Source: Pirellulales bacterium (GTDB lineage: Bacteria; Planctomycetota; Planctomycetia; Pirellulales; Lacipirellulaceae). From it: 64,000 nt of DNA. This document shows positions 1 to 64,000 of this stretch, piece after piece. Numbering within the stretch: position 1 is the stretch's first letter; each line of letters begins with the position of its first letter. The stretch is from contig CAWJDB010000010.1 in the NCBI GenBank assembly GCA_963841515.1, positions 431,237 through 495,236 of the forward strand, in the 5' to 3' direction. The translations under genes were made by a program, and so were the position numbers. The notes under the pieces are model-generated. The model was not told the origin of the DNA. It worked only from the letters and a program-made list of their open reading frames with translations, and ran no database searches.

Positions 1-115
1 GCAGCCAGCACAATGCGCCAGCTAACGCCTCGCCAACAGAATCGTCGTAATGTCTGAGTGAATAACCTGTGGCGGCCGGCTCGGACGCCGATGACTTCTT
101 GAAGTCGCTAACTAC

Positions 116-1393
116 TTGGAGCTCGACGAGGCCAGCGCGGCGTCCGAAAAGGCCGCAGGGCTTGCGAATAACAAACCGACCACGTTTCCCGATCAAACGC
201 TCGTCCATCGCAGCGCGCATTCCCGCCCCATGGAACCCCTCACGCAACTGCCGTTGAGCGAAGGAATCGTCGACTCGGCGCTCGCGTTTCGCGGCTACAA
301 CATCACCAATCTGGGCCGCACGCCCGAATTGCTTGCCGTCCCCGCCTATCGGGCGACGATTCTGCAGGAGTTCCAACGGTTCGGCGCCATCGGCGGCGAC
401 GTCACGGGCACGACCATCGACCTGCTGCGGATTGTCGAAGAGCGCCTGGAACCCGATCTCGATCACTACGGCGCCGCGGTGGCGCTGATCGTTGCCGTCG
501 CGTCGGCGCAACTGCGGCTGCTGCGAGAAGTCCATGGCGTCGACTACATGCGGGCGAAGCTCGTCTACGGCTACAGTCTCGGTGAGATGTCGGCCGTGTG
601 CGCGACGGGCGCGTTTGCCGCCGAAGATTTGATCCGCATCCCCCTGGCGATGGCGCGCGATTGCGGCGAGCTGGCTCGCGACGTGACGATGGGCGTGCTT
701 TTTTCGCGCGACGAGTCTTTGGCCGAAGACGAGGTGCGCCGATTGTGCGTGCAAATCACCCGCGAAGGCCAGGGGACCATTGGCGTGTCGAGCGTGCTGT
801 CCCCTAATTCGTACCTGGTGATCGGACAACGTGACTCGGTCGCCCGGTTCAAGGCGGCCATGCCCAAGTGGTTGCCGCCGGCGGTTCACTTGCGCATAAA
901 CAGTTACCGCTGGCCGCCGCTGCACACGCCCATCGTGCGACAAAGGTACGTGCCCGACCGGGCGTCGGTGTTGATGGAAGCCGTGCCGGGTCGCCCTTTC
1001 CCCGCGCGTCCGGCAGTCGTGTCACTGGTCACGGGCAAGAGGAATTACGACGAGTACAACGCCCGCGAAATCCTCCGGCAGTGGATCGACCACCCGCAAC
1101 GGTTGTGGGACGCCGTATGCGAAACGCTCGCCGCGGGCGTCAAGACGCTGATTCACGTCGGCCCCGAACCCAATCTCATTCCCGCCACGTTTTCTCGCTT
1201 GAGCGACAACGTGCGTCAGCAGACGCTCCGTCGCCGCCACATTCGCGCCATGTCGGAATTGGTGCGCCGGCCGTGGCTGGCGGCGCTGTTGCCCAGCCGC
1301 GCGTCGCTCTTGCGGGCGCCGTTTGTCCAGCAGATCGTGCTGGAGGACTGGCTGCTGGACCACGCGCCGCGACAGTTAGCCCCCGGTCACTGA
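116..1393 (+). CDS. Acyltransferase-domain protein (FabD-like malonyl-CoA:ACP transacylase superfamily)
   Basis: 425-aa ORF with nucleophile-elbow motif GYSLGE (GHSxG type). The real start is probably the M at 227 (MEPLTQ...). Confidence 0.55.
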   Translation: MELDEASAASEKAAGLANNKPTTFPDQTLVHRSAHSRPMEPLTQLPLSEGIVDSALAFRGYNITNLGRTPELLAVPAYRATILQEFQRFGAIGGDVTGTTIDLLRIVEERLEPDLDHYGAAVALIVAVASAQLRLLREVHGVDYMRAKLVYGYSLGEMSAVCATGAFAAEDLIRIPLAMARDCGELARDVTMGVLFSRDESLAEDEVRRLCVQITREGQGTIGVSSVLSPNSYLVIGQRDSVARFKAAMPKWLPPAVHLRINSYRWPPLHTPIVRQRYVPDRASVLMEAVPGRPFPARPAVVSLVTGKRNYDEYNAREILRQWIDHPQRLWDAVCETLAAGVKTLIHVGPEPNLIPATFSRLSDNVRQQTLRRRHIRAMSELVRRPWLAALLPSRASLLRAPFVQQIVLEDWLLDHAPRQLAPGH

Positions 1394-3172
1394 CCGGGGG
1401 CTAAATTGGACGCCAGCGGCGCCGCCTCGCGCAGCGGCAGCTCGAAGCACGCGGCTTCCTCGGCGTTGCGCACCACGAGGAGATTCCCCGCGAGGGCCGG
1501 GTTGTTCCAAGTAACGCCCTCGATCGCCTGCAGGTTGGCCAACTCGTGGTATTTCTTGGGAGACGCCTCGACGAGGATTAGCTCGCCCGATTCGCTCAGC
1601 ATCAGGATGACGTCGCCCACCAGGATGATCTGCCCGTGGCCGAACGTGGGACTGCGCCGCTTGTTCCATGTGGCGTGGCCGTCGCTCAGGTCCACGCATT
1701 GCAGGAACACGTCGTTCAACCCGTAGGCGAAGTCGTCGCGGATCACGACGTTGCCAAATTTCGTCTTCAGCACAGCCGGGTTTTTCCACACGGTCTCTGT
1801 CGTCCACTCGTCGCCGTCGCGCTTCACCTGGATCAGCTCGGCGCCGGCGCCGTAGCCCATCGACAGGAGCACGCGATCGTCGCCCACGGGCACGGGCTGC
1901 GCGGCGGCGGCGCTGGAATCGCTGCTGCTGGGCCATGAATGCCGCCACAGCTCCTGGCCGTCGTCGAGCCGATGGGCGGTGACGAAGCCTTCGTCGACCG
2001 ACAGAATTTGCCGCACGCCAGCCAACTCAGCCGCCAACGGCGAGGCGTAGCTGGAGGCGCAGGTCGCCCGCCGCCCAGGCCTGCTTGCCCGTACCCAGGT
2101 CGTAGGCGACGAGCGAGTTGCCCTCGGCGCCGCCGACGCTAATCACCACGCGCTGGTCGACCATCAGCGGCGAACCGGCCTTTCCCCACATCACCATGGG
2201 GGCGTCGTTCTCGGCCAGCGTGTCGTGACTCCACAGGAGCTTGCCAGTGCGGGCGTCGAGGCAGTTGACGATGCCGGTGGCGCCCTGAGCGATCACCCGG
2301 CCCTGAAAAACGGTTGGCGTCGCGCGGGGACCCGCGCCGCCGAGAGCGCCGCCGCCGCTGGGATCCCAACGCACCGCGTCGGCATGCGTCCACAACGGCT
2401 TGCCGGTGCGCAGCTCGTAACACACCACCAGCTCCTGGTCGCCGCGTTGCTCCTGCGTTACGGCGTAGTCGCCCACGAGGGCAAAGCCCGACCACCCGGC
2501 GCCGATCTTGTGCTTCCACAACTCGCGTGGGGGATGCTCCCGCCAATCAGTTTCGAGCGCGACGCCTTTCACCTCGGCCCAATAGCCATTGCCGAGAAAT
2601 CGCGGATAATCTTGCGGCGTCTCGCGCCAGTCAAGGGCGCCCCCAGCCGTCGTCTCCGGTGAAGTCAGGGCCCGATCGGGATCAGCCCACCGCCACCGCA
2701 CGCTCTCGATCCCAACGTCGCCATTGAGCACGACCTCGAAGGGCATCAGCTGCAGGTAATAGGCGGCCACGAGACCGCAGGCCGCCGCGGCCAACGACCA
2801 TCGCAAGCGTCGCGACAGGCCGCTGCGGCGCACCAGCCAGAGGGAATCGCCGACCACTGCGAGAGCGACCGCGATGTTAATCACCGTGTTGGTCACGCCA
2901 GGATCGACGTCGCTCCGCCATAAGACGGCGCAGCCCATCGCCAGCGCCAACGGCCAGGCGATGGGAAACCAGGCTCGTCGCGGTAGCGCTTGATCGGGCG
3001 CCACGGATGGCTCGGCGACTGACGAATTGACGGAAGAACTCATAGCCACATCATTCCTGGTCCGACCACGTAGCGCGCGTGCCATGTCCTCGTCCGCGTG
3101 GACATGCCTTGCCCCGTCGTCAACATGTCCACGTCGGCGGACCTCCGAGGACATGCCACCCACGCTCGGCAA
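1387..3172 (-). pseudogene. PQQ-like beta-propeller repeat protein with N-terminal TM helices; frame broken near 2030
   Basis: ORFs 2027..3172 and 1387..2037 overlap by 11 nt in different frames and both carry WxxxG/GxV beta-propeller repeats. Together they would make one ~590-aa protein. Confidence 0.5.
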
Positions 3173-3262
3173 CCAATCCTAAGTCTAGCTTTACCTGCCG
3201 GCAACGGCTGAACGATCGCAGCGTGGTTGCCAGCGGCGTCACGTCAAACTACAACCGACAGA

Positions 3263-4027
3263 ATGAGCACCCCTTCACAGCCACTCGCCGATTGCCGCGC
3301 GGTGGTCACCGGCAGCACCAGCGGGATTGGCCGTGCGATCGTCGTCGAGCTGGCCCAAGCCGGCGCAAGCGTGGTCGTCCACGGCCGCAATCGAGAGCGG
3401 GCTGAGAGCGTCTGCGCGTCGCTCCAGAAGATGAAGCGCGAGGCGACGGCGATTGTTACCGACCTGGCCGATGCCAGCGGTTGGGAAGGATTTGTCGACG
3501 GCCTGTGGCGCGAGCGGCCGATCGACGTGTGGGTCAACAACGCCGGCGCCGACGTGCTGACCGGCGACGCGGCAAACTGGACTTTTGAGCGAAAACTCGA
3601 AGCCCTGTGGCGACTCGACGTGGCGGCGACGCTAGGTCTGTCCCGCGCGGTCGGCCGCCGGATGCGCCAGCGCGGGCGCGGCGTGATCATCAACATTGGC
3701 TGGGATCAAGCCGAACTCGGCATGGCGGGCGACAGCGGCGAGATGTTCGCCGCCGCCAAGGGCGCCGTCATGGCGTTTACGCGCAGCCTGGCCAAGTCGC
3801 TGGCCCCGCAAGTGCGCGTCAACTGCCTGGCCCCGGGGTGGATCCGCACCGCGTGGGGCGAGACGGCCTCCGACTATTGGCAACAGCGCGCCACGCGCGA
3901 GTCGCTGCTGGGCCGCTGGGGCGAGCCGGAGGACGTGGCGCGGGCAGCGTGCTTCCTCGCGTCGCCGGCGGCGGCGTTTATCACCGGTCAAATCCTCGAC
4001 GTCAACGGCGGCCGCGCCGGTCCCTGA
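3263..4027 (+). CDS. Short-chain dehydrogenase/reductase (SDR) family oxidoreductase
   Basis: TGSTSGIGRA Rossmann motif, NNAG motif and C-terminal ITGQILDVNGG. The expected YxxxK reads FAAAK. Confidence 0.7.
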   Translation: MSTPSQPLADCRAVVTGSTSGIGRAIVVELAQAGASVVVHGRNRERAESVCASLQKMKREATAIVTDLADASGWEGFVDGLWRERPIDVWVNNAGADVLTGDAANWTFERKLEALWRLDVAATLGLSRAVGRRMRQRGRGVIINIGWDQAELGMAGDSGEMFAAAKGAVMAFTRSLAKSLAPQVRVNCLAPGWIRTAWGETASDYWQQRATRESLLGRWGEPEDVARAACFLASPAAAFITGQILDVNGGRAGP

Positions 4028-4140
4028 ACAATCCCTCCGGCCCCCTCGCCCTGGCGGGGAGGGTTGGGGAGGGGGGTTGAAGTGGACGGCGATTCGCCAC
4101 TTCTACACCCCTCCCCTAGCCCCTCCCCATCGAGGGGAGG
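4028..4140. repeat. Two REP-like GC-rich palindromic units (CCCTCCCC..GGGGAGGG..GGGGAGGGGGG)
   Basis: 4030..4078 is ~85% identical to 28905..28958. The GGGGAGGGGGG core is shared with the REP copies that flank the RAYT gene. Confidence 0.6.
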
Positions 4141-4160
4141 GCAGCGGAGGATCGAACATC

Positions 4161-5594
4161 ATGCCACGCGAGCACATCCATTTCGTCACCGGCCGATTGG
4201 CGGAGCATGCGCTCAAGTCCATCGTGGCGCCGCTGGCGGCACAGGCGGGGTTCGACTACACGATCGACGTGCTGCCGATCACCGTGGCCGCACTGATGAC
4301 GCCGGAGTGGATCGCCCGCCACTGCACGTGCCGCCGCGGCGACCACGCGGATCATTCTGCCGGGCTACTGCGAGGGCGACCTGGCGCCGCTCGGCGGCGA
4401 CCACGTCCGCCCGGTCGAGCGCGGCCCGCGCGACTTGCGGCAGCTTGCCGGCCTATTTCCTCCGCGAGCCGCCGCCGCAGGATTACGGCGCCTACGACAT
4501 CGAGATCATCGCCGAGATCAACCACTGCCCCGGTTGCCGCTGGACGAGATCCTGCGCCAGGCCGACGCAGCTGGCGCGCGACGGCGCCGATGTCATCGAC
4601 GTCGGCTGCGATCCGGGCGACGCCATGGCCGGCGTCGGCGACGCCGTGACGGCGCTGCGCGACGCGGGCATCCGCGTGTCGATCGACAGCCTCAACCGCG
4701 CGAGATCGCGCCGGCCGTGGCCGCCGGCGCCGAGCTGGTGCTGAGCGTCAACAGCACGAACCGCGACGCGGCGCCCGATTGGGGCGTCGAAGTGGTCGCC
4801 ATGCCCGACGTGCCGGCCACGCTCGAGGGACTCGACGAGACGATCGACTATCTGGCCCGCGCCGGGCGTGCCGCTGCGGATCGATCCGATCCTCGAGCCG
4901 ATCGGCTTCGGCTTCGCCGCCAGCTTGGGCCGCTACCTCGAAGTCCGCCGCCGCTATCCCGACGCCGAAATGATGATGGGCATCGGCAACCTCACCGAGC
5001 TGACCGACGTCGACTCGGCCGGCGTCAACGTGCTGCTGCTTGGCTTCTGCCAGGAGCTGTGGCATCCGCAGCGTGCTGACGACGCAGGTGATCAATTGGG
5101 CCCGCACCAGCGTCCGGGAGTGCGACGTCGCCCGCCGGCTGATGCATCATGCTGATCACGCACCGCGTGCTGCCCAAGCACCTCGAGCCGCGGCTGGTGA
5201 TGCTGCGCGACGCCGAAGTCGCAGGAAACGCCGATCGAAGCGCTCGCCGAGCTGGCCTGCGCAGATTCGAGATCCGAATTACCGCATCTTCGCCGCAGAC
5301 GGCGAGGTGCACCTGGTCGGCGCCGGCCTGCACCTGCACGACCGCGATCCGTTCGTCGTCATGGAACAGCTTCGCCGCGCCGGTCCCGACGACGGCCTGC
5401 CGAAAAATCTCGACCCGGGGCACGCCTTCTACCTCGGCTACGAAATGTGCAAGGCCGCCACCGCGCTCACCTTGGGCAAGACCTACCGCCAGGACGAAGC
5501 GCTCGACTGGGGTTTTGCGACGCAACCCGAGTCGCGCCACTACCTGAAGCGCTCGCGCGCCGTCGACCGGCGCGGGGAGCGACGATACGATTAA
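4161..5594 (+). pseudogene. Dihydropteroate-synthase-like pterin-binding protein (methanopterin-pathway DHPS-like); frame broken at least 4 times
   Basis: DHPS-like segments ([32 protein letters not shown]) are spread over six overlapping ORFs in all three + frames, starting at MPREHIHFVTG. Confidence 0.5.
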
Positions 5595-5597
5595 CGG

Positions 5598-7013
5598 ATG
5601 ACCGTCCCCCCTGCCCTGCCCTTGGTCGAACCACTGCCGGCGAGCCTCTCCGCCGTCGAAGCCTTCCAGCGACTTGCCAATCGGCCGCACGTCGTGTTCT
5701 TCGACAGCGCGGCGCATGACCCACGGGTAGGCCGGTACTCGTTCGTGGCGGCCGATCCGTTTCAGTGGATTGAGCGTGCGGCGACGGACGGCGACGCCTT
5801 GGAGGCTGTCGAGCAGCTGTGTCGGCGCTATGTCGGCGACCCGCGCCAAGATTTGCCGCCGTTCCAGGGCGGCGTCGCCGGGTTGTTTGGCTACGAGCTG
5901 GGGCGCACGCTCGAACCAGTTCCGGCGGCCCGCTACGACGACCTCCCGACGCCCGCGGTCGCGGTGGGCGCCTACGACGTCGTGGCGGCGTTCGACCACG
6001 CCGTCGGGCGAGGTTGGCTCATTTCGCAAGGCTTTCCCGAGACCGATCCAGACGCCCGCCGCAATCGGGCCACGGCCCGCCTTGCCGAGTTTCGATCGCT
6101 GCTTGCCGCGCCGCCAGGCGGATGTTGCATGGCGCCTCGCGAAATGCACGCTCCGCGACGACTTCGCGAATCTGGCGCCCCAACATGAAGTTGGCCCGCC
6201 CGGTGTTACCAGCAATCTTTCCGCCGACGACTACCGCCAGATGGTGCGCCGAGGCGTCGAGTATGTCCACGCCGGCGACGTGTTCCAGGTCAATCTGGCT
6301 CAGCGACTGCTCGCCAAGGCCCAAACAAATTCGGTAGACCTCTACCTGCACCTGCGCAATCGCAATCCGGCCCCTTATGCCGGCTATCTCGACCTCGGTC
6401 CTACGCAGGTCTGCAGCGCCTCGCCCGAGTGCTTCCTGACCGTCCGCGACCGTCACGTCGAGACGCGTCCGATCAAGGGCACCCGCGGCCGGTCGCTGCG
6501 CCCCGAGGCCGACCTGTTCGCCGGCGACGACTTGACGCTCAGCGAAAAGGACCGTGCCGAAAATGTGATGATCGTCGACCTGCTGCGCAACGACCTGTCG
6601 CGCGTGTGCCGGCCAGAGAGCGTGCACGTCTCGCAGCTATGCCGGCTGGAATCGTATGCCTTCGTGCAGCACCTGGTGTCGGTGGTGCGCGGCGAGTTGA
6701 AACCCGAGTGCACGCCGCTCGACCTCTTGCGGGCCAGCTTCCCGGCGGTTCGGTCACCGGGGCGCCCAAGGTGCGGGCCATGGAGATCATCGCCGAGCTG
6801 GAGCCCACCGCCCGCGGGGCCTACTGCGGCTCGCTCGCCTACATCGGCTTTGACGGCCCGATGGACGCGAGTATTCTCATCAGAACGATCACCGCCGGCC
6901 GCGGCTGGTGGCAACTCCCAGTCGGCGGCGGCATCGTCGCCCAGAGCGACCCCGACGAGGAGTACCGCGAAACCTGGCACAAGGCGCGGGGATTGCTGAA
7001 GGCCATCAGTTGA
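5598..7013 (+). pseudogene. pabB: Aminodeoxychorismate/anthranilate synthase component I, frameshifted twice
   Basis: The N-terminal Anth_synt_I_N-like part is in 5598..6188. The chorismate-binding motifs (GDVFQVNLAQR, IKGTRGR, DRAENVMIVDLLRNDL) are in 5770..6999. The C-terminal GGSVTGAPK...GGGIVAQSDP is in 6429..7013. Confidence 0.65.
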
Positions 7014-7017
7014 AAAC

Positions 7018-7133
7018 CCAATGAACAAATCCCAATGACCAAGCACCAATGACCAAGCACCAATGACCAATGACGGAGGAAAGACTGCTCTCGGCCAATT
7101 GGTCATTGGTGCTTGGTCATTGGTCATTACTCC
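7018..7133. repeat. Long imperfect inverted repeat (hairpin) made of CCAATGACCAAGCA units, lower GC, between pabB and pabA
   Basis: ccaatgaccaagcaccaatgaccaagcaccaatgaccaatgac ... ggtcattggtgcttggtcattggtcatt. Confidence 0.6.
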
Positions 7134-7136
7134 GCC

Positions 7137-7803
7137 ATGATTCTTCTCATCGACAACTACGACAGCTTTGTCCATAACCTCGCCCGGTATTTCCAGCGGC
7201 TGGGGCAGGAGACGGTCGTGCGTGCGCAACGACGCGGCGACGGCCGCTGACGTGCGCCGGCTGGCGCCGCAGGCGATCGTGCTGTCCCCCGGGCCGTGTA
7301 CGCCCGCCGAAGCGGGCTGCTCCGTGGATGTCGTGCGACAGCTTGCTGACCGAGTCCCCATCTTAGGCGTGTGCCTTGGCCATCAGGCAATCGCGGCCGC
7401 GTTGGGCGCCCGGATTGTCCGCGCCGCGGAACCGCGACACGGCCGCACCTCGCTGGTCGAACACTCGCCGTCCGGACTGTTCGCCGGCCTGCCGACGCCG
7501 CTGGTCGCGTGCCGATATCATTCGCTAGTCGTCGACGAGGCCACGCTCCCTCGGGAGTTGCGTCCCACGGCCCACGCCGACGACGGCGAGCTGATGGCGT
7601 TCGAGCACGAAACCCTCCCGGTGTTTGGCGTGCAATTTCATCCCGAGGCGACGCTCACCGAGCATGGCTACGCGCTGCTGGCGAATTTCTTGCGCCTGGC
7701 CGGCGTAGCCATTAGCGGCGATCCAGCGGCGCTCGCGGCGTCGGAAAATCGCACTCCGCCCGCATTTGAGTTCGCCGAGCCTGCGCTGCCAGTCACATTT
7801 TGA
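7137..7803 (+). pseudogene. pabA: Glutamine amidotransferase (PabA/TrpG, component II); frameshift near 7230
   Basis: N-terminus MILLIDNYDSFVHNL starts at ATG 7137 in frame 0. The rest (GVCLGHQ, FGVQFHPE) is ORF 7168..7803 in frame +1. Confidence 0.65.
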
Positions 7804-8441
7804 GAGAATTCGCCGCCATGTCTGCAGCCGACGCGCGGCCGCCTGAGCTAGGCGCCGACGGCCGCATATTGGAAGGCATTGTCACGACGCTCAACGTCGA
7901 CGGCAGCGCCAACATTGCTCCCATGGGGCCGATCGTCGACGAGCGCCTGGACTGGCTCTGGCTGCGCCCGTTTCGGACTTCGAGGACATTTGAAAATTTG
8001 ACTCGTCACGCTCAGGGCGTGTTTCATGTCACGGACGACGTCATGCTGCTGGCCCAAGCAGCGATTGGACAGCCGGATCCGCTGCCCGCGTCTATGTCCG
8101 CCAAGAAAATCGAGGGCGTGATCCTTGTCAACGCGTGCCGATGGTTTGAGTTTGAAGTCGAATGGATCGACCCTCACGAAGAGCGTTTCGCCATCTTGGC
8201 GCGCGTCGTCGACCGCGGCGTGCGGCGTGATTTCTTTGGCTTCAACCGCGCCAAACATGCCGTCGTCGAAGCAGCCATTCTGGCTACCCGCGTACATCTG
8301 CTGGACCGGCACGAAATCATGGCCGAATTCGATCGGCTTGCCGTCCCCGTCGCCAAAACGGGCGCCGCCGCCGAACGCGAAGCGTTCGAATTCCTGCGCC
8401 GCTATGTTACATCCCAGATAGAGCAATCTCGCCCAGGCTAA
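7800..8441 (+). CDS. DUF447-like protein; from memory this family co-occurs with methanopterin-linked C1 genes
   Basis: 213-aa intact ORF. The family assignment comes from memory of sequence character only. Confidence 0.35.
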   Translation: MREFAAMSAADARPPELGADGRILEGIVTTLNVDGSANIAPMGPIVDERLDWLWLRPFRTSRTFENLTRHAQGVFHVTDDVMLLAQAAIGQPDPLPASMSAKKIEGVILVNACRWFEFEVEWIDPHEERFAILARVVDRGVRRDFFGFNRAKHAVVEAAILATRVHLLDRHEIMAEFDRLAVPVAKTGAAAEREAFEFLRRYVTSQIEQSRPG

Positions 8442-8550
8442 TCCGCGCCGCGTCGTGTTAGCCGGCATCGTCTCGATGCCGCGTCCCGACGAGCGATCGC
8501 GCCGCCGCGACCGCGCCGGCCAACTCATCCCCCAAGTTGCAATTCGCCAC

Positions 8551-9510
8551 ATGCCCGTTTTTGTCTCCGCTCCCAGCCGCCTCCACTTTGGCTTGCTCCG
8601 CTTCGAGCAGCCCACAGGCCCCAGCTTCGGCGGCCTGGGCATGATGATCGACCGGCCGCGCCTTGAAGTCGCGGTGTCGGCGGCCGACCAGTGGAGCGTC
8701 GACGGCTTCGCCGCCGCTCGCGCCCGCGAAGCCGCCGAGCGGGCCCTCGCGTCGACCCCGGCCGCCCACAAGCCCTCGGCGCTGGCCCTGCGAGTGACCG
8801 CCGACGCCTCGCTGCACCACGGGCTGGGCGGAGGAACTCAACTGGCGCTGGCCATCGCGGCCGGCGTCCGCGCGCTCGTGGGCCTGCCTCCCGGCGACGC
8901 CGCCACGCTGGCCGCCGCCGTCGGCCGCGGCCAGCGCAGCGCTGTGGGAAGTTACGGCTTCGTCCACGGCGGGCTCATTTGGGAGCTCGGCCGTCAACCC
9001 AACGAGCCGTTGTCCGCGCTGGGCGCCCGCATCGACGACGCCGCCCGATTGGCGGTGCGTACTGGTGGACTCGCCGGACGACTGCGGTCTGAGCGGTCAA
9101 CTCGAACGCGACGCCTTTCAAGCGCTTCGCCCGATGCCGGCCGCGACGACCGAGCGACTGCGGGCGCTGGCGGAAGACGAAATCCTCCCCGCCGCCCGCC
9201 GCGCCGACCTCGATGCCTTCGGCGAAGGCGTGTACCGGTATGGCCGCCTCTCGGGCGAGCAGTTCGCCGCCGTGCAGGGCGGCGCCTTCGCGTCGCCTCA
9301 GATCGGCCAGCGCGTGGCGGCGATTCGCGCCCTGGGCGTGCGCGGCACGGGACAATCGTCGTGGGGGCCGACAGTGTTTGCCCTCGTCGCGAGCCAGGCA
9401 GAGGCCGACGCGCTGATGCAGGAACTGAAAGGGCACCCCGCGACCGCCGGCTGCATCATCGACGCAGCCCGGCCCGACAACCACGGCGCGCCTTTCAGCA
9501 TCAGGCCCGC
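8551..9510 (+). pseudogene. beta-ribofuranosylaminobenzene 5'-phosphate synthase-like (MptG, GHMP-kinase fold); frameshift near 9055
   Basis: MPVFVSAPSRLHFGLL and GLGGGTQLALAIAAG (GHMP-like) are in frame 8455. The continuation DSPDDCGLSGQLERDAF...GTGQSSWGPTVFAL is in frame 9065. Confidence 0.5.
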
Positions 9511-9571
9511 CCCGAGGGTAATCGCTTTTCAACCGGGCCGCCAAACCGCCGTCCCCGAAAAGCCAAAGAAT

Positions 9572-9605
9572 GTTGCTGAAAATGGCCGCGCACTTTGCTA
9601 CGGTG
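9572..9605. repeat. 32-bp repeat GTTGCTGAAAATGGCCGCRCACTYTGCTA (partner at 16529..16560)
   Basis: Near-identical direct repeat that brackets the mobile-element-rich segment. Confidence 0.55.
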
Positions 9606-9668
9606 GGGAAAGGGGGGGAAAGGGGGGGGGAGGGGGGAAAGGGGACATTCTACTTTATTGCCCCCTTC
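9600..9668. repeat. REP-like element copy a (..GGGGGGGAGGGGGGAAAGGGGACATTCTAC)
   Basis: G-rich run ending in GGGGACATTCTAC. It is inverted relative to copies b and c and sits at the 3' side of the RAYT gene. Confidence 0.6.
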
Positions 9669-9859
9669 CGCGGCCGACCCCGCGGCCGCAGCGTGAATTC
9701 CAGCCCGAGCTTCCCTGCCGTCCGCCGCTGCCACCTCGGCGCACCAAAAGGACTGCCCCGCACCACGCTCGTCCGCAGCGCCGCCAGTTCCGCCTCGGTC
9801 TGCGGCTGGTTCACCCACTGGAGCCAGTCGGCGCCGCGGGGAACCGGCCCCGGGTCCAG

Positions 9860-10340
9860 TCGCGGCGCCTCGACGCCGGCCGGCAGCACGACCAATCGAC
9901 GACCACGGCCAACGCTCCGCCTTCCGCACGCCCAGCGACTTGGCCCGCACGGGATTGCGCTCCACGTAGCGCAACACCGCCAGCAAATGTTCGTCGCGCT
10001 GAATGGGAAACGCCTTGAACCGACCCTGCCACACATGGCCGCTCGTGCCGTAATGCCGATGGTAGCGCCGCACGTGGCTGGTCAAGAGCCACTGCATCCA
10101 GCGGCTCAAGTCGCCGCCCTCGCGCGGCCACAGCACCAGGTGAAAATGATTGGGCATCAGCGAGTAGCCGACGATGCGCATCGAGACGTTCTTGACCCGT
10201 TCGCCGGCCTCGACCATCAGCTTCAGAAAGGCGGCGTAGTCGTCGTCTTTGTGAAACACCTCCTGCCGACCGTTGCCGCGGTTCAGGACGTGATAACAGT
10301 AATTGCCGGCCGAAGCCCGAGCCGTGCGAGGCATGCCCAC
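9860..10340 (-). CDS. REP-associated tyrosine transposase (RAYT; IS200/IS605 TnpA-like HuH Y1 transposase)
   Basis: YHVLNRGNGRQEVF...VGYSLMPNHFHLVLWP...HVWQGRFKAFPIQRDEHLLAVLRYVERNPVRA. The ORF reads on to 9501, but the domain ends at ~160 aa. Confidence 0.75.
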
Positions 10341-10369
10341 AAGCTAGTCCAGCCGCCAGGTCGTGTCAA

Positions 10370-10398
10370 GAAAAGTAGAATGTCCCCCTTTTCCTCCC
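10370..10398. repeat. REP-like element copy b (TAGAATGTCCCCCTTTTCCTCCCCC)
   Basis: Reverse complement of copy a. It lies just upstream of the RAYT start. Confidence 0.55.
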
Positions 10399-10618
10399 CC
10401 GACGCTGCGGACCTACGAGATGGTCTGCCTTTATCTGCAAGGCTGGGCCGATCAGCAGGAGCTGTTGGCGCAGCCTCGAAAAACTGAAGCCTCACGTCGC
10501 CTAGGCCCGCTCTTGCTCCCGAGCCGGCTCGCCTGATGCTGCGCCCTTCTGCCGCGCGGGGGCCGCTTCCTGCGCGCCGCCGCCGCCACCTCCTCAAGGC
10601 AGTCGTTTGAACGCGCGC

Positions 10619-10962
10619 TCAACGACCCTCACAATGCCTTGGGGCAACTCCAGAGCCGAACAGCCGTGAGAATGTCCCCTTTCCCCCCTTCGTGGCGAGG
10701 CAGACGATCCCTGCCAAACCCATCAACACGAGGCCGATCGAGGCTGGTTCCGGCACCGATTCTTGGTAGGCATGGGCATAGTCAAACCCGGATGCCGAAA
10801 TGATGGACCATCCCGTGATCGGTTCGCCGGTCAGGGCGTCGGTGACACTCGTGATCCCGCCCCACTTCAGGGTGTTCCCAAAAGCGCCGATGAACGATGT
10901 CTCGAATAGATTCCCATCTGGACCTAACGCAGAATTATAACTGTTGCTGGTTGTCCTACCCT
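10619..10962 (-). pseudogene. C-terminal fragment of a PEP-CTERM protein truncated by the IS66-family insertion; REP copy c (10662..10692) lies in its 3' tail
   Basis: ...QESVPEPASIGLVLMGLAGIVCLATKGG. The ORF continues straight into the IS terminal repeat, and the upstream remainder resumes at 12489. Confidence 0.45.
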
Positions 10963-12488
10963 GTAACCGTTCACGCCCTGGGGAGCAGTGACGGGGCTTT
11001 TTGGCGTGCGAAGTGGGCGTGCACGGCGGCGGCGACGAATTCGAAGGCGTTGCGTTTCTGTTGACGGCAGGTTTCGATGACGGTGAGCATCGTTTCGGCA
11101 AAGCGGCTGCCGCCGGCGCTTTGCGTGCCAAACGAGAGTTTCCGCCAGATCACGGCGTGGCGCAAGGCGCGCTCGCTGGCGTTGTTGGTCGGTTCGACGC
11201 CCTCCACGCGGACGAACGTCCACAGCCAATCGCGATGGTCATAGAGTTCGCGACACATCCCCGCGATCGATCGGTTACCGCTGCTGGCCCCGCGCAGCAG
11301 CACGCGTTCGACCTCGCGGCGGACCGGCGCCATGCGGCGGATGAAGGCCGTCCGCGTGATCGTGCCGTCGCGATAATTGGCCCAATGCTCGAACAGCTTG
11401 CCGGCGGCGCGGCGGAGGTCGTACCCGAGCCGTTTGGCCTGACCGTCGCCGCCGTCGATCAGGGCTTGAAAATCGCGTTTCAAATGCGCCCAACACCATT
11501 GCAAACGGCCGGTGTGCCAGTACATTTTGGCTCGATCGCAGGTCACCACGCCGCCGAACTCCGCCGTGAGCAGATCGACCAGCGCCGTCGCCTCGCGCAT
11601 AGCGCGGACCGCAAACACGGTGAAGGTCCGGGCCACGAACGTCCACAGCCACGCCTTCCTGTTTTGTTCCTTGGTCGCCGTTTCGTCGATGCTCAGTCGG
11701 TCCTGCGTCGGCAGTTGAGCGGCCAACTCGTCGTATGCCGGCCGCAGGGCCGCCGTCGCCTGATGTTGCATCTTCACCGTCAGCGCCGGGCAGCACGGCT
11801 GACCCGCGAGCGCCGAGAAACTCGGCCGTCCGCCGCTTGCTTTGTCGATAGTAGGCCATCAACAAGGCGACCAGCGCCGTCAGCCGCGGACCCGACTGGC
11901 CCTGCGGCACGCCGGCCGGCAACTCCGCGCACGTCGTTTCGCCGCAGCACGGGCACGCCAGCCGATGTCGCCGGTACTCGGTGACGTGCGGCTTGATCTC
12001 GGGCAGTTCCCACACCTGGTGACGCAGCGGGTCGGGATCGCGGCCGGTCAGCTTGCCGCCGCAGCGCCGGCACTCCGCCGGCTTGAGTTCTTGCACCTCG
12101 TCGCAGTCTTCGCTCGGAACGAGCGGCCGCTCGTGTTTCGCGTGGCCCGGTTGACCGCCGCGGCGCTTCGTCGATTTCCGCTTCCGCGGCGGCGGGGCCG
12201 GCCGGGCGTGCGGATGCTGCGTGCTCGGTGGCAGCGAGGAGTTTTGCGGCGTCTTGCCCTTCACTTGTCGTCGCAGGTCGTCCAACTCCGCTCGCAGGTC
12301 GTTCAGCTCCGCCCGCAGCCCGGCGATCTCCGCCAGCAAGACACGGATGATCTCCTGCCCTCCGGCGACTGGCGAGCGATGACGTTATCAGAAACGTTGC
12401 ACCACATGCCCCATGGTGTCGCCGAAAAAGCCAAGGCAAGTAAAGATCAATTTCCCTTCCAAAAGCTCCCCAGGGTGTGAACGGTTAC
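10963..12488 (-). mobile_element. IS66-family insertion sequence (single-ORF type)
   Basis: 24-bp terminal inverted repeats GTAACCGTTCACGCCCTGGGGAGC / GCTCCCCAGGGTGTGAACGGTTAC starting with GTAA. An IS66 transposase lies inside. Confidence 0.7.
10971..12339 (-). pseudogene. IS66-family transposase, split into two frames near 11780
   Basis: The N-terminal zinc-finger/leucine-zipper part is in 11275..12339. The C-terminal DDE part (WAHLKRDF...NNASERALRH) is in 10971..11777. Confidence 0.7.
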
Positions 12489-12721
12489 CATCATGAAGTC
12501 GATGGTAATTAATTCACCCTCGGCCACAAAGAGTGTCACTGGAATCATTCCTGGAGCGGTTTCATTCACATCAACAGTGACGACGGAGCTTTTAGCACCG
12601 CACAAAGAAGGCGCCGTAGGTTGGATCCGGCAAGGGATCCAATCCAGTTACTCTGGCAGCTGTAAGCCTTAAAGTAACCGCGGAAGAGGCCAGGCGATTG
12701 GCGGTGGAAAAAGGTGGCGTC

Positions 12722-13715
12722 TGCTCAGTAGAAAACGTGCCTGTGCTAGCTAAACAACGGTTTTTGGCGGTTCGTATTGAGATGGATGAAGACAAGCAAG
12801 AGTCCGAAGCGGGTGTTGGTCGAGGCGCTCAAGGTCGCCGAGGCGGCGCTGCCGGCGTATTCGCACCGATTCAGCCCGAAGAAGTTTACGCTGCACCAAC
12901 TGTTCGCCTGCTTGGTGCTGAAGGACTTCTACAACCTGACCTATCGCGGCACGGTCGGCCTGCTGGCGGACGGCGACTCGCTGTCCGGGGCGATCGGCCT
13001 CAAGGAGGTCCCTCACTGGACCACGCTGCAGAAGGCGGCCGACCGGCTGCTCTTGGCCCGTTCGTTTCGGCGGCTGCTCTCGGCGACGGTCGAGCGGAGC
13101 CAGCAGGCGAAGATCGTGGGCCGGCGACGCGTTCGCCTGGCGGCGATGGACACCAGCGGCTTCGAGGCGCAGCACACCAGTCGGTACTACGCCGCACCGG
13201 CGAAAAATGACGGGAAACGACGGGCGGAAACGCCGGGTGACGTATCGACGCTATCCGAAGCTGGGCTTGGCCTGCGACGCGGCGAGCCACTTCATCTTGG
13301 CGGCCCGCACAAGCCAGGGACCGCAACCCGACTTCGGCGACTTCGCCCCGTTGTATGCGGCGCAGGCGCGCATGGGATTGACAACGATCGCGGCGGACGC
13401 CGGCTTCGACAGCGAAGCGAACCACGAGTTGGCTCGCGACGAGTTGGGGATCCAATCGCTGATTCCGGCGACTCATGGCCGACCCGCTCGCGGCGAGCCG
13501 ACAGGTCGGTATCGGAAACAGATGAAGCGACATCTTGGTCAAAGCCGTTACGGCCAGCGCTGGCAGGTCGAAACCGTCAACTCGATGATCAAACGCCTGA
13601 CCGGAGAGGTCGTCAACGCCCGCACCTACTGGCGCCGCTGTCGACTCCTCCTGCTGAAAACCCTCACGCACAACATCAGCATCCTTAGACAACAGCTAGG
13701 TTTTCTACTGAGCAT
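12722..13715 (+). mobile_element. IS4/IS5-superfamily (DDE_Tnp_1) insertion sequence
   Basis: 15-bp terminal IRs TGCTCAGTAGAAAAC / GTTTTCTACTGAGCA, flanked by an 8-bp direct repeat GTGGCGTC (12714..12721 and 13716..13723). Confidence 0.65.
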
Positions 13716-13767
13716 GTGGCGTCTCCTTGTTGGTGATACCAATGTTCCCACTCAGATCCAGAAATGA
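12777..13767 (+). pseudogene. DDE transposase of the IS5-like element; frameshift near 13205
   Basis: ORFs 12777..13688 and 13207..13767 (FDSEANHE, YGQRWQVETVNSMIKR). Confidence 0.65.
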
Positions 13768-13915
13768 TTCAAGTTTGACTATCCTACCAGGATAGGATCG
13801 AAGGTATGAACGAATCTGCTAGTATCCTGCCACCTTGCTTGCCCGTACGCATATATCAATTCCGCGTTAGCGATCGCCAAATTGGAAGCAGAACTCGCGC
13901 AATTTGCCATCGACT

Positions 13916-14374
13916 TCAACTCTTAAAGCGCCCGGTTACGGCACTCGCCTCGATTGTCACGGACCCCGCCGCCATACTTTCGCCAGACATGACCGCGTCG
14001 GCAACCGTCCCTTTAATTGACGCCGGGATTCTCGGGTAATCGGCTTCATCGTCCGGATCTACGGACGTAAAGCCGAACGTTTTTCGCAAATCACTGCCAT
14101 TGAGAGACCCACCTCTATAGGTCGGGGTTTCACGTCCATGATAAGTACTGACGATGCCCGCCACGTTATAATTGACCGTATTGACGGCGACGTGCCCAGG
14201 TATCTCGGCCGAACTAGTTGCTGAAAAGCTCACGAAGAAACCGCAAACAACGGCGCCGAAAACAACGCTCTTCACCCTCGTGAGATTGACGAGGCCCCAG
14301 CAAAGTTTTTGCAGTGGAAGCCGGACCGGGAACTGGAGAGCCCGAGCGGAGAAATCAGACCAGCCCATCGACAT
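13916..14374 (-). CDS. Hypothetical small protein in a ~50% GC segment (13770..14850)
   Basis: 152-aa ORF with a hydrophobic N-terminal stretch. Confidence 0.2.
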   Translation of the reverse strand: MSMGWSDFSARALQFPVRLPLQKLCWGLVNLTRVKSVVFGAVVCGFFVSFSATSSAEIPGHVAVNTVNYNVAGIVSTYHGRETPTYRGGSLNGSDLRKTFGFTSVDPDDEADYPRIPASIKGTVADAVMSGESMAAGSVTIEASAVTGRFKS

Positions 14375-14847
14375 GGGAGCACCCTTTCGCTGGAGTTGGA
14401 TTCAAGCGGATCGTAACCCCGTGGAGGGTTTGCACGCAGTTACAAAGTGACTCGGTCCCCAAAAAAAGCTGCGTCTTGAGCCAGGGCCGAGGGCACTGAG
14501 TGTAACAGGTCTGATAAGCAACAAGTCTCGAATTATCGCCAAGACGCGAAGTTCGCCAAGAATAAGAATTAACTCACTCCAGTTCGGCACGGCGTTTGAA
14601 ATTGCTCATTCGACATTTCACCTAAGAACTGAGCCTCAATCCTCGGCGGAATCGCCAACCGCACTCGAGAATGTGGAACACGGGGACAGCCACACATCGG
14701 CGGGGGGAACACGGGGAGAACCCAGCCAACTGGCGACGAGCTACGAGGGTGCTACCGTCGCTGGTGCCCAGGCCGGTTCGGCCGTCGGCATTCAAGCCAA
14801 AGGAGAATACTTGCCCGTATAATATAAGGGTAATATAAGGGGACGCA

Positions 14848-16363
14848 GCTCGAATGGCACTCGGATAGCTCTAACGTCGGTGCATCAAACGTTTTCGTGC
14901 GAGGCGTCGGGGTTCGCGGAGGTGTTTGTACTGTTTAGGCCTGCGTTTGACGAGCCGCGGCTCAATTCGGTCGGGTCGATCGGCGACGCGGTGGCTGCCG
15001 ATCATCCAGAGGAGAGCTGCGTAGAGCCGATCAGCATTGCGCGAGTCGGCGATCACCAGGCCCAAGAACGCGTTGATTGACTGCATCGCTCCTTTGAAGC
15101 TGAGCTGATGCGGCGCAACGCCTGCGGACAGGGCCGCTTCCAGCATCAAGCCGCGGATCAAGTTGTAGGCTAACAGGTGCGCATAGAACTCTTTGCGCAC
15201 GGTACTCGGCTTCTTGCAGCGTAAGCGCTCCATTTGCATGTGCGTCTTGAGCTTCGCAGGTGCAGTTCGGCGTCCCAACGACGGCGATAGAGGTTGGCCA
15301 GGTCTTCCGCCGGATAGGCGATCGGATCCACCAGCGTGGTCGCCAGCAGGATGACCCGCGGGCGAAAACCTGGCTGGTCGACCCGATAACGCAGATGACG
15401 AATCCCAGCGAGCGACGGCAACCGCTCGTACGTCGGCCGATCCATCCAGGCAGGGCCTGCGTCGGCTTCTGATAGACACGTCAACTGGTCGGCGTCGCCC
15501 GAGCTTCAGTCCGGTGCGAAAGTCGATCTTGCGTGAGCTGGCCTGGGCGCACCAGGTCGACGCGGGCGTCTCCGCAGCAACGCAAAGTCCCAGAAGGACG
15601 CATAGTATCGATCGGCCAGCGCCACTTCGCCCGGCCGGCAAACTATCGAGCAAGCGGCGAAACAAGTTGTTTTCGCCGGTCTGCTTCCCTTCGTAGGGGC
15701 CGATCGCCACCTCGACGACCGCTCCTACGGCCAGCGAAAAGACGACCACGATCCCGCGATCGGAAAGCCGATGGCTCTCCGCTTGAATGGACTGTTGCGG
15801 ATATTCGCGCTGGTTGTCCGGCGTGTCGGCCATCGATGATGGTCGAGCCGTCGACGACCTTGACCGCTCGGCCGAGCCACTGCCAAGCCCGGTCGGCACT
15901 ACAACGCCAGTTCCTGGCCGGTGGAACGCACCAATCGACAAGAGTTGCTCGGGCAGCCGCTCGCGCGCTTCGCAGTAACTGTTGGTGTCGGGATGGCACG
16001 GCGGGAGGTTCTGCGAGCCGCCAGAAGTTCAGCTTGGCAACAGCTTCACGGCACGAATGGTCTGCACCACGACCTGGCTGAGGAACACCCACAGCGTGAC
16101 CGCCGGAGAGTAGACCCGTTCTCGAAACTCGTGTTGCAACCGCTGGCAGGCCGCAATTTACACTTTTCCGAAGACAAACGCTCTGCTGAAAAACAACCCC
16201 TGACAGCTATGCGCCAGTCGTGAACCGCGGCGCGCAATTGCGCTTCCGACGCATCCAAACATCTCACAACCTCCTTGTTATGGCTTGGCATCGGTCCACG
16301 CCAACCATCTCAAGGAGGTTGCTTTCAATCCATATCAATTCAACTCACAAACACTTACGACTA
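14848..16363 (-). mobile_element. IS4-family insertion sequence
   Basis: 18-bp terminal IRs CGAATGGCACTCGGATAG (14849..14866) and CTATCCGAGTGCCATTCG (16345..16362). Flanking ~10-bp direct repeat GGACGCAGCT(C). Confidence 0.6.
14871..16090 (-). pseudogene. IS4-family DDE transposase broken into at least three frames
   Basis: Pieces in 14871..15941 (..RIEPRLVKRRPKQYKHLREPR), 15170..15484 (YRRRWDAELHLRS) and 15643..16092 (VVDGSTIIDG). Confidence 0.6.
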
Positions 16364-16528
16364 TCCGAGTGCCATTCGGGACGCAGCTCATTACAACGTC
16401 TGTCTCTCCATCATCGGAAATCTGCGTCATCGGCGGACACGTTCCTCTTGATCCGCGTCCTCGGCGAGCCTCCGCGGTCAATTCCTTCTCCGAGTCTGCG
16501 CGGCTCCGCCCAAAACGTTCTCAAAAAA

Positions 16529-16560
16529 AGTTGCTGAAAATGGCCGCACACTCTGCTAAG
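16529..16560. repeat. Second copy of the 32-bp repeat GTTGCTGAAAATGGCCGCACACTCTGCTA
   Basis: 30 of 32 nt match 9572..9605. Confidence 0.55.
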
Positions 16561-16859
16561 CTGCTCATGGTGTACGTCTGTGTACACGTGCAGTTCTTTG
16601 ATAATTGAAAAAGCAGCTCTTAGCTGTTAGCCCTTAGCTGTCAGCCCGAGGGGAGAAATGCGCGCTCACCCCGGCGTGGGATCGCCGACGCGGCACGCTA
16701 GTTTTGGCGTTCCAATACAACGTGCGTGCGGCGCAAACGCCGCGAGTATTGGACCGGCCGCAGGAAAGAAATGCCGCGGTTCGTCGGCTCACAGCGCGCT
16801 GCGGGCGATCAAAACCCACCGGGGTTTTGGCGTAAAAAACTGGGACCCCCGCGGGCTCC

Positions 16860-16928
16860 AATTCCAAAACCCTACCGTAGCCGAGTCTCTCCGAGACTCG
16901 AATCTCCGCGGCTCAAAGAGCCGCGACC
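16860..16928 (-). terminator. Tandem GC-rich hairpins downstream of dapA (minus strand)
   Basis: CGCGGCTCTTTGAGCCGCG and CGAGTCTCGGAGAGACTCG hairpins followed by GGTTTTGG. Confidence 0.35.
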
Positions 16929-16936
16929 ACGTGGAA

Positions 16937-17890
16937 TTACTTGGCCGCCAATTGCGACCCGCCCGTCCGCTTCGCTGGCGCCGGGCCACGCCCTTCGCCG
17001 AGCAGGCCGTAAGCCACGAGCGTCTTGCGGAGCGCCGCCTTCTGCGGCGCATCCAGCGGCGTCATCGGCAGCCGCATCTCGCCGGTGTCGCGGCCGAGCA
17101 TTTTCATCGCCGCCTTGATCGGGATCGGGTTGGTGGACAGACCCGAGCATGTCGCGGCAGAGCGGGAACAGCTTGCGGTGCCACTGCCGCGCCTCGGCCA
17201 GGTTGCCGCGTCGAAGGCCTCGATCAGCGCGATCATGTCCCGCGGCACGATGTTGCCGACGACCGAGATGACGCCCCGGGCGCCGATCGCCATCAGCGGC
17301 AGCGTCAGGCTGTCGTCGCCGCTGAGCACGGTCAGGTTCGGTCGGCGCGATGATCTGCGAGGCCTGGTCCAGCGAGCCGGTGGCTTCCTTGACCATCGTG
17401 ATGTTCGGCAGTTCGGCCAGCCGGGCGATCGTCTCCGGCTCGATGTTCTTGCCGGTGCGGCCGGGGATGTTGTAGACGCAGATGCGGCAGATGCCGACTG
17501 CCTCGGCCAGGCGCTTGAAGTGCTGGTAGAAGCCCTCCTGCGTGGGCTTGTTGTAGTAGGGGGCGACGACCAGCGCCGCGTCGGCGCCGGCCTTCTCGGC
17601 CAACTTCGTCAGCCGCAGGGCCTCGGCCGTGCTGTTGGAGCCGGTGCCGGGCATGACCTTGATGCGCCCGCCGGCGATCTCGCACGACGAACGGCGATCA
17701 CGCGCTCGTGCTCTTCGTGGGTGAGCGTCGGCGACTCGCCGGTCGTGCCGACCGGGCAGAGGCAGGTCGTGCCGGCGGCGACCTGAAACTCGATCTGCTC
17801 GCGGAAGCTTCGTAGTCGACTTCGCCGTTCTTGAACGGCGTGACCATGCGCCACCGACAGGCCGGCAAATGCTTCGCCTTTGGTCGTCAT
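16937..17890 (-). pseudogene. dapA: 4-hydroxy-tetrahydrodipicolinate synthase, spread over three frames
   Basis: N-terminus [11 protein letters not shown]...[17 protein letters not shown] in 17609..18181. Middle [20 protein letters not shown]...NIPGRTG in 16872..18044. C-terminus [23 protein letters not shown] in 16937..17329. Confidence 0.7.
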
Positions 17891-18084
17891 GCGGGCAGGC
17901 TCCTGATGCTCGCGGGGGACGAGCCGAGTGCGCGGGACGACTGCAATTTGCGTGACGTGGCGGAAGATCGGCGTACGCACGCGACAATTGGCGCCACGGC
18001 GAGGATGTCGTCGCGCTGGCAATAGCCGGCCCGTGCGATGCCATCGGCGGACGTCAGGGGATGTCACCGATATGCCGTTACGTG

Positions 18085-18870
<786 letters not shown>

Positions 18871-19257
18871 TCAGGCGGCCCTTATGCGCACACAACGCCA
18901 TGTCTCGCGCACTGCGCCGCCATCTGCCGTTGTAATTCCCCCGCCAAGGCCTTGTCCAGTCGCGGTGCGCCCAGCACAGCCGGCACAGTGCGCAGTGTAC
19001 GCGCCACATCCGGACAGGCGGGGACGCTTGCCGGTTCGCGAGCTACGCTTGTTCCAGAGAAGAAATTAATAATGAAGCCGTTTAATCGCCGCCGCACAGC
19101 GGCCAACCAAGCTCATCTGGCAATTTACCCAACATCCTAGCGTATAGGACGCCGCGCAGCCGCGGGCGCCGTACCGCAACGATCTCGCCCTCGCGACGCG
19201 ACCCGCGCTCCTTTGCCGCCGCCAGGGACTGCTCGCTCTCCAGGAGGAAGGTGCACC

Positions 19258-19593
19258 ATGAAATGTCGAGAACTCGCCGAAAAAATCGAGCAGCTCGAAC
19301 CCGCCGCCAGCGCCCAGGACGTGGCGCGAGTGTGCCTGTTGCTGGCCAATAACAACGACCAACTCGACGACCTGCGCAACGTCGACCGGCTGAAAGCCGC
19401 GTGGAACGACACGAGTCTCAAGCTGCAGGCCGCCACCGACCAGCACGCGGCCATGACGCAGGAGCTGGAGACCTTGGCCAGCTCCGACCCCGAAAAATAC
19501 TCCCGCGACCAGGTGTGGGTGCTGATCCGCGCGATCAAAGTGCAAAGCCAGGTTCTGCAGCTCTACGTGGGCCAGCCGCTGTTGGACGTGTGA
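19258..19593 (+). CDS. Hypothetical coiled-coil protein
   Basis: 111-aa ORF with RBS AGGAGGAAGG 8 nt upstream of ATG. An antisense ORF (19066..19641) is a high-GC shadow. Confidence 0.4.
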   Translation: MKCRELAEKIEQLEPAASAQDVARVCLLLANNNDQLDDLRNVDRLKAAWNDTSLKLQAATDQHAAMTQELETLASSDPEKYSRDQVWVLIRAIKVQSQVLQLYVGQPLLDV

Positions 19594-19837
19594 ATAGTGC
19601 AACGTAGGCAGTCGCACCGCGAGCAGCCTCTCGCGGAGCAAGAGGACGACAATCGGGCGGCAGCCGATGCGCCACGAGAAGTCCCCAAGGTTTGACTATC
19701 GCGGGAAATCCGATTAGCCTACGATACTATTGGGGAGCACCGATTCCTCTTTTTCCCGTTCTGCGAGGGCTCTGCCGCCGCAGGGGTTGCCGACAGGCGA
19801 CCGCTGCGGCAGCGAAGCTTCCGCGACGCCCCTTGCG

Positions 19838-20617
19838 ATGAGCACCGATTCCGCGACCGGCGCCAGCGACGTTCGCCGTCCCGATCTCGATCTTTGCCAG
19901 GCCAAGATCGGCTACCGATTCGCCGACTTGCAGCTCTTGGAGTCGGCCTTCACCCACGCCTCGGGGGTGCAGCACCGGCTGTCCTCCAACGAGCGGATGG
20001 AGTTTCTCGGCGACGCAATCCTCGGCATGGTGGTCTGCGAGCAGCTCTTCGAGCAATATCCGGAATACTCCGAAGGCGAGCTGACGAAAATCAAATCCGT
20101 CGTCGTCAGCCGCGACACCTGCGCCCGGCTGAGCGACGCGCTGAATCTCAACGACCACCTGATTCTCGGCAAAGGCATGGCCGCCGACCCGCAGGTGCCG
20201 CGGTCGGTGCTCGCCGCGGCGTTCGAATCGCTGGTGGCCGCCATCTACCTCGACGGCGGCATGTCGGCGGTCAAGCCATTTATCCTCGAGCACGTGCTGC
20301 CGGAGATCGACTCGGCCGTCTCCAGCGAATTCGGCGGCAACTTCAAGTCGCTGCTCCAGCAACTCGCCCAGCGCGAGCATGGCGTGACGCCCAGCTACCA
20401 ACTCCTCGACGAGAAGGGGCCGGACCATAGCAAGTGCTTCAAGATCGCGGCGCAAATCGGCAAACACCGTTTTGCCCCGGCGTGGGGTAAGAGTAAAAAG
20501 GAATCCGAACAGCGCGCCGCCCATAACGCCATCAATCAACTCCGCGGCGAGCCTGAGCCGTACCCGTCGGAAGAAACCGATCCGGGTTCGCCGACGTCCA
20601 CGCAAAGCGATGAGTAA
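19838..20617 (+). CDS. rnc: Ribonuclease III
   Basis: ERMEFLGDAILG signature and a C-terminal dsRBD (KSLLQQLAQREHGVTPSYQLL..GPDHSKCFK). Confidence 0.8.
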   Translation: MSTDSATGASDVRRPDLDLCQAKIGYRFADLQLLESAFTHASGVQHRLSSNERMEFLGDAILGMVVCEQLFEQYPEYSEGELTKIKSVVVSRDTCARLSDALNLNDHLILGKGMAADPQVPRSVLAAAFESLVAAIYLDGGMSAVKPFILEHVLPEIDSAVSSEFGGNFKSLLQQLAQREHGVTPSYQLLDEKGPDHSKCFKIAAQIGKHRFAPAWGKSKKESEQRAAHNAINQLRGEPEPYPSEETDPGSPTSTQSDE

Positions 20618-20932
20618 ATCCTGGGGTGCTTCTGACATTTCGCAATCGACTTGGTAGACTGGCCTCCGATGGTAACGCGTTCCGAGCGTAATGCGTTCGA
20701 CCTCGGCGTGATGCCGGTGCTGCAATTTTTTTCCGACCCACGCCCAGTTGGTGATCGATTTTCAGCCCGATCCAGCGCTGCAAATGCGCCTCGAGGAATT
20801 AGCATGCAAATCCACGGAGGGCGTACTCACGGAAGAGGAACGAGCGGAATATGCGGGCTACGTGCGAGCGAACAAATTCATCTCCATCCTCAAGCGGCAA
20901 GCCGAGCGACTGCAGGCCACGGACTGTCAATC

Positions 20933-22453
20933 ATGAAACGCTTTTTACCCCTGGTCGGCGCGGCCGTAGCCTGCGTGTTGTCGCTGGGGAACAACGCAGC
21001 CAACGCCGCCGAATTCACCGACCTCATGCGGCGGCTTCCCGCGGGCGCCAATGCCGTGGTGGTCATCAACGCCGCCAAGGTGTTCGCTAGTCCGCTGGCC
21101 CAACGCGAAGGCTGGCAGCAGAAATATGCCAGCGCCTTCGAGGCCGCGCCGCTCATCCTGCCCCCGACGGCGACCCAGTGCGTGATGGGCGCCAGGCTCG
21201 ATCTCGAATCGCTGCGGCCCGATTGGCAAGCCGCGGTCATGGAGCTGGCCGTCGACCCGACGCCGGCCGATATCGCCCAGCGGCGCGGCGGCACGGTCGA
21301 TTCGCTCGCCGCCGTCGACGCTATCTGGCTTCCCGGCAAAGCGTGCGTCCTCAAATTTGCTCCGCACACGTTCGGCTTGCTCGCCCCCGCCACACGGCAG
21401 CAGGCCGGCGCCTGGGCGGCCGCGGCCAAGTCGCCCGACGCCGCCCAACTGTCGCCCTATCTCATGCAAGCCGTGGGTTACGCCGACGCCGTGGGAACCG
21501 AGGTGATCCTGGCGCTCGACCTCCGCGACGCCTTCCGGCTAGAACACATCCGCGCCGCCGTCGCCAAGTCCGACGTGTTGAAGGGCGTGTCGCCCGACCA
21601 GGCCACCGCCATTCTCGCCAGCGTGCAGGGCGTGAAGCTCGGCGTGCTGGTGGGCGACCGTCTCACCGGCCAGTTGCAACTCGATTTCGCCGAAGACCCC
21701 GCCCCGCTGGCCAAGGTCGCCAAGCCGCTCATCCTCAAGCTCGTCGGCAAGGCTGGCGCCATGCTCGATGAGTTCGCGGAATGGGAACCCGTGGTGGACG
21801 CACATAGCTTGGCGCTCAAGGGCGAACTGACGACCGACGGCATGCGCCGGCTGTTCAGCATACTGGCGATCGACGCCGGCGCCATCGACCGCAGCGAACC
21901 CGAGGAGGGGCCGACGCCGGCCGCCAAGCAGCCCTCCCCCGAAGCCAAAGCGTCGCTTCGCTACTTCAAAGCGCTGAGCAAGTACGTGGACGACGCGCAG
22001 CGCATCGGCCGAGCTAACTCGTTCCAGCAGGCGGTGTTCTGGATTGAAAACTATGCGCGCAAGGTCGAGACGCTCCCCGCGCGGAACGTGGACCCGGAAC
22101 TGGCGCAGTACGGCGATTACGTGGCCAAGACATTTCGCGCCGTCGTCGATCAGGCGTATGGCGTCGCCCAAAAAGTCGAAAACGCCGAAAACTCCAATCC
22201 CGAAGTGAAAAGCTACCGCATGGGCTTGCTGCCGACCGGCCGCACGGTGAACTATGGCGGCTACTTCACGCGCGAGTACGCACCCTACGGCTACGCCGAC
22301 ATCGACCCCTCCGCCGGCGAGCACGCGCGGCAACAGACCGAGGACGAAGTCTACCGCGCCATCGAAACCGCCCGCACAACGCTTACGCAATTAGCCGCCG
22401 ATCAGGAGACGGTGCGGAAGAATCTCACGGAGCGCTACGGCCTGAAGTTCTAA
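20933..22453 (+). CDS. Hypothetical secreted protein
   Basis: The start MKRFLPLVGAAVACVLSLGNNAANAAEF is a signal peptide. ~506-aa intact ORF with no domain recognised. Confidence 0.45.
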   Translation: MKRFLPLVGAAVACVLSLGNNAANAAEFTDLMRRLPAGANAVVVINAAKVFASPLAQREGWQQKYASAFEAAPLILPPTATQCVMGARLDLESLRPDWQAAVMELAVDPTPADIAQRRGGTVDSLAAVDAIWLPGKACVLKFAPHTFGLLAPATRQQAGAWAAAAKSPDAAQLSPYLMQAVGYADAVGTEVILALDLRDAFRLEHIRAAVAKSDVLKGVSPDQATAILASVQGVKLGVLVGDRLTGQLQLDFAEDPAPLAKVAKPLILKLVGKAGAMLDEFAEWEPVVDAHSLALKGELTTDGMRRLFSILAIDAGAIDRSEPEEGPTPAAKQPSPEAKASLRYFKALSKYVDDAQRIGRANSFQQAVFWIENYARKVETLPARNVDPELAQYGDYVAKTFRAVVDQAYGVAQKVENAENSNPEVKSYRMGLLPTGRTVNYGGYFTREYAPYGYADIDPSAGEHARQQTEDEVYRAIETARTTLTQLAADQETVRKNLTERYGLKF

Positions 22454-22460
22454 CGGCCGT

Positions 22461-24556
22461 CTATTCTTGCGGCCGCTTGACGACCTTCACGCGCACGCCC
22501 GTCGCGCCCTGCAGTTCGACGCCCTGCCCCGCCGCCATCTCGATCGGTCCCGCGGGGCCGATGCCGTTCACGCTCACCTTTCCGTCACGCGTGGCCGTCA
22601 CGTCGAGCACCCAGTCGTGCAGGTAAATGCGCGTCACCGTCAGCTCCGGCCAGTCCGCGGGCAATTGCGGAGCGATGGCGAAACCCGTGGGCGTCGGCCG
22701 GAAGCCAAGGAATCCGTAGAGCATGACCTGCGGCACGAGCACGCTTTCGAAGAACTCGCGATCAAGCCCCAGCCCGCCGGCCACATTGCCGCCTTGTAGC
22801 GAGCCGCGTGCGGGATCTTTTTCGTAGTAAGCTCGATAGCCGCCCTCAGCTTGGGTCTCGCCAAACCATTGGGCAACTTCCGCGAGTTGCGCCGCTGCGT
22901 CATCAGGACCTGCGGTCTTCAGCCGGGCCATCACGTCGTAGTACGACCATCCCAGCACCGCGCCGCCGTCCTGCACCTGGTAGCCGAAGGGAATGCTCTC
23001 GGGCGACGACCACCCCCAGTAGTAGTAATCCAAATTTCGCCGCGTGGTGGACCGCGGGCCGAATCGCCAGTGATAAATGTCGCCCGCCACGGCTGTGTCG
23101 CCCTCGACGGTGCGCTCGCCGCTCAGCCACTGGTGGATCGACCGCGCCTGGTCCGCCGTCGCGAAATCGAAGTAGACGGCTTCGTTGTTGAGAAAGGTAA
23201 AGCCGTAGTCGTGCATCGCACCATCGAGGTCGACCGTGCCGAACCGCCCGGTCTTCTCATTCCAGAATCGTTTTCCGCCGTAAGCCTTGACCTCCGCGGC
23301 GAGTCGCCGCAAGTCGGCCGGGTCGTGGGCGTCGGCGCCGTGGGGCAGCCGCCACTCCGGGTGGTTGACGGCGAGCCCCTCAAGCTCCGCCAGATCCAGC
23401 AGCGTGTCGTAGCAATAGACGGTCGCCAGCGCATCTTCGCCGCCGAATGGCAACAGGTCCCAATAGTTCCCGCCCACCCCTTCGCCGGCAACGACTTGCT
23501 TGTTGCCGTCGACCCAGCGCACGCCGCTACGGCCCTCGTGGCCCACCCATGTGGTGTAGACGCACTTCCTCTCGCGAAGCTGGAACTCTCGCTCGACGAA
23601 CCGCATCGCCGTCCGCACGCGCGGCAGTTGCTCGCGCAGAAAGTCCACGTCGCCCGTCCATAGAAAGTAATCGTGGCAACCGCGGATGAAGTTGAGATTG
23701 TTCACCGTGTGCCGTGTGTCGCATGCCGTATGAAGCGACTTGATCACAATTTTCGTCGGCTTGCAGTTGCCGAAGCTCAGCCGCAGTCCCGTGATCGTGC
23801 CTTTCCAGCTTGGCACGTGGTAAAGCGGGATCATGGTTCGCGTGTCGCGCTGCGGCGACGCCGTGCGCGGTTCGCCGTCGGGTGGCCCATCAAAGTAAGC
23901 TCGCCGCTCCCCGGAGAACTCGGGCGCTTCGGCCGTCGTCCATTCCACGTAGCATTCGGTCGACCCCAACTCCTCAGGCCACCAGTTGAGCCGCAGAAAC
24001 GGGACCTTGGCGGCATCAATCGCAAAAGGCGGCGTTTGCACCGAGGCGCGGGGTCCCGTCAGCTCGACGACCCAACCCTGATCGTTGACGCCGTCGCTGG
24101 CGGCGCCCGCCAGCTTCCAATCATCCGGCGTGACCAGCGGTGCGTCGTACCCGGCAACCCCTGTGCCGCGAAAGTGCCATCCCACGCCGCCGGCTTGAGT
24201 CCACAGTGGAAATGGCCAGCCCCGCGCATGACCCAACCCGTCGTGCTGCTCCGTGTTGATATAGCCATCGGAGTCGAGGCCGCGACCAGCCAGCGCACGA
24301 GCCCACCGTTGCGCCATCGCGTCGAGCTCGGCGCCTGCCCCCGCGCCGGCCAGAGCGTGGCGTCGGGCAACCACTCGTCCCACAACGGAATCAACGGCCC
24401 AGCTCCTTCGTAGTGCTGCCAGAAGAGCGAGCGCAGCAGCTCCATCTCCGGTTCATGGCCCGGAACGACAAACCGTGGAAAATCCTCCGGCGGAGCGGCC
24501 GTGGCGTGAGCGACGGCCAGGAGCATTGGCAGAATCAAAGGTGCAACTCGACGCAT
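22461..24556 (-). pseudogene. Putative glycoside hydrolase (alpha/alpha-barrel-like) with signal peptide; frameshift near 24380
   Basis: Signal peptide MRRVAPLILPMLLAVAHATAAP is in 24059..24556. The body (YYWGWSSP, GGYRAYYE) is in 22461..24383. Confidence 0.35.
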
Positions 24557-24637
24557 GACTCCGCCATCGTAACCCCAACCAGATACCGGGGCTACAAGCT
24601 GCCCACGGCTTGACGACCGGCGCCCACGACAGTCAAG

Positions 24638-26316
24638 TTGACATTCATGATTCTGACCGGATATCGCACTTTTCTCACGTTGACGCTGCTAGTGGCGCTT
24701 GGGGCTCCGCCTCCGCGCGCCACCGCCGCGGCGCCGACTCAGACATACGATGTGGTCGTCTATGGCGGCACGTCGGCCGGCATTGCCGCGGCCATTCAGA
24801 CAACTCGACTGGGCAAGTCGGTCGTTCTCATCGAGCCCGGCCACTGGGTCGGCGGGCTCACCACAGGCGGACTAGGGGCCACCGACATCGGCAACAAGCA
24901 GGCCATCGGCGGGATCGCCCGCGAATTCTACGCCCGCATTTGGAAATATTACGACGACCCGGCGAACTGGACCCATGAGACGCGCGACGAATACCTGGCC
25001 AACCGCGCCGATCGTCAGGGCTCCAGTGAACCGACCATGTGGACCTTCGAGCCCCACGCCGCCGACGCCGTCTTTGCCGACATGCTCCGCGAGGCCGCCG
25101 TGCCGGTCGTGAAGAGAGAGCGGCTCAACCTCGACGACGGCGTGGTGAAGGAGGGCCCGCGCATCGTGGCCATCAAGATGGAGTCCGGCGCGAATACCGG
25201 GGGCGCGTGTTCATCGACGCCGCCTACGAAGGCGATCTCATGGCCAAGGCGGGCGTCAGCTACCACGTGGGTCGGGAAGCCAACGCCGATTACGGCGAAA
25301 CCCTCAACGGCGTGCAAACGCGCCGCGCCGTGAAGCACCAGTTCGAAAAACGCGTCGATCCCTACGTCATCCCTGGCAACGCGAAATCGGGGCTGCTGCC
25401 AGGAATTGACGCCACGGGACCAGGCGAAGAGTTCACCGGCGATCATCGCGTGCAGACATACAACTTCCGCCTGTGCACGACTGACGTGCCCGAGAATCGG
25501 CGACCCTGGCCGAAGCCCGCCAACTACGATCCGGCCAAATATGAATTGCTGCTCCGCAACTGCGACGCGGGCGACACGCGCATCCCCTGGGCGCCCATTT
25601 GGATGCCCAATCGAAAGACAGATACGAACAACAATCACGCCATTTCGACCGACTACATCGGCCAAAACTACGACTACCCGGACGGCGATTACGCCACCCG
25701 CGATCGGATCTGGCAAGAGCACGTCGAATACACCCAGGGCCTGCTGTGGACGCTCGCCAACTCGCCCCGCGTCGCCGCGGCCGTGCAGGCCGACTTCCAG
25801 CGGCTCGGGCTGGCCCGCGACGAGTTCGTCGACAACGACAACTGGCCCCGTCAGCTCTACATCCGCGAAGCGCGCCGCATGGTGAGCGACTACGTCATGA
25901 CCGAGCTGGACTGCCGCCGCCAGCGCGTGGCCGAGGACTCCGTGGGAATGGGCGCCTACAACATGGACTCGCACAACGTCCAGCGCTATGTTTTGCCCGA
26001 GGGGTTCGTCCGCAACGAAGGCGATATTCAGGTGGGCGCTCGGCCCTACCCGATCAGCTACCGCTCAATCTGCCCGCGGGCGGGCGAGTGCACCAACCTG
26101 CTCGTGCCCGTATGCTTAAGCGCGACGCACATCGCCTACGGCTCGATCCGCATGGAACCGGTGTTCATGGTCCTAGGCCAATCGGCGGCGACCGCGGCGG
26201 TTCAGGCCATTGATCAGGGCGCCAACGTGCAACAAATCGACTACAATCGCCTGAAGAGACGGCTGCTGGCCGACCGGCAGGTCCTCGAACTGAATCCTGA
26301 GGAAATTGGCCGATGA
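24638..26316 (+). pseudogene. FAD-dependent oxidoreductase (FAD_oxidored family, common in polysaccharide loci); frameshift near 25200
   Basis: Signal peptide then YDVVVYGGTSAGIAAAI (GxGxxG) in 24638..25333. It continues RVFIDAAYEGDLMAKAG in 25039..26316. Confidence 0.5.
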
Positions 26317-27461
26317 CCATCCGATTCATTGGGGCCGCCGGCATTCTCTTCATGGTCTCCGTCGCCGCCGCCCAGGACCGGCCGGTGGATCGAGCCAAGA
26401 TCGATGCGCTCGCGCGCCGGATCGAGCCCTCGCACGCCGGGGTCGCTGATCGGCTTCCGCAGTACATCGCGTTCTTCCGCAAGCACATGGTCGACGAGCC
26501 GCGGCTGTATGTGTTCGACGTGCAAGCCGCGCCAGCGGGCGATCGCGGAGCGGCGCTGCGCGGGTTTGTCGAGCTGCGGGAGTCGCGTAACGCCGTGGCC
26601 GTGTACCTGCAGATGTTGGGCTTTGACCCGGTCGACAACCAGATCGAGGTGCTGCCCGCGGCAGATCTCGGCGAAAAAAAGTTTGGTTTTATCAAGTCAG
26701 CGCACGCATTGTGCTACGAGGAGCCCGGCGCCGGGCTCGTGGCCACCGACGGGTTTCTCGGCGAACCGGTGCTGCTGTTGCGCGAACAGGATGGCAACCT
26801 GCTGGTCCACTGCGGCGACGGCTACCTCGGTTGGGCCCACGGCGAGGACGTTCACCGCGTCGACGCCGCCGACTTCAACGCGTATCTCGACAGCCCGGCG
26901 GTCGACGTGCACACCGACTGCCAGGCTAAGTCGGGCATGCTCGTGCCGGCCGGGGCGCGACTCAAGCTCGTTGGCTCCGACGACGAGGCGGTAATCGCCC
27001 AGACGCCTACCGGCGAAGAACTCTCGTTGCCGGCCGTCTCGTGCGAGACCTGGCAGCCGCCGACGGCGGCGATCGAGGCCATCATCGCCAACGCCCGTAA
27101 GCTGTTGGGCACGGAATATGTGTGGGGCGGCAAGACGTCGAAAGGGATCGACTGCTCGGGTCTAGTGCAGGTGTCTTACGCCCGCGCCGGCTTCAGCCTG
27201 CCGCGCGACGCCAGCCAGCAATTTCAAGTCGGACAACTAACTGGCACTCGCTGGTGGACCGCCGGCATGCGCCGGGGCGACACAATGTACTTCGTCGATC
27301 CCCAGGGGCACATCAGCCACACCGGGATCTACCTGGGCGACAACGAATACATCCACGCCGTAACGCCCGTGGTAACCATAAACAGCTTCGACCCGAAGGC
27401 CAAGAACTACAGCCAGGGTCGCCGCGACGGCTTCGCCTTCGCCCGGCGGCCGCTGCACTAG
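26313..27461 (+). CDS. NlpC/P60 family peptidase, secreted
   Basis: Signal peptide, and C-terminal YVWGGKTSKGIDCSGLVQ...HTGIYLG (Cys-His catalytic pair). Confidence 0.65.
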   Translation: MTIRFIGAAGILFMVSVAAAQDRPVDRAKIDALARRIEPSHAGVADRLPQYIAFFRKHMVDEPRLYVFDVQAAPAGDRGAALRGFVELRESRNAVAVYLQMLGFDPVDNQIEVLPAADLGEKKFGFIKSAHALCYEEPGAGLVATDGFLGEPVLLLREQDGNLLVHCGDGYLGWAHGEDVHRVDAADFNAYLDSPAVDVHTDCQAKSGMLVPAGARLKLVGSDDEAVIAQTPTGEELSLPAVSCETWQPPTAAIEAIIANARKLLGTEYVWGGKTSKGIDCSGLVQVSYARAGFSLPRDASQQFQVGQLTGTRWWTAGMRRGDTMYFVDPQGHISHTGIYLGDNEYIHAVTPVVTINSFDPKAKNYSQGRRDGFAFARRPLH

Positions 27462-28652
27462 CCGCGGTTGCCCTGCTGCGATTGCTTTTTGGCCATCCGT
27501 TCCTTGCGCACCTGTTCGGACTTCTCGCGGGCGGCTTGCCGCGCGGCGGCGCGCTCGGCCACCATTTGTTGCTGCTTAAGCTGCCGGTTCACCACCGCCG
27601 TCAGCCGCCGGGCGTCCACCACGTACAGCTTGGGATCGTCGATCACAAACGGCGTGGACCACGTGCGGCCGTCGTTGCGGTTGCACACGTCGAAGAAGTA
27701 CGTGCGCATCTGCCGGGCGGTGTAGCTGTACGGATACTGCGAGGTGATGTAGTCGGCCTGCGTCAGTTCGTCGACGCCGGGGCTGGCGTAGTAGTGCACC
27801 ATGCCGTCGGCGCTGTACGAGACGCCAAGCGTCCACCAGCCGAACTGGTCAATTTCCTTGGCGATAAAGTCGCGGCCCATGCGGTCGCCGCGGACGGTAA
27901 TGTACGCCGAATCAGGCTTGGCTTCCTTGCCGTCGCGCGAGCCGCCGGGGCGGAAATTGATCCACATGCCCGGCCAATAGGCTTCGATCTTGTCCTCGCT
28001 CGACCAGCTGAACAGGCCGGCGGTCTTCGTGGTGGTCAGCGTCGAGGCGCTCGTGCGGAAACCAAACTGCGGTCCGCCGCGGCGCTCCCACTGCTCGGCC
28101 GGCGGCAGGTAGACGCGCACCGTGACGCTTGGCCGCTCGCTCACCGGAATGCCGCCGCGGAGGCGACCCAGGGCGTTGGAGATGAGATCGTCCTGTTGCA
28201 CGTCGTTCGAGTTGTAGCCAGGAATCCCCGAGTGGAGCGTCCGCAACAACAGCGCCCTGACTGCTGCCCGGCAGGCCGCCCGCGGGCGTGGGGATGACCT
28301 GAATCTGGTCCGGCTGGCCGCGCTCGGGCCCCTCGTGCCAGCGATTATTGGTCGAGAAACCCATCGGGCCGCGCTGGCGCTCGTCCTGCTCGCGCGAACT
28401 CTTGGGCATTTGATGCACGAATTTCCAGTCGGCTTCCTCGAAGTCGTCGCTGCCGTACTCGATGCACGTGCCCGTGCCCGGCACGATCGCGCTGGCGGAC
28501 GGCCGATTGGAGGCCGGACGGTTGACGGTGTAGACCGGATTCTTTGACGGCTTGGCGGCTTCGGCGTTCCGCATGGCGGCCAACGGGAGGACGAACGCGC
28601 AACAAACAGCGGCCAAGGGCGCCTTTGGGCGCCAAAAACGGCGGGTGGGCAT
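27458..28652 (-). pseudogene. Hypothetical secreted protein; frameshift near 28250
   Basis: MPTRRFWRPKAPLAAVCCAFVLPLAAMRNAEAA signal peptide in 27912..28877. The body is in 27458..28795. Confidence 0.4.
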
Positions 28653-28904
28653 GGGTCTCGTGCCAGGCGGGTGATTTTGGCGGGGGCGGCTGAGCCGCCG
28701 CAGTCGGCGCTGCGGCGGCCTGCTCGCTTTGTATCGGCACGCCTGTTGGGCTCCCTTACGCCCGTTACGCGTTCCCCCCAAGTCGGCGCCATCAATGATA
28801 TCGCCGAGCGTGCTCGCCGGCGCCAGCATCCGTTGCGGCCTGGCGTTTGCTTGCCTCTTGGCTAGCGCCGCGTACACTTATAGTGGGCGCGTGTTCAGAT
28901 CGCT

Positions 28905-28958
28905 CCCTTCCGGCTCCCTCCCCCTCCGCGGGGAGGGCTGGGGAGGGGGGAAATTGTG
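28905..28958. repeat. REP-like element (CCCTCCCCCTCCGCGGGGAGGGCTGGGGAGGGGGG)
   Basis: Homologous to 4030..4078. Confidence 0.6.
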
Positions 28959-29862
28959 AGGGCTTTCGAAATGGTCAAAGCCGTTTCCCGACGAACGCCC
29001 GTCCCCATGCGCCGACCAACGGCCAGATCGCCGCCCACCTGGACGAAGCGGCGGACCTGCTCCAGCGCGAGGGAGCCAACGAATTCCGCGTCCGGGCCTA
29101 CCATCGCGGCGCCGAGACCCTCCGCGCGCTGGGGCCGCCGATCGACGAGGTGTTTCGGCGACAGGGCCTCGCGGGCGTCAAACGGTTGCCCGGCATCGGC
29201 GACACGCTGGCGCAGGCGATCGAGGAAATGCTCGAGTCAGGGCGGTTCCCGCTCTTGAAGCGCCTCCGCGGCGCAGTGCGCCGGCTCGACTGTTCACCAC
29301 TGTGGCCGACATCGGCCCCAAGCTGGCCGCGCGCATTTACGACGAACTGGGCATCGAAACGCTGGCCGAACTGGAGGCCGCGAGCTGGGACGGCCGGCTG
29401 GCCCGCGTGCCGGGGATGGGCCCCAAGCGAATCCGCGCCGTGCGCGAGTCGCTCGCTGGCCGCTTTCGTGATTCGCAGCGAGCCCACCGCGAGCGCAAGG
29501 CCCCGCCGCTCGACGACGAGCCTGCCGTCGAGGAACTGCTCGACGTCGACGAGCAGTATCGCCGGCTGGCCGAGCGCGACCGGCTCATGCGCATGGCGCC
29601 GCGCCGATTCAACCCGGGCGGCCAGGCCTGGCTCCCGATCCTGCACGCCGAGCGCGGCGACCGCCGCTACACGGCGATGTTCTCGAACACCGGCCGGGCG
29701 CATGAGTTGGGCATGACGCATGACTGGGTGGTCATCTACCGCGACGAGAAGGGCGCCCGCGGCCAGTGGACCGTGATCACGTCGCGACTGGGCCGGCTCA
29801 AGGGACGCCGCGTCGTGCGCGGCCGCGAAGACGAATGCGCCCAGTGGTACGCCGACCGTTGA
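28956..29862 (+). pseudogene. DNA polymerase X N-terminal-like helix-hairpin-helix protein without polymerase domain; two frameshifts
   Basis: NGQIAAHLDEAADLLQREGANEFRVRAYHRGAETL...LPGIGDTLAQAIEE in 28847..29716. The second HhH region VADIGPKLAARIYDELGIETLAELEAA...VPGMGPKRIRAV is in 29302..29862. Confidence 0.4.
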
Positions 29863-29863
29863 T

Positions 29864-30559
29864 TCAGACCGTTTCGGCCAATTCGCGCGGCATCGCACGG
29901 TATGTCGACGGGCGCCGCGGACGCGGCGGCGGCGCGAGCCCGGCGCCGATTTGGCCGCCCAGTTCTTCCAGGTTCCAGCGCTCCTCGGCATCGGTCGTGT
30001 CGCGGGCCACGGAGGTGACGGCGTTCATCAAACCGTAGCGCGAGCGGTCGCCGCTCCGGAAGAAGCGGTCCTTGATGTCCCGCAAGGCGCGGCCCAAAAA
30101 CGACAACTCCCGCCGCGAGAAGTGCGACATCAAGTCGAGCGCCAGGTCGGCGTCGGTGCCGCCGGCCTCACGCAGGCGCGACATGATCCCCGTAAAGGTT
30201 TCCTCGGTCGCGCAGGCGTCGATGGCTTCACGCAACAAGTAGAAAGCCTGATCGCGATCGTAGAGATCAAGATCCCCCACTTCGCGGCTGCTGAGCACGC
30301 GGGCCGTGATCGCGCCGTTGCGGCACACCTCGCGGAACAAATACGGGTGCACAAGGACTTCGTCCTCATTGGCCTTGACGGCGACCCCGGCCTGCATGCG
30401 ATCGCCGGGGCGCACTTTCTCAACCCGCGGCAGCACCGAGCGGGCCAATAGCCCATCGCCCTCCTCGAACACGGATGTCACGCGACCGCCGCGTGCGGTG
30501 ATTTCCTCCGTGAAGATGTCCAGGACGTCGGCGTTGGCGAGCGCGTGGCTCCTACTCAT
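29864..30559 (-). CDS. DUF932-domain protein (phage/plasmid-associated family)
   Basis: 232 aa from MSRSHALANADVLDIF, with VLVHPYLFREVCRNGAI as in DUF932. Confidence 0.45.
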   Translation of the reverse strand: MSRSHALANADVLDIFTEEITARGGRVTSVFEEGDGLLARSVLPRVEKVRPGDRMQAGVAVKANEDEVLVHPYLFREVCRNGAITARVLSSREVGDLDLYDRDQAFYLLREAIDACATEETFTGIMSRLREAGGTDADLALDLMSHFSRRELSFLGRALRDIKDRFFRSGDRSRYGLMNAVTSVARDTTDAEERWNLEELGGQIGAGLAPPPRPRRPSTYRAMPRELAETV

Positions 30560-30699
30560 GGTTGTTCTCCTCACGTGTGCGATGCTCAGGATGCAAACCG
30601 AATCAGCCGTTGCAATACGGCGCGCTTGGGCGGCGCGTGGCGGCGGTATTATACCGATTGCAGAAGCCGCCCACGGGTTCGCAACTTGCATGCCGGCCA

Positions 30700-31188
30700 A
30701 TCGCCGCCGACGCATTCTGCGGTGCACGAAGTTACTTTCGCGCTCAAGCGGCGCGGACTTAGGGCCTATGCGCAGAGCGGGCAGAAAGGGCTGACCGCAC
30801 CCCTCCAGCTTCTCTTCCAGCCGAGCCGTGCAGTCGCACTCGCCGCACGCCCACGGGTCTGTCCCATTTTCGTCGCGGCAGTTGCGCCGCGCGTGGGCGT
30901 CCTGGACTTTCACCACCTCGAAGAACTCTTCCCAGTACGGCAGCTCCTCCGCCAGCGGCGTAGGGCAGTAGCACACCTCGACCCAGCGGGCCGTGCCGTC
31001 GTCGCACAGCCGTGCGTCATGCATGTTGCGCAGATATTCGTCGCCCGCCACCGAGCCCGCGCCGGCGCGGCGGTTTCGATGGCGTTCAACAGGGCGGCGT
31101 GCTGGCCGTCCTTGACACGTGCGCGGACGAGATAACGCATAGTCGATGCCGCTACTGTTCCCGTCTCAGCTTTCTCGCCGGACGGCAA
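30700..31188 (-). pseudogene. Cysteine-rich hypothetical protein (CYCPTPL...WACGECDC); frameshift near 31075 and no in-frame stop before the DUF932 gene
   Basis: The N-terminus MRYLVRARVKDGQHAALLNAIETAA is in 30910..31188. It continues GDEYLRNMHDARLCDDG... in the 29864..31051 frame. Confidence 0.35.
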
Positions 31189-31259
31189 AAGTCCAAGAGC
31201 CGGATATTGGACATTCTACGCTCGCTCGGTCGCGTGCGGGTAGGTGCAACAGTACGCGC

Positions 31260-31301
31260 GGCAGGAGTCGAACCTGCAACCCCGGCTTCGTAGAATTTTC
31301 A
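31260..31301 (-). repeat. Partial copy (3' 42 nt, anticodon stem to acceptor) of tRNA-Arg(ACG); direct repeat of 48410..48452
   Basis: acgcgcggcaggagtcgaacctgcaaccccggcttcgtag is identical, apart from one indel, to the 3' part of the tRNA at 48410..48484. Confidence 0.7.
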
Positions 31302-31450
31302 CGCCGAACGCGGAGACCGGCGCTTTTCCCTACGAATTCTCGGGATGTTAGCAACTATGACCTTGCCTCGCCAACGATTAGAGATTGCCGGGATCGCATT
31401 AATGAATTCGGAGGCCGAGATTACTCCCGGCCTCCGGTCGTCATAAACCA

Positions 31451-32551
31451 CTACAACAAATTGACCACACGGTCGGCCAAACCCTTCTCGCCCAGGACCA
31501 CGTTGAGCTTGCCGCTCGCCGCGACACGCTCCAGGACTTCCAGCTCCCGTAGTCGCATGAGCGTCGGGTTGTCGGCCAACAGCCGGGCGGTATTCGCCTG
31601 ACTGCGCATGGCCGCCGTCTCCTCGCGGCGAACGATCAAGTTGGCCTCGGCAGCCTTCTTGGCCTCGGTCACCTTGTTCATCAGGTCCTTCATGTCGCCC
31701 GGCAGGATGACGTCGCGGACGCCCACCGACACGACCGCCAGACCCAACTCGCCGGCGCAACGGCGGACCGCTTCCTCAAACTCGCCGGTGACCACGTCCT
31801 TGTCGGTCAAGAACGAGTCGAGATCGCGAGCCGCCACGACGGCGCGCAACGCCAACTGAGCCTCTCGGTACAGCGACTGCATTGCGCCCTCGGCCACCGT
31901 GACCGACTGCCGCGCATCAGTCACTCGGTAGGTGACGACGGCGTTCATCCGCAGCGTCACCTTGTCGGCGGTCATGATTTCCTGACCGGCGACGTCCAGG
32001 GTCTGCTCGCGGAGGTCGACGTCGACCACTTTTGCGTCGGCCACGCCGCGCCACCAGGCATAGTCGCCCGGGGTAAGCGTTTCGACGTATTCGCCGTCCT
32101 GGAAGGCAACGCCCACGTGGCACCGCGGAACCGAGCAGACGTCGAGCACCTGCGCGGCATGCGGGCTGCGGACAATCACCTTGAAGTCCGGATGCTGGAA
32201 CCGAACTTCGCGGGCGTCGACGACCTCGATGCGCACCTCCTTAACGCCGGTCCAGTACGCATACAGACCCGGCGGCAGGAGGTGGCTGAAGCGACCGTCG
32301 ATCCACACCAGCGCACGCTGGTAGTCCTTTAGGTCGACGACTTCAGCGCGATCGGCTAGGGCGCCGCTCTTGACGATCATGTCGAGCTTTTCGTGCTGGA
32401 GCCACGGAGTGCGCTGCGACACGACGTCGACCTTGACATTCCAGAGCGGGTCAAACAGCCAATGCCGGCCGGCGCCGAGCACGCCGCGGAACTCGCCGTC
32501 GCGGAAGTACAGACCGACTTCGTAAGTGTGGATGTGAATTCGCTTGAACAT
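31451..32551 (-). CDS. SPFH/band-7 (slipin-like) domain protein
   Basis: 366-aa intact ORF starting MFKRIHIHTYEVGLYFRDGEF, with a C-terminal coiled-coil. Confidence 0.65.
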   Translation of the reverse strand: MFKRIHIHTYEVGLYFRDGEFRGVLGAGRHWLFDPLWNVKVDVVSQRTPWLQHEKLDMIVKSGALADRAEVVDLKDYQRALVWIDGRFSHLLPPGLYAYWTGVKEVRIEVVDAREVRFQHPDFKVIVRSPHAAQVLDVCSVPRCHVGVAFQDGEYVETLTPGDYAWWRGVADAKVVDVDLREQTLDVAGQEIMTADKVTLRMNAVVTYRVTDARQSVTVAEGAMQSLYREAQLALRAVVAARDLDSFLTDKDVVTGEFEEAVRRCAGELGLAVVSVGVRDVILPGDMKDLMNKVTEAKKAAEANLIVRREETAAMRSQANTARLLADNPTLMRLRELEVLERVAASGKLNVVLGEKGLADRVVNLL

Positions 32552-32950
32552 GATGGTCGTACCTCCTTTCCTGGAATGTGCGGCGGTTGCCGCAGGAAGA
32601 TCAGGACGATGTGCGTATTCAAATGGTTCGGCGTTGAGCCAAAAAAACCCTCAGGCAACGGAACGAATGACCGATCACGCCTCCGCGCACGGAGTGCTGT
32701 TTGAGCAGTCACGGCCGCAGCGTCGTCCACAGGCTTCCGCCATGTGCATCGCACAGCCTGAGGCCGCGCGACGCCTTCCGGTTTACCGCTTGTTCGTGAC
32801 GCTGCGCAGCGTAAGCGCGGAATCCACGCACTGCATAGCGCCGGTATGCGTTGCCGAAGCGTCATCGCCTCGCCGAAGCGAGAACGACGACGCGCGGCCA
32901 ACCCATCATTCGTCCGTTGCCCTTGGGGTTGCTGGTGCGAGCTTGCGCTC

Positions 32951-33028
32951 GCGGCGGTACGGGAGTCGAACCCGTGACAGCCAGGTTACGAGCCTGGTGC
33001 TCTATCCACTGAGCTAACCTTGGTGGCG
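32951..33028 (-). tRNA. tRNA-Thr(CGT)-like; acceptor stem imperfect (possible pseudo-tRNA)
   Basis: D arm GCTC/GAGC, anticodon arm CCAGG-CTCGTAA-CCTGG, T arm ACGGG-TTCGACT-CCCGT. Only 3-4 of 7 acceptor pairs. Confidence 0.4.
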
Positions 33029-33147
33029 GACGACAATCGCCTTTGCTCGATCCCATGTCCGGAACGCGCGACGCTAACCATGTCACTGAAGCGTGCGCAC
33101 CGCTGGGCCCGGCAACCCTCGACCTTGCTTGAAGCTGCTTGAAAAAA

Positions 33148-33218
33148 GACGCTGACAGGAGTCGAACCTGTTTCAAGCTGCTTTGTAGGCAGCCGCCTCG
33201 CCGTCAGGCTCCAGCGTC
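33148..33218 (-). tRNA. tRNA with anticodon ACA (Cys-type, unusual A34)
   Basis: Perfect acceptor GACGCTG/CAGCGTC, anticodon arm GCTGC-CTACAAA-GCAGC, T arm ACAGG-TTCGACT-CCTGT. Confidence 0.55.
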
Positions 33219-33226
33219 AATAAAAT

Positions 33227-33298
33227 GCCCTCGCCAGGAATCGAACCTGGTCTTCAACCTTCGCACGGTTGCGTGCTGGTCCGGCACACTCCGAGGAC
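33227..33298 (-). tRNA. tRNA-Arg(GCG)
   Basis: Acceptor GTCCTCG/CGAGGGC, D stem GTGT/GCAC, anticodon arm CAACC-GTGCGAA-GGTTG, T loop TTCGATT. Confidence 0.6.
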
Positions 33299-33303
33299 TC
33301 AGT

Positions 33304-33375
33304 ACCCAGTAGAGGAATTGAACCCCTTCTTCGACGTTCGAAGCGTCGCGTGCGATTCCGGCACACTCACCGGGC
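33304..33375 (-). tRNA. tRNA-Arg(TCG)
   Basis: Anticodon arm CGACG-CTTCGAA-CGTCG, T loop TTCAATT, acceptor GCCCGGT/ACTGGGT. Confidence 0.6.
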
Positions 33376-33381
33376 GAAAGC

Positions 33382-33453
33382 GTCTCGACTAGGATTCGAA
33401 CCTAGACCCGCCGCTTAGGACGCGGCTGTGCGTTCCCGTAACGCTTCCGAGAC
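33382..33453 (-). tRNA. tRNA-Arg(CCT)
   Basis: Acceptor GTCTCGG/TCGAGAC, D stem GCGT/ACGC, anticodon arm GCCGC-GTCCTAA-GCGGC, T arm CTAGG-TTCGAAT-CCTAG. Confidence 0.65.
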
Positions 33454-33459
33454 TCAAGG

Positions 33460-33530
33460 GCCGGCGATAGGATTCGAACCTACATTGGGCTCATTACAAA
33501 TGAGCTGCTTCCCCATCAAGCCACGCCGGC
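33460..33530 (-). tRNA. tRNA-Thr(TGT)
   Basis: Perfect cloverleaf: acceptor GCCGGCG/CGCCGGC, D GCTT/AAGC, anticodon GCTCA-TTTGTAA-TGAGC, T GTAGG-TTCGAAT-CCTAT. Confidence 0.8.
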
Positions 33531-33539
33531 ATAGGAAGC

Positions 33540-33608
33540 AGGCCCGCCAGGATTTGAACCCGGTGCGTCAGTTTTGGAGGCTGACTGCTCTCCCAGGAGC
33601 ACGGACCT
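33540..33608 (-). tRNA. tRNA-like gene with 9-nt anticodon loop (CCTCCAAAA); identity unclear
   Basis: Acceptor AGGTCCG/CGGGCCT, D arm GCTC-CTGGGA-GAGC, stem GTCAG/CTGAC, T arm CCGGG-TTCAAAT-CCTGG. Confidence 0.4.
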
Positions 33609-33646
33609 GTAAAAGCACCCGGGCGGCCGACCCGGCGCCGATCAAA

Positions 33647-34237
33647 TCACTTCTGCAATTCCACGTTCCAGTACGCCTCGCTGATGAACTTCGACCAACT
33701 CTCAAGACGAACCTGCTGATCGGCGTACACCGGCCTCCACGTTGGACACGTCGGCGCCTTCTTGAGGTTCATGTCCGCCTGCTTCGGCGTCCGGTCGGCC
33801 TTACGCTTATTGCAGGCAATGCAGGCGAGAACGCAGTTCGTCCAGCTCGAAACGACTCCCCGAGCGCGAGGAACCACGTGGTCGATCGTGAGCTCTTCGC
33901 CGCCCGGGTTGACGCCGCAATACTGGTACTGAAAGCGATCTCGCTTATAAATGTTCCGCCGACCGAACGTCACCGCTCTGATCGGCAATCGATCGAAACC
34001 CGTGCGCGTGATGACTTCCGGCACGCGCAACCGGAAGTTAACGCCGCTCATGAACGGAGCTCCGTCCCGCGGTCGCAGCCGCGACCAATCGTCCCACGAG
34101 AACGTCTGGTAATCGGCCGCGTCGACGACGCGCAGCATCTTTCCACAACAGCACGAGCGCACGCGCTGTGGTCGCGACGTGCACGGGCTGCCAGTTCTTG
34201 TTCAGAACGAGCACAGGTTGTTGTAGTGAAGTCATAG
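33647..34237 (-). pseudogene. HNH endonuclease embedded in the tRNA array; frameshift near 34140
   Basis: N-terminus MTSLQQPVLVLNKNWQPVHVATTARALVLL in 34038..34334. HNH core YQYCGV...LTIDHVVPRARGG..CVLACIACNKRKADR in 33647..34162. Confidence 0.65.
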
Positions 34238-34249
34238 CTACTCCCATGC

Positions 34250-34337
34250 GGAATGGGCAGGATTCGAACCTGCAAGGCTGTTGAAGGCTCGGCCGGCTTC
34301 CAAGTGGGGTTTCGTCGCCAAGTCGATTTGCCATTCC
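34250..34337 (-). tRNA. Class II (long variable arm, 88 nt) tRNA; anticodon not resolved (Leu/Ser-type)
   Basis: Perfect acceptor GGAATGG/CCATTCC, T arm GCAGG-TTCGAAT-CCTGC. Confidence 0.5.
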
Positions 34338-34348
34338 GTGTTGTCAGC

Positions 34349-34419
34349 CGCCCGCCGATGATTCGAACATCGCCTCACGATTTAGAAGATCGTCGTGCGT
34401 TCCACCACACTCGCGAGCG
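34349..34419 (-). tRNA. tRNA-Arg(TCT)
   Basis: Acceptor CGCTCGC/GCGGGCG, D GTGT/GCAC, anticodon ACGAT-CTTCTAA-ATCGT, T CGATG-TTCGAAT-CATCG. Confidence 0.75.
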
Positions 34420-34423
34420 CAGG

Positions 34424-34496
34424 GTGACCGAGCGGACTCGAACCGCCTCATACCTGGTTCACAGCCAGGCCCCTCGACCACTTCGGGATCGGTCAC
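34424..34496 (-). tRNA. tRNA-His(GTG)
   Basis: Acceptor GTGACCG/CGGTCAC, discriminator C, anticodon CCTGG-CTGTGAA-CCAGG, T loop TTCGAGT. Confidence 0.7.
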
Positions 34497-34499
34497 AGC

Positions 34500-34584
34500 G
34501 GAAGGCATGGGATTTGAACCCACACGGCTATTACGCCGCACGGTTTAGCAAACCGGCCCGACAAACCGTATTCGGCTACCTTCC
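34500..34584 (-). tRNA. tRNA-Ser(GCT), class II
   Basis: 85 nt. Acceptor GGAAGGT/GCCTTCC, anticodon CGGT-TTGCTAA-ACCG, variable arm CGGC-GTAATA-GCCG, T GTGGG-TTCAAAT-CCCAT. Confidence 0.7.
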
Positions 34585-34592
34585 GTTCGAGT

Positions 34593-34662
34593 GGAGCGCC
34601 GGGGAATCGAACCCCGATTTCCTGAGTGCAAACCAGGCGTCGTCCCGTTGGACCAGCGTCCC
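34593..34662 (-). tRNA. tRNA-Ala(TGC) with G3:U70
   Basis: Anticodon CCTGG-TTTGCAC-TCAGG, T CGGGG-TTCGATT-CCCCG. Short D loop and one acceptor mismatch. Confidence 0.55.
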
Positions 34663-34675
34663 GTACTTTTGAGTG

Positions 34676-34746
34676 GAGGATACCGGTCTCGAACCGGTGA
34701 CCTACAGACTGCCAGGCGAGTCGCTCACCCAACTGAGCTAATCCCC
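34676..34746 (-). tRNA. tRNA-like with 8-nt anticodon loop CGCCTGGC (GGC/Ala-like?)
   Basis: Acceptor GGGGATT/TATCCTC, D GCTC-AGTTGGGT-GAGC, stem GACT/AGTC, T ACCGG-TTCGAGA-CCGGT. Confidence 0.4.
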
Positions 34747-34751
34747 CGACA

Positions 34752-34821
34752 GGCCCAAGCGAGAATCGAACTCGCACCACCGCACTACCAATGCGGTGCT
34801 CTGCCACTGAGCTATCAGGCC
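34752..34821 (-). tRNA. tRNA-Thr(GGT)
   Basis: D GCTC-AGTGGCA-GAGC, anticodon CCGCA-TTGGTAG-TGCGG, T GCGAG-TTCGATT-CTCGC. Confidence 0.75.
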
Positions 34822-34825
34822 GTGG

Positions 34826-34894
34826 GGGGACATGGGAGTCGAACCCAATGTTTCAAGCTTATGAGGCTTCCGTGAAACCGTTTCACTCGTCCCC
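34826..34894 (-). tRNA. tRNA-Met(CAT)-type
   Basis: Acceptor GGGGACG/TGTCCCC, anticodon AAGC-CTCATAA-GCTT, T loop TTCGACT. The D arm is short. Confidence 0.55.
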
Positions 34895-34900
34895 GTCAGT

Positions 34901-34971
34901 AGTCCCTGCTGGAATCGAACCAGCTGTCTTCTCCGTGTCATGGAGACGCCGTGCCGGTGGGCCAAGGGACT
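34901..34971 (-). tRNA. tRNA-Val(GAC)
   Basis: Perfect acceptor AGTCCCT/AGGGACT, anticodon TCTCC-ATGACAC-GGAGA, T GCTGG-TTCGATT-CCAGC. Confidence 0.75.
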
Positions 34972-34980
34972 ACACGAGTG

Positions 34981-35054
34981 GTCGGGAGAGGGCTTCGAAC
35001 CTCCAAAATCACCGCGCTCTTGACGCGATCGCTTTTCCAGTTTGCGTACCCGAC
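34981..35054 (-). tRNA. tRNA-like; anticodon loop TCAAGAG (AAG with C33?) uncertain
   Basis: Acceptor GTCGGGT/TCCCGAC (6 of 7 pairs), palindromic stem CGCG/CGCG, T loop TTCGAAG. Confidence 0.35.
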
Positions 35055-35060
35055 CGAAGT

Positions 35061-35128
35061 AGCTAGCCCCGGAGTTGAACCGAGCGCGCCGAGCTTATGG
35101 GGCTCAAGTGGGCCAACCTGCGCTAGCA
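35061..35128 (-). tRNA. tRNA(CAT)-like with C33 and a compact D arm
   Basis: Anticodon TGAGC-CCCATAA-GCTCG, variable GCGCG, T CTCGG-TTCAACT-CCGGG, palindromic acceptor GCTAGC. Confidence 0.45.
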
Positions 35129-35130
35129 AT

Positions 35131-35202
35131 GACCCAAGCGGGATTCGAACCCGCGATTCCCGCCTTGAGAGGGCGGCGACTACTCCGCAAGTCCACTGGG
35201 CC
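35131..35202 (-). tRNA. tRNA-Glu(CTC)
   Basis: Acceptor GGCCCAG/TTGGGTC, anticodon CCGCC-CTCTCAA-GGCGG, T GCGGG-TTCGAAT-CCCGC. Confidence 0.7.
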
Positions 35203-35210
35203 ATATAAGT

Positions 35211-35297
35211 GAGACGTGAAGGAATCGAACCTCGCGTCGCCACCCCGCTGTTTAGTGACTCGTGTTCTACAGACACGGCCGCGAGGGAACGCCTCTC
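35211..35297 (-). tRNA. tRNA-Tyr(GTA), class II; acceptor with two mismatches
   Basis: 87 nt. Anticodon CGTGT-CTGTAGA-ACACG. D region TTCCC..GG and T arm GAGG-TTCGATT-CCTTC resemble bacterial tRNA-Tyr. Confidence 0.55.
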
Positions 35298-35304
35298 GTC
35301 GAGT

Positions 35305-35379
35305 GCCAAGGGCGGGAGTCGAGCCCGCGGAGTCACGAAGGTTTGAGCTTCGCCGCTTTCCCTGTTGCGTACCTTGGCA
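35305..35379 (-). tRNA. Class I tRNA with anticodon CAA (Leu codon UUG; unusual because Leu tRNAs are normally class II)
   Basis: Perfect acceptor GCCAAGG/CCTTGGC, anticodon CGAAG-CTCAAAC-CTTCG, T GCGGG-CTCGACT-CCCGC. Confidence 0.55.
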
Positions 35380-35385
35380 GCAAGC

Positions 35386-35459
35386 GCCCCCGACGCGATT
35401 TGAACGCGCGATCTCCTGCGTGACAGGCAGGCGTCCACTCCGGGCTGGACCACGAGGGC
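35386..35459 (-). tRNA. tRNA-Asp(GTC)
   Basis: D GTCC-AGCCCGGAGT-GGAC, anticodon CCTGC-CTGTCAC-GCAGG, T loop TTCAAAT. Confidence 0.75.
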
Positions 35460-35465
35460 AATAGT

Positions 35466-35540
35466 ACCGGCGGCAGGATTCGCTCTCTGCACTGTTCTCG
35501 TTCTAAGCGAGACGCCTCCTTCCGTTGGGCTACGCCGGCT
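35466..35540 (-). tRNA. Class I tRNA-like with anticodon TAG (Leu codon CUA) and an aberrant 10-nt T loop (AGAGCGAATC)
   Basis: Acceptor GCCGGCG/CGCCGGT, anticodon TCTCG-CTTAGAA-CGAGA. Confidence 0.45.
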
Positions 35541-35545
35541 TAAGT

Positions 35546-35617
35546 CGTCCCGAGTGGACTCGAACCACTGATCGTCTCCTTGTAAGGGAGCTGCCTTTGC
35601 CGCTAGGCCACGGGACG
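35546..35617 (-). tRNA. tRNA-Val(TAC)
   Basis: Perfect acceptor CGTCCCG/CGGGACG, anticodon CTCC-CTTACAA-GGAG, T AGTGG-TTCGAGT-CCACT. Confidence 0.7.
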
Positions 35618-35623
35618 TAAGGC

Positions 35624-35709
35624 GGAAGCGGTGAGACTCGAACTCACAAGCGGGTATAAGCCGCCAGCCGTTTTCAAGACGGTTTCCTCAGCCATTCGGA
35701 TCACTTCCG
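35624..35709 (-). tRNA. tRNA-Ser(TGA), class II
   Basis: 86 nt. Acceptor GGAAGTG/CGCTTCC, anticodon CCGT-CTTGAAA-ACGG, T GTGAG-TTCGAGT-CTCAC. Confidence 0.65.
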
Positions 35710-35714
35710 TAAGC

Positions 35715-35785
35715 AGCGGCGGTCGGTATCGAGCCGACTCCAACTGCTTCAAAGGCAGTCATGCTGACCTTTACACCACGCCGCA
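35715..35785 (-). tRNA. tRNA-Gln(TTG)
   Basis: Anticodon ACTGC-CTTTGAA-GCAGT, T GTCGG-CTCGATA-CCGAC, acceptor GCGGCG/CGCCGC. Confidence 0.65.
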
Positions 35786-35792
35786 CCAAACA

Positions 35793-35861
35793 GGCTGAGC
35801 GCCGAATCGAACGGCGTCCGACTGGTTCAGAGCCAGTCGTGCGACCACTACACCAGGGGCC
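35793..35861 (-). tRNA. tRNA-Gln(CTG)-like with defective acceptor stem (pseudo-tRNA or indel error)
   Basis: Anticodon ACTGG-CTCTGAA-CCAGT, T GCCG-TTCGATT-CGGC. The 5' GGCCCCT and 3' GCTCAGCC ends do not pair. Confidence 0.35.
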
Positions 35862-35864
35862 AAT

Positions 35865-35934
35865 ACGGGTGCGCGGAATTGAACCGCGGCTGTCAGTTTG
35901 GAAGACTCGCCGTGCTGCCGCTACACCACACCCG
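35865..35934 (-). tRNA. tRNA-Trp(CCA)-like; the 3' strand of the anticodon stem is scrambled
   Basis: Acceptor GCGGGTG/CACCCGT, D GTGT/GCAC, loop TTCCAAA after GAGTC, T CGCGG-TTCAATT-CCGCG. Confidence 0.4.
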
Positions 35935-35942
35935 CAGAAGCG

Positions 35943-36025
35943 GAAGCGGCAGGAGTTGAACCTGCAAGGCAGTTACGCTCGACTGTTTTCGAAACAGCTG
36001 CCGTCGCCAATCGGCTGGCGCTTCC
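35943..36025 (-). tRNA. tRNA-Ser(CGA), class II
   Basis: Perfect acceptor GGAAGCG/CGCTTCC, anticodon GCTGT-TTCGAAA-ACAGT, T GCAGG-TTCAACT-CCTGC. Confidence 0.65.
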
Positions 36026-36032
36026 ATGAAGC

Positions 36033-36108
36033 TGCGGAGGCTGGGATCGAACCAGCGCACGAACGTGTTTAACAGACACGCGCAACTACCAGCAGTTGCC
36101 CCTCCGCA
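36033..36108 (-). tRNA. tRNA-Asn(GTT)
   Basis: D CAAC-TGCTGGTA-GTTG, anticodon CGTGT-CTGTTAA-ACACG, T GCTGG-TTCGATC-CCAGC. Confidence 0.7.
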
Positions 36109-36115
36109 AAGGAGT

Positions 36116-36188
36116 CTGCGCGGTCGGATTTGAACCGACGATCTCGACGCCCCGAACGTCGCGGGATGCCCAACTTCCCCACGCGCAG
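36116..36188 (-). tRNA. tRNA-Pro(CGG)
   Basis: Perfect acceptor CTGCGCG/CGCGCAG, D GGGA/TCCC, anticodon CGACG-TTCGGGG-CGTCG, T GTCGG-TTCAAAT-CCGAC. Confidence 0.75.
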
Positions 36189-36197
36189 TCAAACGAA

Positions 36198-36267
36198 GCA
36201 TCCGGCGGGTTACGATCCCGCACCTCCACCTTGGCAAAGTAGCGTGCAACCACTACACCACGGACGC
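36198..36267 (-). tRNA. tRNA-Gly(GCC) with unusual T loop ATCGTAA
   Basis: Acceptor GCGTCCG/CGGATGC, D GTGT/GCAC, anticodon CTACT-TTGCCAA-GGTGG (two G-U pairs). Confidence 0.55.
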
Positions 36268-36298
36268 AGTTTTGGCTTGTCAAATTGTCAAAGACCAA

Positions 36299-36370
36299 AG
36301 GATCGGGTCAGAATCGCTCGTGACGTTGCGACGGTACGAGCGTCGCGTCTTACTACTAGACGACAGATCC
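36299..36370 (-). tRNA. tRNA-Thr(CGT)-like with variant T loop CGAGCGATTC
   Basis: D GTCT-AGTAGTA-AGAC, anticodon CGACG-CTCGTAC-CGTCG, acceptor GGATCTG/CCGATCC (one mismatch). Confidence 0.45.
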
Positions 36371-36381
36371 AGGTTTGCAGT

Positions 36382-36452
36382 GGGGCTGGTGAGAGTCGAA
36401 CTCACAACGTCCTGGTTAAAAGCCAGGTGCTTGGCCTTTCAGCTTCAACCCC
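36382..36452 (-). tRNA. tRNA-Lys(TTT)
   Basis: Acceptor GGGGTTG/CAGCCCC, anticodon CCTGG-CTTTTAA-CCAGG, T GTGAG-TTCGACT-CTCAC. Confidence 0.7.
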
Positions 36453-36461
36453 ATGTCAAGT

Positions 36462-36534
36462 TGGCGGCCTGGGAATCGAACCCAGATCGTCGAGTTAATA
36501 AGACCCAACAGGTCAAGTGAGACCGTCGCCGCCC
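36462..36534 (-). tRNA. tRNA-like, anticodon probably TAT (Ile AUA-type) in loop CTTATTA; 1:72 mismatch
   Basis: Stem TGGGT/ACTCG with two G-U pairs, T CTGGG-TTCGATT-CCCAG. Confidence 0.4.
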
Positions 36535-36537
36535 AAT

Positions 36538-36610
36538 GGCTTCGGCGAGATTCGCGCCTCGCACCAAATCGATTAAAAGTCGAGTATGCTGCCGTTGACA
36601 CCACGAAGCC
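36538..36610 (-). tRNA. tRNA-Lys(TTT)-like with 8-nt T loop GCGCGAAT
   Basis: Perfect acceptor GGCTTCG/CGAAGCC, anticodon TCGA-CTTTTAA-TCGA. Confidence 0.5.
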
Positions 36611-36669
36611 GATTCAGGCTCGCGACGTCGCGTTTCATTCGAAGTTGCATATCGTTTCTCCTAACAAGT

Positions 36670-36740
36670 GGTAGCCCTGCGAATCGAACGCAGCGCAACT
36701 CGCTTATCAGGCGGATTTGGGCAACCAGCCCTCGACTACC
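36670..36740 (-). tRNA. tRNA-Ile(GAT)
   Basis: Anticodon loop CTGATAA, T CTGCG-TTCGATT-CGCAG, 3' end GGCTACC-A resembles bacterial tRNA-Ile. Confidence 0.65.
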
Positions 36741-36754
36741 GTCGTCGTGTATCA

Positions 36755-36860
36755 GTCGGGCGCCTCGGGGTCGAACCGCCAGTATTCAATTTGTTGGCTC
36801 CTGCTCCCATGGCTCACCGTGCTCCCATCTGCACCTCCGCCCGATTACAAGTCAGCATGG
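36755..36860 (-). other. Unresolved spacer with a T-loop-like motif (GGCGGTTCGACCCCG); possibly a degenerate or indel-damaged class II tRNA
   Basis: No consistent cloverleaf could be drawn. Confidence 0.2.
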
Positions 36861-36865
36861 CAAGT

Positions 36866-36939
36866 ACCCTGTGGGGGATTCGAACCCGCCTCCTGCGGCT
36901 TGAAAGGCCGCCATCCTAAAACCAGTAGACCAACAGGGC
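36866..36939 (-). tRNA. tRNA-Glu(TTC)
   Basis: Anticodon GCGGC-CTTTCAA-GCCGC. The D region GTCT...AGGA matches the bacterial tRNA-Glu pattern. Confidence 0.65.
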
Positions 36940-36999
36940 GTGTTAAGTCGTTTCGTGTTTCTTAAGTTGAGTTTTTGCGCGCACCGCAAGCGCATTAGT

Positions 37000-37070
37000 G
37001 GGCTGGGAGGCGCTCGAATCCTCGTCTGTGGTTCTTCAGACCGCCGCTAGACCGTCTCAGCTACCAGCCC
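37000..37070 (-). tRNA. tRNA-Phe(GAA); first gene of the array
   Basis: Perfect acceptor GGGCTGG/CCAGCCC, D GCT/AGC, anticodon GCGGT-CTGAAGA-ACCAC, T loop with a 2-nt insertion (ATTCGAGCG). Confidence 0.6.
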
Positions 37071-37087
37071 GTCATCAAGGCAGGGGC

Positions 37088-37128
37088 GCGTGCGACGAGG
37101 CCAACAAAAAAGGCCCGGCGTCACGTTG
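37088..37128 (-). terminator. Rho-independent terminator (minus strand) upstream of the tRNA array; terminates the DUF1080 gene
   Basis: Hairpin AAGGCCTGGCGTCA-ACG-TGACGCCGGGCCTT followed by TTTTTTG on the minus strand. Confidence 0.6.
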
Positions 37129-37527
37129 ACGCCAGGCCTTGGTGGCTCACTTAAGAGTTTGGCCGAGCGTCATAGGCGCCTTCTATCGTTGGCGGGCGCA
37201 TAACCGGACTGTTCGTTCGCCCCTTGGGTGAACGGCAAGCCGGCGCTCCCTTGCGGCAAACTCGCCGCCGCGAGCACTGAGCGTATGAGACTCGACCGAA
37301 ACATGGATGGCACTCCTCCTAATGAAATATACCCGGCAGATCGCTTTGCGTTTCTCTGATAACTATAGATGTCGGATAATAACCGAAGTTCGCGCAGTCT
37401 TTTCGGAAAAACTGGGAATTTGGAAACTTTCTTCGATTACCCAAATTGCTCGCTGGCGCCGGCTGAACCCGTACTTATCGGTAAGCGAACCCGCTCTCGC
37501 TATCCTGCGAGGCTATCCGAAACCTGT

Positions 37528-38142
37528 CTACTTAAGCTCTTTGATCCGAATGTTGCGAAACGAGACCGTGCCGTGATCGCCTTGGAGAAAGATCGAGCCT
37601 GGCTTGTCGACCTCGTCATCGAGCTGACTGCCGGTCGCCTTGTTGCAGGCGACGTTGTCATGCACCTTTTCGCCGTTGAGCACGAGCGTGATCTTATCGT
37701 CGATCATGGTCGCTTCGGCCGTTTGCCACTGGTCGCCGGGCCGCGAAACGAACTTATCGGGGGCCTTGAAGTTGTAGATGGCGCCGTTGCCGCTGAGCGA
37801 CGCCTTGCCGCTGGCGTGGTCGCCGAGAATCTGGAGCTCGTGCCGGCCGCGAAGGTAGAAGCCGCTATTGGAGTTGTCGGGCACGAGGTACTCGTACCTG
37901 ACGGTGCAGTTCCAAAACTTCTTGTCGGTGACCAAGTCGGTTCCGTGGGCGCCATCGTCGACGGTGTTCTTTAGGACGCCGTCTTCGACGGACCAGCTGT
38001 TGTGCCCTTTCGGATCGCGCAGATGCCAACCGGCCATGTCCTTGCCATTGAAAAGCGGCCGGAAGCCTTCTTCTTTGTCTGCGGCCCGGACGATAGCGGG
38101 GGCGGACCCAATCACCGCTAGAACCAGGAACATTCTTCTCAT
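37528..38142 (-). CDS. DUF1080 (3-keto-disaccharide-hydrolase-like, LamG fold) secreted protein
   Basis: Signal peptide MRRMFLVLAVIGSAPAIVRA, then PLFNGKDMAGWH...GSIFLQGDHGTVSFRNIRIKEL. Confidence 0.6.
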   Translation of the reverse strand: MRRMFLVLAVIGSAPAIVRAADKEEGFRPLFNGKDMAGWHLRDPKGHNSWSVEDGVLKNTVDDGAHGTDLVTDKKFWNCTVRYEYLVPDNSNSGFYLRGRHELQILGDHASGKASLSGNGAIYNFKAPDKFVSRPGDQWQTAEATMIDDKITLVLNGEKVHDNVACNKATGSQLDDEVDKPGSIFLQGDHGTVSFRNIRIKELK

Positions 38143-38323
38143 GACATTAGCCTCTGGGGGTTTTGATCGGGATCGATTCGCTCGACACGTACGGCGCTTG
38201 TAGGCATGATCGCGTCGGTTACGCCAAGGCGCCATAGTTAAAAAATGGACGGGCGCCCGGCCAGCAGAGCCCGCGTTGCCCCCCGGCGTGCAGACTGATT
38301 GCAGGCTGTGGCGCCCATCCAGG

Positions 38324-39682
38324 TTACTTCATGAGTCTCTTGCGACAGTTTGCGATTGCTGCCGCGCCTATGAGAACAACAGCCGACGGCGGTTCCGGCA
38401 CGGCGCTTGACGCAGGTTTGGCCCAGAGGCCGAAGCCATAGTTTTGCTGCCAGGCAAGCAGATCGCCTCCCGCGAGATCGACGCCAAATCGATTGTTCCA
38501 GCCATCGACGCCGGTCAGATCATTACCGTCAACGCGGCCGTTATTGTCAAAGTCCCCGGGGATAGGATCGCGCGTTTCCTCGCGAAGTATGTCCAGGTAG
38601 AGATCGCCATAGCCTTCGTAGTATTTGTTTTGGGTGTAGCCGTTTTGAGTCGCGGTATCGTCGGTATTTGTGCGAGCGGCGATGATTGTCGGCTCGATTT
38701 GCGTATCCTCGTGCCATTCGTTGAACGAGTTCACCATGATCAGGTTGTTAAGATCGGCGTCCAGATGAGGCACCGCCGCGCGCTCAAGAATCTCGCGTAG
38801 CGTCGACCCCTGCGCATCAGGTCCGTAACCAGGCCCCTCAATGTATCGAGGCGAAGCGGTGTTGCCCAAACGCACGGCCCGGTCGTTGTAGCCGGCCGAC
38901 ACGCCAGGGATAAAGTCCACTCCCAGGGCGTCGGCCTGGTCCTGCGCGGCATCATAAATATCCTCGAGCTTGTTCACCTGGGCGATGCTCGTTGGTTTTC
39001 CGTTGAACACCTGTCCGTAAACATCGAACGTGGTCACCGCGTCGAGGTACTGGGCGCCGGGGGCCATGGTATTGAAGAAGTGGTCGCCAATGATGTAGGG
39101 GTCGTAGCCGTAGTTCGTCTGCATCATCGACCGCACATTCTCCAGCGCCGTCCAGCCCGCTTGGGTCTTGAAGTACTCGCGGCTCAGGTACATGACGACG
39201 ACCGGTCGCCCGTCGATCCGCATGTAGTTGGGATTATTGAAGATATTCGCGCCGAGATATTGGAAGTCCGACATCAGGTTGGCATAGTTCGGCGCGGCGA
39301 ACGACCCCAACCGGCCCGCCGACTCATAGTGTACCGTGTACGTCAGCTCTGCTGCCCGGGGGTTCGTCAAGATGTAGTTGCGAATTGTGATGTCTTCGAA
39401 TGTATTTGGCCCCCACCAACTCATCGACCACATGGAAATGTTGCCCTGATGGCTCTGGTCGATGTGCCCCGCGATGACGTTGGGGTCGCGGCTATTGTAA
39501 AGACCCAATGCGGGCAGTTGCTCTTCGGGCGTCAGGTGGGTGCGCAGCGTGTCGTTGTAATGATGGCCGCCCGCCCCCGGTCCGTACCATGGATAGTAAT
39601 AGACGCCGACCGTTGCAGCGCCATGCGCGGTCACTGCGCCGATCGCCCACATCGCCAAAACACAACCTGCGCGCTGCAGCAT
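38324..39682 (-). CDS. GH99-like glycoside hydrolase with dockerin-like motif and PEP-CTERM anchor
   Basis: VGVYYYPWYG N-terminus, SFNEWHEDTQIEP, DFDNNGRVDGNDL, C-terminal VPEPPSAVVLIGAAAIANCRKR. Confidence 0.45.
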   Translation of the reverse strand: MLQRAGCVLAMWAIGAVTAHGAATVGVYYYPWYGPGAGGHHYNDTLRTHLTPEEQLPALGLYNSRDPNVIAGHIDQSHQGNISMWSMSWWGPNTFEDITIRNYILTNPRAAELTYTVHYESAGRLGSFAAPNYANLMSDFQYLGANIFNNPNYMRIDGRPVVVMYLSREYFKTQAGWTALENVRSMMQTNYGYDPYIIGDHFFNTMAPGAQYLDAVTTFDVYGQVFNGKPTSIAQVNKLEDIYDAAQDQADALGVDFIPGVSAGYNDRAVRLGNTASPRYIEGPGYGPDAQGSTLREILERAAVPHLDADLNNLIMVNSFNEWHEDTQIEPTIIAARTNTDDTATQNGYTQNKYYEGYGDLYLDILREETRDPIPGDFDNNGRVDGNDLTGVDGWNNRFGVDLAGGDLLAWQQNYGFGLWAKPASSAVPEPPSAVVLIGAAAIANCRKRLMK

Positions 39683-39843
39683 GACCAGCACCTCTTCGAG
39701 GCTTCCCGGAAGCCTCATTTTAGCCGTCCGTTCCCGGATCCAAGTCGCGTTAGCGTCGCGCAGTGCTTAAAAAACGGCCCGGCGCCGAAATAGGGCGCCG
39801 GGCCGGAGACTGTACGTCACTTCAATCGAACGACGATCCGCTC

Positions 39844-41025
39844 TCAAGCTCTCTTTCGCCGGACGGCCGTTATTCCCACGCCGGCCAACGCCAACAAGGC
39901 CAGCGATCCCGGCTCGGGCACGTTCGAGTGGAAAACCGCGATTTGCCGATTCGGATCGTCCGTTGTCGACGGCGTGGCGATTGTGCTCCACCAGGGCCCC
40001 GTGCCCGGATTGGTCGCTGAGTAAGATGCCCCGTTGATCTTGATCCGCGCAAGGACCGCGGGATTGGTGAAGCCGCCGTCTGGCCCATATTGTCCAAACT
40101 CGAGCGTGTCGAGTCCTTGCTGAAAATTCTGAACCTGGAACCCGCCCGGACCGTTCAGGCCTGCGGCGGCGTCCCAGATCAACGTATTGGCTCCGCTGAC
40201 GGCGCCGAAGTCGATGACCAGGGCCGCGGGCGCATCGCCCATGCCGAAAAACTCGACGAACTGGTCGTACCCGTTCAGGTCGAACTTGTTCACCGTGTTG
40301 CGCGTCCAGATATCGGTTTCGCCGCTAGTGCCCAAGGCGTTGTCGGCCAGCAGCCTGACAATGGCGTTGTCGTAGATATTGAATACGTCCAGCCCCGGGA
40401 GCCATCCGCCGCCGCCGTCCGGCCGAAAGAGCTTGGCGCCGGCGCCGAGTTCGATTACGGGATTATTGTTGATGCCGTGGTTGTTGTTGCCCCAGTAGAA
40501 CTCGTTGTTGATGACAATCTTCGAACCCCCGCCGATGCTCATGAATTCATCGGTCTGCGTCACTCTGCCGTTTAAGGTCGCCGTAGATCCGCCAAAGGCC
40601 TCGACCTTGCGCACCGTAATGTCGCCGTTAAACGTAACGCTGTGAGTGCCGTTGGTCTGGATGTTCTTGGTAGCGACGATGTCGACGTCGATTGTCGACG
40701 ACTGGGCGTCGCCTGCGGAGAAGAATTGGGAATCATCGGTCCCGACCAGGTTGAGCACGCCGCCGTCCCCGGTATCGCCAATATTGTTAGCGAAGAAGAG
40801 GTCTAATTTCCCCCACGTCGCCGATTGTCCGGCGAAGTTCGGGGACTGCGGCGAACTTCCAATTTGCGCCACGTCGCCGGCGCCGGGGGCGACCCCGCCG
40901 TCCCAATTGGCGCCGCTCAGTGGATCGGCGCTCGTTGAGCCGTTCCACATAATTTGCGCCGTCGCATGATTGGCGACGAAGCAAACCGTCGCGCCGAGGA
41001 GCGCCGCCAGGACTTGTCTTTTCAC
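39844..41025 (-). CDS. PEP-CTERM sorting-domain protein
   Basis: GTG start after RBS GGAGGTG, signal peptide, C-terminal VPEPGSLALLALAGVGITAVRRKRA. Paralog of 41196..42716. Confidence 0.6.
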   Translation of the reverse strand: MKRQVLAALLGATVCFVANHATAQIMWNGSTSADPLSGANWDGGVAPGAGDVAQIGSSPQSPNFAGQSATWGKLDLFFANNIGDTGDGGVLNLVGTDDSQFFSAGDAQSSTIDVDIVATKNIQTNGTHSVTFNGDITVRKVEAFGGSTATLNGRVTQTDEFMSIGGGSKIVINNEFYWGNNNHGINNNPVIELGAGAKLFRPDGGGGWLPGLDVFNIYDNAIVRLLADNALGTSGETDIWTRNTVNKFDLNGYDQFVEFFGMGDAPAALVIDFGAVSGANTLIWDAAAGLNGPGGFQVQNFQQGLDTLEFGQYGPDGGFTNPAVLARIKINGASYSATNPGTGPWWSTIATPSTTDDPNRQIAVFHSNVPEPGSLALLALAGVGITAVRRKRA

Positions 41026-41195
41026 GAGTTGCACCTCCACGAATGAGAAAAGGGCTGAAATATCGTTCACGCTGCGTAAGCGGTGTTGCCGTCGCTTTCC
41101 TAAATCGCTGCCGCGGACGACCGTCGCGTCGTTCCCCTCCTGCAACACATCCTTCTAGCCTCTCAACCGGTTCAAATCCCCCATTCCGAAAACGC

Positions 41196-42716
41196 TCAAC
41201 GAGCGCCTCGTCGCCGCAGCGCCAAGCCGGCGCCAGAGACGCTGGCAAGCGCCATCGACAGGGTCGCTGGCTCTGGCACGGCGGCCGCGACCGTGGGCGT
41301 GGTTCCAAATTGCGCTTTGAACACCGCAAGATCGGCGGCGTTTACTGTACCATTTTTGTCGGCGTCGCCGTTGGCGTTGGTCGTCTGCCCCGTTAGTCCG
41401 AAGCCGCGCTGCCAGATCAAGAAATCAGCGCCGGAAACTGCGCCCACGCCGTCGAAATTGGCGTTCGGCGTTGCATTGAAGAATTGCACGGCCCGACTCG
41501 CCGCAGGATCAACCACCGTCCAGTAGGGCGTGGTCGTCGCCGGGTTGAAGGGAGCGAACGAAAGGCCGTCGATTTTGATCTGCGACAAGCGCACCGCCTC
41601 GCCGGTGGGGTCGCCGGTTTCGAACCAAAATCCGTTGCCCGGGGCGCCCAGTTCCAGCGTGTCCGTTCCAATCTGGAAATTGACAATGCCGTACTGGCCG
41701 TTCATTTGATGCGTCGCGTCCCAGTGCAGAGAGTTGGCGCCAGCGGCGGCGCCGTAGTCGAGAACCAGCGTCGCGTCGCCGGCTGTGCCGAGAAACTCGA
41801 CGCTGTCGCTGTGACCGTTCAAATCGAGCTTGTTGGTCAAGATCGAGTTCGCGCCGCGGCTCCAAACGTCGTTCGACCCGCCGAGCTTGTTGTCGCCGAA
41901 CAGCCTGAGGACCGATCCGTTGTAGAGATTGATTTCTCCCCATCCTTCCGTATCAATGTCGGACGATAATGCCGCGTTGGGCCCAAGGTTTACTGTCATT
42001 TGATTGCGAATGCCGAAGCCTGTCCCTCCAGAACCATCTTGAGGAAACAGGGCGACGCCCGCATTGAAGGTGACGATCGGAAGCGTGTCGTTGCCGGTGA
42101 TAAATCGCGCGTCCGGCGCGGGGCCGGCGGTGAGCGTCACATTGCCGTTGAAGACGACTCGCGTGCCGGCGTAGGCTTGCACGGTGAGCGCCTCGACGTC
42201 GCCATTGAAAGTTAAACTGTGGCTGCCATTGGCTTCGATGTATGACTGGGTAACGATATTCGGATTGATCACCGAGGGCACGCTGGGGCCGCCAAAGGCA
42301 TCGCCGCCGTTCGCGTAGACGCCCCATTCATCGATGAACGGATCAAATGGATCGATCTGCCCGCCGTTAAGCGGATCGCCGTTGCCGCTGACGTCCGAGG
42401 GGATCGCAAGCGTGATGGTCCCCGTCCCGTTGACGGTGACGGGACCGTTGTTGTTCAAGTGCATCCGATACCACGTGACGTTATTGGAACCGAGATTGAG
42501 CACCTTGTTGAAATTGCCGCCGCCCGTCAGGAGCGCGCCCGTCGTGGCGTCAGGAACCAGTTGCGGCGACCAACTGGTGGAATCCAGAGCGTCGCTGGAT
42601 AATTCGCCCTCGTGGCCCAGCCAAACGACCTCCGGCGGAGCCTGAGCTTGCGCCGCCGCCACCGCAACTTGCCAAAGGAATCCCGCGACGATCAGACGTC
42701 GGAACGTGCATGACAT
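41196..42716 (-). CDS. PEP-CTERM sorting-domain protein with dockerin-like repeat
   Basis: Signal peptide, GDADKNGTVNAADLAVFKAQFG, C-terminal VPEPATLSMALASVSGAGLALRRRGAR. Confidence 0.6.
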   Translation of the reverse strand: MSCTFRRLIVAGFLWQVAVAAAQAQAPPEVVWLGHEGELSSDALDSTSWSPQLVPDATTGALLTGGGNFNKVLNLGSNNVTWYRMHLNNNGPVTVNGTGTITLAIPSDVSGNGDPLNGGQIDPFDPFIDEWGVYANGGDAFGGPSVPSVINPNIVTQSYIEANGSHSLTFNGDVEALTVQAYAGTRVVFNGNVTLTAGPAPDARFITGNDTLPIVTFNAGVALFPQDGSGGTGFGIRNQMTVNLGPNAALSSDIDTEGWGEINLYNGSVLRLFGDNKLGGSNDVWSRGANSILTNKLDLNGHSDSVEFLGTAGDATLVLDYGAAAGANSLHWDATHQMNGQYGIVNFQIGTDTLELGAPGNGFWFETGDPTGEAVRLSQIKIDGLSFAPFNPATTTPYWTVVDPAASRAVQFFNATPNANFDGVGAVSGADFLIWQRGFGLTGQTTNANGDADKNGTVNAADLAVFKAQFGTTPTVAAAVPEPATLSMALASVSGAGLALRRRGAR

Positions 42717-43410
42717 GGCGCCGCCCTCTGTTTCGGATGATTGCGAGAAGCGGCCACCTGCCGAGACGAATAACCGCGACCGCCTTTACGTGAATCGAAA
42801 TTGCGATGAGTGGATCGACGAGCCGTAGTGAGAGGACGCCGCACGATCCTCCTAACCGCCAAGGTCGACTGTACCAAAAATGGTCTATTCGTCAAGCTTT
42901 CGTACTGAGAATTCGGGAATTCGCACTGTCCCGGCCTCGTTTTCTGCTAATCCGTCGGTCAAATGCCAGCCCACGCCTGGAGCTCGGGTCGCTGCCGTAA
43001 TTGGGATAGGGCGTTCGGCATGCACAAAGGAACCCTCAAAGGAGACTTCTCGCTGATCCCGACAGGTAGTGAATGCAAGTCGCTCAGGGAGATGACTTTA
43101 AGTTGGCTTTCGGCGTTTCCAATGTCGTCGTAACTGATGTGATGCCGTTGGCGGTGGAGTCACGGCTGCGTGGGGAGAAAAATCCCACTGCCAGCTCGCC
43201 ACCGGCTGTCGGCTTCAGCGAGAAGTCTCCTAAAGCCATGGGTATCACTTCAAAAACTCCTGCTCGTCGACTTGCCTCCTCGATCCATCACGAAAGCAAA
43301 CGTCTGGGCGGGTGTGGGTCGATAAAAATTGTCAGTTCGATTTGCCGCCAACCTGAGGGCGGCGCAGAATTGGCTACAGCGGTCGTCGGTGCTTTTCCGG
43401 ATGGGAACGA

Positions 43411-44508
43411 ATGAAACACCTGCAGATCTCCAGCTTGCTTGAGCGTCGCATTCTGAAGGGCGACTACGCCAAGACCGGGCTTCCAGCCGAGCGTGATTTG
43501 GCCGATGAAATCGGCGTTAGTCGCGTAACGCTCCGCAAGGCCCTCGACGACTTAGGACGCAAGGGGCTAGTCGAACGCTCCCCCAATCGGCGACTGGCGC
43601 TAGCCGCCAGGGTCGGATCGGATTCGTTCGGACCCGAAATTGCCTTTCTGACGCCGTCAATCGCGCCCGACTCTTTTTCGCCTGACCTTCAGCAGTGGCT
43701 GGCGATGGCGGAGCACGTCGCCCGACAGCACAAGGCGCGCATCCGTGTGCTCAATTACAAGCATTGGGACGATCCCGTCCTCACCGAATCTCTGCGCACC
43801 TATCCCGGAGTGCTGCTGGTGACGAGCGCCGAGCCGATTCCGCTCTGGACTTCCAAGCTTCTTGCGCAAGCGGACGGGCTGGTCGTGCTCTCCGAAGACC
43901 TGACGCACTTGGGCATACCATCCGTCGTGCTCTTTCCGCCGCGGTGCACCAAAACGATGCTCGACCGATTGGCACAGCTCAGCCATAAGCGCATCGACTG
44001 TCTCAACGTGCAGGGCCATAACTCGATTACCGTGGCGCGCATCGACGCGTGGCGAGGCTGGTCGGCGTCGAAAGGGGGAACCGGCGAGTTATTTGACGAT
44101 CCCTGCCCCGGCGATTTCAGTATTTTTGAATGGGGCGTCCAGAGCGCCAAACGCTGGCTTGAGCAGACTTCGCCCGAAACAACCGCTGTCATGTGCGTTA
44201 CCTTGCCTGGGGCGCTGGGCGCCTTACGAGCGGCCAGGGATAGCGGGCTTGAAGTTGGCAAGGACCTCTCGGTCTGTACGATCGACAGTGAAGGCCTGGG
44301 CAAATATCTTGGCCCCTCGATAACTTCCTTCGAGCGGCCCAATGCGCAACCTTATCTCTCGATTTGCTTCGACTGGATTGTCGGCGGCGGAAAAAAAGAG
44401 AAGTGGGACCGCCCGCTCTTGATTGAACCGCGAAATTTGCGGTTGTTTCAAGGCGACTCCACCGGGCCCGTCGCCAAAAAACGCGCTAAGAGACGCTCGA
44501 CGCGTTAG
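43411..44508 (+). CDS. Transcriptional regulator: GntR-type N-terminal HTH fused to a LacI/periplasmic-binding-protein-like sugar-binding domain
   Basis: LPAERDLADEIGVSRVTLRKALDDL, then a ~300-aa PBP-like region. Confidence 0.55.
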   Translation: MKHLQISSLLERRILKGDYAKTGLPAERDLADEIGVSRVTLRKALDDLGRKGLVERSPNRRLALAARVGSDSFGPEIAFLTPSIAPDSFSPDLQQWLAMAEHVARQHKARIRVLNYKHWDDPVLTESLRTYPGVLLVTSAEPIPLWTSKLLAQADGLVVLSEDLTHLGIPSVVLFPPRCTKTMLDRLAQLSHKRIDCLNVQGHNSITVARIDAWRGWSASKGGTGELFDDPCPGDFSIFEWGVQSAKRWLEQTSPETTAVMCVTLPGALGALRAARDSGLEVGKDLSVCTIDSEGLGKYLGPSITSFERPNAQPYLSICFDWIVGGGKKEKWDRPLLIEPRNLRLFQGDSTGPVAKKRAKRRSTR

Positions 44509-46589
44509 ACGCCGGGGTGATCGCGGCGACGGCGGCGGCGGCGGCCTGCCTGGCGTCCAGGGAAAGACCAACCTCGCCTCTTTGGCTGGCGAAGTGTGCG
44601 CGGGCGTCGGCGACGATGCGATCTGATTCGTTAAGATGACGCAGCCACCCGAAGTACAGCATGCCCAAAGCGCCAGCGACGATCAGCAGACACACGCCGC
44701 TCGTTGTCCAACTGTGAATCACCGTCAGCATTGGCGTCAAGATGATCATCACTTGGAACAGTAACGCCACAGGCAGCGCAGCGATGTCGCGCCGGTGCTC
44801 TGCCGTCACCCGGGCCCGGAGCCACGTAGGCAGCTCTCGCGAATACGGCTTCCATAAGCCGAACGGAAGCGTCGACTGGTAGAAACGGCGCAGCACCGCG
44901 TCGGGCGTGGGCGCCGAGGCCAACGAGCCCGCAATTCCCGCGGCCAGCCCCACGGCGCCCAGCAAAGGCAGCAACCACGATTCTTGCTGCAGGAAGCTCC
45001 AAGTCGCCCCCAGCCACGGCGCCGCGAAGCGGACCAGGACGGCCGCCGCGACCCCCGCGAGGGTTCCGGCGGTATAGCCGACGCCGTTGAAACGACGCCA
45101 ATAAAGCGGCAGGAGTTGCGGCATCATCATGCCGCTGCCCAGTCCCATGATGATCCAGGCCCAAACGTCATTGATGCTTGGCACCGAAAAGGCGAACAAG
45201 AAGCCAGCCGTCACCATGGAGCCGATGAACAGCCAGCTCACGATCATCATCTCCGATACTGTCGCCGCCGAGCGGAAATGTTTCTGATAGATATCGTGGA
45301 CGAAGAACCCCGCCGATTGATTGACCCACGCCCCAAATCCCGCCATGGCGGCCGCGATTAACGACACCACCATCAAGCTGCGAAATCCGGGGGGGATTTT
45401 CAGCAGCAAGACGGCGGGCATGATGCGCTCGGGATTGATGTTGCCGTGGGAGCCCACCAGCAGCAGCTTGGTTTGCCACTGGTCGCCCAATATTTCGCGC
45501 AACTTCGCAGTGAAATCCGACGGGAAGGCTTCCGGGTGATTGGCGATTTTCGAGGTAATCGTCGCCCAATTCTGGTCAGACGCCGAAACGTGCGACTGCA
45601 CGACTTCGCCAGCCTCGCGGACCGCGGCGCCATCAGGGAAAAGCTGGTTCACCACTCCCAAACCCAGCACGGCGATGCCGACCATCATCGGCCAGCGGAA
45701 CGAAATGAGGCAAATCCATAGAAAGGTGAGTTTGCCGCAGTCGGCGTCGCTGCGTGCGGCGAAGTATTTGGGATCATCGCCGGCGCCCATGCCAAACAGG
45801 ATGTTGCGCAGCAGGTAGAGGCAAGCACAAAGCGCCAGCGATCGGTAGGGTTCGTAGCCCGCTGGCATGACGGCGTGGACCGTCGGCGCCGCGGCGGTCC
45901 AAGCGGGATTCATTGTCACCTTCCGCGCCAGATCTGCGAGCGACTCGACGGCCGAGGTTTGGTGCGCCTAAGACAATGATCGTAATCGCGGCCGCAATGA
46001 CGATTCCCATCTGTACCAGGTGGATGATCACGACCCCGTAGAATCCTGAGAACATCGAGTAAACGGTGGCGCTGACTACGAGTACTAGCGCGCAGGTGGC
46101 CGGCGAGAAGGGTACGAAGGTGGACAAGAAGAGCCCGATACCCTTCACCAAATAAGCGATCATCCCAGTGGTCACGACAATGCCCGCGAGGGCGCGCGCC
46201 GCCTGCGCCATTCGGCCAGCCGTGCCGTCGCCAAACCGAAAGATCATCCATTCGGCCCCGGTCAAACAACCGGAGCGGCGATGCCACTTGCCGGCCCATA
46301 GCATGGTGACCGCCAGCACGAGGACCGCTCCCCCGCGGAACTCGATGAAAAGCCCGCGCGGCCCGAGCAAATACAGGAACGACACGATGATCATCGTGCC
46401 GGCCAGGTCCCAGAAGTCCATCACGCCCGAGACGCCGAGCATCCACCAGGGCATCGACCGTCCGCCGATGAGGTATTGCTCCAGACTCGCCGAAGCCCGG
46501 CGCTTAAGATGGAAACCCAAGGTGACGATGACCGCCAGATATAGCGCGATGATCGCGTAGTCGATTCCATTGAGGTAGTTCTCGCCCAC
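44486..46589 (-). pseudogene. Sodium:solute symporter (SSF) family transporter; frameshift near 45930
   Basis: ORFs 45774..46589 (N-terminal TM helices) and 44486..45919 (rest). Multi-TM throughout. Confidence 0.55.
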
Positions 46590-46809
46590 GGCGACGCTTG
46601 CTCCCGGGCATGTGGCGGAACCGCCCAGACGTGGCGGCTCGAGACGGCGGCGATAGTTCGCGGCCGCCAGTCTTTCAGCATGGGGTAGGGACCGAACGAT
46701 GACAACGACCGAAATTAGGAATTGCCCGCTGCGGTTTTCTGGCGCCCTAAATGGTCCAAGTCTGGTACGTTTTGGGGCGTGCCGTGATCACTTCGCCATC
46801 GAGCCAATC

Positions 46810-48027
46810 ATGCATCTGTCCGCCCAAACCTCGCGATCCCGCCGCCGAACGCTGATTTGGCAAGCTGCAGGGGCATGTTGCCTAGCCGCGTGCGCATTGG
46901 TCGTTCGCGCCGGCGCCGAAGGGCGTGCGGCCATCAACTTGGTCAGCGATGGCGTCGTACCGGCGGACGACCCGATCGTCGGCGCTGATTACTATCCCTG
47001 GTACGGCGTCAAGCCGCGCCCAGTTGCCGACGATTGGCGAAATGTCCTGCGGCGTCGGCTCGTTCCGCCGCAAATGCCGGCGGCGGGGCTTTATCGATCG
47101 GATGATCAGGCCGTCGTCAAGAAGCACATCGACCAGAGTCGACGCGGAGGCATTGCTTTCTGGGCCGTAAGTTGGTGGGGTCCTCGCTCCGCGACCGACC
47201 GGGTGTTCCTCAACGCCATTGTTCCGCATCCCGACGCCGCGGACTTCCGATTCGCGGTGCTTTACGAGAGCACGGGCCGCCTTGGCGAGTACAAAAGTCC
47301 AAACTACGACAACTGGACCAGGGATCTGGCGTACCTTGCGGAGAATTATTTTCACCGTCCCAATTACCTGCGCATCAACGGACGGCCGGTCCTATTCGTC
47401 TACCTCACGCGGGTCTACTTCCGTGATCAGGGCGCCGAGGCCCTGAGACTTACGCGGGAGCAATTCAAGGACGTGTATTTGATTGGAGACGATGTCTTCG
47501 GGGCCGGCTATCGCGCGGAGTGGGCGCGACAATTCGACGCTGTAACAGTCTACGACGTGTACGGTCAATCGACGGCGATCCATCGAGCCACTTCCAAAGC
47601 CATCGAGACGCTTGCGGCAAACTACGCCGCCGCGCGCAAGACGGCCAATTCAGCAGGCGCCGCCTTCATTCCTACAATTGCTCCGGGCTACAACGATAGG
47701 GCTGTCCGCTCGGGGCACCACGGCACGGCGCGATATTTCGTCGATCAGCCAGACTCGCAAGAGGGCGACCTTTTTCGCGCTATGATTCGCGACGTGGCGG
47801 TCCCCAACCTCGACGATCGTGCGGGCCGGATGTTGATGGTGACAAGCTTCAATGAGTGGTACGAAGACACCCAAATCGAAGCGACGACCGGCCAGTCGAC
47901 GGCAACATTGACCGACGATTCGGACACCGGCCAAAAGCTAACCGGCGGCGACCGGTATGAAGACTACGGAACCCTGTACTTGGACATCCTTCGCGACGCC
48001 GTCGGCGACGACGGCCGCACGCCGTAG
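46810..48027 (+). CDS. GH99-like glycoside hydrolase (paralog of 38324..39682) with signal peptide
   Basis: GADYYPWYG...SFNEWYEDTQIE, collinear with the other copy. Confidence 0.45.
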   Translation: MHLSAQTSRSRRRTLIWQAAGACCLAACALVVRAGAEGRAAINLVSDGVVPADDPIVGADYYPWYGVKPRPVADDWRNVLRRRLVPPQMPAAGLYRSDDQAVVKKHIDQSRRGGIAFWAVSWWGPRSATDRVFLNAIVPHPDAADFRFAVLYESTGRLGEYKSPNYDNWTRDLAYLAENYFHRPNYLRINGRPVLFVYLTRVYFRDQGAEALRLTREQFKDVYLIGDDVFGAGYRAEWARQFDAVTVYDVYGQSTAIHRATSKAIETLAANYAAARKTANSAGAAFIPTIAPGYNDRAVRSGHHGTARYFVDQPDSQEGDLFRAMIRDVAVPNLDDRAGRMLMVTSFNEWYEDTQIEATTGQSTATLTDDSDTGQKLTGGDRYEDYGTLYLDILRDAVGDDGRTP

Positions 48028-48107
48028 CCGCCGAACGTAGACTGAAGTTCGTTCGAGGAGTTCTGGATGCAAACGTTCAACGATTCCCATTCGACTACTG
48101 CGGACAA

Positions 48108-48341
48108 ATGTCCCCGTGGTGCGAATTTTCCGCCCTCGGCTTCTATCTAACGAATCCTGCCGATGGCACGTACGTCCTGCGTAGTCCGCTCGTGAAGGAA
48201 ACGCCGATAACGCCACCCCGCGGAAAAATGTTTCGCATCGAAGCCATTCATAACTCACCGGACAATAAATTCATCCAATCGGCGGAGTTGAATGGGCGCC
48301 CGTTCAACCGCAAACGGTACATTTCGTGTTTGGTTCGGTGA
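48108..48341 (+). pseudogene. Possible C-terminal gene remnant next to tRNA-Arg (lower GC, protein-like composition)
   Basis: 77-aa ORF ..KMFRIEAIHNSPDNKFIQSAELNGRPFNRK. It lacks the Arg-rich shadow-ORF character. Confidence 0.2.
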
Positions 48342-48409
48342 AAAAACGCCGCACCGCCTAACGTCGGCAGGTGACAGAAACCCTTGTCCGGCGTGGACTT
48401 CGATCTACT

Positions 48410-48484
48410 ACGCGCGGCAGGAGTCGAACCTGCAACCCCGGGCTTCGTAGGCCCGTGCTCTATCCAGTTGAGCTACGCGCGCTC
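48410..48484 (-). tRNA. tRNA-Arg(ACG)
   Basis: GCGCGCG-TA-GCTC-AACTGGATA-GAGC-A-CGGGC-CTACGAA-GCCCG-GGGT-TGCAG-GTTCGAC-TCCTGC-CGCGCG. Confidence 0.8.
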
Positions 48485-48794
48485 ACGCGCCGCGACGGTT
48501 CGCCCTGTGGAGAACGAGGCGGCCTCTTGAATGTATCAATTGGGCGGCTGCGGGTGAAGTGCCGCCAGGCCGCCGCGTGTAGCCAGTCGGGAGGCACGGG
48601 CACGACGGACCCGCGCGGGAAAACCGGCATATTCGGCGTAAGGCGTCGTCATGGGCGCTCGCCGGCGCCCTGATTTCGCTGGCAGGCGCCGCGGCGGCCA
48701 ATCAAGATGAAAGCGCTGACGCCGCGCGCTACTCGTGCGGACGCCCACGGCTGCCGACGTTCCGTCGGCCTCGTCTCTGAGCTGCCGAGCAACT

Positions 48795-49697
48795 ATGGCG
48801 CGCACATTTCTCATTTTGTCCCTCGCTTGGTCCGCGTTCGTGGCTGACGTCGATCGAGCAGCCGCCGACGACGCGAATGCCCAGCAAGTTTTCGTAACGA
48901 TGGCCGACGGACGCAAGGCGGCAGGCGTGGTCGACCAGCGCACAGACGACCAAACTTTGTGGCTGCGGCAGACCGGCGACGGCATTGTGCTCACGACTGC
49001 GTTTGCGTGGAGTGATCTGGCTTCGGCGACGCTTGAAGGCGTCGCGGTGGATCCTGAGGCGCTTCGACAACGCCGCGACAAGCTAGCCACGGCCGATCCG
49101 CAACCTCTGTATGCAGCTGCGGCGGGACGGTCGGCGACGCCGGCGCCCCCACTGGCGATTGACCACGCAGCGCCTCGCTCCCGCGTGCGGATGCGAAACC
49201 TTGAAATCGTCGACTCCCTGCTCGTGAACCTCGACCGCGACGTGGAGCCCGACGGGCTACAGGTCGCCGTCGCCGCGATCGGCCAGGACGGATGGCCGAT
49301 GGCGGTGGCCGGGGAACTGACGGCCGAACTCGTTGGCGAACGGCGTCCGTGGCGCGTGGCGGAGGTCGACTATGGTCCGCTCGACCGTTGGAGCCAACCC
49401 GTCAAGCTGGCCGACTTCGTGGACGGCGCGGCGACCTACGTCTTGCCGTTTCGCCACACGGCGCCGGAATGGCGGTTCGATGTGCTCCCCGACGCCATTC
49501 TTTCAGTGCGGCTCGGCGCCGTGGGGCACGGCAACTTCGCGGCCTCGGCGCCCGTGGTAATTCGTCCGCTCAACCCGATGCGGGACAATCGGCAACTGCT
49601 CGACAAGACGCGGTTCATGCCCGGCGAGCTTCGCGGCCGTAATTCGCGCAATACTCTCGCGCCCGAGGACGGGCTGTGGTTGCACTGGACGCGGTAG
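48795..49697 (+). CDS. Hypothetical secreted protein
   Basis: Signal peptide MARTFLILSLAWSAFVADVDRAAA, no recognised domain. Confidence 0.4.
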   Translation: MARTFLILSLAWSAFVADVDRAAADDANAQQVFVTMADGRKAAGVVDQRTDDQTLWLRQTGDGIVLTTAFAWSDLASATLEGVAVDPEALRQRRDKLATADPQPLYAAAAGRSATPAPPLAIDHAAPRSRVRMRNLEIVDSLLVNLDRDVEPDGLQVAVAAIGQDGWPMAVAGELTAELVGERRPWRVAEVDYGPLDRWSQPVKLADFVDGAATYVLPFRHTAPEWRFDVLPDAILSVRLGAVGHGNFAASAPVVIRPLNPMRDNRQLLDKTRFMPGELRGRNSRNTLAPEDGLWLHWTR

Positions 49698-49998
49698 CTG
49701 GAACGCTATTTCCGCTTATCTTCGCGATCTATGCCCTCTTGGCGGCGTTCCAGCAGTTCTGCTGGAACCTCGGCGACGTCGTCGATGGCGTATGGTTGGG
49801 CGGCTCGAAGCGGCGCGTCATCGGCCGCCGGGACGGGTTCAGCGCGGCGATCAGGGCTTGTGCGGCCCTCCTCGCTGGCGCGGCGGTCGGCCTGCTCTCG
49901 ATTTTCGATGAGCGACTTGAGGTCGGCGGGAACGGTCAGTCGATTGGACATGGTGATTCTCCAGGGTCGGCCGGCGGGCGCGTCGTCCACGGGCTCCG

Positions 49999-51903
49999 TT
50001 ACGGCATGAGCAGCATGGGTTCCGTGGCGATCGTCTCGGGCGCGTCTTCAGGCGCCGGCACGGGTCGTAGCTCCTCGAACTGTTCGGTCATGCTCGGCAA
50101 TTCACACGGGGGGACATGGCCAAAGGCGTCGACGATGTCGCCATAGGCCCACCAATCTTCTCCCTTGTACTTCTCCTTGTGGTGGTTGAAGGTGTCGGGC
50201 AGCCGCGGCTCGTACGGGCGCGGATACGTGTGGATGCCGCCCCAGGTAAGCGGCTCAGTCGAGCGGATGAACTCAGCGTCGTTGCGCGCCTGCTCGATGG
50301 GGCAATACGGGAGCACATGCGGCAATAGCGTGACGATGATTTCGGACCGCGATCTTATGACCTGCCGCTTTTGAAACAGTACGCCCAAATACGGCACGTC
50401 GCCGAAGAATGGCAGCTTGCTTTGCACATTCGAGTCCTTTTCCTGAATTAGTCCACCGATGACTATGCCCTGGCCGTCGTTGAGCAACACGTCGGTCTCG
50501 GTCTCGGCCGTCCGCTCCGCCGGCAGCCCGGTGTCGGCGACGACCTGGCCGGTCGACACCTTGGGCATCACCCGCATAATGACGCGGCCGTCGCGGGTGA
50601 CGCGGGGAATAACCTTCAGCACGACGCCGACGTCAAGAAACTGCACGCTCTCCAACGTGCTGGTTTGCGTCGTGGTGGTCACGCGGTAGCCCAGCTTCTC
50701 GCCGATCTGAATGTGTGACTCCTGGCCGCTCACGACCAACAGCCGAGGTGAGGCGAGCGTCTTGGCGTCGGTCGTGTTCTTCAAGAGCTCGACCAGGCCG
50801 TCGAGGCCCGTCCCATCCGCGTCGATGAAAAACCCGGTCGTCGCGGATTCATTGGCGAAGCCGATGGACTTTAACGTGACGCCCGCACTAGACATGCTAA
50901 TCAGGTTGTTGAAGTTGACGCCGTTTTTGCAGTCGTCAGTCAGCTCCACTTGCAGGATGTGGGCCTCGATCATGACCTGCCGCGGCGGCTGGTCCGCCTG
51001 GCAAATGTAGTCGGCGATCCGCCCGAGGTACGCCGGGTAATCGACCACGGCAATGGCTTCTTTCGTCCTGCGATTGTCGGAGGAGTCGGTCTCGACGATC
51101 CACGAATGGCCGCCGCTGGATAGCAGTCCTTTGACCGCCTGATCGGCGTCGACGGCTGAGGCAAAGTCGAGCTCGAAGACTTCCACCTGCCGTCCCTCGG
51201 CGCCGGGCGGCATGCCGTCGGTGGCGTCTACCTTCGAGACGAAGATGATATTGCCGCGGGTCGTCCAAGCGTAGCTGGACGCAGACAGGAGCGAATCGAC
51301 GATCGTTTGCCAGGGCTGGCGATCGAACGAGGCGGTGACCTGCACATCGTCGGCGCCGGCGAAGACGATATTGAGCTTCTGGGTTTCCGCGATCATGGTG
51401 ATCACCTGTCGCAGCGAGCCCTGGCGGACCGTGAGCGAGACCAGGCCGTCCTTGTCGTCGTTGACCACCACGTTGTCCGACGGCGCGTTGAGAGGAATCA
51501 GAAGATTAGAGCTGGCTGGGGCCGGCGGGGAGGCTGGCGGCGCCTGAAGATTGGGATTGGGCAGCACTTCGGTCGGAGCGGAGGCGGGCTGTTGGGCGTT
51601 CATCCCCGCGGCTCGCAGCGCGGCCGAAAGCATGCCTTCAAGCTGCGCATTGGTCGGAGCGGCGGCCGGCGCCGCTGCGGCGCCCGATGCTTGAGGACCA
51701 GCGTACGGCTGGGCGGCAGGCGCCTGATAGACGGGGACCGGCTGCGGGCTGGGCTGCGCGGGAATGTACGCGGCCGGAGGCGTCGGCTCGGAAAATCGCG
51801 TCTGGGCCGATGCCAATCCGCCGGCGCACGCTGCCAGCGCCACGGCTGACGCCATGGCGGCGTAGCGCAAGCGGTGGCGCGGCAGTGTGAAAATCGCGCG
51901 CAT
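49999..51903 (-). CDS. pilQ: Type IV pilus secretin (secretin/GspD family)
   Basis: Secretin C-domain ...VLLNDGQGIVIGGLIQEKDSNVQSKLPFFGDVPYLGVLFQKRQVIRSRSEIIVTLLPHV, plus N-terminal domains. Confidence 0.75.
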   Translation of the reverse strand: MRAIFTLPRHRLRYAAMASAVALAACAGGLASAQTRFSEPTPPAAYIPAQPSPQPVPVYQAPAAQPYAGPQASGAAAAPAAAPTNAQLEGMLSAALRAAGMNAQQPASAPTEVLPNPNLQAPPASPPAPASSNLLIPLNAPSDNVVVNDDKDGLVSLTVRQGSLRQVITMIAETQKLNIVFAGADDVQVTASFDRQPWQTIVDSLLSASSYAWTTRGNIIFVSKVDATDGMPPGAEGRQVEVFELDFASAVDADQAVKGLLSSGGHSWIVETDSSDNRRTKEAIAVVDYPAYLGRIADYICQADQPPRQVMIEAHILQVELTDDCKNGVNFNNLISMSSAGVTLKSIGFANESATTGFFIDADGTGLDGLVELLKNTTDAKTLASPRLLVVSGQESHIQIGEKLGYRVTTTTQTSTLESVQFLDVGVVLKVIPRVTRDGRVIMRVMPKVSTGQVVADTGLPAERTAETETDVLLNDGQGIVIGGLIQEKDSNVQSKLPFFGDVPYLGVLFQKRQVIRSRSEIIVTLLPHVLPYCPIEQARNDAEFIRSTEPLTWGGIHTYPRPYEPRLPDTFNHHKEKYKGEDWWAYGDIVDAFGHVPPCELPSMTEQFEELRPVPAPEDAPETIATEPMLLMP

Positions 51904-51956
51904 GCCCCCCTCGAGCAAGCGGGATCAGGTTTTCGAAAAGACTTTTAGATCAGACT

Positions 51957-52463
51957 TCAGTCGGGATGGCGGAGTACGATGCCCGCCGACGAGATTCCTT
52001 GGATTTCCAATCCCCCCACTACATCTCCTACGCGGTACTGCTTGGCTCCGACCTGGGCGACGGTTTGGCCGTTGGTCGTGAAAATAATGGCATTCTGAGC
52101 GTTGCGTAATTCGTTGATCTCCGCGGCTTCCTCCGCAGGCGTGGCCAGGACGTCGGCCTCGCCGTCGTCGAACGGGTCAAACTTGGCCAGCTCGCCGGCC
52201 GGCGTTGGCGTCCAGTCGTGGTCTTCGGCAAACTCTCCAAACGTTCCATCCGCGGGCTTGGCGCCGGCGACAGCCCCGGACGTAGCGCCGTTCAGGGCGC
52301 TCGCGGCCGGTCGCTCGGCTCTCTCCGCCGGTCGGGCGTCGACGTCGCTCTCGTTCGAGCTGAAGTTGGAAGCCACGACGCCGATGAGGACGACTCCCAA
52401 TCCGGCGATCAATGCTAGCTTTCCCTTCGTGACGCCCCCGCGGGGCGGAGTCCTTCGAGCCAT
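51957..52463 (-). CDS. PilP-like pilus assembly lipoprotein
   Basis: Small ORF between the pilO-like and secretin genes, with an N-terminal TM/lipobox-like stretch. Confidence 0.4.
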   Translation of the reverse strand: MARRTPPRGGVTKGKLALIAGLGVVLIGVVASNFSSNESDVDARPAERAERPAASALNGATSGAVAGAKPADGTFGEFAEDHDWTPTPAGELAKFDPFDDGEADVLATPAEEAAEINELRNAQNAIIFTTNGQTVAQVGAKQYRVGDVVGGLEIQGISSAGIVLRHPD

Positions 52464-53056
52464 CAGGTTCCCCGCTTTACTTCTTTATCGTGGGTATCGG
52501 TACGGTAATACAGTTGAAACGTAATTTGTGCGGGATACGCCAAGGAATCGGGCGCCGTCGCGACCTCGAGGCGTGAGACCTTCGATATCTGGGGAAATTG
52601 GTCAACGGCGGCAAGGCACTGGCAAATGCTGGCGTAGCTGCCGCTCAAGCGGCAGCTGACTTCGACGCTCGCGTGGTCGGGATGGACCTCTGTGGCGCTG
52701 GCGCCGCACTGATCGATCTTCAGCCCCAGCGATGCGGCCGTTTCGGTGAATTGTTCGATGAACTTGCTGGGCTCGATGGCCGCGGGCATGCGGCGGCGCG
52801 TTTGCGCCGCCGCCTCGCGGAGACTGGCAAGCCGGTCGCTCAACTTGCGGTGCTCGTCAGTCACCTTGTCGCTGGTGGCAAGCAACCTCCGCAAGTGCGC
52901 GGACCGCTCGATGCGCTCCGCAACATCGCGCTGCCAGGGCGCGTACAAGCCTTGGTAAAACCCCATCACGACGGCCAACGCCAGGCCAGCGCCGGCGGCG
53001 TGAACCACCCAAGTGCTGGGCAAACTTGGCGATGCGGACTTAAATTTGGCGAACAT
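52463..53056 (-). CDS. PilO-like type IV pilus inner-membrane assembly protein
   Basis: Single TM then coiled-coil. Position in the operon. Confidence 0.5.
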   Translation of the reverse strand: MFAKFKSASPSLPSTWVVHAAGAGLALAVVMGFYQGLYAPWQRDVAERIERSAHLRRLLATSDKVTDEHRKLSDRLASLREAAAQTRRRMPAAIEPSKFIEQFTETAASLGLKIDQCGASATEVHPDHASVEVSCRLSGSYASICQCLAAVDQFPQISKVSRLEVATAPDSLAYPAQITFQLYYRTDTHDKEVKRGT

Positions 53057-53156
53057 GGCGGGGTGCGAACGTCAGCCCCCGGCTCTGCCGGGGGGTTCTG
53101 CGCTTCGGTTGGTCGGGCTTCAAATAACCCCCAGGCAGCGCCCGGGGCTGAGGTCC

Positions 53157-53759
53157 TCAAAAATCACATTCAATGCCGTAACTCTTGCGCGTGCCGCTGG
53201 GGTCGGCGGCGGTTTCGGTCGAGAGCAACTTGACCTCGGCCAGCGGCGGCTGGTTGAGGGTCTTTACAAATCGCTGGATGTCGTAGGCGACCGAGCTGGA
53301 TGCTTCGAGCGCCAGGCGACCTCCCTCGGCGGCCGCCGCGGCTTGCTCGTTGTTGACAGGGGTTTGAGTCAACGTCAGTCGCTTCAGGTACAGTTCACCG
53401 TCGCTTTGGGCGGCGGCTTGCCCCACCAGGCCCAACAGCGTCGACGGCGGTTGATCCTGCGCCAGCTGCAACGCCGTCCGCTCGTTGTGGACCAACGCGA
53501 CGGCTTCGTTACGAAGGCGGCGGGCGTCGAGAGTGAGCTGGTGGATCGGTTCGTATTGGACCTCCAAAGCTTCCTGCTCGGCGACCGCGGTCGAGCGCTC
53601 GTGCCAGGCGTAGGCGCCCAACGGAGCCAGCGCCAGCGCGACCAGCGCCAAGACAATCGCCCAGGCAACGGTAAATCGCGTGGCGGCAGCCCGAAACTGC
53701 GCCTTCTCCGACATCAAGTTGACGTAGTTGGCGTTGGCCATCACAGTCACATCGCCCAA
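53157..53759 (-). CDS. PilN-like fimbrial assembly protein
   Basis: N-terminal TM after a short cytoplasmic tail. Overlaps the pilM stop. Confidence 0.5.
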   Translation of the reverse strand: MGDVTVMANANYVNLMSEKAQFRAAATRFTVAWAIVLALVALALAPLGAYAWHERSTAVAEQEALEVQYEPIHQLTLDARRLRNEAVALVHNERTALQLAQDQPPSTLLGLVGQAAAQSDGELYLKRLTLTQTPVNNEQAAAAAEGGRLALEASSSVAYDIQRFVKTLNQPPLAEVKLLSTETAADPSGTRKSYGIECDF

Positions 53760-54790
53760 GCCAGCGCACTCAGGCCGAGCGCGGGCCCCAGCAGGTGGGC
53801 TGGGGGTAAGTGGTCGGCTTCCGAGCTCGTTTCGGGCGGCAAGTTCCAGATGCGAGTTTCGATCCCCAGCGCCTCGCTCATGCGCTCGGCGACGCCGACG
53901 AGCGACGCCCCGCCGCCGAACAAGTAAATGACTTCAGGCACAGCGTCGCGGGCCTGGCCGTGCCAATAGTGAAGCGTGCGTTTCAACTCGCGGTGGAATC
54001 GATCGAGCGGCTCGGCCACCACCGACGCCATCGTCGCGGCGCACTGGGCCGAGGCCCCGGGGCACGACAGCCCATATTTTTGGAGCAGCGCTTCGGCGTC
54101 GCGCTCGTCGAGCCGCAGCTCGGACTGAGCGGCGGCCACGATCGTCTGGTAACCGCAGTCCTTGAGCCGGCGCACCAGCGCCGGGGCGCCGCCGTGGACC
54201 AGGCACGCCGTGGCCGTCGAGTGGCCCCAGTCCACGGCCACGGCGGCCGTGGGCGGGTCGACGCGGTGGACCATGCCCACGGCGCGAGCCAGGGCCCACG
54301 GTAGGGCGTCGATGGCGCGGCAATGGCGGCCGGCCGCGGCCACGTCGGCGCTGACCTGGTCGGACCAGCGCCTGGGCGCCGTAACGACATTGAGCCGATC
54401 GGGCTTGAGCGGCGAGGGACGCCAATCCACGACGTGGTCTTCCAGGGTTTGGTGCGTTTCGGCCTCAATGGCTCTGAGCAGCGCTGCAGCGCCCCGCTTT
54501 TCGGCAATGGCCGCGTCCACTTGGGCCACTTCGCACAGCGGCATGGGAAGCACGATGCTCGCCGCGGCGCCCGAGAACCGATCGCCCACGGAGATCGCCG
54601 CCCGCAACTCATCGACGCTCGTGCGGGGCGTGCCCTCGGTAAGCATCGCGGCGTCCCATCGTTCCGGTCGCGGGATCACGGCGGCGGCGCGGATAAAGTA
54701 CTCGCCGGCCAGGCGCACCGCTTGCGCCGCCTTGACGCTCGTGGCCCCAAGGTCAAATCCAATCCAACCGGTTTTGCGCGTGCGAAGCAT
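53747..54790 (-). CDS. pilM: Type IV pilus assembly protein PilM (actin-like ATPase fold)
   Basis: WIGFDLGATSVKAAQ N-terminal motif. Confidence 0.65.
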   Translation of the reverse strand: MLRTRKTGWIGFDLGATSVKAAQAVRLAGEYFIRAAAVIPRPERWDAAMLTEGTPRTSVDELRAAISVGDRFSGAAASIVLPMPLCEVAQVDAAIAEKRGAAALLRAIEAETHQTLEDHVVDWRPSPLKPDRLNVVTAPRRWSDQVSADVAAAGRHCRAIDALPWALARAVGMVHRVDPPTAAVAVDWGHSTATACLVHGGAPALVRRLKDCGYQTIVAAAQSELRLDERDAEALLQKYGLSCPGASAQCAATMASVVAEPLDRFHRELKRTLHYWHGQARDAVPEVIYLFGGGASLVGVAERMSEALGIETRIWNLPPETSSEADHLPPAHLLGPALGLSALAWAM

Positions 54791-54837
54791 GGCAAGTGGA
54801 AAGGCCGTTAGTCTGCGCGATGAAATAACCAATTACC

Positions 54838-54900
54838 GAGTACTGAGTTCCGAGTACCGAGTACTGAGTACCAGGTAATAAGTACTGCGTCCTGGCATCA
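54838..54900. repeat. Low-GC palindromic tandem repeat of GAGTAC(T/C)GAGT units between pilM and pilC
   Basis: ccgagtactgagttccgagtaccgagtactgagtaccaggtaataagtactg. Confidence 0.5.
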
Positions 54901-54934
54901 CGCCGCTAACCAGTTGCTCCCTCCAATTCTCTGA

Positions 54935-56179
54935 TCACTCCCCTCCTTGCTGCAAACTCGACAAATCGAAAATGGGCAGCATGACCGACAGAACGACGAA
55001 CGCCACGATGGCCCCCATCACGACTGTGATCATCGGCTCGAGCAGGCGCACGAGCTGCTTCATCTTGTTTTCGGCTTCTTCCTCGTAGTAGGCGCCCAAC
55101 AGCAACGTGACCTCGCCCAGGTTGCCCGTCCGCTCGGCAGTGCCGATCATTTCGCGGGCCGAGGGTGGAATGATCTCCGTCTCCTGCAGCTTGGGTCCCA
55201 TGCCCTGGCCGTTGATCACGGAGTCGACCATCTCGTCCAGCAGGTCCTTGTAATGCAGATTGCTGACTGCCTCGCGGCAGAGCTTCAGGCCGTCCAGCAG
55301 GGTGACGCCGCTGGCCAATAGCAAGCCCATCATGCGGCACAGCCGACCGGTGAGCATGGGCCTCGTCACGCTGCTGATTTGCGGGCAGTTGATCAGGAAG
55401 CCGTCGATGCTGCGTCGCCCGTGCTCGGTGCGCCGCCACGCCAGGCCGCCCACGATCGCCCCCCCGAGTAGTGGAAACCATAGCCACCAACGGGTCTGGA
55501 TCTCGCTCGCCATGGCGATCAGTATCTCCGTGGTCACCGGCAGCTTGGCGTCGTACTGCTTGAAGATCTCCGCAAACCGCGGCAACACGACAACCACCAG
55601 CACGGTGATCACCGCCGAAGAGATGACCGTGAGCAGGATCGGATAGGTCATCAGCCCGACGATCGATCGGCGCAGCCGCAGCTCGTTGCGCTGCATGTCG
55701 GCTAGTTGCCGCAGGACCTCCGCCATGCGGCCCGAGGCCTCCGCGGCGGCGATTGTGGCGGTGTATGCTGCGTCGAATACATCGGGGTACTGCTTGAGCG
55801 ACTCCGAAAGCGTGTTGCCGCCGATCACCATCTCGTTGATGTCGTCCAGCACGCCTGCCAGGGCCGGCCGCTCGCATTGCGCGGAGAGGGAGGTGAGCGC
55901 CGACGACAGATCGACGCCGCTTTTGATCATGATCGCCAGTTGGGCGGTCATGTCGCAAACCTCTTGCTTGGACACTTTCCCGCGCTTGCCCTTCGACGGC
56001 GGCGCATCGACGTCGAAGACGTCGTTGTCACTGTGACCAAGTTCCGACAGCGCGTGCGACCCCGGGCCGGATCGCTCGAGCTTGGCCGGGGGTTTGCCCG
56101 ACGACCTAGCTGGCGGCGCGGCGGCGCCTCGATCTTTGACAGGTGGCGGCGTTTTGGTGAGTTGGGCGGCCATGGTCAA
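54935..56179 (-). CDS. pilC: Type II secretion system F-family platform protein (PilC)
   Basis: Two T2SSF repeats, 3 TM segments. Confidence 0.75.
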   Translation of the reverse strand: MTMAAQLTKTPPPVKDRGAAAPPARSSGKPPAKLERSGPGSHALSELGHSDNDVFDVDAPPSKGKRGKVSKQEVCDMTAQLAIMIKSGVDLSSALTSLSAQCERPALAGVLDDINEMVIGGNTLSESLKQYPDVFDAAYTATIAAAEASGRMAEVLRQLADMQRNELRLRRSIVGLMTYPILLTVISSAVITVLVVVVLPRFAEIFKQYDAKLPVTTEILIAMASEIQTRWWLWFPLLGGAIVGGLAWRRTEHGRRSIDGFLINCPQISSVTRPMLTGRLCRMMGLLLASGVTLLDGLKLCREAVSNLHYKDLLDEMVDSVINGQGMGPKLQETEIIPPSAREMIGTAERTGNLGEVTLLLGAYYEEEAENKMKQLVRLLEPMITVVMGAIVAFVVLSVMLPIFDLSSLQQGGE

Positions 56180-56276
56180 GTTTATGTCACTCCGAGGTCG
56201 GCCGGCGGGTCCGCGGAAACTGCCGCGGATCTCGGGGCGACGGGCGCCACGATCAGGTCAGGCTGGAAAGCCTGGC

Positions 56277-58062
56277 CTACTCGAAAAACGCCACGCGGGC
56301 GACTTCCTCCAAACTGGTTTCCTCGGCTTCGGCCAGGCGCATGCCGCATTCCAAGAGCGTGCAGTGGCCATGTTCGACGTGCCACTTGCGAATGGCCTCG
56401 ATGGACGGGTCGCGCGCGATCAGCCGCCGCAGCTCGGGGTCAGACGGCAGCACCTCGTAAATGCCCGTGCGCCCATGGAACCCAGTGTCGAAACACTCGC
56501 GGCAGCCCTCGCCGCGGGCGAAGCTGCGGCGTTTGTCGCCCTTGTAATGCAGCGCTTCGAGATATTCCGCCGCGGGGTAATAGGTGGTGCGGCACTTCGG
56601 ACATATTGACCGCACCAGCCGCTGGGCGACCACGCCGACCAGCGCCGCGGCGAGCTTGTAGCTCTCGACGCCCATGTCCATCAGCCGCAGCACGGCGCCG
56701 GCGCTGTCGTTGGTGTGCAGCGTGCTGAGCACCAGGTGGCCGGTCAGCGCCGCCTGCACCGCCACCTGCGCCGTCTCGGCGTCGCGGATTTCGCCGACCA
56801 TGATCACGTCCGGGTCTTGCCGCAAAATCGACCGCAGCGCCGCGGCGAAGCTCACGCCGCGCGTGCTTTCAATCTGCACTTGGTTGATCAGCTCGATCTG
56901 ATACTCGACCGGGTCCTCGACCGTCACGATGTTGCGGTGGACGCTCTTGATCAGCTCCAGGGCCGAGTAGAGCGTCGTGGTCTTGCCGCTGCCCGTGGGG
57001 CCGGTCACCAGCACCAGGCCGTACGGCTTGCGGAGCAAATCCTTGACAACCACCAGCACATCCTGGGGCATGCCCAGTTCGTCGAGGTTGAACGTGAGCC
57101 GGCCCTTGTCGAGCACGCGCATCACCACCTTCTCGCCCAGCACGGTGGGGAGAGTCGAAACGCGCAAGTCGACTTCCTTGCCGTCGGCCACCACCTGAAA
57201 GCGGCCGTCCTGCGGCAGGCGGTGCTCGGCGATGTCCATCTTCGCCATAACTTTGATGCGCGACACAATGGCCGGGTAAATGTCGCGGCGAGGGCGCAGC
57301 ACCTCGACGAGCTGGCCGTCGACGCGATAGCGCACCGTGGCAAACTTGCGACCGGGCTCGACGTGGATGTCGCTGGCGCACTTGCGAACGGCCTGCAGCA
57401 CCAGGTAATTCACCAGGTTGATGACCGGGCTGCCCTCGACCAGTTGGTGTACCGAGGCGACGTCCATCTCCGAAGCGTCGGCGCGGAGCTCGACCGCGGC
57501 GTCGTCCAGGTCGGCGGTCACGGCGTCGACATGGAAGTCGTCCTCGTACGCTCGCCGCATCATCCGCTCGATGGCGGCGCGGAAGGCGAACGCCGGGCGG
57601 ACCGTCAGCCCCGTGGTCCGCTCAATGCGGTCGATCTTCTCGAGATCCAGCGGGTCGTCGGTGACGACCGTCAGCTCGTCCCGCACGCGAAACAGCGCAA
57701 TCACGCTGTGCCGCTCGGCGAACTGACGCGGCAATACATGCACGGCCTGCGGATCGAGCAGGCCTTCGCGCAGCCGTACGGCGGGCACGCCGAGCTGCGA
57801 CTCGATGAACGGCAGCAGCTCCTCTTCAGTGACGAAGCCCAGATCGAGCAGCACCTCGCCGAGCCGCTCGCCGCTTTCGGCCTGACGGCTCAGCGCGGCT
57901 TCCAGCTCCTTCTCGTCGAGCAGGTTGGCCCCGACCAGCCGCTGCCCCAGCGGGCTGCGCGCAGCGGCGACTGGACCAGCGCGTCGGCCATGTCCGCATC
58001 GAGCGGAGCCAGCTCGTGGCCGACCCCTGGGCGGTCGGCAATTGGTTCGGCGACCGTATTCA
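56277..58062 (-). CDS. pilB: Type IV pilus assembly ATPase PilB (GspE family); probable frameshift near 57965 at the 5' end
   Basis: Walker A VLVTGPTGSGKTTTLYSAL, Asp box, His box, tetracysteine motif. The N-terminal GSPII_E_N-like part is LGQRLVGANLLDEKELEAALSRQ. The likely native start MNTVAEPIADRP... is in another frame. Confidence 0.75.
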
Positions 58063-58069
58063 TTCCGCA

Positions 58070-58396
58070 AAACTTCCCACGGCGCGTCTTCACCAGTCCG
58101 TATTGCTCAAACTTGTAACCCACGCCGGTGAGGCGCAGAATGTCGCCGCACAACGCGTTGACCGCGGCTAACTTGATGGCCCCCCCGCGGGCTTCCACCC
58201 GATCGCGCAGCTCCACCAGCGCTTCCAGGCCCGCGCTGTCCAACAGCGGCGCCTCGTGCATGTCGACCACGACCATCGGCCGACCTTGACCAAGCTTGCC
58301 CAGGGCGCTCTTGCGGAAGTCCTCGGCCTGCGCGACCGTGAGCGGACCAACGGGCCGCACGACGGTGACCGCGCCTTGCTTTTCGACGGTGACCAT
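58070..58396 (-). CDS. STAS-domain protein (anti-sigma-factor antagonist-like)
   Basis: MVTVEKQGAVTVVRPVGPLTVAQAEDFRKSA...LLDSAGLEALVELRDRVEARGGAIKLAAVNALCGDILRLTG. There is no stop before the pilB start in the same frame. Confidence 0.55.
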
Positions 58397-58569
58397 GGGG
58401 GCGCCCCTGTTTCATCGACTCGGACGGCTAATCCGCACGCAATCCCACGTTCCTAGCCGCCGGCGGGAGCCGGCGTCCTCTCTCCCTCGACCGCCGGCTT
58501 CCGCCGGCGGCTATCATGCCATTGGCCTCCTCCGCCGGCGTGATTGGCCGCCGACCGAGCGTTCATCCA

Positions 58570-60396
58570 TTAAGTCAATGGCAACGACATCACGAACTTG
58601 CTGCCTTGGTTCAATTCGCTTTCCACCGTAATCTCGCCGTGGTGCATGCGGACAATCTCGCGGGCCAGCGACAAGCCCAAGCCGGTGCCCGTCTCCGCCT
58701 GCACGCGCGGGTCGTCGCTGCGGAAGAATTTGTCGAACACTTTGTCGACCTCTTCCGGCGCGATGCCATAGCCTGTGTCTTCGATGGCGACGCGGAGGCG
58801 CCCCTCCTCGACTTTGACCTTGAGCGCCACGCGACCGCCCGTCGGGGTGTACTTGACCGCGTTGCCCAGCAAGTTGACCACGACGGCGACTATCTTGTCT
58901 TTGTCGAGCGACAGCTCGGGCATTTTGGGCGGCAGCGAGGTTTGAAACTCGATCGACTTCTGCTGCATGAGCGGCTCGACCTTGATCAAGATCTCCGCGA
59001 ACATGCGCTCCGTCTCGACTTTTTGCCGCGTGATCGCCAGCGCGCCGACTTCCATGCTGCTGATGCTCAGCAGATCGTCGATGAAACGGGCCAGCCGCGT
59101 CACTTCGCTGTTGATGATGTTGCAGAACTCCTTTTGCAGCTCCACGTTCACGTGCTCCGTCGTCGCCAGGGTCTCGGCGTAAGCCTTGATGTTCGACAGC
59201 GGCGTGCGCAGCTCGTGCGTGGCGGTGTCGATGAAGCGGTCGCGGGTCTGCTCGGTCAGCTTCTGCTGCGTGACGTCGCGCATCGACCACACGTGCCCCC
59301 GGCTCTCGTCGCCGGCCAGCGGAAATCTGGCCACCCGCAGCACACGTTCCTCGTCGTCTGACTTTTGCACGATTTCGCAGACGGCCGTGCGGACGCGCGC
59401 CGGCGCCGACAACCACTCTTCGCCGGGCGGCTTGACGGCCGACTCTAGCAGGCGCTCCTCCAGGGCGGCGCCCGTCAAGTCGGCACTCTCGGCGTCGTCG
59501 CCCAACAGGGCGGCGATCGCCTGATTGGCAAATGCAATTCGACCCTCGGCGTCGGTCACCGCCACGCCGTCGGAGAGGCGCTGCAGCACTTCCTCCAATT
59601 GGGCGTCGCCGCGACTCTCCGCCGCGCGTGCCAGCACCGCCGTGACGTCGCCCTGCGCGGCCTGTCGCTCGAGCGACGCGATGTGCTCGACCACGCGATT
59701 CCACCCCACCGTCAGGGCATCGCGCGCGCGCAGCGGCGTCAGCTCCAGCTCGGCGCCGGCAGTACGCCGAGCCAAATGCCGCAACAGCGCATCCACGTCG
59801 CCGGCCGGCTTGGCGAGCCGCGACAGCACAAAGGCGCCGGCGACGATCAGCGCCAGCGGCGCCAACACGGCCCACGGCGCCAGCCGCGCCGTGGCTTGAA
59901 TCGTCGACCACACGCTCGGCTGCTCTACGCCGAGACGGAGCTCGCCCAGGCGCTTGCCGCCGGGCGCCAGGGGTACGCGGTACTCCAGCACGGTCTGGCC
60001 GGCCGCGTTGGCGTACTCCAGTCCGGTCACCTCGCCCCAACGCGATTGGCTGCCGCTGGGCTCCTCGTTGCGGCCGCCCACCAGCGCCGGCGAGCTGTGC
60101 GCCAGGATCTTGCCGTCGGTCCCGACGACCTGGCTGTACGACGCGCGGCATTCGCCGCCCAACCGGGCCAGCAGCGCGTTGAGCCCCTTGGTTCCGTGCC
60201 GCAGGTAGTGAATTTCAATCGCCGAGCTGGCCCGACCCACGCGCATCAGGCACGACCCGATGGCCTGGTCGCTAAGCACAGCGTGCGACGTGACGACAAT
60301 TCCCGCCGCGAGCCAACAGACGGCGATCAAGCAGAACAGCAGGTAATACGCGACGATCTTGCGCGAGAGGCCCGGCTTGGGTCGGCTGCGAAACAT
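58570..60396 (-). CDS. Sensor histidine kinase (TM sensor, PAS-like, HisKA, HATPase_c)
   Basis: H-box TATHELRTPLSNIKAY and G-boxes GTGLGLSLAREIV. Confidence 0.75.
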   Translation of the reverse strand: MFRSRPKPGLSRKIVAYYLLFCLIAVCWLAAGIVVTSHAVLSDQAIGSCLMRVGRASSAIEIHYLRHGTKGLNALLARLGGECRASYSQVVGTDGKILAHSSPALVGGRNEEPSGSQSRWGEVTGLEYANAAGQTVLEYRVPLAPGGKRLGELRLGVEQPSVWSTIQATARLAPWAVLAPLALIVAGAFVLSRLAKPAGDVDALLRHLARRTAGAELELTPLRARDALTVGWNRVVEHIASLERQAAQGDVTAVLARAAESRGDAQLEEVLQRLSDGVAVTDAEGRIAFANQAIAALLGDDAESADLTGAALEERLLESAVKPPGEEWLSAPARVRTAVCEIVQKSDDEERVLRVARFPLAGDESRGHVWSMRDVTQQKLTEQTRDRFIDTATHELRTPLSNIKAYAETLATTEHVNVELQKEFCNIINSEVTRLARFIDDLLSISSMEVGALAITRQKVETERMFAEILIKVEPLMQQKSIEFQTSLPPKMPELSLDKDKIVAVVVNLLGNAVKYTPTGGRVALKVKVEEGRLRVAIEDTGYGIAPEEVDKVFDKFFRSDDPRVQAETGTGLGLSLAREIVRMHHGEITVESELNQGSKFVMSLPLT

Positions 60397-60442
60397 GGAT
60401 ATGGCGACATGGGGCTCACGGCAGCAGGGCGCCTGGCGGTCA

Positions 60443-60822
60443 AACGGCGGCGGCAAGCAGTTGGCAGGCAGTCTCTACCACCGCCGAGGGGCTGAATGGC
60501 TTGGGAAACACCGCGTTGATGTCAAGCTCTTGCTGGATGCGAGGCAGCTCGAGCTCCAACCCCTTGGCGGTCAGCAAAATAATCGGCGTCGCGGCGTACG
60601 CGGGCAGGTCGCGCAAACGCCGACACAGCTCCAACCCCGTCATCTCGGGCATTTGCTGGTCCGAGATGACGATATCGAACGACTCCGCTTGCGCCAGCTC
60701 ATAAGCTTCGCGCCCGTTGCGCCGGTGCGCGTCTCAAAGCCGGCGCGTTCCAGGGCAAATTGGGTGACGCGCGCCAAGGCCACGTTGTCGTCGACAATCA
60801 GGGCGCGGCCTCGGACGGTCAT
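60443..60822 (-). pseudogene. Single-domain response regulator (CheY-like receiver); frameshift near 60710
   Basis: ALIVDDNVALARV in 60640..60822 and MPEMTGLELCRRLR...PIILLTAKG in 60440..60652. Confidence 0.6.
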
Positions 60823-60855
60823 TATCGTACCCTCACGGACTGGCGACTCGACGAC

Positions 60856-61284
60856 TTAGAACTGGCTGTACTTAACGCTGGGCGTCTGCGAATTGCTGTC
60901 GCAATTGGCGATGAACGTGCCGTTGGTGGTGTTGTACATCCATCCCGACGTGTTATCCGCGGTCGTGCTCGCGCCGGTGACCGGATGGACGACCGAGTCC
61001 TTCAGGCCCACCGGGCTGGTCGGAAAAACGCCGCGAACATACTGCGGGGACAACAGGCCTTTGAAGTCGGAGCCGGTGGCATTGCACGGCGGCAATTGTC
61101 CGCCGTTGTCCGCGGCGTACAGCTCGATGGCGTCGCGAACGATCGCCAGCGTCTGCTTCAAGCCGTTGTCGGTCGCGTTGCCCGACGTCTTGAGCAACTT
61201 CGGCGCGGCGACGCCGGCCAAGATGCCCAGAATCATGATGATCACCACCAGTTCGATCAATGTGAACCCTGCACGCCGTTTCAT
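60856..61284 (-). CDS. Prepilin-type N-terminal cleavage/methylation domain protein (pilin/pseudopilin)
   Basis: MKRRAGFTLIELVVIIMILGILAGVAAPK. Confidence 0.7.
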   Translation of the reverse strand: MKRRAGFTLIELVVIIMILGILAGVAAPKLLKTSGNATDNGLKQTLAIVRDAIELYAADNGGQLPPCNATGSDFKGLLSPQYVRGVFPTSPVGLKDSVVHPVTGASTTADNTSGWMYNTTNGTFIANCDSNSQTPSVKYSQF

Positions 61285-61629
61285 GTTCGCACCCTTTCTG
61301 AAAAACAATGGCGTCGGCCGTTTCCCGCGAAACGCCGATGCGTAGCCTGCCTATAGACTCACGAGTTCCCGCTCGGGGGGCGCTCCTCGTCCGAAAAAAG
61401 GTAGCACGCGATTAACGCACGTGACTTGGTGGTTTCGCGCCGACTTCCGCCGGGCCTCCGCAGTCAAAACCGTCACGACCGCGCTGAGCTGCAGCCTCGG
61501 ACCGCCGTGGCGCCGCCGGGGATAAGTGGAGCGTGAACTAGACTTTCGGTGCGGCGAACGACCGTGGCTTCGCTACCGGCGTTGTGCAGGTGCATCGCCA
61601 GCAGGAATTCGCATTACATTGGGGGGAGG

Positions 61630-63261
<1,632 letters not shown>

Positions 63262-63282
63262 GGGCGCCGGGAGACGCCAATC

Positions 63283-63757
63283 ATGCCCCACCGTCGATTC
63301 GCCCTCCGCGATCGCGGCGCGTTCACGATCGTCGAGTTGGTCCTCGTCGTGTTGGTGATCGGCATCCTGGCGGCCGTGGCGGCGCCAAAATACGGCGGAG
63401 GCGCTGGCGAACTATCGCGCCAACACGGCTGCCCGGCGGGTCGCCGCGGACCTGCGGTTGGTGCGCACCTACGCCCGCAAGAGCAGTCAGGCGCAAACCG
63501 TGACGTTCAATACCGCATCCGACGCCTACGCGGTTGCCCCGATGCCGGATCTCGACCGACCCGACGCCGCGTACTCAGTGAACCTGGCCGTCCAGCCGTA
63601 CCTCGTCGATTTGAACTTGGTCAACTTCAATGGAACCGCCTCGGTGCAGTTCGATATCTACGGCCGGCCGAATAACTCGGGCTCCGTGATCGTCAAGTCC
63701 GGCAGTCGACAATACACTGTGCAAGTCGACGCGGCGGGCAACGTCTCCATCCAATAA
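63283..63757 (+). pseudogene. GspH-like pseudopilin (prepilin-type N-terminus); frameshift near 63395
   Basis: GAFTIVELVLVVLVIGILAAVAAPK in 63283..63675. It continues ..YARKSSQAQTVTF.. in 63458..63757. Confidence 0.5.
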
Positions 63758-63784
63758 CCCGAGCGGCGCGGCCAAAGCTTAACC

Positions 63785-64000
63785 ATGATCGGCTCGAACC
63801 TCCAACGCCGCTGCCGCTGGGCGGCCTCCGCGCATCGCCGGGGTTACACGCTCCTCGAGCTGATCATCGCCTCCAGCGCCGGCGCCCTTGTGGTCGCCGG
63901 GCTGGCTTCCTCGTTGGTCATCGCCAGCAAGGCTCTCGTGCCCGACGCGCCGGCCACCGCCGACGCCAATCGCGGTGCGCTGGCTCTTTCCCAACTCACC
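63785..64000 (+). CDS. Pseudopilin with prepilin-type N-terminus (partial, runs off the window end)
   Basis: MIGSNLQRRCRWAASAHRRGYTLLELIIASSAGALVVAGL. Confidence 0.5.
   Translation, partial: MIGSNLQRRCRWAASAHRRGYTLLELIIASSAGALVVAGLASSLVIASKALVPDAPATADANRGALALSQLT

Follow-up and report, generated by a model that had tools for sequence, protein, structure and literature searches.

Genetic elements that target tRNA genes have reportedly been sorted into classes, which include crossover in the anticodon loop with the attP site supplying the 3′ half of the tRNA. Islands of this kind are already well known, and the locus described here is another case. It resembles them in carrying an intact tRNA gene at one end and, at the other, an orphan copy that covers the 3′ part of the tRNA from the anticodon loop onwards. 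Further likenesses are its atypical composition, its accessory metabolic cargo, and the repeated use of one tRNA gene in related genomes. The locus differs from such islands in that it has neither an integrase nor an excisionase gene, nor any other gene for mobility, and has undergone an internal deletion. It is a remnant or a trans-dependent element, not an autonomous one.

Arrays of tRNA genes with HNH endonuclease genes are found on integrative and conjugative elements (ICEs), prophages, plasmids, and chromosomes (PMC4758250, PMC5966550, PMC8421152). The array type termed L-arrays spreads horizontally and contributes supernumerary tRNAs (PMC8421152). A tRNA array unit has been defined by at least 20 tRNA genes at a density of at least 2 per kb (Tran 2016, PMC4758250), and the array described here, with 29–34 tRNA genes in one orientation and a density of about 7 per kb, exceeds both values. 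It shares with L-arrays (Santamaria-Gomez et al. 2021, PMC8421152; Tran et al. 2016, PMC4758250; Morgado and Vicente 2018, PMC5966550) an embedded HNH gene, a sporadic occurrence across contexts including a phage, and a gene order that is conserved apart from insertions and deletions. However, a conserved SPFH/Band 7 gene closes the cassette here and in many metagenome relatives. A tRNA array is also borne by an ICE of about 300 kb of Acidithiobacillus ferrooxidans, as cited in PMC4758250. As far as that citation describes it, the ICE resembles our locus in that the tRNA array is the cargo of an integrated mobile element; it is large, conjugative, and equipped with mobility genes, whereas the island described here is 17 kb long and has no conjugation or integration genes. 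These findings do not overturn current views. They provide a boundary-resolved example from Planctomycetes of a long tRNA array that reached the chromosome as cargo of a tRNA-gene island.

The stretch of DNA analysed here, hereafter the window, comprises 64,000 nt from a Pirellulales bacterium (GCA_963841515.1, CAWJDB010000010.1:431237-495236). It contains a direct repeat with the left copy at 31253..31293 (41 nt) and the right copy at 48409..48450 (42 nt), both in the same orientation. The repeat is composed of a 33-nt exact block, a 1-nt indel (GG versus GGG), and eight further matching bases, and its 22-nt core had no chance match in 100 shuffles. Read in the orientation of the tRNA, the repeat opens with the first anticodon-loop base of tRNA-Arg(ACG) and closes with its discriminator base. 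The right copy is formed by the 3′ 42 nt of an intact tRNA-Arg(ACG) gene on the minus strand (48409..48482; detected by ARAGORN, full-length Rfam match of 66.1 bits), and constitutes an attL-type junction. The left copy is an orphan 3′ half of tRNA-Arg, also on the minus strand, and constitutes an attR-type junction. Read along the minus strand, the intact tRNA is followed on its 3′ side by the intervening segment, and then by the orphan 3′ half. The first-pass annotation, generated by a model from the sequence, had recognized the repeat, its orientation, and the single indel, but placed the left copy at 31260..31301, 7 nt off its actual position. Likewise, it detected the intact tRNA-Arg(ACG) but gave its coordinates as 48410..48484. 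The indel is located in a homopolymer run of G and at least five conserved genes of the window assembly are frameshifted, among them the HNH, SSF, Cys-rich, HhH, and FAD-oxidoreductase genes; therefore, the indel may be an assembly error. Because of the many frameshifts, small details such as the indel, apparent pseudogenes, and odd anticodons are unreliable. A scan of the whole window for a second, more degenerate att copy, as expected for tandem islands, found none, and the idea of this arrangement was dropped.

The segment enclosed by the repeats (31294..48408; 17,115 bp) has a GC content of 0.601, versus 0.654–0.672 in the flanks, and is absent between the same flanks in relatives. A comparison of GC content proposed in the first-pass annotation thus separates the segment from its surroundings (0.60 versus 0.66). 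When divided into 4-kb pieces, the segment does not exceed a GC content of 0.616, versus a minimum of 0.640 in the host, and its tetranucleotide correlation does not exceed 0.944, versus a host minimum of 0.962. The ranges of segment and host pieces do not overlap in either measure, and the composition changes sharply at both repeats.

In related Pirellulales, the flanks of the segment meet at tRNA-Arg, which identifies the segment as an insertion. The right host flank (48795..51918) comprises a gene for a 300-aa protein and the secretin gene of a pilus operon, in an order next to tRNA-Arg that is identical in contigs L005 and L102. On the single contig L102, an 848-aa gene is separated by 120 nt from an intact tRNA-Arg(ACG), beyond which the right-flank and secretin genes lie. 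The site in L102 is uninterrupted, and its left neighbor differs from that in the window. The 848-aa protein is 55% identical to the product of the gene adjoining an NlpC/391-aa block in contig L004, which is otherwise syntenic with the left side of the window. The closest relative, SRR8569141, provides two contigs. On L005, the secretin and right-flank genes are present and the sequence breaks off within tRNA-Arg; L010 starts with the 3′ end of the tRNA, followed by the Cys-rich, 231-aa, HhH, and 394-aa genes, ordered as in the window. The two contigs overlap by 15 nt, and the acceptor strands that they carry (GCACCCG and CGGGTGT) are complementary, with compensatory differences from the pair in the window. 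Both breaks lie exactly 30 nt (k−1 for an assembly with k=31) into a 45-nt stretch that spans from the anticodon loop to 3 nt beyond the tRNA end. This suggests that the 45-nt stretch is itself repeated in SRR8569141, and therefore the site may be occupied rather than empty. Among the close relatives compared, no single contig joins the exact two flanks of the window across one tRNA. The empty site anticipated in the first-pass annotation was thus found as the uninterrupted tRNA of L102, but not as the two flanks of the window joined on one contig of a close relative. A scan of a genome collection with the secretin as a query returned only distant relatives (59–65% identity) that lack the tRNA, and an initial scan of metagenomes that used the right-flank protein as a query gave no match. 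Exact searches with proteins of the window itself yielded no record.

The same tRNA gene is interrupted in another related genome. In sample 3300010051, contig L103 carries the 5′ half and anticodon loop of the tRNA beside the right flank, with homology to the window stopping at 48444, and contig L004 carries a degenerate tRNA 3′ half beside the left flank. The inner sides of both contigs contain unrelated genes, including HicAB, an Xre regulator, and a PEP-CTERM protein. A different island interrupts the tRNA of this sample at the anticodon loop. In this Pirellulales lineage, the tRNA-Arg(ACG) gene beside the pilus/secretin operon serves as a hotspot where insertions recur.

Four independent lines of evidence support the proposal of the first-pass annotation that an element integrated at the 3′ half of tRNA-Arg(ACG). 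The repeat is delimited by the anticodon loop and the 3′ end of the tRNA, and the intact tRNA lies upstream of the segment; the composition jumps at both repeats; both flanks adjoin one tRNA-Arg in relatives; and other DNA breaks this tRNA at the same sublocation in a related genome. We consider it likely, with good confidence, that 31294..48408 is a genomic island with mosaic cargo and without a recombinase, which entered by site-specific recombination into tRNA-Arg(ACG). The crossover would have occurred in the anticodon loop. The incoming element would have contributed a tRNA portion of its own, beginning at the anticodon loop and reaching the 3′ end, and thereby rebuilt the gene at 48409..48482, and the original 3′ half would have been displaced and left as the orphan at 31253..31293. 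Since the island contains no integrase or excisionase gene, we infer the recombination mechanism from the geometry alone, and the sublocation of the crossover points to a tyrosine-type integrase as the agent.

The first-pass annotation reported no visible integrase, and this holds: Pfam searches of the island genes and neighboring genes, and six-frame translations of the intergenic DNA, contain no recombinase or integrase domain. Similarly, the island has no excisionase gene, and no phage structural, packaging, or lysis genes were detected in it by Pfam and six-frame intergenic scans. Relaxase, coupling protein, and type IV secretion domains are missing from all island genes according to Pfam. 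The island has retained no recombinase gene, and the truncated GH92 gene described below shows that internal DNA was lost. Most likely, it is immobile, or can move only if another source provides an integrase.

The cargo of the island is a mosaic of a 5.7-kb tRNA-array cassette and an 11-kb glycan cluster. Pfam confirmed the genes listed in the first-pass annotation, namely SPFH, HNH within the array, DUF1080, two GH99-like, two PEP-CTERM, regulator, and SSF genes. The glycan cluster includes minus-strand genes for a 3-keto-disaccharide hydrolase (DUF1080; 37528..38235, Pfam 7e-39), a GH99-like glycoside hydrolase (38324..39718, Pfam 2e-19), and two PEP-CTERM surface proteins identified by Pfam (39844..41148 and 41196..42716), the second of which contains a dockerin-like stretch. 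They are followed by a plus-strand gene for a sugar regulator with GntR-HTH and periplasmic-binding domains (43411..44508, Pfam), and a minus-strand sodium:solute symporter (SSF) gene (44486..46589, Pfam). The symporter gene consists of two overlapping open reading frames, one matching the N-terminal half of the SSF profile and the other its C-terminal half, with a frameshift near 45774–45919. A second GH99-like gene lies on the plus strand (46699..48027, Pfam 1e-18). The six-frame intergenic Pfam scan additionally revealed an orphan C-terminal fragment of a GH92 alpha-mannosidase on the plus strand (48099..48340, E 2.7e-18). The fragment covers positions 374–448 of the 464-position profile, and its end is 68 nt from the tRNA. 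The truncation of the GH92 gene beside the tRNA indicates that an internal deletion occurred in the island. Judging from its predicted genes, the cluster is a putative mannoside-type glycan utilization locus. Its genes are of an ordinary planctomycete type, and the cluster could have arrived in the island separately. The idea that it travels with the cassette was rejected, as it is common to none of the fetched loci.

The tRNA array is located on the minus strand at 32956..37070 and starts with tRNA-Phe. ARAGORN predicts 29 tRNAs in 4.1 kb, all co-oriented, and five additional tRNA-like sequences matched by Rfam only bring the number to 34. The HNH endonuclease gene inside the array (33647..34226, minus strand, Pfam HNH 6e-10) is frameshifted at approximately 34128–34132 in this assembly, and aligns by tblastn to the 198-aa protein of phage contig L016 as two pieces in different frames. 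More than 540 relatives of the HNH protein are present in metagenomes (about 59–83% identity among the 80 listed). The 432 records from phages are all below 60% identity, with 30–41% among the best matches listed, and the family also occurs in mycobacteriophage and cyanophage genomes. The SPFH/Band 7 gene (31451..32551, minus strand, Pfam 2e-29) is the final gene of the cassette, the order of which is tRNA-Phe, about 30 tRNAs, HNH endonuclease, further tRNAs, and SPFH. The SPFH protein shares 72% amino acid identity with the product of the equally placed gene in L016, and 66–82% identity with those of genes 3′ of arrays in many metagenome loci. A search of the full-text literature found no mention of a linkage between tRNA arrays and SPFH/Band 7 genes. 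PADLOC gave no matches apart from a generic similarity to HNH, and the possibility that SPFH or other cargo genes belong to a defence system was rejected.

The cassette recurs in many metagenome loci with sharp shared ends at 37070, where homology to other array loci stops, and at approximately 31409–31461. The order of 18–24 of the 29 tRNAs is the same in L016 and five other contigs (L027, L056, L063, L066, and L080), while two further arrays have 17 and 14 tRNAs in order; the maximum obtained by shuffling was 12. Arrays collinear with that of the window occur in the phage contig, and dozens of metagenome contigs have them between differing flanks. The cassette matches the horizontally spread L-array type, and its circulation takes in chromosomes of planctomycete type as well as at least one large phage. 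The gene order ties the array in the window to that of a large phage, and the island shows tRNA arrays moving between phages and bacterial chromosomes. The combination of array, HNH, and SPFH genes is very widespread in environmental metagenomes, and its function and spread merit testing. A joint reading, which we regard as doubtful, is that the cassette propagates itself, with the SPFH protein as a partner of the spare tRNAs and the island as a satellite-like passenger. Homing-type copying by the HNH endonuclease would carry the cassette from one planctomycete chromosome, island, or large phage to another. The SPFH protein would help the spare tRNAs, for example against tRNA-cleaving toxins or translational stress, and a helper integrase recognizing the anticodon-loop site of tRNA-Arg would still move the island.

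The resemblance to L016, a 94-kb phage contig (UViG_3300007072_000340) with a terminase match (4e-89) and a cassette collinear with that in the window, raises the alternative that the island is a decayed prophage. An L016-type temperate phage would have integrated at tRNA-Arg, all of it but the cassette would have been deleted or replaced, and the glycan cluster would have been acquired later. The distance between the cassette and the orphan att copy is just 115 nt, deletions are evident from the GH92 stump, and the same history has been proposed for mycobacterial arrays (PMC5966550). However, the island lacks any other phage gene, and most homologous cassettes have ordinary bacterial gene surroundings with no recurrent phage or integrase neighbor. 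In the 20 kb of L016 examined, no attP resembling tRNA-Arg is present and the sole recombinase is a small serine recombinase, and a search of the viral collection with the 29-nt att core matched no viral contig. This history also leaves unexplained the 11 kb of regulated sugar-utilization genes between the cassette and the tRNA, and we consider it unlikely.

Still less probable is an origin other than by site-specific integration, in which local duplication or rearrangement of tRNA-Arg, or homologous or illegitimate recombination, produced the orphan and the 17 kb accumulated independently. The absence of an integrase and the mosaic cargo are compatible with such an origin, and so is the occurrence of the cassette in many unrelated contexts without tRNA duplication, which is present only in the window and in contig L096 among 86 loci. 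The exact start of the duplication at the anticodon loop, its exact end at the tRNA 3′ end, the break of the same tRNA at the same sublocation in another genome, and the coincidence of the composition shift with both repeat copies argue against it. The first-pass annotation noted that the copy could be a local tRNA duplicate belonging to the array, or that relatives could have the segment in the same gene order. The copy is located outside the conserved cassette, which ends at 31409, and matches the distant tRNA-Arg(ACG), an isoacceptor absent from the array; the order of the segment is not common to relatives.

An assembly artefact, in which the assembler joined a circular or foreign 17-kb molecule into the chromosome contig through a shared 42-nt tRNA segment, fits the error-prone assembly with its frameshifted genes, the deviating GC content, and the shortness of the bounding repeat, but is most improbable, as indel errors suggest long reads that would span the junctions, relatives are independently broken at this tRNA, and a molecule sharing the exact tRNA 3′ half of the host would possess this attP, which changes the biological conclusion little.

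The left host flank (27458..31140) contains the 394-aa, HhH (PolX-like), 231-aa, and Cys-rich genes, and the Cys-rich gene starts about 110 nt from the orphan repeat. The first-pass annotation correctly placed the HhH (HHH_8) and Cys-rich genes here, but its DUF932 label of the 231-aa protein did not hold. The protein has no Pfam match even at E≤1, and a precomputed PF06067 match exists in only one distant member of its family. A break of synteny with L004 at about 28.6 kb had prompted the idea that the HhH, 231-aa, and Cys-rich genes form a mobile element. It was dropped, because L010 keeps the identical gene order beside the tRNA-Arg 3′ end, and the 231-aa family is conserved and widespread in planctomycetes.

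The window contains a 17.1-kb insertion that is bounded by tRNA sequence, is foreign in composition, and separates flanks adjoining one tRNA-Arg gene in relatives. The right boundary is an intact, lone tRNA-Arg(ACG) gene identified by ARAGORN (48409..48482, minus strand), the best-scoring tRNA of the window in Rfam with 66 bits. The left boundary is a partial copy of this gene: 31253..31293 matches 48409..48450 exactly over 33 nucleotides and, beyond an indel of 1 nt within a run of G, over 8 more. The first-pass annotation had recognized this direct repeat and its single indel, and had placed the left copy 7 nt too high. The 22-nt core of the repeat has no chance match in 100 shuffles. In the orientation of the tRNA, the repeat begins with the C that opens the anticodon loop (CUACGAA) and extends to the discriminator base, and similarity between the sequences flanking the two copies is lost directly beyond each end.

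Comparison with relatives reveals frameshifts in the window genes for the FAD-oxidoreductase (near 25189-25204), the HhH protein (within 28847..29716), the Cys-rich protein (near 31063-31072), the HNH protein (34128-34132), and the SSF transporter (about 45774-45919). All five genes are intact in relatives. Because a core gene is also affected, the frameshifts are more likely indel errors of the assembly than signs of decay or pseudogenes. The indel between the repeat copies, lying in a G run, is therefore not readable as divergence.

The GC content of the island is 0.601, compared to 0.654-0.672 in the flanks, so that the compositional difference sought by the first-pass annotation is present. 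In 4-kb pieces, the island maximum of 0.616 lies below the host minimum of 0.640, and all pieces separate. Likewise, the tetranucleotide correlation to the host reaches at most 0.944 in island pieces and is at least 0.962 in host pieces. The atypical composition is common to the glycan and array parts of the island.

Homologs point to the window organism being a member of the Pirellulales of Lacipirellula type. The closest relative available, from Logan metagenome SRR8569141, is represented by two contigs. One of them (L005) carries the right-flank 298-aa gene and secretin, and stops within tRNA-Arg(ACG). The other (L010) starts with the tRNA-Arg 3′ end, followed after about 120 nt by the Cys-rich, 231-aa, HhH, and 394-aa genes in the order and spacing of the left flank of the window. 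Joining the contigs across their 15-nt terminal overlap gives a perfect tRNA-Arg(ACG) of 74 nt, in which the acceptor strands GCACCCG and CGGGTGT pair mutually, and differ by compensatory changes from the GCGCGCG and CGCGCGT of the window. The merge indicates that in this lineage both window flanks adjoin one tRNA-Arg gene. Counted from the first anticodon-loop base, L005 extends exactly 30 nt further, and the start of L010 lies exactly 30 nt ahead of a position 3 nt beyond the tRNA end. In a k=31 assembly, which we take the Logan contigs to be, such contig ends are characteristic of a repeated node of 45 nt. This att site is therefore probably also occupied in the SRR8569141 genome or population.

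An uninterrupted tRNA-Arg site is found in a single contig from ENA (L102), in which an 848-aa CarboxypepD_reg-domain gene, a 120-nt spacer, intact tRNA-Arg(ACG), the right-flank gene, and secretin follow one another. The 848-aa gene is 55% identical to a gene located after the NlpC/391-aa block in L004, a contig of JGI sample 3300010051, which provides an ancestral link between the left and right neighborhoods of the window. L004 has about 75% DNA identity to the window, and is syntenic with 8691..9411 and then 16934..28556. Another contig of this sample, L103, retains only the tRNA 5′ half and anticodon loop (2885..2928) beside the right flank, and its homology to the window does not go beyond the 3′ edge of the anticodon loop (48444). 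In L004, a degenerate copy of the tRNA 3′ half (15400..15427; 24 of 28 bases, a score equalled in one of 200 shuffles) adjoins the 848-aa gene on the left-flank side and likewise ends at the anticodon loop. The inner sides of L004 and L103, which we assume to originate from one genome, carry HicAB, an Xre regulator, and a PEP-CTERM/dockerin gene, none of them common to the window, and no intact tRNA-Arg remains at the site in this sample. More distant relatives (L003, L006-L009) lack this tRNA at the corresponding place. Together, the sites in SRR8569141, L102, and L103/L004 indicate that the 17 kb of the window are an insertion at a tRNA gene that has been broken repeatedly at the anticodon loop in this lineage.

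The cargo identified by Pfam agrees with that listed in the first-pass annotation: SPFH (31451..32551), HNH within the tRNA array (33647..34162), a 3-keto-disaccharide hydrolase/DUF1080 gene, two GH99-like genes, two PEP-CTERM protein genes, a GntR regulator with a periplasmic-binding domain, and an SSF transporter gene divided between two ORFs. The island contains no recombinase among its Pfam-assigned genes. The single match in six-frame translations of all island intergenic stretches is an orphan C-terminal fragment of a GH92 alpha-mannosidase (48099..48340, plus strand), and an integrase remnant is thus absent from the island, in line with the first-pass annotation, in which no integrase gene was visible. 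The GH92 stump, located between a GH99-like gene and tRNA-Arg, 68 nt short of the latter, is a scar showing that the island has undergone internal deletion. The genes flanking the island and those farther out in the window have housekeeping or pilus functions; apart from IS transposases at 9.4-16.9 kb, the window contains no recombinase.

We hypothesize that a tyrosine-type integrase inserted the island by recombining at the anticodon loop and was later lost by deletion, and that the island is at present immobile or helper-dependent. Sublocation classes for integration in tRNA genes were reportedly described by Williams in 2002. The attP would have had to match the host tRNA across 42 nt. Since the SRR8569141 tRNA-Arg differs from that of the window at 6 of 42 repeat positions, the donor would be a close relative and the insertion younger than the split from the SRR8569141 lineage. 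Decay of a prophage and a duplication that is not site-specific explain the anticodon-loop boundaries, composition steps, and sites of relatives jointly less well than integration does, and so does an assembly artefact. The interpretation as an integrated island is supported by the tRNA-bounded repeat, the foreign composition, and the flanks meeting at one tRNA-Arg in relatives. As a tRNA-targeted genomic island with an L-type tRNA array among its cargo, the feature belongs to a kind already known; its modest novelty lies in its occurrence in Planctomycetes, in the recurrent use of tRNA-Arg as a hotspot, and in a widespread array-HNH-SPFH cassette that is also found in a phage.

The island cargo is a mosaic that includes this cassette. 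Of the 30 window tRNA genes identified by ARAGORN, 29 lie at 33147..37070 on the minus strand and the remaining one is the lone tRNA-Arg(ACG); five further, weaker tRNA-like matches in Rfam extend the array to 32956. The HNH protein is 66% identical to a relative in IMG/VR contig UViG_3300007072_000340 (94 kb, GC 0.62), where it lies within an array of 36 tRNAs, after which comes an SPFH gene with 72% identity to the window homolog. This contig is a phage, with large terminase (4e-89), second HNH, thioredoxin, and small serine recombinase genes. A metagenome scan with the HNH alignment yielded more than 540 confirmed matches, of which 80 loci were kept (L022-L101; contig GC 0.47 to 0.68). In these, HNH (about 59-83% identical) lies mostly within tRNA arrays, the largest with 41 genes, and in about 20 SPFH (66-82% identity) is also present directly downstream. 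Six related arrays are collinear with 18-24 of the 29 window tRNAs, and two others (L095 and L059) with 17 and 14; the shuffle maximum is 12. DNA homology of the cassette ends sharply at 37070, the tRNA-Phe start, and at 31409-31461, just beyond SPFH. Cassette loci are flanked by ordinary bacterial genes, among them DUF1559 and DUF1501, which are typical of planctomycetes; neither an integrase nor a phage gene recurs beside the metagenome loci, and none of the other cassette loci shares the glycan cluster.

L-arrays spread horizontally with a conserved HNH gene among several phyla, including Planctomycetes, and phages (PMC8421152). Arrays are also carried on an ICE (PMC4758250), and mycobacterial chromosomes, prophages, and plasmids have one array group in common (PMC5966550). 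The window cassette and its relatives match this picture. The HNH family occurs in 432 GenBank phage records, mainly of mycobacteriophages, at less than 60% identity (30-41% among the best matches listed). Full-text literature searches for SPFH found no mention of the conserved SPFH partner of the cassette. In several loci, SPFH is followed by a 710-820-aa ORF (L031 14030..16363, L059 11468..13939, L085 8566..10980, L080 14335..16473); that of L031, the one scanned in detail, contains cyclic-nucleotide-binding and 4Fe-4S domains. Genes for RlaP, of an RNA-repair pathway, are located near arrays in two loci.

The window array looks reduced relative to those with 36-41 genes, as several tRNA positions are empty or have weak Rfam matches only. 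Its tRNA-Cys has the anticodon ACA, compared to GCA in related arrays, and the anticodon loop of one tRNA is unreadable (the odd tRNAs are at 33147..33218 and 34673..34747). The odd or missing tRNAs could reflect array decay or assembly error. Among the array loci compared, a tRNA 3′-half duplication is present only in the window and in L096. There, tRNA-Arg(TCT) (2480..2552) is located at the array end, and 32 nt of its 3′ end recur 4 kb away (6512..6543), just upstream of HNH. The arrangement may reflect a small insertion within one of the array tRNAs.

A second insertion of low GC content (0.61), located at 9412..16934 of the window, is missing from the syntenic L004. It carries IS200-like Y1, IS66 (split), and DDE transposase genes, roughly between two 42-nt direct-repeat copies (9564..9605 and 16522..16563) that are 86% identical. 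An unusual purine tract, GGGGAAAGGGGGGGAAAGGGGGGGGGAGGGGGGAAAGGGGA (9600..9645), directly follows the first repeat copy beside the IS200-like gene.

What the first reader, a model, noticed from the sequence alone, without database searches (positions are those of the whole stretch)
32951..37070. Near-complete tRNA gene array (about 40 genes in 4.1 kb) in a planctomycete-like chromosome
Between the SPFH gene and a terminator sit about 40 head-to-tail tRNA genes on the minus strand. Spacers are often only 3-10 nt. By anticodon the array covers all 20 amino acids, though the Cys (ACA), Trp (CCA) and Leu assignments are among the noncanonical or uncertain ones: Ala TGC; Arg GCG, TCG, CCT, TCT; Asn GTT; Asp GTC; Cys-type ACA; Gln TTG, CTG; Glu CTC, TTC; Gly GCC; His GTG; Ile GAT and possibly TAT; Leu-type CAA, TAG; Lys TTT twice; Met CAT twice; Phe GAA; Pro CGG; Ser GCT, TGA, CGA; Thr CGT, TGT, GGT; Trp-like CCA; Tyr GTA; Val GAC, TAC. 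Arrays this dense and this complete are known from giant phages, mycobacteriophages and a few Firmicutes and Cyanobacteria, but not as a standard feature of Planctomycetes. The array interrupts an otherwise protein-coding region and has its own upstream terminator (37088..37128), consistent with a separate transcription unit. It could supply a full backup decoding set that an element brought in.
Basis: seen in the sequence. Interest (0 to 1): 0.92.

Follow-up and report, generated by a model that had tools for sequence, protein, structure and literature searches.

The report
Backup tRNA array with stress-sensing leader
This is a real cluster of about 40 tRNA genes, an extra "spare set" shared by many Pirellula-type planctomycetes, and it appears to be switched on through a small leader gene and terminator when protein synthesis falters and to be wired to RNA-repair genes.

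Summary
The array is real. ARAGORN tRNAs on the minus strand at 37070..33147. Rfam adds four tRNAs and one tRNA-like RNA. Six or seven degenerate units bring the total to about 40. The array is not an uninterrupted tRNA run, because an HNH nuclease gene with a 2-nt frameshift lies inside it.

It is not strain-specific cargo. More than 50 Pirellulales genomes carry the same array in the same gene order. Orthologous tRNAs keep the cloverleaf through compensatory changes.

It is also not the housekeeping set. Copy number varies from 19 to 40 between relatives, and families with a single anticodon (Trp, Met) and others are lost in some of them. Bythopirellula goksoeyrii Pr1d has 70 tRNA genes, against 48 in a close relative.

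So it is a supernumerary "L-array" of the kind described in Anabaena. Its HNH is a homologue of the HNH linked to the Nostoc L-array.

Three new points:
- The "upstream terminator" is part of a leader conserved in all 38 leaders found: SD, a 31-58-codon ORF, an antiterminator segment that starts at the ORF's stop codon, then the terminator. This points to attenuation that senses translation.
- The array is followed by a slipin (Band-7) gene and its tRNA-like RNA, whose anticodon is hypervariable.
- In relatives, Ro60, RtcB, RtcA, RlaP and an RNA ligase lie next to the array.

Verdict: a new variant of a known kind.

The parts
37315..37320 (-). Shine-Dalgarno-like AGGAGG, 10 nt before the leader ATG
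   Evidence: Read from the sequence. SD-like purine runs also precede the leader ATG in relatives.
37170..37304 (-). Leader ORF, 44 codons plus TGA (MFRSSLIRSVLAAASLPQGSAGLPFTQGANEQSGYAPANDRRRL*)
   Evidence: An ORF ending at the same stop is present in 37 of 38 leaders. This frame is open for at least 30 codons in 37/38 loci, against 12/38 in each other frame. There is no third-codon-position bias.
37161..37172 (-). seg1, the 5' strand of the antiterminator (TGACGCTCGGCC); its first three bases are the leader stop codon
   Evidence: Complementary to seg2 in 28 loci: 88.6% of cells paired, with covariation (TGA:C changes to TAA:T). 0 of 2000 permutations reach the observed value; slid registers give 24-47%.
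37104..37140 (-). Intrinsic terminator: seg2 37140-37127, loop, seg3 37123-37110, then a U-run
   Evidence: 14-bp stem with 9 G-C pairs followed by a T-run. Conserved in all 28 aligned loci plus L093-L095.
36998..37070 (-). tRNA-Phe GAA (first gene of the array)
   Evidence: ARAGORN; Rfam 46.8 bits; 97% identical to L009.
36864..36939 (-). tRNA-Glu TTC
   Evidence: 50.7 bits.
36755..36843 (-). Degenerate unit in the Pro TGG slot
   Evidence: Found only with relaxed ARAGORN. The first 26 nt equal L008 Pro TGG; it then has U33A, stem changes and a 14-nt insertion.
36668..36740 (-). tRNA-Ile GAT
   Evidence: ARAGORN only; 96% identical to L008 Ile GAT.
36537..36610 (-). tRNA-Lys TTT
   Evidence: Rfam 40.1 bits; hits the Lys TTT slot.
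36460..36536 (-). Degenerate unit in the Ile TAT slot (loop CTTATTA)
   Evidence: Assigned by position in the conserved order and by reading the sequence. Relaxed ARAGORN gives only an 89-nt odd call.
36380..36452 (-). tRNA-Lys TTT, orthologous to the Lys CTT slot (C34 changed to T)
   Evidence: 61.8 bits; the best blastn hits are Lys CTT genes.
36300..36370 (-). Possible relic in the Thr CGT slot
   Evidence: Assigned only by position in the order and by reading the stem-loop gcgacg-ctcgtac-cgtcgc. No tool calls it.
36197..36267 (-). tRNA-Gly GCC
   Evidence: 100% identical to L009.
36114..36188 (-). tRNA-Pro CGG
   Evidence: 53.9 bits.
36031..36108 (-). tRNA-Asn GTT
   Evidence: ARAGORN; 99% identical to L008.
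35940..36025 (-). tRNA-Ser CGA (class II)
   Evidence: 100% identical to L008.
35863..35936 (-). tRNA-Gly TCC
   Evidence: 47.1 bits.
35793..35864 (-). tRNA-Gln CTG
   Evidence: Rfam 33.1 bits, partial; relaxed ARAGORN; 100% identical over 63 nt to L009 Gln CTG.
35713..35785 (-). tRNA-Gln TTG
   Evidence: 52.8 bits.
35621..35708 (-). tRNA-Ser TGA (class II)
35544..35617 (-). tRNA-Val TAC
   Evidence: 61.2 bits.
35465..35539 (-). Leu-type tRNA TAG, 75 nt, without a long variable arm
   Evidence: Rfam 40.9 bits; 89% identical to L008 Leu TAG.
35384..35459 (-). tRNA-Asp GTC
   Evidence: 56 bits.
35303..35378 (-). Leu-type tRNA CAA, 76 nt
   Evidence: ARAGORN; 96% identical to L008.
35209..35295 (-). 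Degenerate unit in the Tyr GTA slot (class II-like, mismatched acceptor stem)
   Evidence: Relaxed ARAGORN and a weak Rfam hit. The same decay is seen in L008.
35129..35203 (-). tRNA-Glu CTC
   Evidence: 51.9 bits.
35059..35128 (-). Weak Met CAT-like unit
   Evidence: Relaxed ARAGORN only.
34978..35055 (-). Leu-type tRNA AAG, orthologous to the Leu GAG slot (G34 changed to A)
   Evidence: blastn hits are Leu GAG genes.
34899..34971 (-). tRNA-Val GAC
   Evidence: 52.2 bits.
34824..34895 (-). tRNA-Met CAT
   Evidence: Rfam 36 bits; relaxed ARAGORN.
34751..34821 (-). tRNA-Thr GGT
   Evidence: 65.1 bits, the best score in the array.
34673..34747 (-). tRNA-like unit in the Ala GGC slot with an aberrant anticodon arm
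   Evidence: ARAGORN reports '???' with a 2-base anticodon; Rfam 40.8 bits; slot assigned from the order in L008.
34591..34662 (-). tRNA-Ala TGC
   Evidence: 99% identical to L001.
34498..34584 (-). tRNA-Ser GCT (class II)
34422..34496 (-). tRNA-His GTG
   Evidence: 34.3 bits.
34347..34419 (-). tRNA-Arg TCT
   Evidence: ARAGORN; 92% identical to L009.
34250..34337 (-). Degenerate unit in the Ser GGA slot (perfect acceptor and T arms, broken anticodon stem)
   Evidence: Ser GGA sits just before HNH in L023, L076 and L078.
33655..34234 (-). HNH endonuclease gene embedded in the array, disrupted by a 2-nt deletion in a GC repeat near 34133
   Evidence: Pfam HNH, HNH_5 and HNH_4. The frames are shown and the deletion. 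It has more than 3000 homologues at 66-87% identity.
33538..33608 (-). tRNA-Trp CCA (short D loop)
   Evidence: 29.8 bits. Among 46 orthologues, 14 of 21 pairs show compensatory changes.
33458..33530 (-). tRNA-Thr TGT
   Evidence: 56.7 bits.
33380..33453 (-). tRNA-Arg CCT
   Evidence: 39.1 bits.
33302..33375 (-). tRNA-Arg TCG
   Evidence: ARAGORN; Rfam 23.4 bits, below the threshold.
33226..33298 (-). tRNA-Arg GCG
   Evidence: Among 35 orthologues 99% of cells are paired and 8 pairs show compensatory changes.
33147..33218 (-). tRNA with anticodon ACA, orthologous to the Cys GCA slot (G34 changed to A)
   Evidence: 50.7 bits; blastn hits are Cys GCA genes.
33053..33106 (-). Conserved long stem-loop domain upstream of the tRNA-like RNA
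   Evidence: RNAalifold on 12 loci finds 16 pairs, several with compensatory changes.
32948..33028 (-). Band-7-associated tRNA-like RNA: 3-bp acceptor stem, invariant D and T arms, hypervariable anticodon triplet (CGT here)
   Evidence: Rfam tRNA 51.6 bits, model positions 5-66. My own model R1 gives 90 bits here and at least 73 bits in 18 loci, against at most 61 bits for ordinary planctomycete tRNAs.
31451..32551 (-). Slipin (SPFH/Band-7) gene
   Evidence: Pfam Band_7. NCBI names its homologues 'slipin family protein'. It follows the array in at least 17 loci at 67-93% identity, while no other flanking gene recurs.

Best explanation
The locus is a supernumerary long tRNA array (an 'L-array' or tRNA array unit) that is inherited widely within the order Pirellulales.

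It forms one transcription unit with this order: promoter, leader ORF, attenuator, 33 tRNA units, HNH gene, 6 tRNAs. A structured tRNA-like RNA and a slipin (Band-7) gene follow on the same strand.

Proposed mechanism:
- Transcription starts upstream of a 44-codon leader ORF.
- When translation is healthy, the ribosome reaches the leader stop codon. That codon is the first triplet of segment 1, so the ribosome masks segment 1. The terminator (segments 2:3 plus the U-run) then forms and the array stays silent.
- When ribosomes stall or lag (tRNA damage or shortage, ribotoxins, ribosome-targeting antibiotics), segment 1 is free to pair with segment 2. The terminator cannot form and the whole array is transcribed.
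- RNase P and RNase Z would release the tRNAs and the HNH mRNA.
- The released tRNAs replenish the decoding pool. The consensus set is a full G34/U34/C34 set that includes Ile-UAU and Arg-GCG.
- The adjacent slipin with its tRNA-like RNA, and in relatives Ro60, RtcB, RtcA, RlaP and an RNA ligase, repair or triage damaged RNAs.

In this particular genome the array is eroding: the HNH is frameshifted, six or seven units are degenerate and three anticodons have changed.

Shown: the array, its conservation and covariation, the HNH homology, the gene neighbourhoods, and the leader architecture with its complementarity.

Inferred: supernumerary status in this genome, co-transcription, translation of the leader, the direction of regulation and the physiological role.
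For: Array and conservation:
- The array is confirmed.
- The same order, Phe-Glu-(Pro)-Ile-Lys-Ile-Lys-Thr-Gly-Pro-Asn-Ser-Gly-Gln-Gln-Ser-Val-Leu-Asp-Leu-Tyr-Glu-Leu-Met-Leu-Val-Thr-Ala-Ala-Ser-Arg-His-HNH-Trp-Thr-Arg-Arg-Arg-Cys, is found in Lacipirellulaceae, Thermoguttaceae, Pirellulaceae and Pirellula.
- Orthologous tRNAs are only 67-84% identical but keep the cloverleaf. For Trp, 97% of cells are paired, 14 of 21 pairs show changes on both sides and 0 of 500 shuffles reach the observed values. For Arg GCG, 99% are paired and 8 pairs covary.

Supernumerary status:
- Array size ranges from 19 to 40.
- Trp, Cys, Tyr, Met and His are absent from the arrays of B. goksoeyrii and/or L095.
- In the window, Tyr is degenerate and Cys carries ACA.
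- B. goksoeyrii Pr1d has 70 tRNA genes, against 48 in strain SH678, which GTDB assigns to the same species. Its array holds 19-20 (PMC13315336).

Membership of the L-array kind:
- The HNH is 32-36% identical over its full length to Nostoc plasmid HNH genes. One of these sits directly before a 21-tRNA array.
- The Anabaena array, its HNH, rtcB and a slipin gene are co-induced by translational stress under the repressor TrcR (PMC8421152 and PMC10272220).

Link to RNA repair:
- Slipin follows the array in at least 17 loci.
- Ro60/TROVE-vWA follows it in 15 loci.
- RlaP follows it in 4 loci, and an RNA ligase in 1.
- Adhaeretor mobilis has Ro60-RtcB-RtcA-leader-array-tRNA-like RNA-slipin-RlaP-RlaP.
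- A viral contig has RtcB beside a 29-tRNA array with the HNH inside it.

Leader:
- The architecture is conserved in all 38 leaders found.
- The stop codon lies inside segment 1 in all of them. The TGA-to-TAA change is compensated in segment 2.
- The U-run ends 1-48 nt before tRNA-Phe, which leaves no room for a separate promoter.
- The leader frame is kept open in 37 of 38 loci, against 12 of 38 for each other frame.
- No Rfam family matches the leader.
Against: - There are no expression data of any kind.
- Substitutions in the leader ORF show no third-position bias (70/72/83). The peptide sequence is therefore not under classical purifying selection, and part of the conservation could act at the RNA level.
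- Covariation in the antiterminator rests on two variable positions and few independent events.
- One position of the seg1:seg2 helix is mismatched in most loci.
- No promoter was identified.
- The tRNA complement of this genome outside the 64-kb window could not be read, so redundancy here is inferred from relatives and from the decay.
- The window carries none of RtcB, Ro60 or RlaP.
- HNH is absent from some arrays (L093-L096), so it is not essential to the unit.
- The HNH frameshift and the split SSF gene might be assembly errors.
Confidence: 0.6

Rival explanations
1. It is the ordinary housekeeping tRNA operon of this lineage. It is conserved because it supplies the cell's main tRNAs, and the upstream hairpin is only the terminator of the preceding gene.
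For: The array and its gene order are conserved across many Pirellulales genomes. The tRNAs are under structural selection.
Against: - Membership varies from 19 to 40 genes between close relatives. Families with a single anticodon, such as Trp and Met, and others such as Cys, Tyr and His, are missing in some of them.
- In the window, Tyr is degenerate, Cys has ACA and Pro TGG is disrupted.
- Lacipirellulaceae isolates range from 46 to 77 tRNA genes with a single rRNA operon.
- Orthologues diverge to 67-84% identity, far more than housekeeping tRNAs usually do (the comparison rests on general knowledge).
- A canonical high-scoring tRNA-Arg ACG lies outside the array.
- The hairpin, a preceding small ORF and a complementary segment are all conserved with the array, whereas the upstream genes are not.
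Confidence: 0.07
2. It is recently acquired cargo of a phage, ICE or other mobile element and is specific to this strain.
For: - HNH homologues sit in tRNA arrays of jumbo-phage-like contigs and on cyanobacterial plasmids.
- The genes flanking the module differ between genomes.
- GC is lower (0.58-0.61) across 32-48 kb.
- The literature holds that L-arrays spread by HGT (PMC8421152).
Against: - There is no integrase, transposase or phage gene within about 10 kb on either side.
- The neighbours are typical planctomycete genes: GH99, PEP-CTERM, 3-keto-disaccharide hydrolase.
- The array, leader, HNH and slipin are shared by genomes from several families, at protein identities of 60-93% that broadly track taxonomy.
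- Window tRNAs are 93-100% identical to those of Lacipirellulaceae MAGs.
- An ancient phage origin remains possible, but not a recent import.
Confidence: 0.1
3. In this genome the array is a decaying relic that is no longer expressed or useful. The conserved features reflect ancestry only.
For: - HNH has a frameshift.
- Six or seven units are degenerate.
- Three anticodons have changed to unusual or duplicate ones: ACA, AAG and TTT.
- ARAGORN's count of 29 is below the 35-40 of the best-preserved relatives.
Against: - About 33 units still fold as canonical tRNAs and many are 93-100% identical to relatives.
- The leader ORF, segment 1, the terminator, the tRNA-like RNA and the slipin gene are all intact.
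- The 2-nt deletion lies in a GC repeat and may be an assembly error. Another gene in the window is also split.
Confidence: 0.15
4. The array is regulated and supernumerary, but the leader does not act by ribosome-mediated attenuation. A protein or small-molecule ligand might bind the leader RNA, or the hairpin might be only a processing or stability element and the small ORF a by-product.
For: There is no third-position bias in the ORF. Conserved 'peptide' motifs could reflect RNA constraints. Anabaena uses a protein repressor, TrcR.
Against: - The stop codon is conserved as a stop (TGA or TAA) exactly at the start of segment 1, with a compensating change in segment 2.
- The frame is kept open in 37 of 38 loci despite indels of 5-14 codons.
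- SD-like sequences precede the ATG.
Confidence: 0.2

Closest known systems
L-array / trn operon of Anabaena sp. PCC 7120 and related cyanobacteria (Santamaria-Gomez et al. 2021, PMC8421152; TrcR regulon, PMC10272220)
   Same: - It is a long, co-oriented, non-periodic array of 20-40 tRNA genes that adds to a housekeeping set.
- It includes some defective members and short Leu-type tRNAs.
- A homologous HNH gene is linked to it (32-36% identity, full length).
- It is associated with RNA-repair genes and a slipin gene.
- It is predicted to be silent until translation is impaired.
   Different: - Here the HNH lies inside the array, not upstream of it.
- The array is chromosomal and shared across a whole order with conserved gene order, rather than scattered.
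- Control appears to be by a leader-ORF/terminator attenuator rather than by TrcR operator repeats in the promoter.
- The slipin gene and its tRNA-like RNA are physically fused to the array rather than being only co-regulated.
tRNA array units of Mycobacterium, Acidithiobacillus ICEs and mycobacteriophages (Tran et al. 2015, PMC4758250; Morgado & Vicente 2018, PMC5966550)
   Same: It meets the formal definition of at least 20 tRNA genes at 2 or more per kb. HNH endonucleases occur in or near these arrays. Isotype coverage is near-complete, with some non-canonical tRNAs.
   Different: Those arrays sit on ICEs, plasmids or prophages and are strain-specific. This one has no mobile-element genes around it and is conserved across the lineage.
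Band-7 (SPFH) with 'b7a-tRNA', and Ro60 with Y RNA, as cofactor modules of RNA-repair operons (Burroughs & Aravind 2016, known to me from memory and through bioRxiv 10.1101/312249)
   Same: - A slipin/Band-7 gene is preceded by a tRNA-like non-coding RNA.
- In relatives the same locus carries Ro60, RtcB, RtcA, RlaP and an RNA ligase.
   Different: - Here the module is appended to a 40-gene tRNA array.
- No RtcB or Ro60 lies in the window.
- I find that the 'anticodon' triplet of the tRNA-like RNA is hypervariable and that a long stem domain precedes it. I could not check whether the original description notes either feature.
Leader-peptide transcription attenuators (trp, his, pheST operons of enterobacteria)
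   Same: It has an SD, a short ORF, alternative antiterminator and terminator hairpins, and a U-run immediately before the regulated genes.
   Different: - It regulates tRNA genes rather than biosynthetic or synthetase genes.
- No run of regulatory codons was identified.
- The segment masked by the ribosome begins at the stop codon itself.
- There is no experimental support.
tRNA clusters with RNA-repair genes in jumbo phages (Iyer et al. 2021, PMC7824862)
   Same: Self-encoded tRNAs are combined with RtcB/Rnl ligases, RlaP and TROVE proteins. HNH homologues lie inside the arrays (L090).
   Different: This locus belongs to a cellular chromosome and probably serves the host. It has a different gene order and GC content.

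Membership tests
tRNA array unit (Tran et al. 2015) | At least 20 tRNA genes at a density of at least 2 per kb | tested here: met
   33 tRNAs pass ARAGORN or the Rfam gathering score within 3.9 kb, about 8 per kb.
L-array (Santamaria-Gomez et al. 2021) | Long array, all genes in one orientation and close enough to be co-transcribed, not periodic | tested here: met
   All genes are on the minus strand. Spacers are mostly 3-100 nt. The anticodon order shows no repeating period.
L-array (Santamaria-Gomez et al. 2021) | Contributes supernumerary genes on top of a housekeeping set | tested here: inconclusive
   This is indirect. Membership is variable and sole-isoacceptor families are lost in relatives. 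The window shows decay. B. goksoeyrii Pr1d has 70 tRNA genes against 48 in its relative. The rest of this genome could not be scanned.
L-array (Santamaria-Gomez et al. 2021) | Scattered phylogenetic distribution indicating spread by HGT | tested here: not met
   Within Pirellulales the array is widespread, with conserved order. Presence or absence and the flanking genes do vary. Distant HNH-array pairs in cyanobacteria and phages are compatible with ancient transfer.
L-array (Santamaria-Gomez et al. 2021) | Linked HNH homing-endonuclease gene of the all8564 type | tested here: met
   tblastn gives 32-36% identity over 87-97% of the protein to HNH genes of Nostoc, Tolypothrix and Calothrix plasmids. 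L005 has one such gene directly upstream of 21 tRNAs. The all8564 sequence itself was not retrieved.
L-array (Santamaria-Gomez et al. 2021) | Silent in standard growth and induced by translational stress | not testable with these tools
   This needs RNA-seq or Northern data. Only the leader architecture suggests it.
Band-7 / b7a-tRNA RNA-repair cofactor module (Burroughs & Aravind 2016) | SPFH/Band-7 gene with an adjacent tRNA-like non-coding RNA | tested here: met
   Pfam Band_7 matches. The tRNA-like RNA lies 400-470 nt upstream and is conserved in at least 18 loci.
Band-7 / b7a-tRNA RNA-repair cofactor module (Burroughs & Aravind 2016) | Neighbourhood with an RNA ligase (RtcB or ATP-grasp type) and end-healing enzymes | tested here: not met
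   None is present in the window. The feature is met in relatives: A. mobilis has Ro60-RtcB-RtcA and RlaP, L076 has an RNA ligase, and L012, L013, L016 and L084 have RlaP.
Leader-peptide transcription attenuator | Short ORF with SD and start codon, ending just before or inside the alternative-pairing region | tested here: met
   Window ORF 37304-37170 is preceded by AGGAGG. An equivalent ORF is present in 37 of 38 loci, with its stop inside segment 1.
Leader-peptide transcription attenuator | Intrinsic terminator directly upstream of the regulated genes, plus a mutually exclusive antiterminator helix | tested here: met
   The terminator is shown. seg1:seg2 complementarity with covariation and controls is shown.
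Leader-peptide transcription attenuator | Regulatory codons in the leader and demonstrated ribosome dependence | not testable with these tools
   No codon run is evident. There is no third-position bias. Experiments are needed.
T-box riboswitch or another known leader RNA | Match to an Rfam model | tested here: not met
   No Rfam hit lies in 37100-37330 even at E up to 10.
Prophage or ICE cargo | Integrase, transfer or phage genes and att repeats bounding the array | tested here: not met
   Pfam annotation of about 10 kb on each side shows none. The 'truncated tRNA' at the array end is the conserved tRNA-like RNA, not an att remnant. By contrast, L001 does carry an ICE inserted into the array.

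The most novel reading that the evidence does not exclude
Pirellulales carry a self-contained translation-emergency island with three coupled parts.
- A leader-peptide attenuator senses ribosome stalling and switches on a complete backup tRNA set. That set needs neither A34 deamination nor lysidine, because it uses G/U/C34 anticodons, Ile-UAU and Arg-GCG.
- The island is physically coupled to RNA-repair machinery: slipin, Ro60, RtcB, RtcA, RlaP and an RNA ligase.
- The slipin-associated tRNA-like RNA has a near-invariant body and a hypervariable anticodon triplet. It would act as a bait or sensor for anticodon nucleases.

This would be the first attenuator known to control tRNA genes, and a cellular counterpart of the phage strategy of pairing spare tRNAs with RNA repair against ribotoxins.
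Probability: 0.3. Interest if true: 0.85.

Novelty: new variant of a known kind. Interest (0 to 1): 0.62.

Why it matters
Long supernumerary tRNA arrays are found in several phyla, but a function has been shown only in Anabaena. Their regulation elsewhere is unknown.

- If the conserved leader acts as proposed, it is a simple ribosome-based sensor that turns a spare decoding set on when translation fails. It would be a mechanism different from the TrcR repressor and could be tested directly in cultured planctomycetes such as Adhaeretor mobilis, Bythopirellula goksoeyrii or Pirellulaceae SH449.
- The physical fusion of the array with slipin and its tRNA-like RNA, and with Ro60-RtcB-RtcA-RlaP in relatives, supports the view that spare tRNAs and RNA repair form one response to tRNA-targeting toxins or antibiotics.
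- The order-wide conservation shows that such arrays can be kept vertically for a long time, not only passed around on mobile elements.
- For annotation, the locus shows that tRNA counts in planctomycete genomes (46-77) partly reflect the presence and decay of this one module.

Tried and rejected
- **HNH structure.** The AlphaFold2 model built from a 26-sequence alignment had mean pLDDT 43. It was unusable, so no fold search was run. A PDB profile search matched only the HNH core (IscB/Cas9 HNH, 4H9D). The N-terminal ~100 residues remain unassigned.
- **Source contig.** Looking up the window's annotated HNH product (P0007) found no record.
- **Burroughs & Aravind 2016.** The paper is not in the library. 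Its claims are cited second-hand and from memory.
- **Supplementary tables.** Those of the two array surveys are not held, so I could not see which planctomycetes they listed.
- **att-site idea.** I first read the 5'-truncated 'tRNA-Thr CGT' at the array end as an integration-site remnant. I rejected this once the same element, with a different anticodon each time, turned up before the slipin gene in at least 18 loci.
- **Y RNA near the Ro60 genes.** No YrlA hit appeared among the 150 best-scoring rows listed for nine loci; 31 lower-scoring rows were not shown. My tRNA-like model found no strong copy beside the Ro60 genes.
- **Promoter.** A sigma-70 consensus scan found nothing convincing upstream of the leader.
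- **L088.** This 'viral' contig proved to be a planctomycete fragment carrying the same array and slipin. It is not evidence for a phage vehicle.
- **Coding test on the leader.** Codon-position counts gave no third-position bias. That test therefore does not support coding; the open-frame comparison does.

Full report

Yes, with corrections. ARAGORN with default settings tRNA genes on the minus strand between 37070 and 33147, plus one unrelated tRNA-Arg(ACG) at 48409-48482. Rfam's tRNA model above its gathering score recovers 23 hits in the region. These add Lys TTT (36537-36610), a Leu-type TAG (35465-35539), Met CAT (34824-34895), a partial Gln CTG (35801-35855) and a 5'-truncated match at 32956-33019.

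Relaxed ARAGORN settings, direct reading of the sequence and comparison with relatives reveal six or seven further units that occupy conserved slots but are degenerate. The slots are Pro TGG, Ile TAT, Thr CGT, Tyr GTA, a second Met, and Ser GGA. The Ala GGC slot has a broken anticodon arm.

So 'about 40 units in 4.1 kb' is a fair count of units, but about 33 are credible genes. Tyr is present only as a decayed copy, and Cys only with the anticodon ACA.

**2. The embedded gene**

Between tRNA-Arg TCT (with the decayed Ser GGA unit) and tRNA-Trp lies an HNH endonuclease gene, 33655-34234 (Pfam HNH, HNH_5, HNH_4). Its N-terminal 35 codons are in a different frame from the rest. Alignment with two close relatives shows a 2-nt deletion in a GC-dinucleotide repeat.

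The repaired 196-aa protein has more than 3000 homologues at 66-87% identity, nearly all from Planctomycetota. A PDB profile search matches only the catalytic core, to the HNH domains of IscB and Cas9 and to 4H9D. The AlphaFold model was too poor to use.

**3. Conservation**

Contigs encoding HNH homologues show the same arrangement. L001 (77% identity) and L004 (70%) have an array, then HNH, then Trp and further tRNAs, and L004 also has a Band-7 gene downstream.

A scan of one genome per species found relatives of the HNH in 197 genomes. The best 80 are all Planctomycetota: Lacipirellulaceae (87% identity, the closest), Thermoguttaceae, Pirellulaceae and Pirellula, including the complete genomes SH449 and SH501. 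More than 50 of these loci have an array beside the gene, with up to 35 tRNAs upstream and 7 downstream. About 17 loci with full flanks have the HNH but no tRNAs, and some genomes have both kinds of locus.

Gene order is conserved across families: Phe GAA, Glu TTC, (Pro GGG), Pro TGG, Ile GAT, Lys TTT, Ile TAT, Lys CTT, Thr CGT, Gly GCC, Pro CGG, Asn GTT, Ser CGA, Gly TCC, Gln TTG, Gln CTG, Ser TGA, Val TAC/CAC, Leu TAG, Asp GTC, Leu CAA, Tyr GTA, Glu CTC, Leu CAG, Met CAT, Leu GAG, Val GAC, Thr GGT, Ala TGC, Ala GGC, Ser GCT, Arg TCT, His GTG, HNH, Trp CCA, Thr TGT, Arg CCT/CCG, Arg TCG, Arg GCG, Cys GCA.

Every window unit maps to a slot by blastn. This shows three anticodon changes specific to the window or its close kin:
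- the Lys CTT slot now reads TTT;
- the Leu GAG slot now reads AAG;
- the Cys GCA slot now reads ACA.

**4. Are the tRNAs functional RNAs?**

Orthologues of one slot are only 67-84% identical on average and almost all are distinct sequences, yet the alignment folds into a cloverleaf.
- For Trp (46 sequences), 97.3% of cells are standard pairs, 14 of 21 pairs show changes on both sides, no shuffle of 500 reaches the observed values, and slid registers give 38-53% pairing.
- For Arg GCG (35 sequences), 99.3% of cells are paired and 8 pairs show double changes.

The array is therefore under selection for tRNA structure, although it evolves faster than housekeeping tRNAs usually do. That comparison rests on general knowledge, not on a test here.

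**5. Housekeeping or spare?**

I could not read the rest of this genome. Four lines of evidence still point to a spare set.
1. Membership varies widely. Bythopirellula goksoeyrii Pr1d keeps only the first 19 genes (Phe to Glu CTC). L095/L096, whose slipin is 90% identical to the window's, keep 20 genes without Trp, Cys, Tyr or Met. Adhaeretor mobilis has 30 genes without the HNH. A cell cannot lose its only Trp or Met tRNA.
2. The window's own Tyr, Pro TGG and Ala GGC units are damaged, and its Cys anticodon is non-standard.
3. Table 1 of PMC13315336 gives 46, 56, 65, 48, 70 and 77 tRNA genes for six Lacipirellulaceae strains, each with one rRNA operon. B. goksoeyrii Pr1d has 70, and strain SH678, which GTDB places in the same species, has 48. 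The difference of 22 is about the size of the Pr1d array.
4. A canonical tRNA-Arg ACG scoring 66 bits sits outside the array, whereas the array uses Arg GCG.

**6. What kind of array?**

Tran et al. defined tRNA array units and listed a few in Planctomycetes. Santamaria-Gomez et al. separated long 'L-arrays' from accretive arrays, listed Planctomycetes among seven phyla with L-arrays, and showed that the Anabaena trn operon is silent until translation is impaired. They also found an HNH gene (all8564) conserved next to cyanobacterial L-arrays and co-regulated with them. The TrcR regulon comprises trn, all8564, rtcB and a slipin gene.

The window's HNH matches HNH genes on Nostoc, Tolypothrix and Calothrix plasmids at 32-36% identity over nearly its full length. 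In Nostoc plasmid pTCL26-01_A the homologue lies directly before 21 tRNA genes.

Homologues also occur in tRNA-rich jumbo phages. In viral contig L090 (154 kb, 40% GC) the homologue (42% identity) lies inside a 29-tRNA array beside RtcB and DNA methylases. The family is not exclusive to arrays: L006 and L007 have no array nearby.

The locus is thus a member of the L-array kind, and an ancient phage origin is plausible.

**7. Neighbours**

Upstream genes differ in every genome, and none of the window's other flanking genes recurs in any related locus. The downstream, co-oriented gene does recur:
- slipin/Band-7 in at least 17 loci, at 67-93% identity;
- Ro60/TROVE with its vWA domain in 15 loci;
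- RlaP, the RNA-repair nucleotidyltransferase, in four loci;
- an RNA ligase in one locus.

RlaP has been shown to restore damaged tRNAs (PMC12776372).

In the complete genome of Adhaeretor mobilis the order is Ro60, RtcB, a 232-aa protein, RtcA, leader, 30-tRNA array, tRNA-like RNA, slipin, RlaP, an SBP-like gene, RlaP. On the other strand are Tpt1, Macro, NUDIX, ADP-ribosylglycohydrolase and PARG genes.

The window itself has only the slipin gene.

**8. The tRNA-like RNA before slipin**

The 'truncated Thr CGT' at 33028-32948 recurs 400-690 nt upstream of the slipin start in relatives (about 400-470 nt in the window). Its D arm, anticodon stem and T arm are almost invariant. Its acceptor stem is only 3 bp (GGT/ACC). 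Its loop reads C32-N33-NNN-A37-A38, and the triplet differs from locus to locus: CGT in the window, then GTT, GGA, AAG, TTT, ATG, GTA, GTT, GAA, GAT, GAT, ATC, AGA and GTG. U33 is not conserved.

A covariance model built from 14 copies scores at least 73 bits in 18 loci, against at most 61 bits for ordinary planctomycete tRNAs. A conserved long stem with compensatory changes precedes the element (window about 33106-33053).

This matches the 'band-7-associated tRNA' predicted by Burroughs and Aravind as the cognate RNA of SPFH modules in RNA-repair operons. I know that work only through bioRxiv 10.1101/312249 and from memory.

A bait or sensor role for the variable triplet is my speculation.

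**9. The leader**

It is conserved, together with what lies before it, upstream of tRNA-Phe in all 28 loci where that region could be read, and also in L093-L095.

The shared layout has three features.
- An SD-like sequence and a small ORF of 31-58 codons. In the window this is 37304-37170, preceded by AGGAGG.
- The ORF's stop codon forms the first three bases of a 10-12-nt segment 1, consensus T[GA]AC[AG]CYNGG.
- Segment 1 is complementary to segment 2, which is the 5' arm of the terminator (CCCGGYGTCA). Segment 3 and the U-run follow.

Across 28 loci, 88.6% of seg1:seg2 cells pair. In the Pirellula clade the stop codon is TAA instead of TGA, and the partner base in segment 2 changes from C to T. 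A second position varies as G:C, G:U or A:U and never as A:C. No permutation of 2000 reaches the observed pairing, and slid registers give 24-47%.

The U-run ends only 1-48 nt before tRNA-Phe, and just 1-4 nt before it in seven of the loci. The array can therefore only be transcribed by read-through.

The leader frame is open for at least 30 codons in 37 of 38 loci, against 12 of 38 for each other frame, despite in-frame length changes. Against translation, substitutions are spread evenly over codon positions (70/72/83). No Rfam family matches the region, and a literature search linking tRNA arrays with attenuation found nothing.

The simplest reading is trp-style attenuation with a general sensor. 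A ribosome that reaches the stop covers segment 1, and the terminator forms. A stalled or late ribosome leaves segment 1 free to sequester segment 2, and the array is transcribed. This would produce the same behaviour as in Anabaena, by a different device. It is an inference from sequence only.

**10. State of this copy**

Relative to the best-preserved arrays (35-40 ARAGORN calls), the window copy has lost or damaged six or seven units, changed three anticodons and frameshifted the HNH.

Relatives show similar but independent erosion. The HNH is lost in A. mobilis, B. goksoeyrii and L095, and the distal half of the array is lost in B. goksoeyrii. This fits a dispensable, conditionally useful module.

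One caveat: another gene in the window, an SSF transporter, is also split into two overlapping ORFs. Some frameshifts may therefore be assembly errors.

**11. Verdict**

The interpretation as strain-specific imported cargo is not supported, and neither is 'ordinary operon'. The locus is a supernumerary L-array of a known kind with three distinctive traits:
- it is conserved across a whole order with fixed gene order;
- it is physically coupled to the slipin/tRNA-like RNA pair and, in relatives, to Ro60-RtcB-RtcA-RlaP repair genes;
- it is preceded by a conserved leader ORF and attenuator.

I rate it a new variant of a known kind. Interest is moderate to high, mostly because the leader gives a directly testable mechanism.

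Noticed in passing
window 32948-33028 (-) and equivalents in L004, L010, L012, L015, L017, L022, L024, L028, L029, L033, L035, L038, L041, L051, L067, L079, L088: The tRNA-like RNA before the slipin gene has a near-invariant body but a different 'anticodon' triplet in almost every genome, and U33 is not conserved. This suggests diversifying selection on that loop.
   Followed up: partly
window 44486-45919 and 45774-46589 (-): Two overlapping ORFs match the C-terminal and N-terminal parts of the Pfam SSF sodium:solute symporter family. This is probably one gene split by a frameshift. Together with the HNH frameshift it raises the question of assembly indel errors.
   Followed up: no
window 48409-48482 (-): A stand-alone canonical tRNA-Arg(ACG) scores 66 bits, higher than any array member. 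The array carries Arg GCG instead of ACG.
   Followed up: partly
window about 12000-17000 and about 32000-48000: Two stretches have lower GC (0.58-0.61, against 0.65-0.69 elsewhere). The second covers the array and a block of carbohydrate-related genes (GH99 twice, 3-keto-disaccharide hydrolase, PEP-CTERM proteins, a GntR regulator, SSF).
   Followed up: no
window 35303-35378, 35465-35539, 34978-35055; L005 7836-7913 and 8239-8314: The Leu-anticodon tRNAs of the array are 74-86 nt long and mostly lack the long variable arm that bacterial tRNA-Leu normally has. The Nostoc plasmid array shows the same trait. Their charging identity is uncertain.
   Followed up: no
array consensus across L008-L088: The consensus set uses G34, U34 or C34 almost throughout. 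It includes Ile TAT in at least 21 loci and Arg GCG in 35. Such a set would not need TadA deamination or TilS lysidine; that conclusion is my inference.
   Followed up: partly
L001 10918-20591: In GCA_016794205.1 an integrative conjugative element (tyrosine integrase, TrwC relaxase, TraG/TrwB coupling protein) is inserted directly after the array's tRNA-Thr(TGT). Array tRNAs can therefore serve as integration targets.
   Followed up: no
L039 3217-3293: A group II intron domain (Rfam RF00029, 67 bits) lies at the 5' edge of the array in this genome.
   Followed up: no
L054, L056, L087, L080, L059 (HNH without tRNAs): A subgroup of HNH homologues at 62-64% identity has no array nearby. These sit next to a class I aminoacyl-tRNA synthetase, a SpoU methyltransferase and a purine nucleoside phosphorylase.
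   Followed up: partly
L094 14629-21104 (Adhaeretor mobilis): Next to the array and repair genes lies an oppositely oriented block: Tpt1 (RNA 2'-phosphotransferase), Macro, NUDIX, two ADP-ribosylglycohydrolases, PARG, isochorismatase and a nucleoside deoxyribosyltransferase-like gene. It looks like an NAD/ADP-ribose processing set of the sort tied to RNA repair.
   Followed up: no
L014 (Thermoguttaceae MAG): A leader ORF and terminator of the array type are detected, and the HNH is present, but ARAGORN finds no tRNAs within 8 kb.
   Followed up: no
L094 about 5240-5330 and L095 about 5130-5220: In these relatives the tRNA-Phe slot carries an insertion of about 15 nt in the D-loop region, and ARAGORN does not call it.
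   Followed up: no

Follow-up and report, generated by a model that had tools for sequence, protein, structure and literature searches.

The window (the whole 64,000-nucleotide stretch of Pirellulales DNA analysed here) carries on its minus strand, from 37070 to 33147, an array of about 39 tRNA slots with an embedded HNH endonuclease gene, in which ARAGORN makes 29 calls. Arrays with identical gene order, counted as such where at least eight co-oriented tRNAs stood in the same order, were found at no fewer than 60 fetched Planctomycetota loci, with 43 co-oriented tRNAs in the fullest (L124), 41 in L123, 39 in L093 and 36 in L166. The closest arrays, used for comparison with the window, are L166, L165 and L167. 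Coordinates in the initial annotation proved correct to 1-3 nt; all genes, and the leader and flanking features described below, are on the minus strand.

The array opens with tRNA-Phe(GAA) (36998-37070; ARAGORN, Rfam 46.8 bits), tRNA-Glu(UUC) (36864-36939; ARAGORN and Rfam, 50.7 bits), a remnant described below and tRNA-Ile(GAU) (36668-36740; ARAGORN; 89% identity to L166). A tRNA-Lys(UUU) of 61.8 bits (36380-36452) occupies an ancestral Lys-CUU slot (C34->U), its nearest relatives being Lys-CUU genes (85%). Both ARAGORN and Rfam call Gly(GCC) with T loop AUCGUAA (36197-36267), Gly(UCC) (35863-35936), Asp(GUC) (35384-35459), Glu(CUC) (35129-35203), Val(GAC) (34899-34971), Ala(UGC) (34591-34662; 99% identity to L166), His(GUG) (34422-34496) and Thr(UGU) (33458-33530). 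ARAGORN also calls Pro(CGG) (36114-36188; 53.9 bits, 95% identity to L166), Asn(GUU) (36031-36108), the class II genes Ser(CGA) (35940-36025), Ser(UGA) (35621-35708) and Ser(GCU) (34498-34584), Gln(UUG) with T loop CUCGAUA (C54; 35713-35785), Arg(UCU) (34347-34419), Arg(CCU) (33380-33453) and Arg(UCG) (33302-33375). Val(UAC) (35544-35617) reaches 61.2 bits in Rfam and Thr(GGU) (34751-34821) 65.1 bits, the top score of the array. Two tRNA-Met(CAU)-like genes are called by ARAGORN at lowered threshold: one with a reduced D arm in a conserved slot (35059-35128), the other scoring 36 bits in Rfam (34824-34895). The nearest neighbours of the window's array genes form a mosaic.

Upstream of the first tRNA is a conserved leader (37110-37260) with a box, (A/G)TGACGCT(C/T)GGCC, and a 13-14 bp hairpin followed by a U run (37140-37110), a terminator-like site; leader and hairpin are kept in 16 arrays, with four pairs changed on both sides. 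The array would be transcribed through this leader as a single minus-strand unit, and because the leader bears a terminator the array is probably off by default. One possibility, by analogy with the Anabaena trn operon, is that it is induced by translational stress. Downstream, a conserved non-coding block (32846-33105) contains an acceptor-less tRNA-like body (32956-33019; Rfam tRNA, 51.6 bits) that matches model positions 5-66 and has CGU at the anticodon position; across 17 loci its D, anticodon and T stems are invariant and its anticodon triplet is variable. It had been taken for a pseudo-tRNA, but is a strongly conserved element rather than a decayed array gene. Beyond it lies an SPFH/Band_7 gene (31451-32551; Pfam Band_7), with counterparts of 70-73% amino-acid identity at the corresponding place in no fewer than 10 other arrays. 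Elsewhere in the window, an SSF symporter gene (44486-46589) is split by a frameshift into two frames.

The most probable reading, at roughly three chances in four, is that a tRNA array of about 43 genes, common to many Planctomycetota, is present here in a partly decayed copy. The region would be this genome's version of the long HNH-linked "L-array". Such arrays are already published, with up to 43 genes, a linked HNH gene and Planctomycetes among the phyla listed (PMC8421152), as are planctomycete "degenerate tRNA gene clusters" carrying tRNA-Ile(UAU) (PMC4807772). The fullest array appears to be a nearly complete decoder set using only G34, U34 and C34 anticodons (16, 13 and 13 in L124, with no A34), in which Arg would be decoded by GCG instead of ACG, and AUA by Ile-UAU. 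The C34 anticodons listed in the initial annotation are all present, and the full C34 set is a trait of the array family, but by these counts C34 is not enriched. The Arg(GCG) gene that had been pointed out is indeed in the array (33226-33298; ARAGORN, Rfam), and 35 distinct orthologues keep its anticodon; an Arg-ACG gene of canonical form, scoring 66 bits, is found outside the array at 48409-48482.

The array is probably supernumerary to the housekeeping tRNAs, a status resting on that one outside tRNA in the 64-kb window and on published genomes. That it is instead the organism's primary tRNA gene set is highly improbable: nearly every amino acid is covered, and synteny with the conserved SPFH gene in many lineages looks like vertical inheritance, but a high-scoring Arg-ACG stands outside the array, cultured planctomycetes carry canonical tRNAs elsewhere and treat the clusters as dispensable (PMC4807772), the window has dead slots for Tyr, Ser-GGA and Pro-UGG and lacks several for Leu, Val and Arg, and HNH orthologues of no more than 65% identity often lack an adjoining array.

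The oddities of this partly decayed copy are of two kinds, conserved family traits and local damage, and none resembles a suppressor or recoder. The former include type I (short-variable-arm) tRNAs with Leu anticodons, four of which are conserved in the array family. The window's are CAA (35303-35378; ARAGORN), with A73, a Leu-type D arm and T loop CUCGACU (C54); UAG (35465-35539; Rfam 40.9 bits), with A73; and AAG (34978-35055; ARAGORN and comparison). The first two had been noticed earlier and the third missed. In an alignment of 36 type I Leu sequences, 98.4% of cells are paired and 17 of 21 pairs have changed on both sides; none of 500 shuffles reaches the observed pairing, and slid controls are 36-52% paired. 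Compensatory changes are also present among the 29 distinct orthologues of Leu-CAA. The elements that mark leucine identity in E. coli (A73, A14, A15-U48, G18G19, A20a) are preserved in these tRNAs. The class switching seen in the initial annotation is real, but is not decay: to judge from the alignments, the short-arm architecture, with its Leu-type D arm and A73, is an ancestral trait under structural selection. The tRNAs may well be charged with leucine, although this is not assured, since a Streptomyces type I tRNALeu was not charged by E. coli LeuRS (PMC6614811).

Other peculiarities are also shared. In tRNA-Trp(CCA) (33538-33608; ARAGORN), which has A1-U72, G73 and a one-nucleotide connector, the supposed 8-9-nt anticodon loop is a normal 7-nt CUCCAAA whose closing pair is mismatched (C31·A39), as it is in many independent assemblies; its features recur in L165, L167, L085, L002, L007 and others. 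The odd T arm of tRNA-Phe, GAGG-AUUCGAGCG-CCUC with A53·G61, is found family-wide, and G55 T loops occur in the family's Thr-UGU and Met slots; in 36 of 43 Thr-UGU sequences G55 coincides with a D loop that has lost its GG. The second "expanded" anticodon loop, in the Ala(GGC) slot (34673-34747; ARAGORN "???(gg)"; G3·U70), is likewise not expanded: the 3' strand of the anticodon stem is broken, identically in L166, while L001 has a normal Ala-GGC. Across 24 tRNAs, 114 of 480 stem pairs differ between the window and L166, 81 doubly compensated, 16 single wobble-type and 17 broken, counts that cover ARAGORN-callable genes and so lean toward intact stems; many double changes between such close relatives may come partly from recombination between arrays rather than stepwise compensation. 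Since compensatory substitutions maintain them, the type I Leu, Trp, Phe and G55 traits point to selection rather than decay.

Further lesions are confined to the window's lineage. Two anticodons have changed from G34 to A relative to L166: Cys GCA to ACA (33147-33218; ARAGORN; 93% identity to L166 Cys-GCA; U run after the gene) and Leu GAG to AAG, in the gene at 34978-35055, which also has an 8-nt T loop, UUCGAAGC. The ACA anticodon had been singled out as sitting on a perfect cloverleaf, and so it does, with U73. This, together with the conservation of the short-arm Leu tRNAs and the fact that misacylation of array tRNAs has been considered for Anabaena (PMC8421152), could be taken to suggest working recoders: frameshift suppressors with expanded loops, an inosine-forming Cys-ACA reading UGA, or Leu-anticodon tRNAs mischarged for deliberate mistranslation. 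Such roles are very doubtful, however: no anticodon in the array reads a stop codon, neither "8-9-nt" loop is expanded, ACA and AAG each arose by one transition confined to this lineage, A34 being absent from the fullest array, the Leu tRNAs retain their leucine identity set, and the host's use of codons is unremarkable (76% end in G/C, and UGU makes up 21% of Cys codons).

The suggestion of a decaying redundant array, by contrast, is supported by comparison with L166, L165 and L167: about ten slots of the window are decayed or missing. The Pro(UGG) remnant (36755-36843), with no ARAGORN or Rfam call, has U33->A and a 14-nt insertion when aligned with the intact L166 gene; Ser(GGA) (34250-34337; weak Rfam match), intact in L166, lacks the 5' strand of its anticodon stem; and Thr(CGU) (36300-36370), recognised by sequence reading, has lesions that are also apparent on alignment with L166. 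Tyr(GUA) (35210-35296), class II-like and 89% identical to L166, gives a weak Rfam tRNA-Sec match of 18.3 bits. Gln(CUG) (35793-35862), rightly suspected of being decayed, has acceptor mismatches, a partial Rfam match of 33.1 bits and an ARAGORN call at lowered threshold only. The UAU anticodon proposed at 36462-36534 is present in a loop CUUAUUA, and the slot belongs to the family, with orthologues scoring up to 71 bits; read from the sequence, the window's copy is degenerate (U37, no G18G19 in the D loop, a D-stem mismatch) and goes uncalled by default ARAGORN and Rfam.

An expanded T loop common to several genes had also been reported, and in three array genes the T loop does measure 8 nt and follow the pattern G(A/C)GCGA(A/U)U: the Lys(UUU) slot at 36537-36610 (GCGCGAAU; Rfam 40.1 bits), the Thr(CGU) remnant at about 36300-36370 (GAGCGAUU), and Leu-UAG (GAGCGAAU, with an A53·C61 mismatch), whose orthologues carry GGUUCGAAUCC. 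In a tRNA context G(A/C)GCGAAU was found in no array other than the window's; the Lys-UUU loop elsewhere is UUCGAAU (L166 and L167) or UGCAACU (L002). T54/T55 is replaced in at least six of the window's T loops, and at least three genes besides these three have lost T54. That three independent T loops reached a near-identical 8-nt sequence is not predicted by simple random decay. One possibility is that the T-loop and wobble changes are adaptive, allowing evasion of a nuclease or modification enzyme that recognises T54-Psi55 or G34, or that a variant T loop spread by gene conversion; the Lys-UUU T stem is preserved by compensatory change while its loop is altered, and the family already tolerates conserved G55 T loops. 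This seems unlikely, given that the same lineage also lost its HNH gene along with some ten other slots, the affected genes score low or are uncalled, no other array has these loops, and no enzyme or toxin partner was identified. The window-specific variants would rather be neutral damage under relaxed selection than new decoders, and this copy of the array is, by comparison with its relatives, an eroded version of the family array.

The HNH gene (33647-34235; Pfam HNH) is a predicted pseudogene: a 2-nt deletion in a CGCGCG run, seen in DNA alignment with L166, splits it into separate ORFs, and in the family alignment invariant Cys104 is Tyr (C104Y) and invariant Gly128 is Val (G128V). Because the SSF symporter is also frameshift-split, this deletion, the +1 T loops and other window-only indels could be assembly errors. 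Extended to the oddities as a whole, the idea that indel or consensus errors of a long-read metagenome assembly made the odd loops, broken stems and HNH frameshift is improbable: several window-only lesions are indeed +1 or -2 nt length changes, but neither frameshift lies in a homopolymer, the HNH gene also has its two missense changes, and the 8-nt T loops are substitutions plus an insertion. The Trp mismatch, Phe T arm, broken Ala-GGC arm, type I Leu genes and Arg-GCG recur in independent assemblies, so that the expectation that re-sequencing would restore canonical forms fails for such shared traits, window-only indels excepted.

The arrays themselves are already described, and a bacterial type I tRNALeu is known in Streptomyces; what is modestly new is that a set of four type I Leu tRNAs is conserved. 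For the HNH protein 3156 relatives were found, the top ones 66-85% identical and named from Planctomycetaceae. Kinship to known L-arrays shows in its 32-36% identity to HNH genes of Nostoc, Mycobacterium and Variovorax plasmids, in a type I Leu-UAA of 75 nt within a Nostoc plasmid array, and in the three short Leu tRNAs of a Polyangia array.

The unusual tRNA genes of the window form a single array at 33147-37070, in which ARAGORN called 29 genes, every one on the minus strand. When degenerate genes recovered by a looser scan, by ARAGORN at a lowered threshold, or by reading the sequence directly are added, about 39 slots (ancestral gene positions) lie within 3.9 kb, separated by spacers of mostly 2-10 nt and following an isoacceptor order without a repeating unit. 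In size the array exceeds the threshold of at least 20 tRNA genes at 2 or more per kb set for long, HNH-linked arrays, or L-arrays (Tran et al., 2016; PMC4758250), and as in these the genes are co-oriented, close enough for co-transcription, and not periodic. The linked HNH gene is also present, though as a pseudogene: its ORF, inside the array at 33647-34235 (minus strand; Pfam HNH at 33647-34162), is split over two frames. The Rfam tRNA model exceeds its gathering score at 24 sites in the window; within the array its scores run from below threshold up to 65 bits, with 15 slots uncalled or under the gathering score. Array tRNAs thus score lower than the canonical tRNA-Arg(ACG) outside the array (48409-48482; 66 bits; ARAGORN and Rfam), as is typical of planctomycete degenerate clusters. 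The array may be supernumerary to a housekeeping tRNA set, as this outside gene and published planctomycete genomes (PMC4807772) suggest. The G+C content is about 59% in the array and about 64% in its flanks, whose genes (3-keto-disaccharide hydrolase, GH99, PEP-CTERM proteins, an SPFH/Band_7 protein) look like ordinary planctomycete chromosome. The array is a further example of a known accessory kind, and its main value lies in the comparative findings.

The window HNH protein, once its frame was repaired, has 3156 relatives, of which the best are 66-85% identical and the named ones among these are from Planctomycetaceae. DNA fetched from around these relatives, in genomes and metagenomes, yielded 60 loci with at least eight co-oriented tRNA genes in the gene order of the window, the fullest having 43 (L124), 41 (L123), and 39 (L093) genes; where HNH identity falls to 65% or below, an adjoining array is often lacking. 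The family order is Phe, Glu-UUC, Pro-GGG, Pro-UGG, Ile-GAU, Lys-UUU, Ile-UAU, Lys-CUU, Thr-CGU, Gly-GCC, Pro-CGG, Asn, Ser-CGA, Gly-UCC, Gln-UUG, Gln-CUG, Ser-UGA, Ser-GGA, Val-CAC, Leu-UAA, Leu-UAG, Asp, Leu-CAA, Tyr, Glu-CUC, Leu-CAG, Met, Leu-GAG, Val-GAC, Thr-GGU, Ala-UGC, Ala-GGC, Ser-GCU, Arg-UCU, and His, then the HNH gene, and past it Trp, Thr-UGU, Arg-CCU, Arg-CCG, Arg-UCG, Arg-GCG, and Cys-GCA. Two oddities of composition noted in the initial annotation find their explanation here. The C34 anticodons it listed are present, but the array is “C34-rich” only in being a near-complete set: L124 has 16 G34, 13 U34, 13 C34, and no A34 anticodons. Arg-GCG does occur in the array, and is the normal family state (35 distinct orthologues).

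The nearest relative of the window tRNAs varies by slot: L166 for His, Ala-UGC, and Ser-GCU (97-99% identity), L165 for Trp and Asp (97-99%), and L002 for Glu-UUC and Asn (92%), while other slots are merely 54-66% identical to L166. This mosaic of sequence kinships suggests recombination between arrays. In L002, an integrated element (6918-12591) encoding a tyrosine integrase and TraG and TrwC-like proteins truncates the array past Thr-UGU; the 3' part of the array is therefore an integration site. One Pirellulales MAG has two HNH-linked arrays, on contigs L007 and L008, one with 35 tRNA calls and the other with 8; these fit segmental duplication then decay, as reported for planctomycete clusters.

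Short-arm tRNAs with the Leu anticodons CAA and UAG, reported from the initial reading of the window, are indeed there, together with a third, AAG. They had been taken for class switching; comparison with other arrays shows a conserved family feature instead. In every lineage Leu-UAA, -UAG, -CAA, and -GAG measure 74-80 nt, only 4-8 nt of which form the variable loop, and so are type I, with a Leu anticodon and a variable loop of at most 10 nt; short loops in the window are those of the CAA, UAG, and AAG/GAG genes, the UAA genes being found in other arrays. Leu-CAG alone retains a short class II arm (82-86 nt). Kept in 36 sequences are a 3-bp D stem, an 11-nt D loop (D arm UACGCAAAYNGGNAAAGCG), a U preceding the T stem, and A73, and the array type I tRNAs have the leucine identity set of E. 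coli (A73, A14, A15-U48, G18G19, A20a; PMC9976931). In the alignment of these 36, standard pairs fill 98.4% of cells and both sides have changed in 17 of 21 pairs; none of 500 shuffles matches the observed values, and slid partners pair only 36-52% of the time. Judged from these patterns of pairing and conservation, the short-arm architecture is an ancestral, selected feature of the family, not class switching by decay. The window's own copies are probably impaired, all three having T-loop damage.

Would such tRNAs be charged with leucine? According to published work, E. coli LeuRS does not need the long arm when charging its own tRNA, and the type I tRNALeu(CAA) of Streptomyces coelicolor, which likewise has a short variable loop and coexists with long-arm tRNALeu, is charged by its own LeuRS and not by that of E. 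coli (Fan et al., 2019; PMC6614811). The S. coelicolor tRNA is a single housekeeping isoacceptor of demonstrated leucylation, whereas in the array family four accessory isoacceptors (UAA, UAG, CAA, GAG) have the short arm. Beyond the Planctomycetota, a Nostoc plasmid array beside a related HNH gene has a 75-nt Leu-UAA, and of the Leu tRNAs in a Polyangia array three are short. The trait is not universal in arrays, since the Leu tRNAs of an Acidiphilium plasmid array are all shortened class II (82-84 nt). A review of tRNA identity describes tRNALeu as long-armed everywhere but in animal mitochondria (PMC9976931), and in our incomplete coverage of the literature no account of array-borne type I Leu tRNAs as a set of four was found. 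Selection keeps a whole short-arm Leu set in the accessory arrays of three or more phyla.

Other peculiarities are confined to the window, as judged by alignment with the closest arrays, L166 (HNH DNA 84% identical), L165, and L167. The ACA anticodon was correctly described as lying on a perfect cloverleaf, with U73, but this is the Cys slot: the gene is otherwise 93% identical to its L166 counterpart, and 30 distinct orthologues carry GCA, with ACA confined to the window. The Leu-GAG slot has similarly become AAG, with an additional T-loop base, in the window only, and is GAG in 30 orthologues. Bacterial tRNA-Arg(ACG) is a case of conserved A34; wobble decoding through A34 or I34 is not indicated for Cys-ACA or Leu-AAG, as A34 is not kept in the orthologues of either. 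The two expanded anticodon loops proposed in the initial annotation, which had suggested frameshift suppressors, did not survive alignment. In the Trp gene the loop is the standard 7-nt CUCCAAA and its closing pair is the mismatch C31·A39, which along with A1-U72 and G73 is a family trait of tRNA-Trp, and in the Ala-GGC slot (34673-34747) it is the 3' side of the anticodon stem that is unpaired; neither gene has an anticodon loop of 8 nt or more on an intact stem. The broken Ala-GGC arm is common to the window and L166, and is therefore older than their split.

Variant T loops were rightly noticed: three are 8 nt long and fit the pattern G(A/C)GCGA(A/U)U. In the Leu-UAG, Lys-UUU, and Thr-CGU slots, the T-loop UU is replaced by GAG or GCG, a motif absent from tRNA context in every other array compared. 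In these three slots (Lys-UUU at 36537-36610, Thr-CGU at 36300-36370, Leu-UAG at 35465-35539; minus strand), UUCGAAU has become the near-identical 8-nt GCGCGAAU, GAGCGAUU, and GAGCGAAU. Such convergence is not predicted by simple random decay; possible causes are gene conversion and some process acting on specific sequences. Further T-loop changes are C54 in Leu-CAA and Gln-UUG, and AUCGUAA as the loop of Gly-GCC. The Pro-UGG slot has U33A and a 14-nt insertion, Ser-GGA has lost its anticodon stem, Tyr has decayed, and the gene at 35793..35861, suspected from the start of being a pseudo-tRNA, is a decayed Gln-CUG; Leu-UAA, Leu-CAG, Pro-GGG, Val-CAC, and Arg-CCG are missing. The UAU gene that had been proposed is present, but too degenerate to be called: this is the Ile-UAU slot (36462-36534, minus strand), whose orthologues elsewhere are canonical and score up to 71 bits. 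From the HNH gene 2 nt have been deleted, within a CGCGCG run, and its protein has Tyr and Val at columns invariantly Cys and Gly in 20 relatives.

Sequencing or assembly errors may account for some window-only indels. An SSF symporter gene in the same window (44486-46589, minus strand) is likewise frameshift-split, into two overlapping ORFs in different frames that separately carry Pfam SSF positions 1-164 and 276-406; it is either a pseudogene or the product of an assembly indel, and so bears on the trust to be placed in the others. Its frameshift is, however, not in a homopolymer, and the T-loop insertions and the HNH deletion are accompanied by substitutions, which argues for real mutations. 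Traits common to independent assemblies are not sequencing errors. The oddities first noted are thus for the most part real. Between the two interpretations first offered for the strange tRNAs, decay of a redundant array holds for the window-specific features, and the reading of them as suppressors or recoders does not: this is a partly decayed accessory array of known kind, with no hidden change of the genetic code. A decay index counting per-locus deviations at columns at least 90% conserved was dropped: its consensus is dominated by one well-sampled clade, and the window's minority clade scores high on deviations for that reason. Substitution rates by tRNA region were uninformative.

The array is bracketed by conserved elements. 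Upstream, a leader at 37110-37260 (minus strand), aligned with those of 16 other arrays, contains a box, (A/G)UGACGCU(U/C)GGCC, and a 13-bp terminator-like hairpin with a U run, which in 16 arrays ends 4-60 nt ahead of tRNA-Phe and shows some covariation. Most arrays leave no room for a promoter past the hairpin, so transcription must read through it, an arrangement that suggests gated expression and would fit an array kept silent by default and induced under translational stress, as in Anabaena; a search of the array strand yielded no sigma-70-type promoter. In the window's clade, an ORF of 7-8 codons (MTLGQTLK) stops 10-14 nt ahead of the hairpin; a check for a leader peptide found its reading frame not conserved in other clades. 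Downstream, a non-coding block of about 260 nt (32846-33105, minus strand) follows the last array gene, tRNA-Cys, and is conserved in 17 loci, being found also at L093:6124-6383, L123:6224-6483, L166:4894-5153, and 13 others. Within it is a tRNA-like body (32956-33019, minus strand) that has the same D, anticodon, and T stems in all 17 loci, while the acceptor pairs over only 3 bp and the triplet in the anticodon position varies freely (GUG, CGU, GUA, ACA, AAG, AGG, UUU, and others). The block matches no Rfam family besides the tRNA model, and may be a processing signal or a leader for the SPFH gene. That gene (SPFH/Band_7; 31451-32551, minus strand) always lies beyond the array and block, in at least 10 loci (L004, L023, L092, L093, L095, L096, L101, L120, L123, L149) at 70-73% amino-acid identity; such synteny suggests long vertical descent within the clade, against which the frequent lack of an array beside more distant HNH orthologues and the mosaic kinship of the slots point toward the horizontal spread known from L-arrays. 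Leader, tRNA-like element, and SPFH gene offer handles for testing when and how the arrays are expressed.

L-arrays have up to 43 genes and a linked HNH gene, are supernumerary, and stay silent until translational stress; Planctomycetes are among their listed hosts (PMC8421152, PMC4758250). The window array resembles those of the Anabaena sp. PCC 7120 trn operon type (Santamaria-Gomez et al., 2021, and Tran et al., 2016; same sources) in its dozens of co-oriented, dense, non-periodic tRNAs, some of them pseudogenes, and shares a short-arm Leu tRNA with the Nostoc plasmid array. Its HNH protein is of the same family as those of Nostoc, Mycobacterium, and Variovorax plasmids (32-36% identity to Nostoc plasmid copies). 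A linked SPFH/slipin gene is a further likeness to Anabaena, where a slipin gene, alr0740, belongs to the TrcR regulon, as do the tRNA array and the HNH gene linked to it (PMC10272220). L-arrays are, however, scattered on plasmids, whereas this one is chromosomal and syntenic across a planctomycete clade; its gene order differs, its HNH gene is not upstream but internal, with His or Ser-GGA on one side and Trp on the other, and a terminator-bearing leader stands in place of the TrcR-type promoter repeats of Anabaena. The degenerate tRNA clusters of planctomycetes, of 2-28 genes with a “highly canonical” Ile-UAU (Kim et al., 2016; PMC4807772, S2 Text), are similar in phylum, in their low-scoring, part-degraded, fast-evolving tRNAs, and in a single Ile-UAU slot, though in the window Ile-UAU is itself degenerate; that paper nowhere mentions an HNH gene, and does not describe short-arm Leu tRNAs or conserved flanking elements. 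Mycobacterium array units, found on chromosomes, plasmids, and phages and more widely linked to HNH than to any other gene (Morgado and Vicente, 2018; PMC5966550), are also large and HNH-linked, with HNH homologues on Mycobacterium and Mycolicibacterium plasmids, but differ by description in phylum, gene order, and carriers. A phage origin was considered and rejected, the best phage HNH match (44% identity, in a 595-kb uncultured phage) having no adjoining array. No tRNAs were found near the HNH loci of Tsukamurella and Methylobacterium plasmids.

One tentative possibility, to which we would give roughly three chances in ten, is that the arrays are a conserved stress-translation module, with short-arm Leu tRNAs as an L-array hallmark. 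A terminator-gated leader would control some 43 idiosyncratic tRNAs. With no A34 among their anticodons, these would make up a self-contained decoder set that included four natural type I tRNALeu species and dispensed with both TadA (through Arg-GCG) and lysidine (through Ile-UAU); the embedded HNH gene and an acceptor-less tRNA-like element leading into the SPFH gene would complete it. Short-arm Leu tRNAs, being found also in the Nostoc-plasmid and Polyangia arrays, would be general to L-arrays. If this is true, the rule that bacterial tRNALeu is always long-armed would be overturned, and the arrays would not be junk.

For the study of how tRNAs can be built, the family also supplies natural experiments: D arms of reduced size, A53·G61, and G55 where G18 has been lost. 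A T arm with A53·G61 is a family trait of tRNA-Phe. U55 is near-universal in T loops, but in many arrays the T loops of the Thr-UGU and Met-CAU slots read UGCRA, with G55 (e.g., L007:5706-5778 and L036:2508-2581). Among 43 distinct Thr-UGU sequences, 36 combine G55 with a lost D-loop GG, and six UUC sequences keep the GG, a pattern in the alignments that resembles covariation between the tertiary partners G18 and U55. Between the window and L166, 114 of 480 stem pairs differ in the 24 tRNAs callable for comparison, 81 of them doubly compensated and 17 broken; given the mosaic kinship of the slots, some of the double changes may stem from recombination between arrays.
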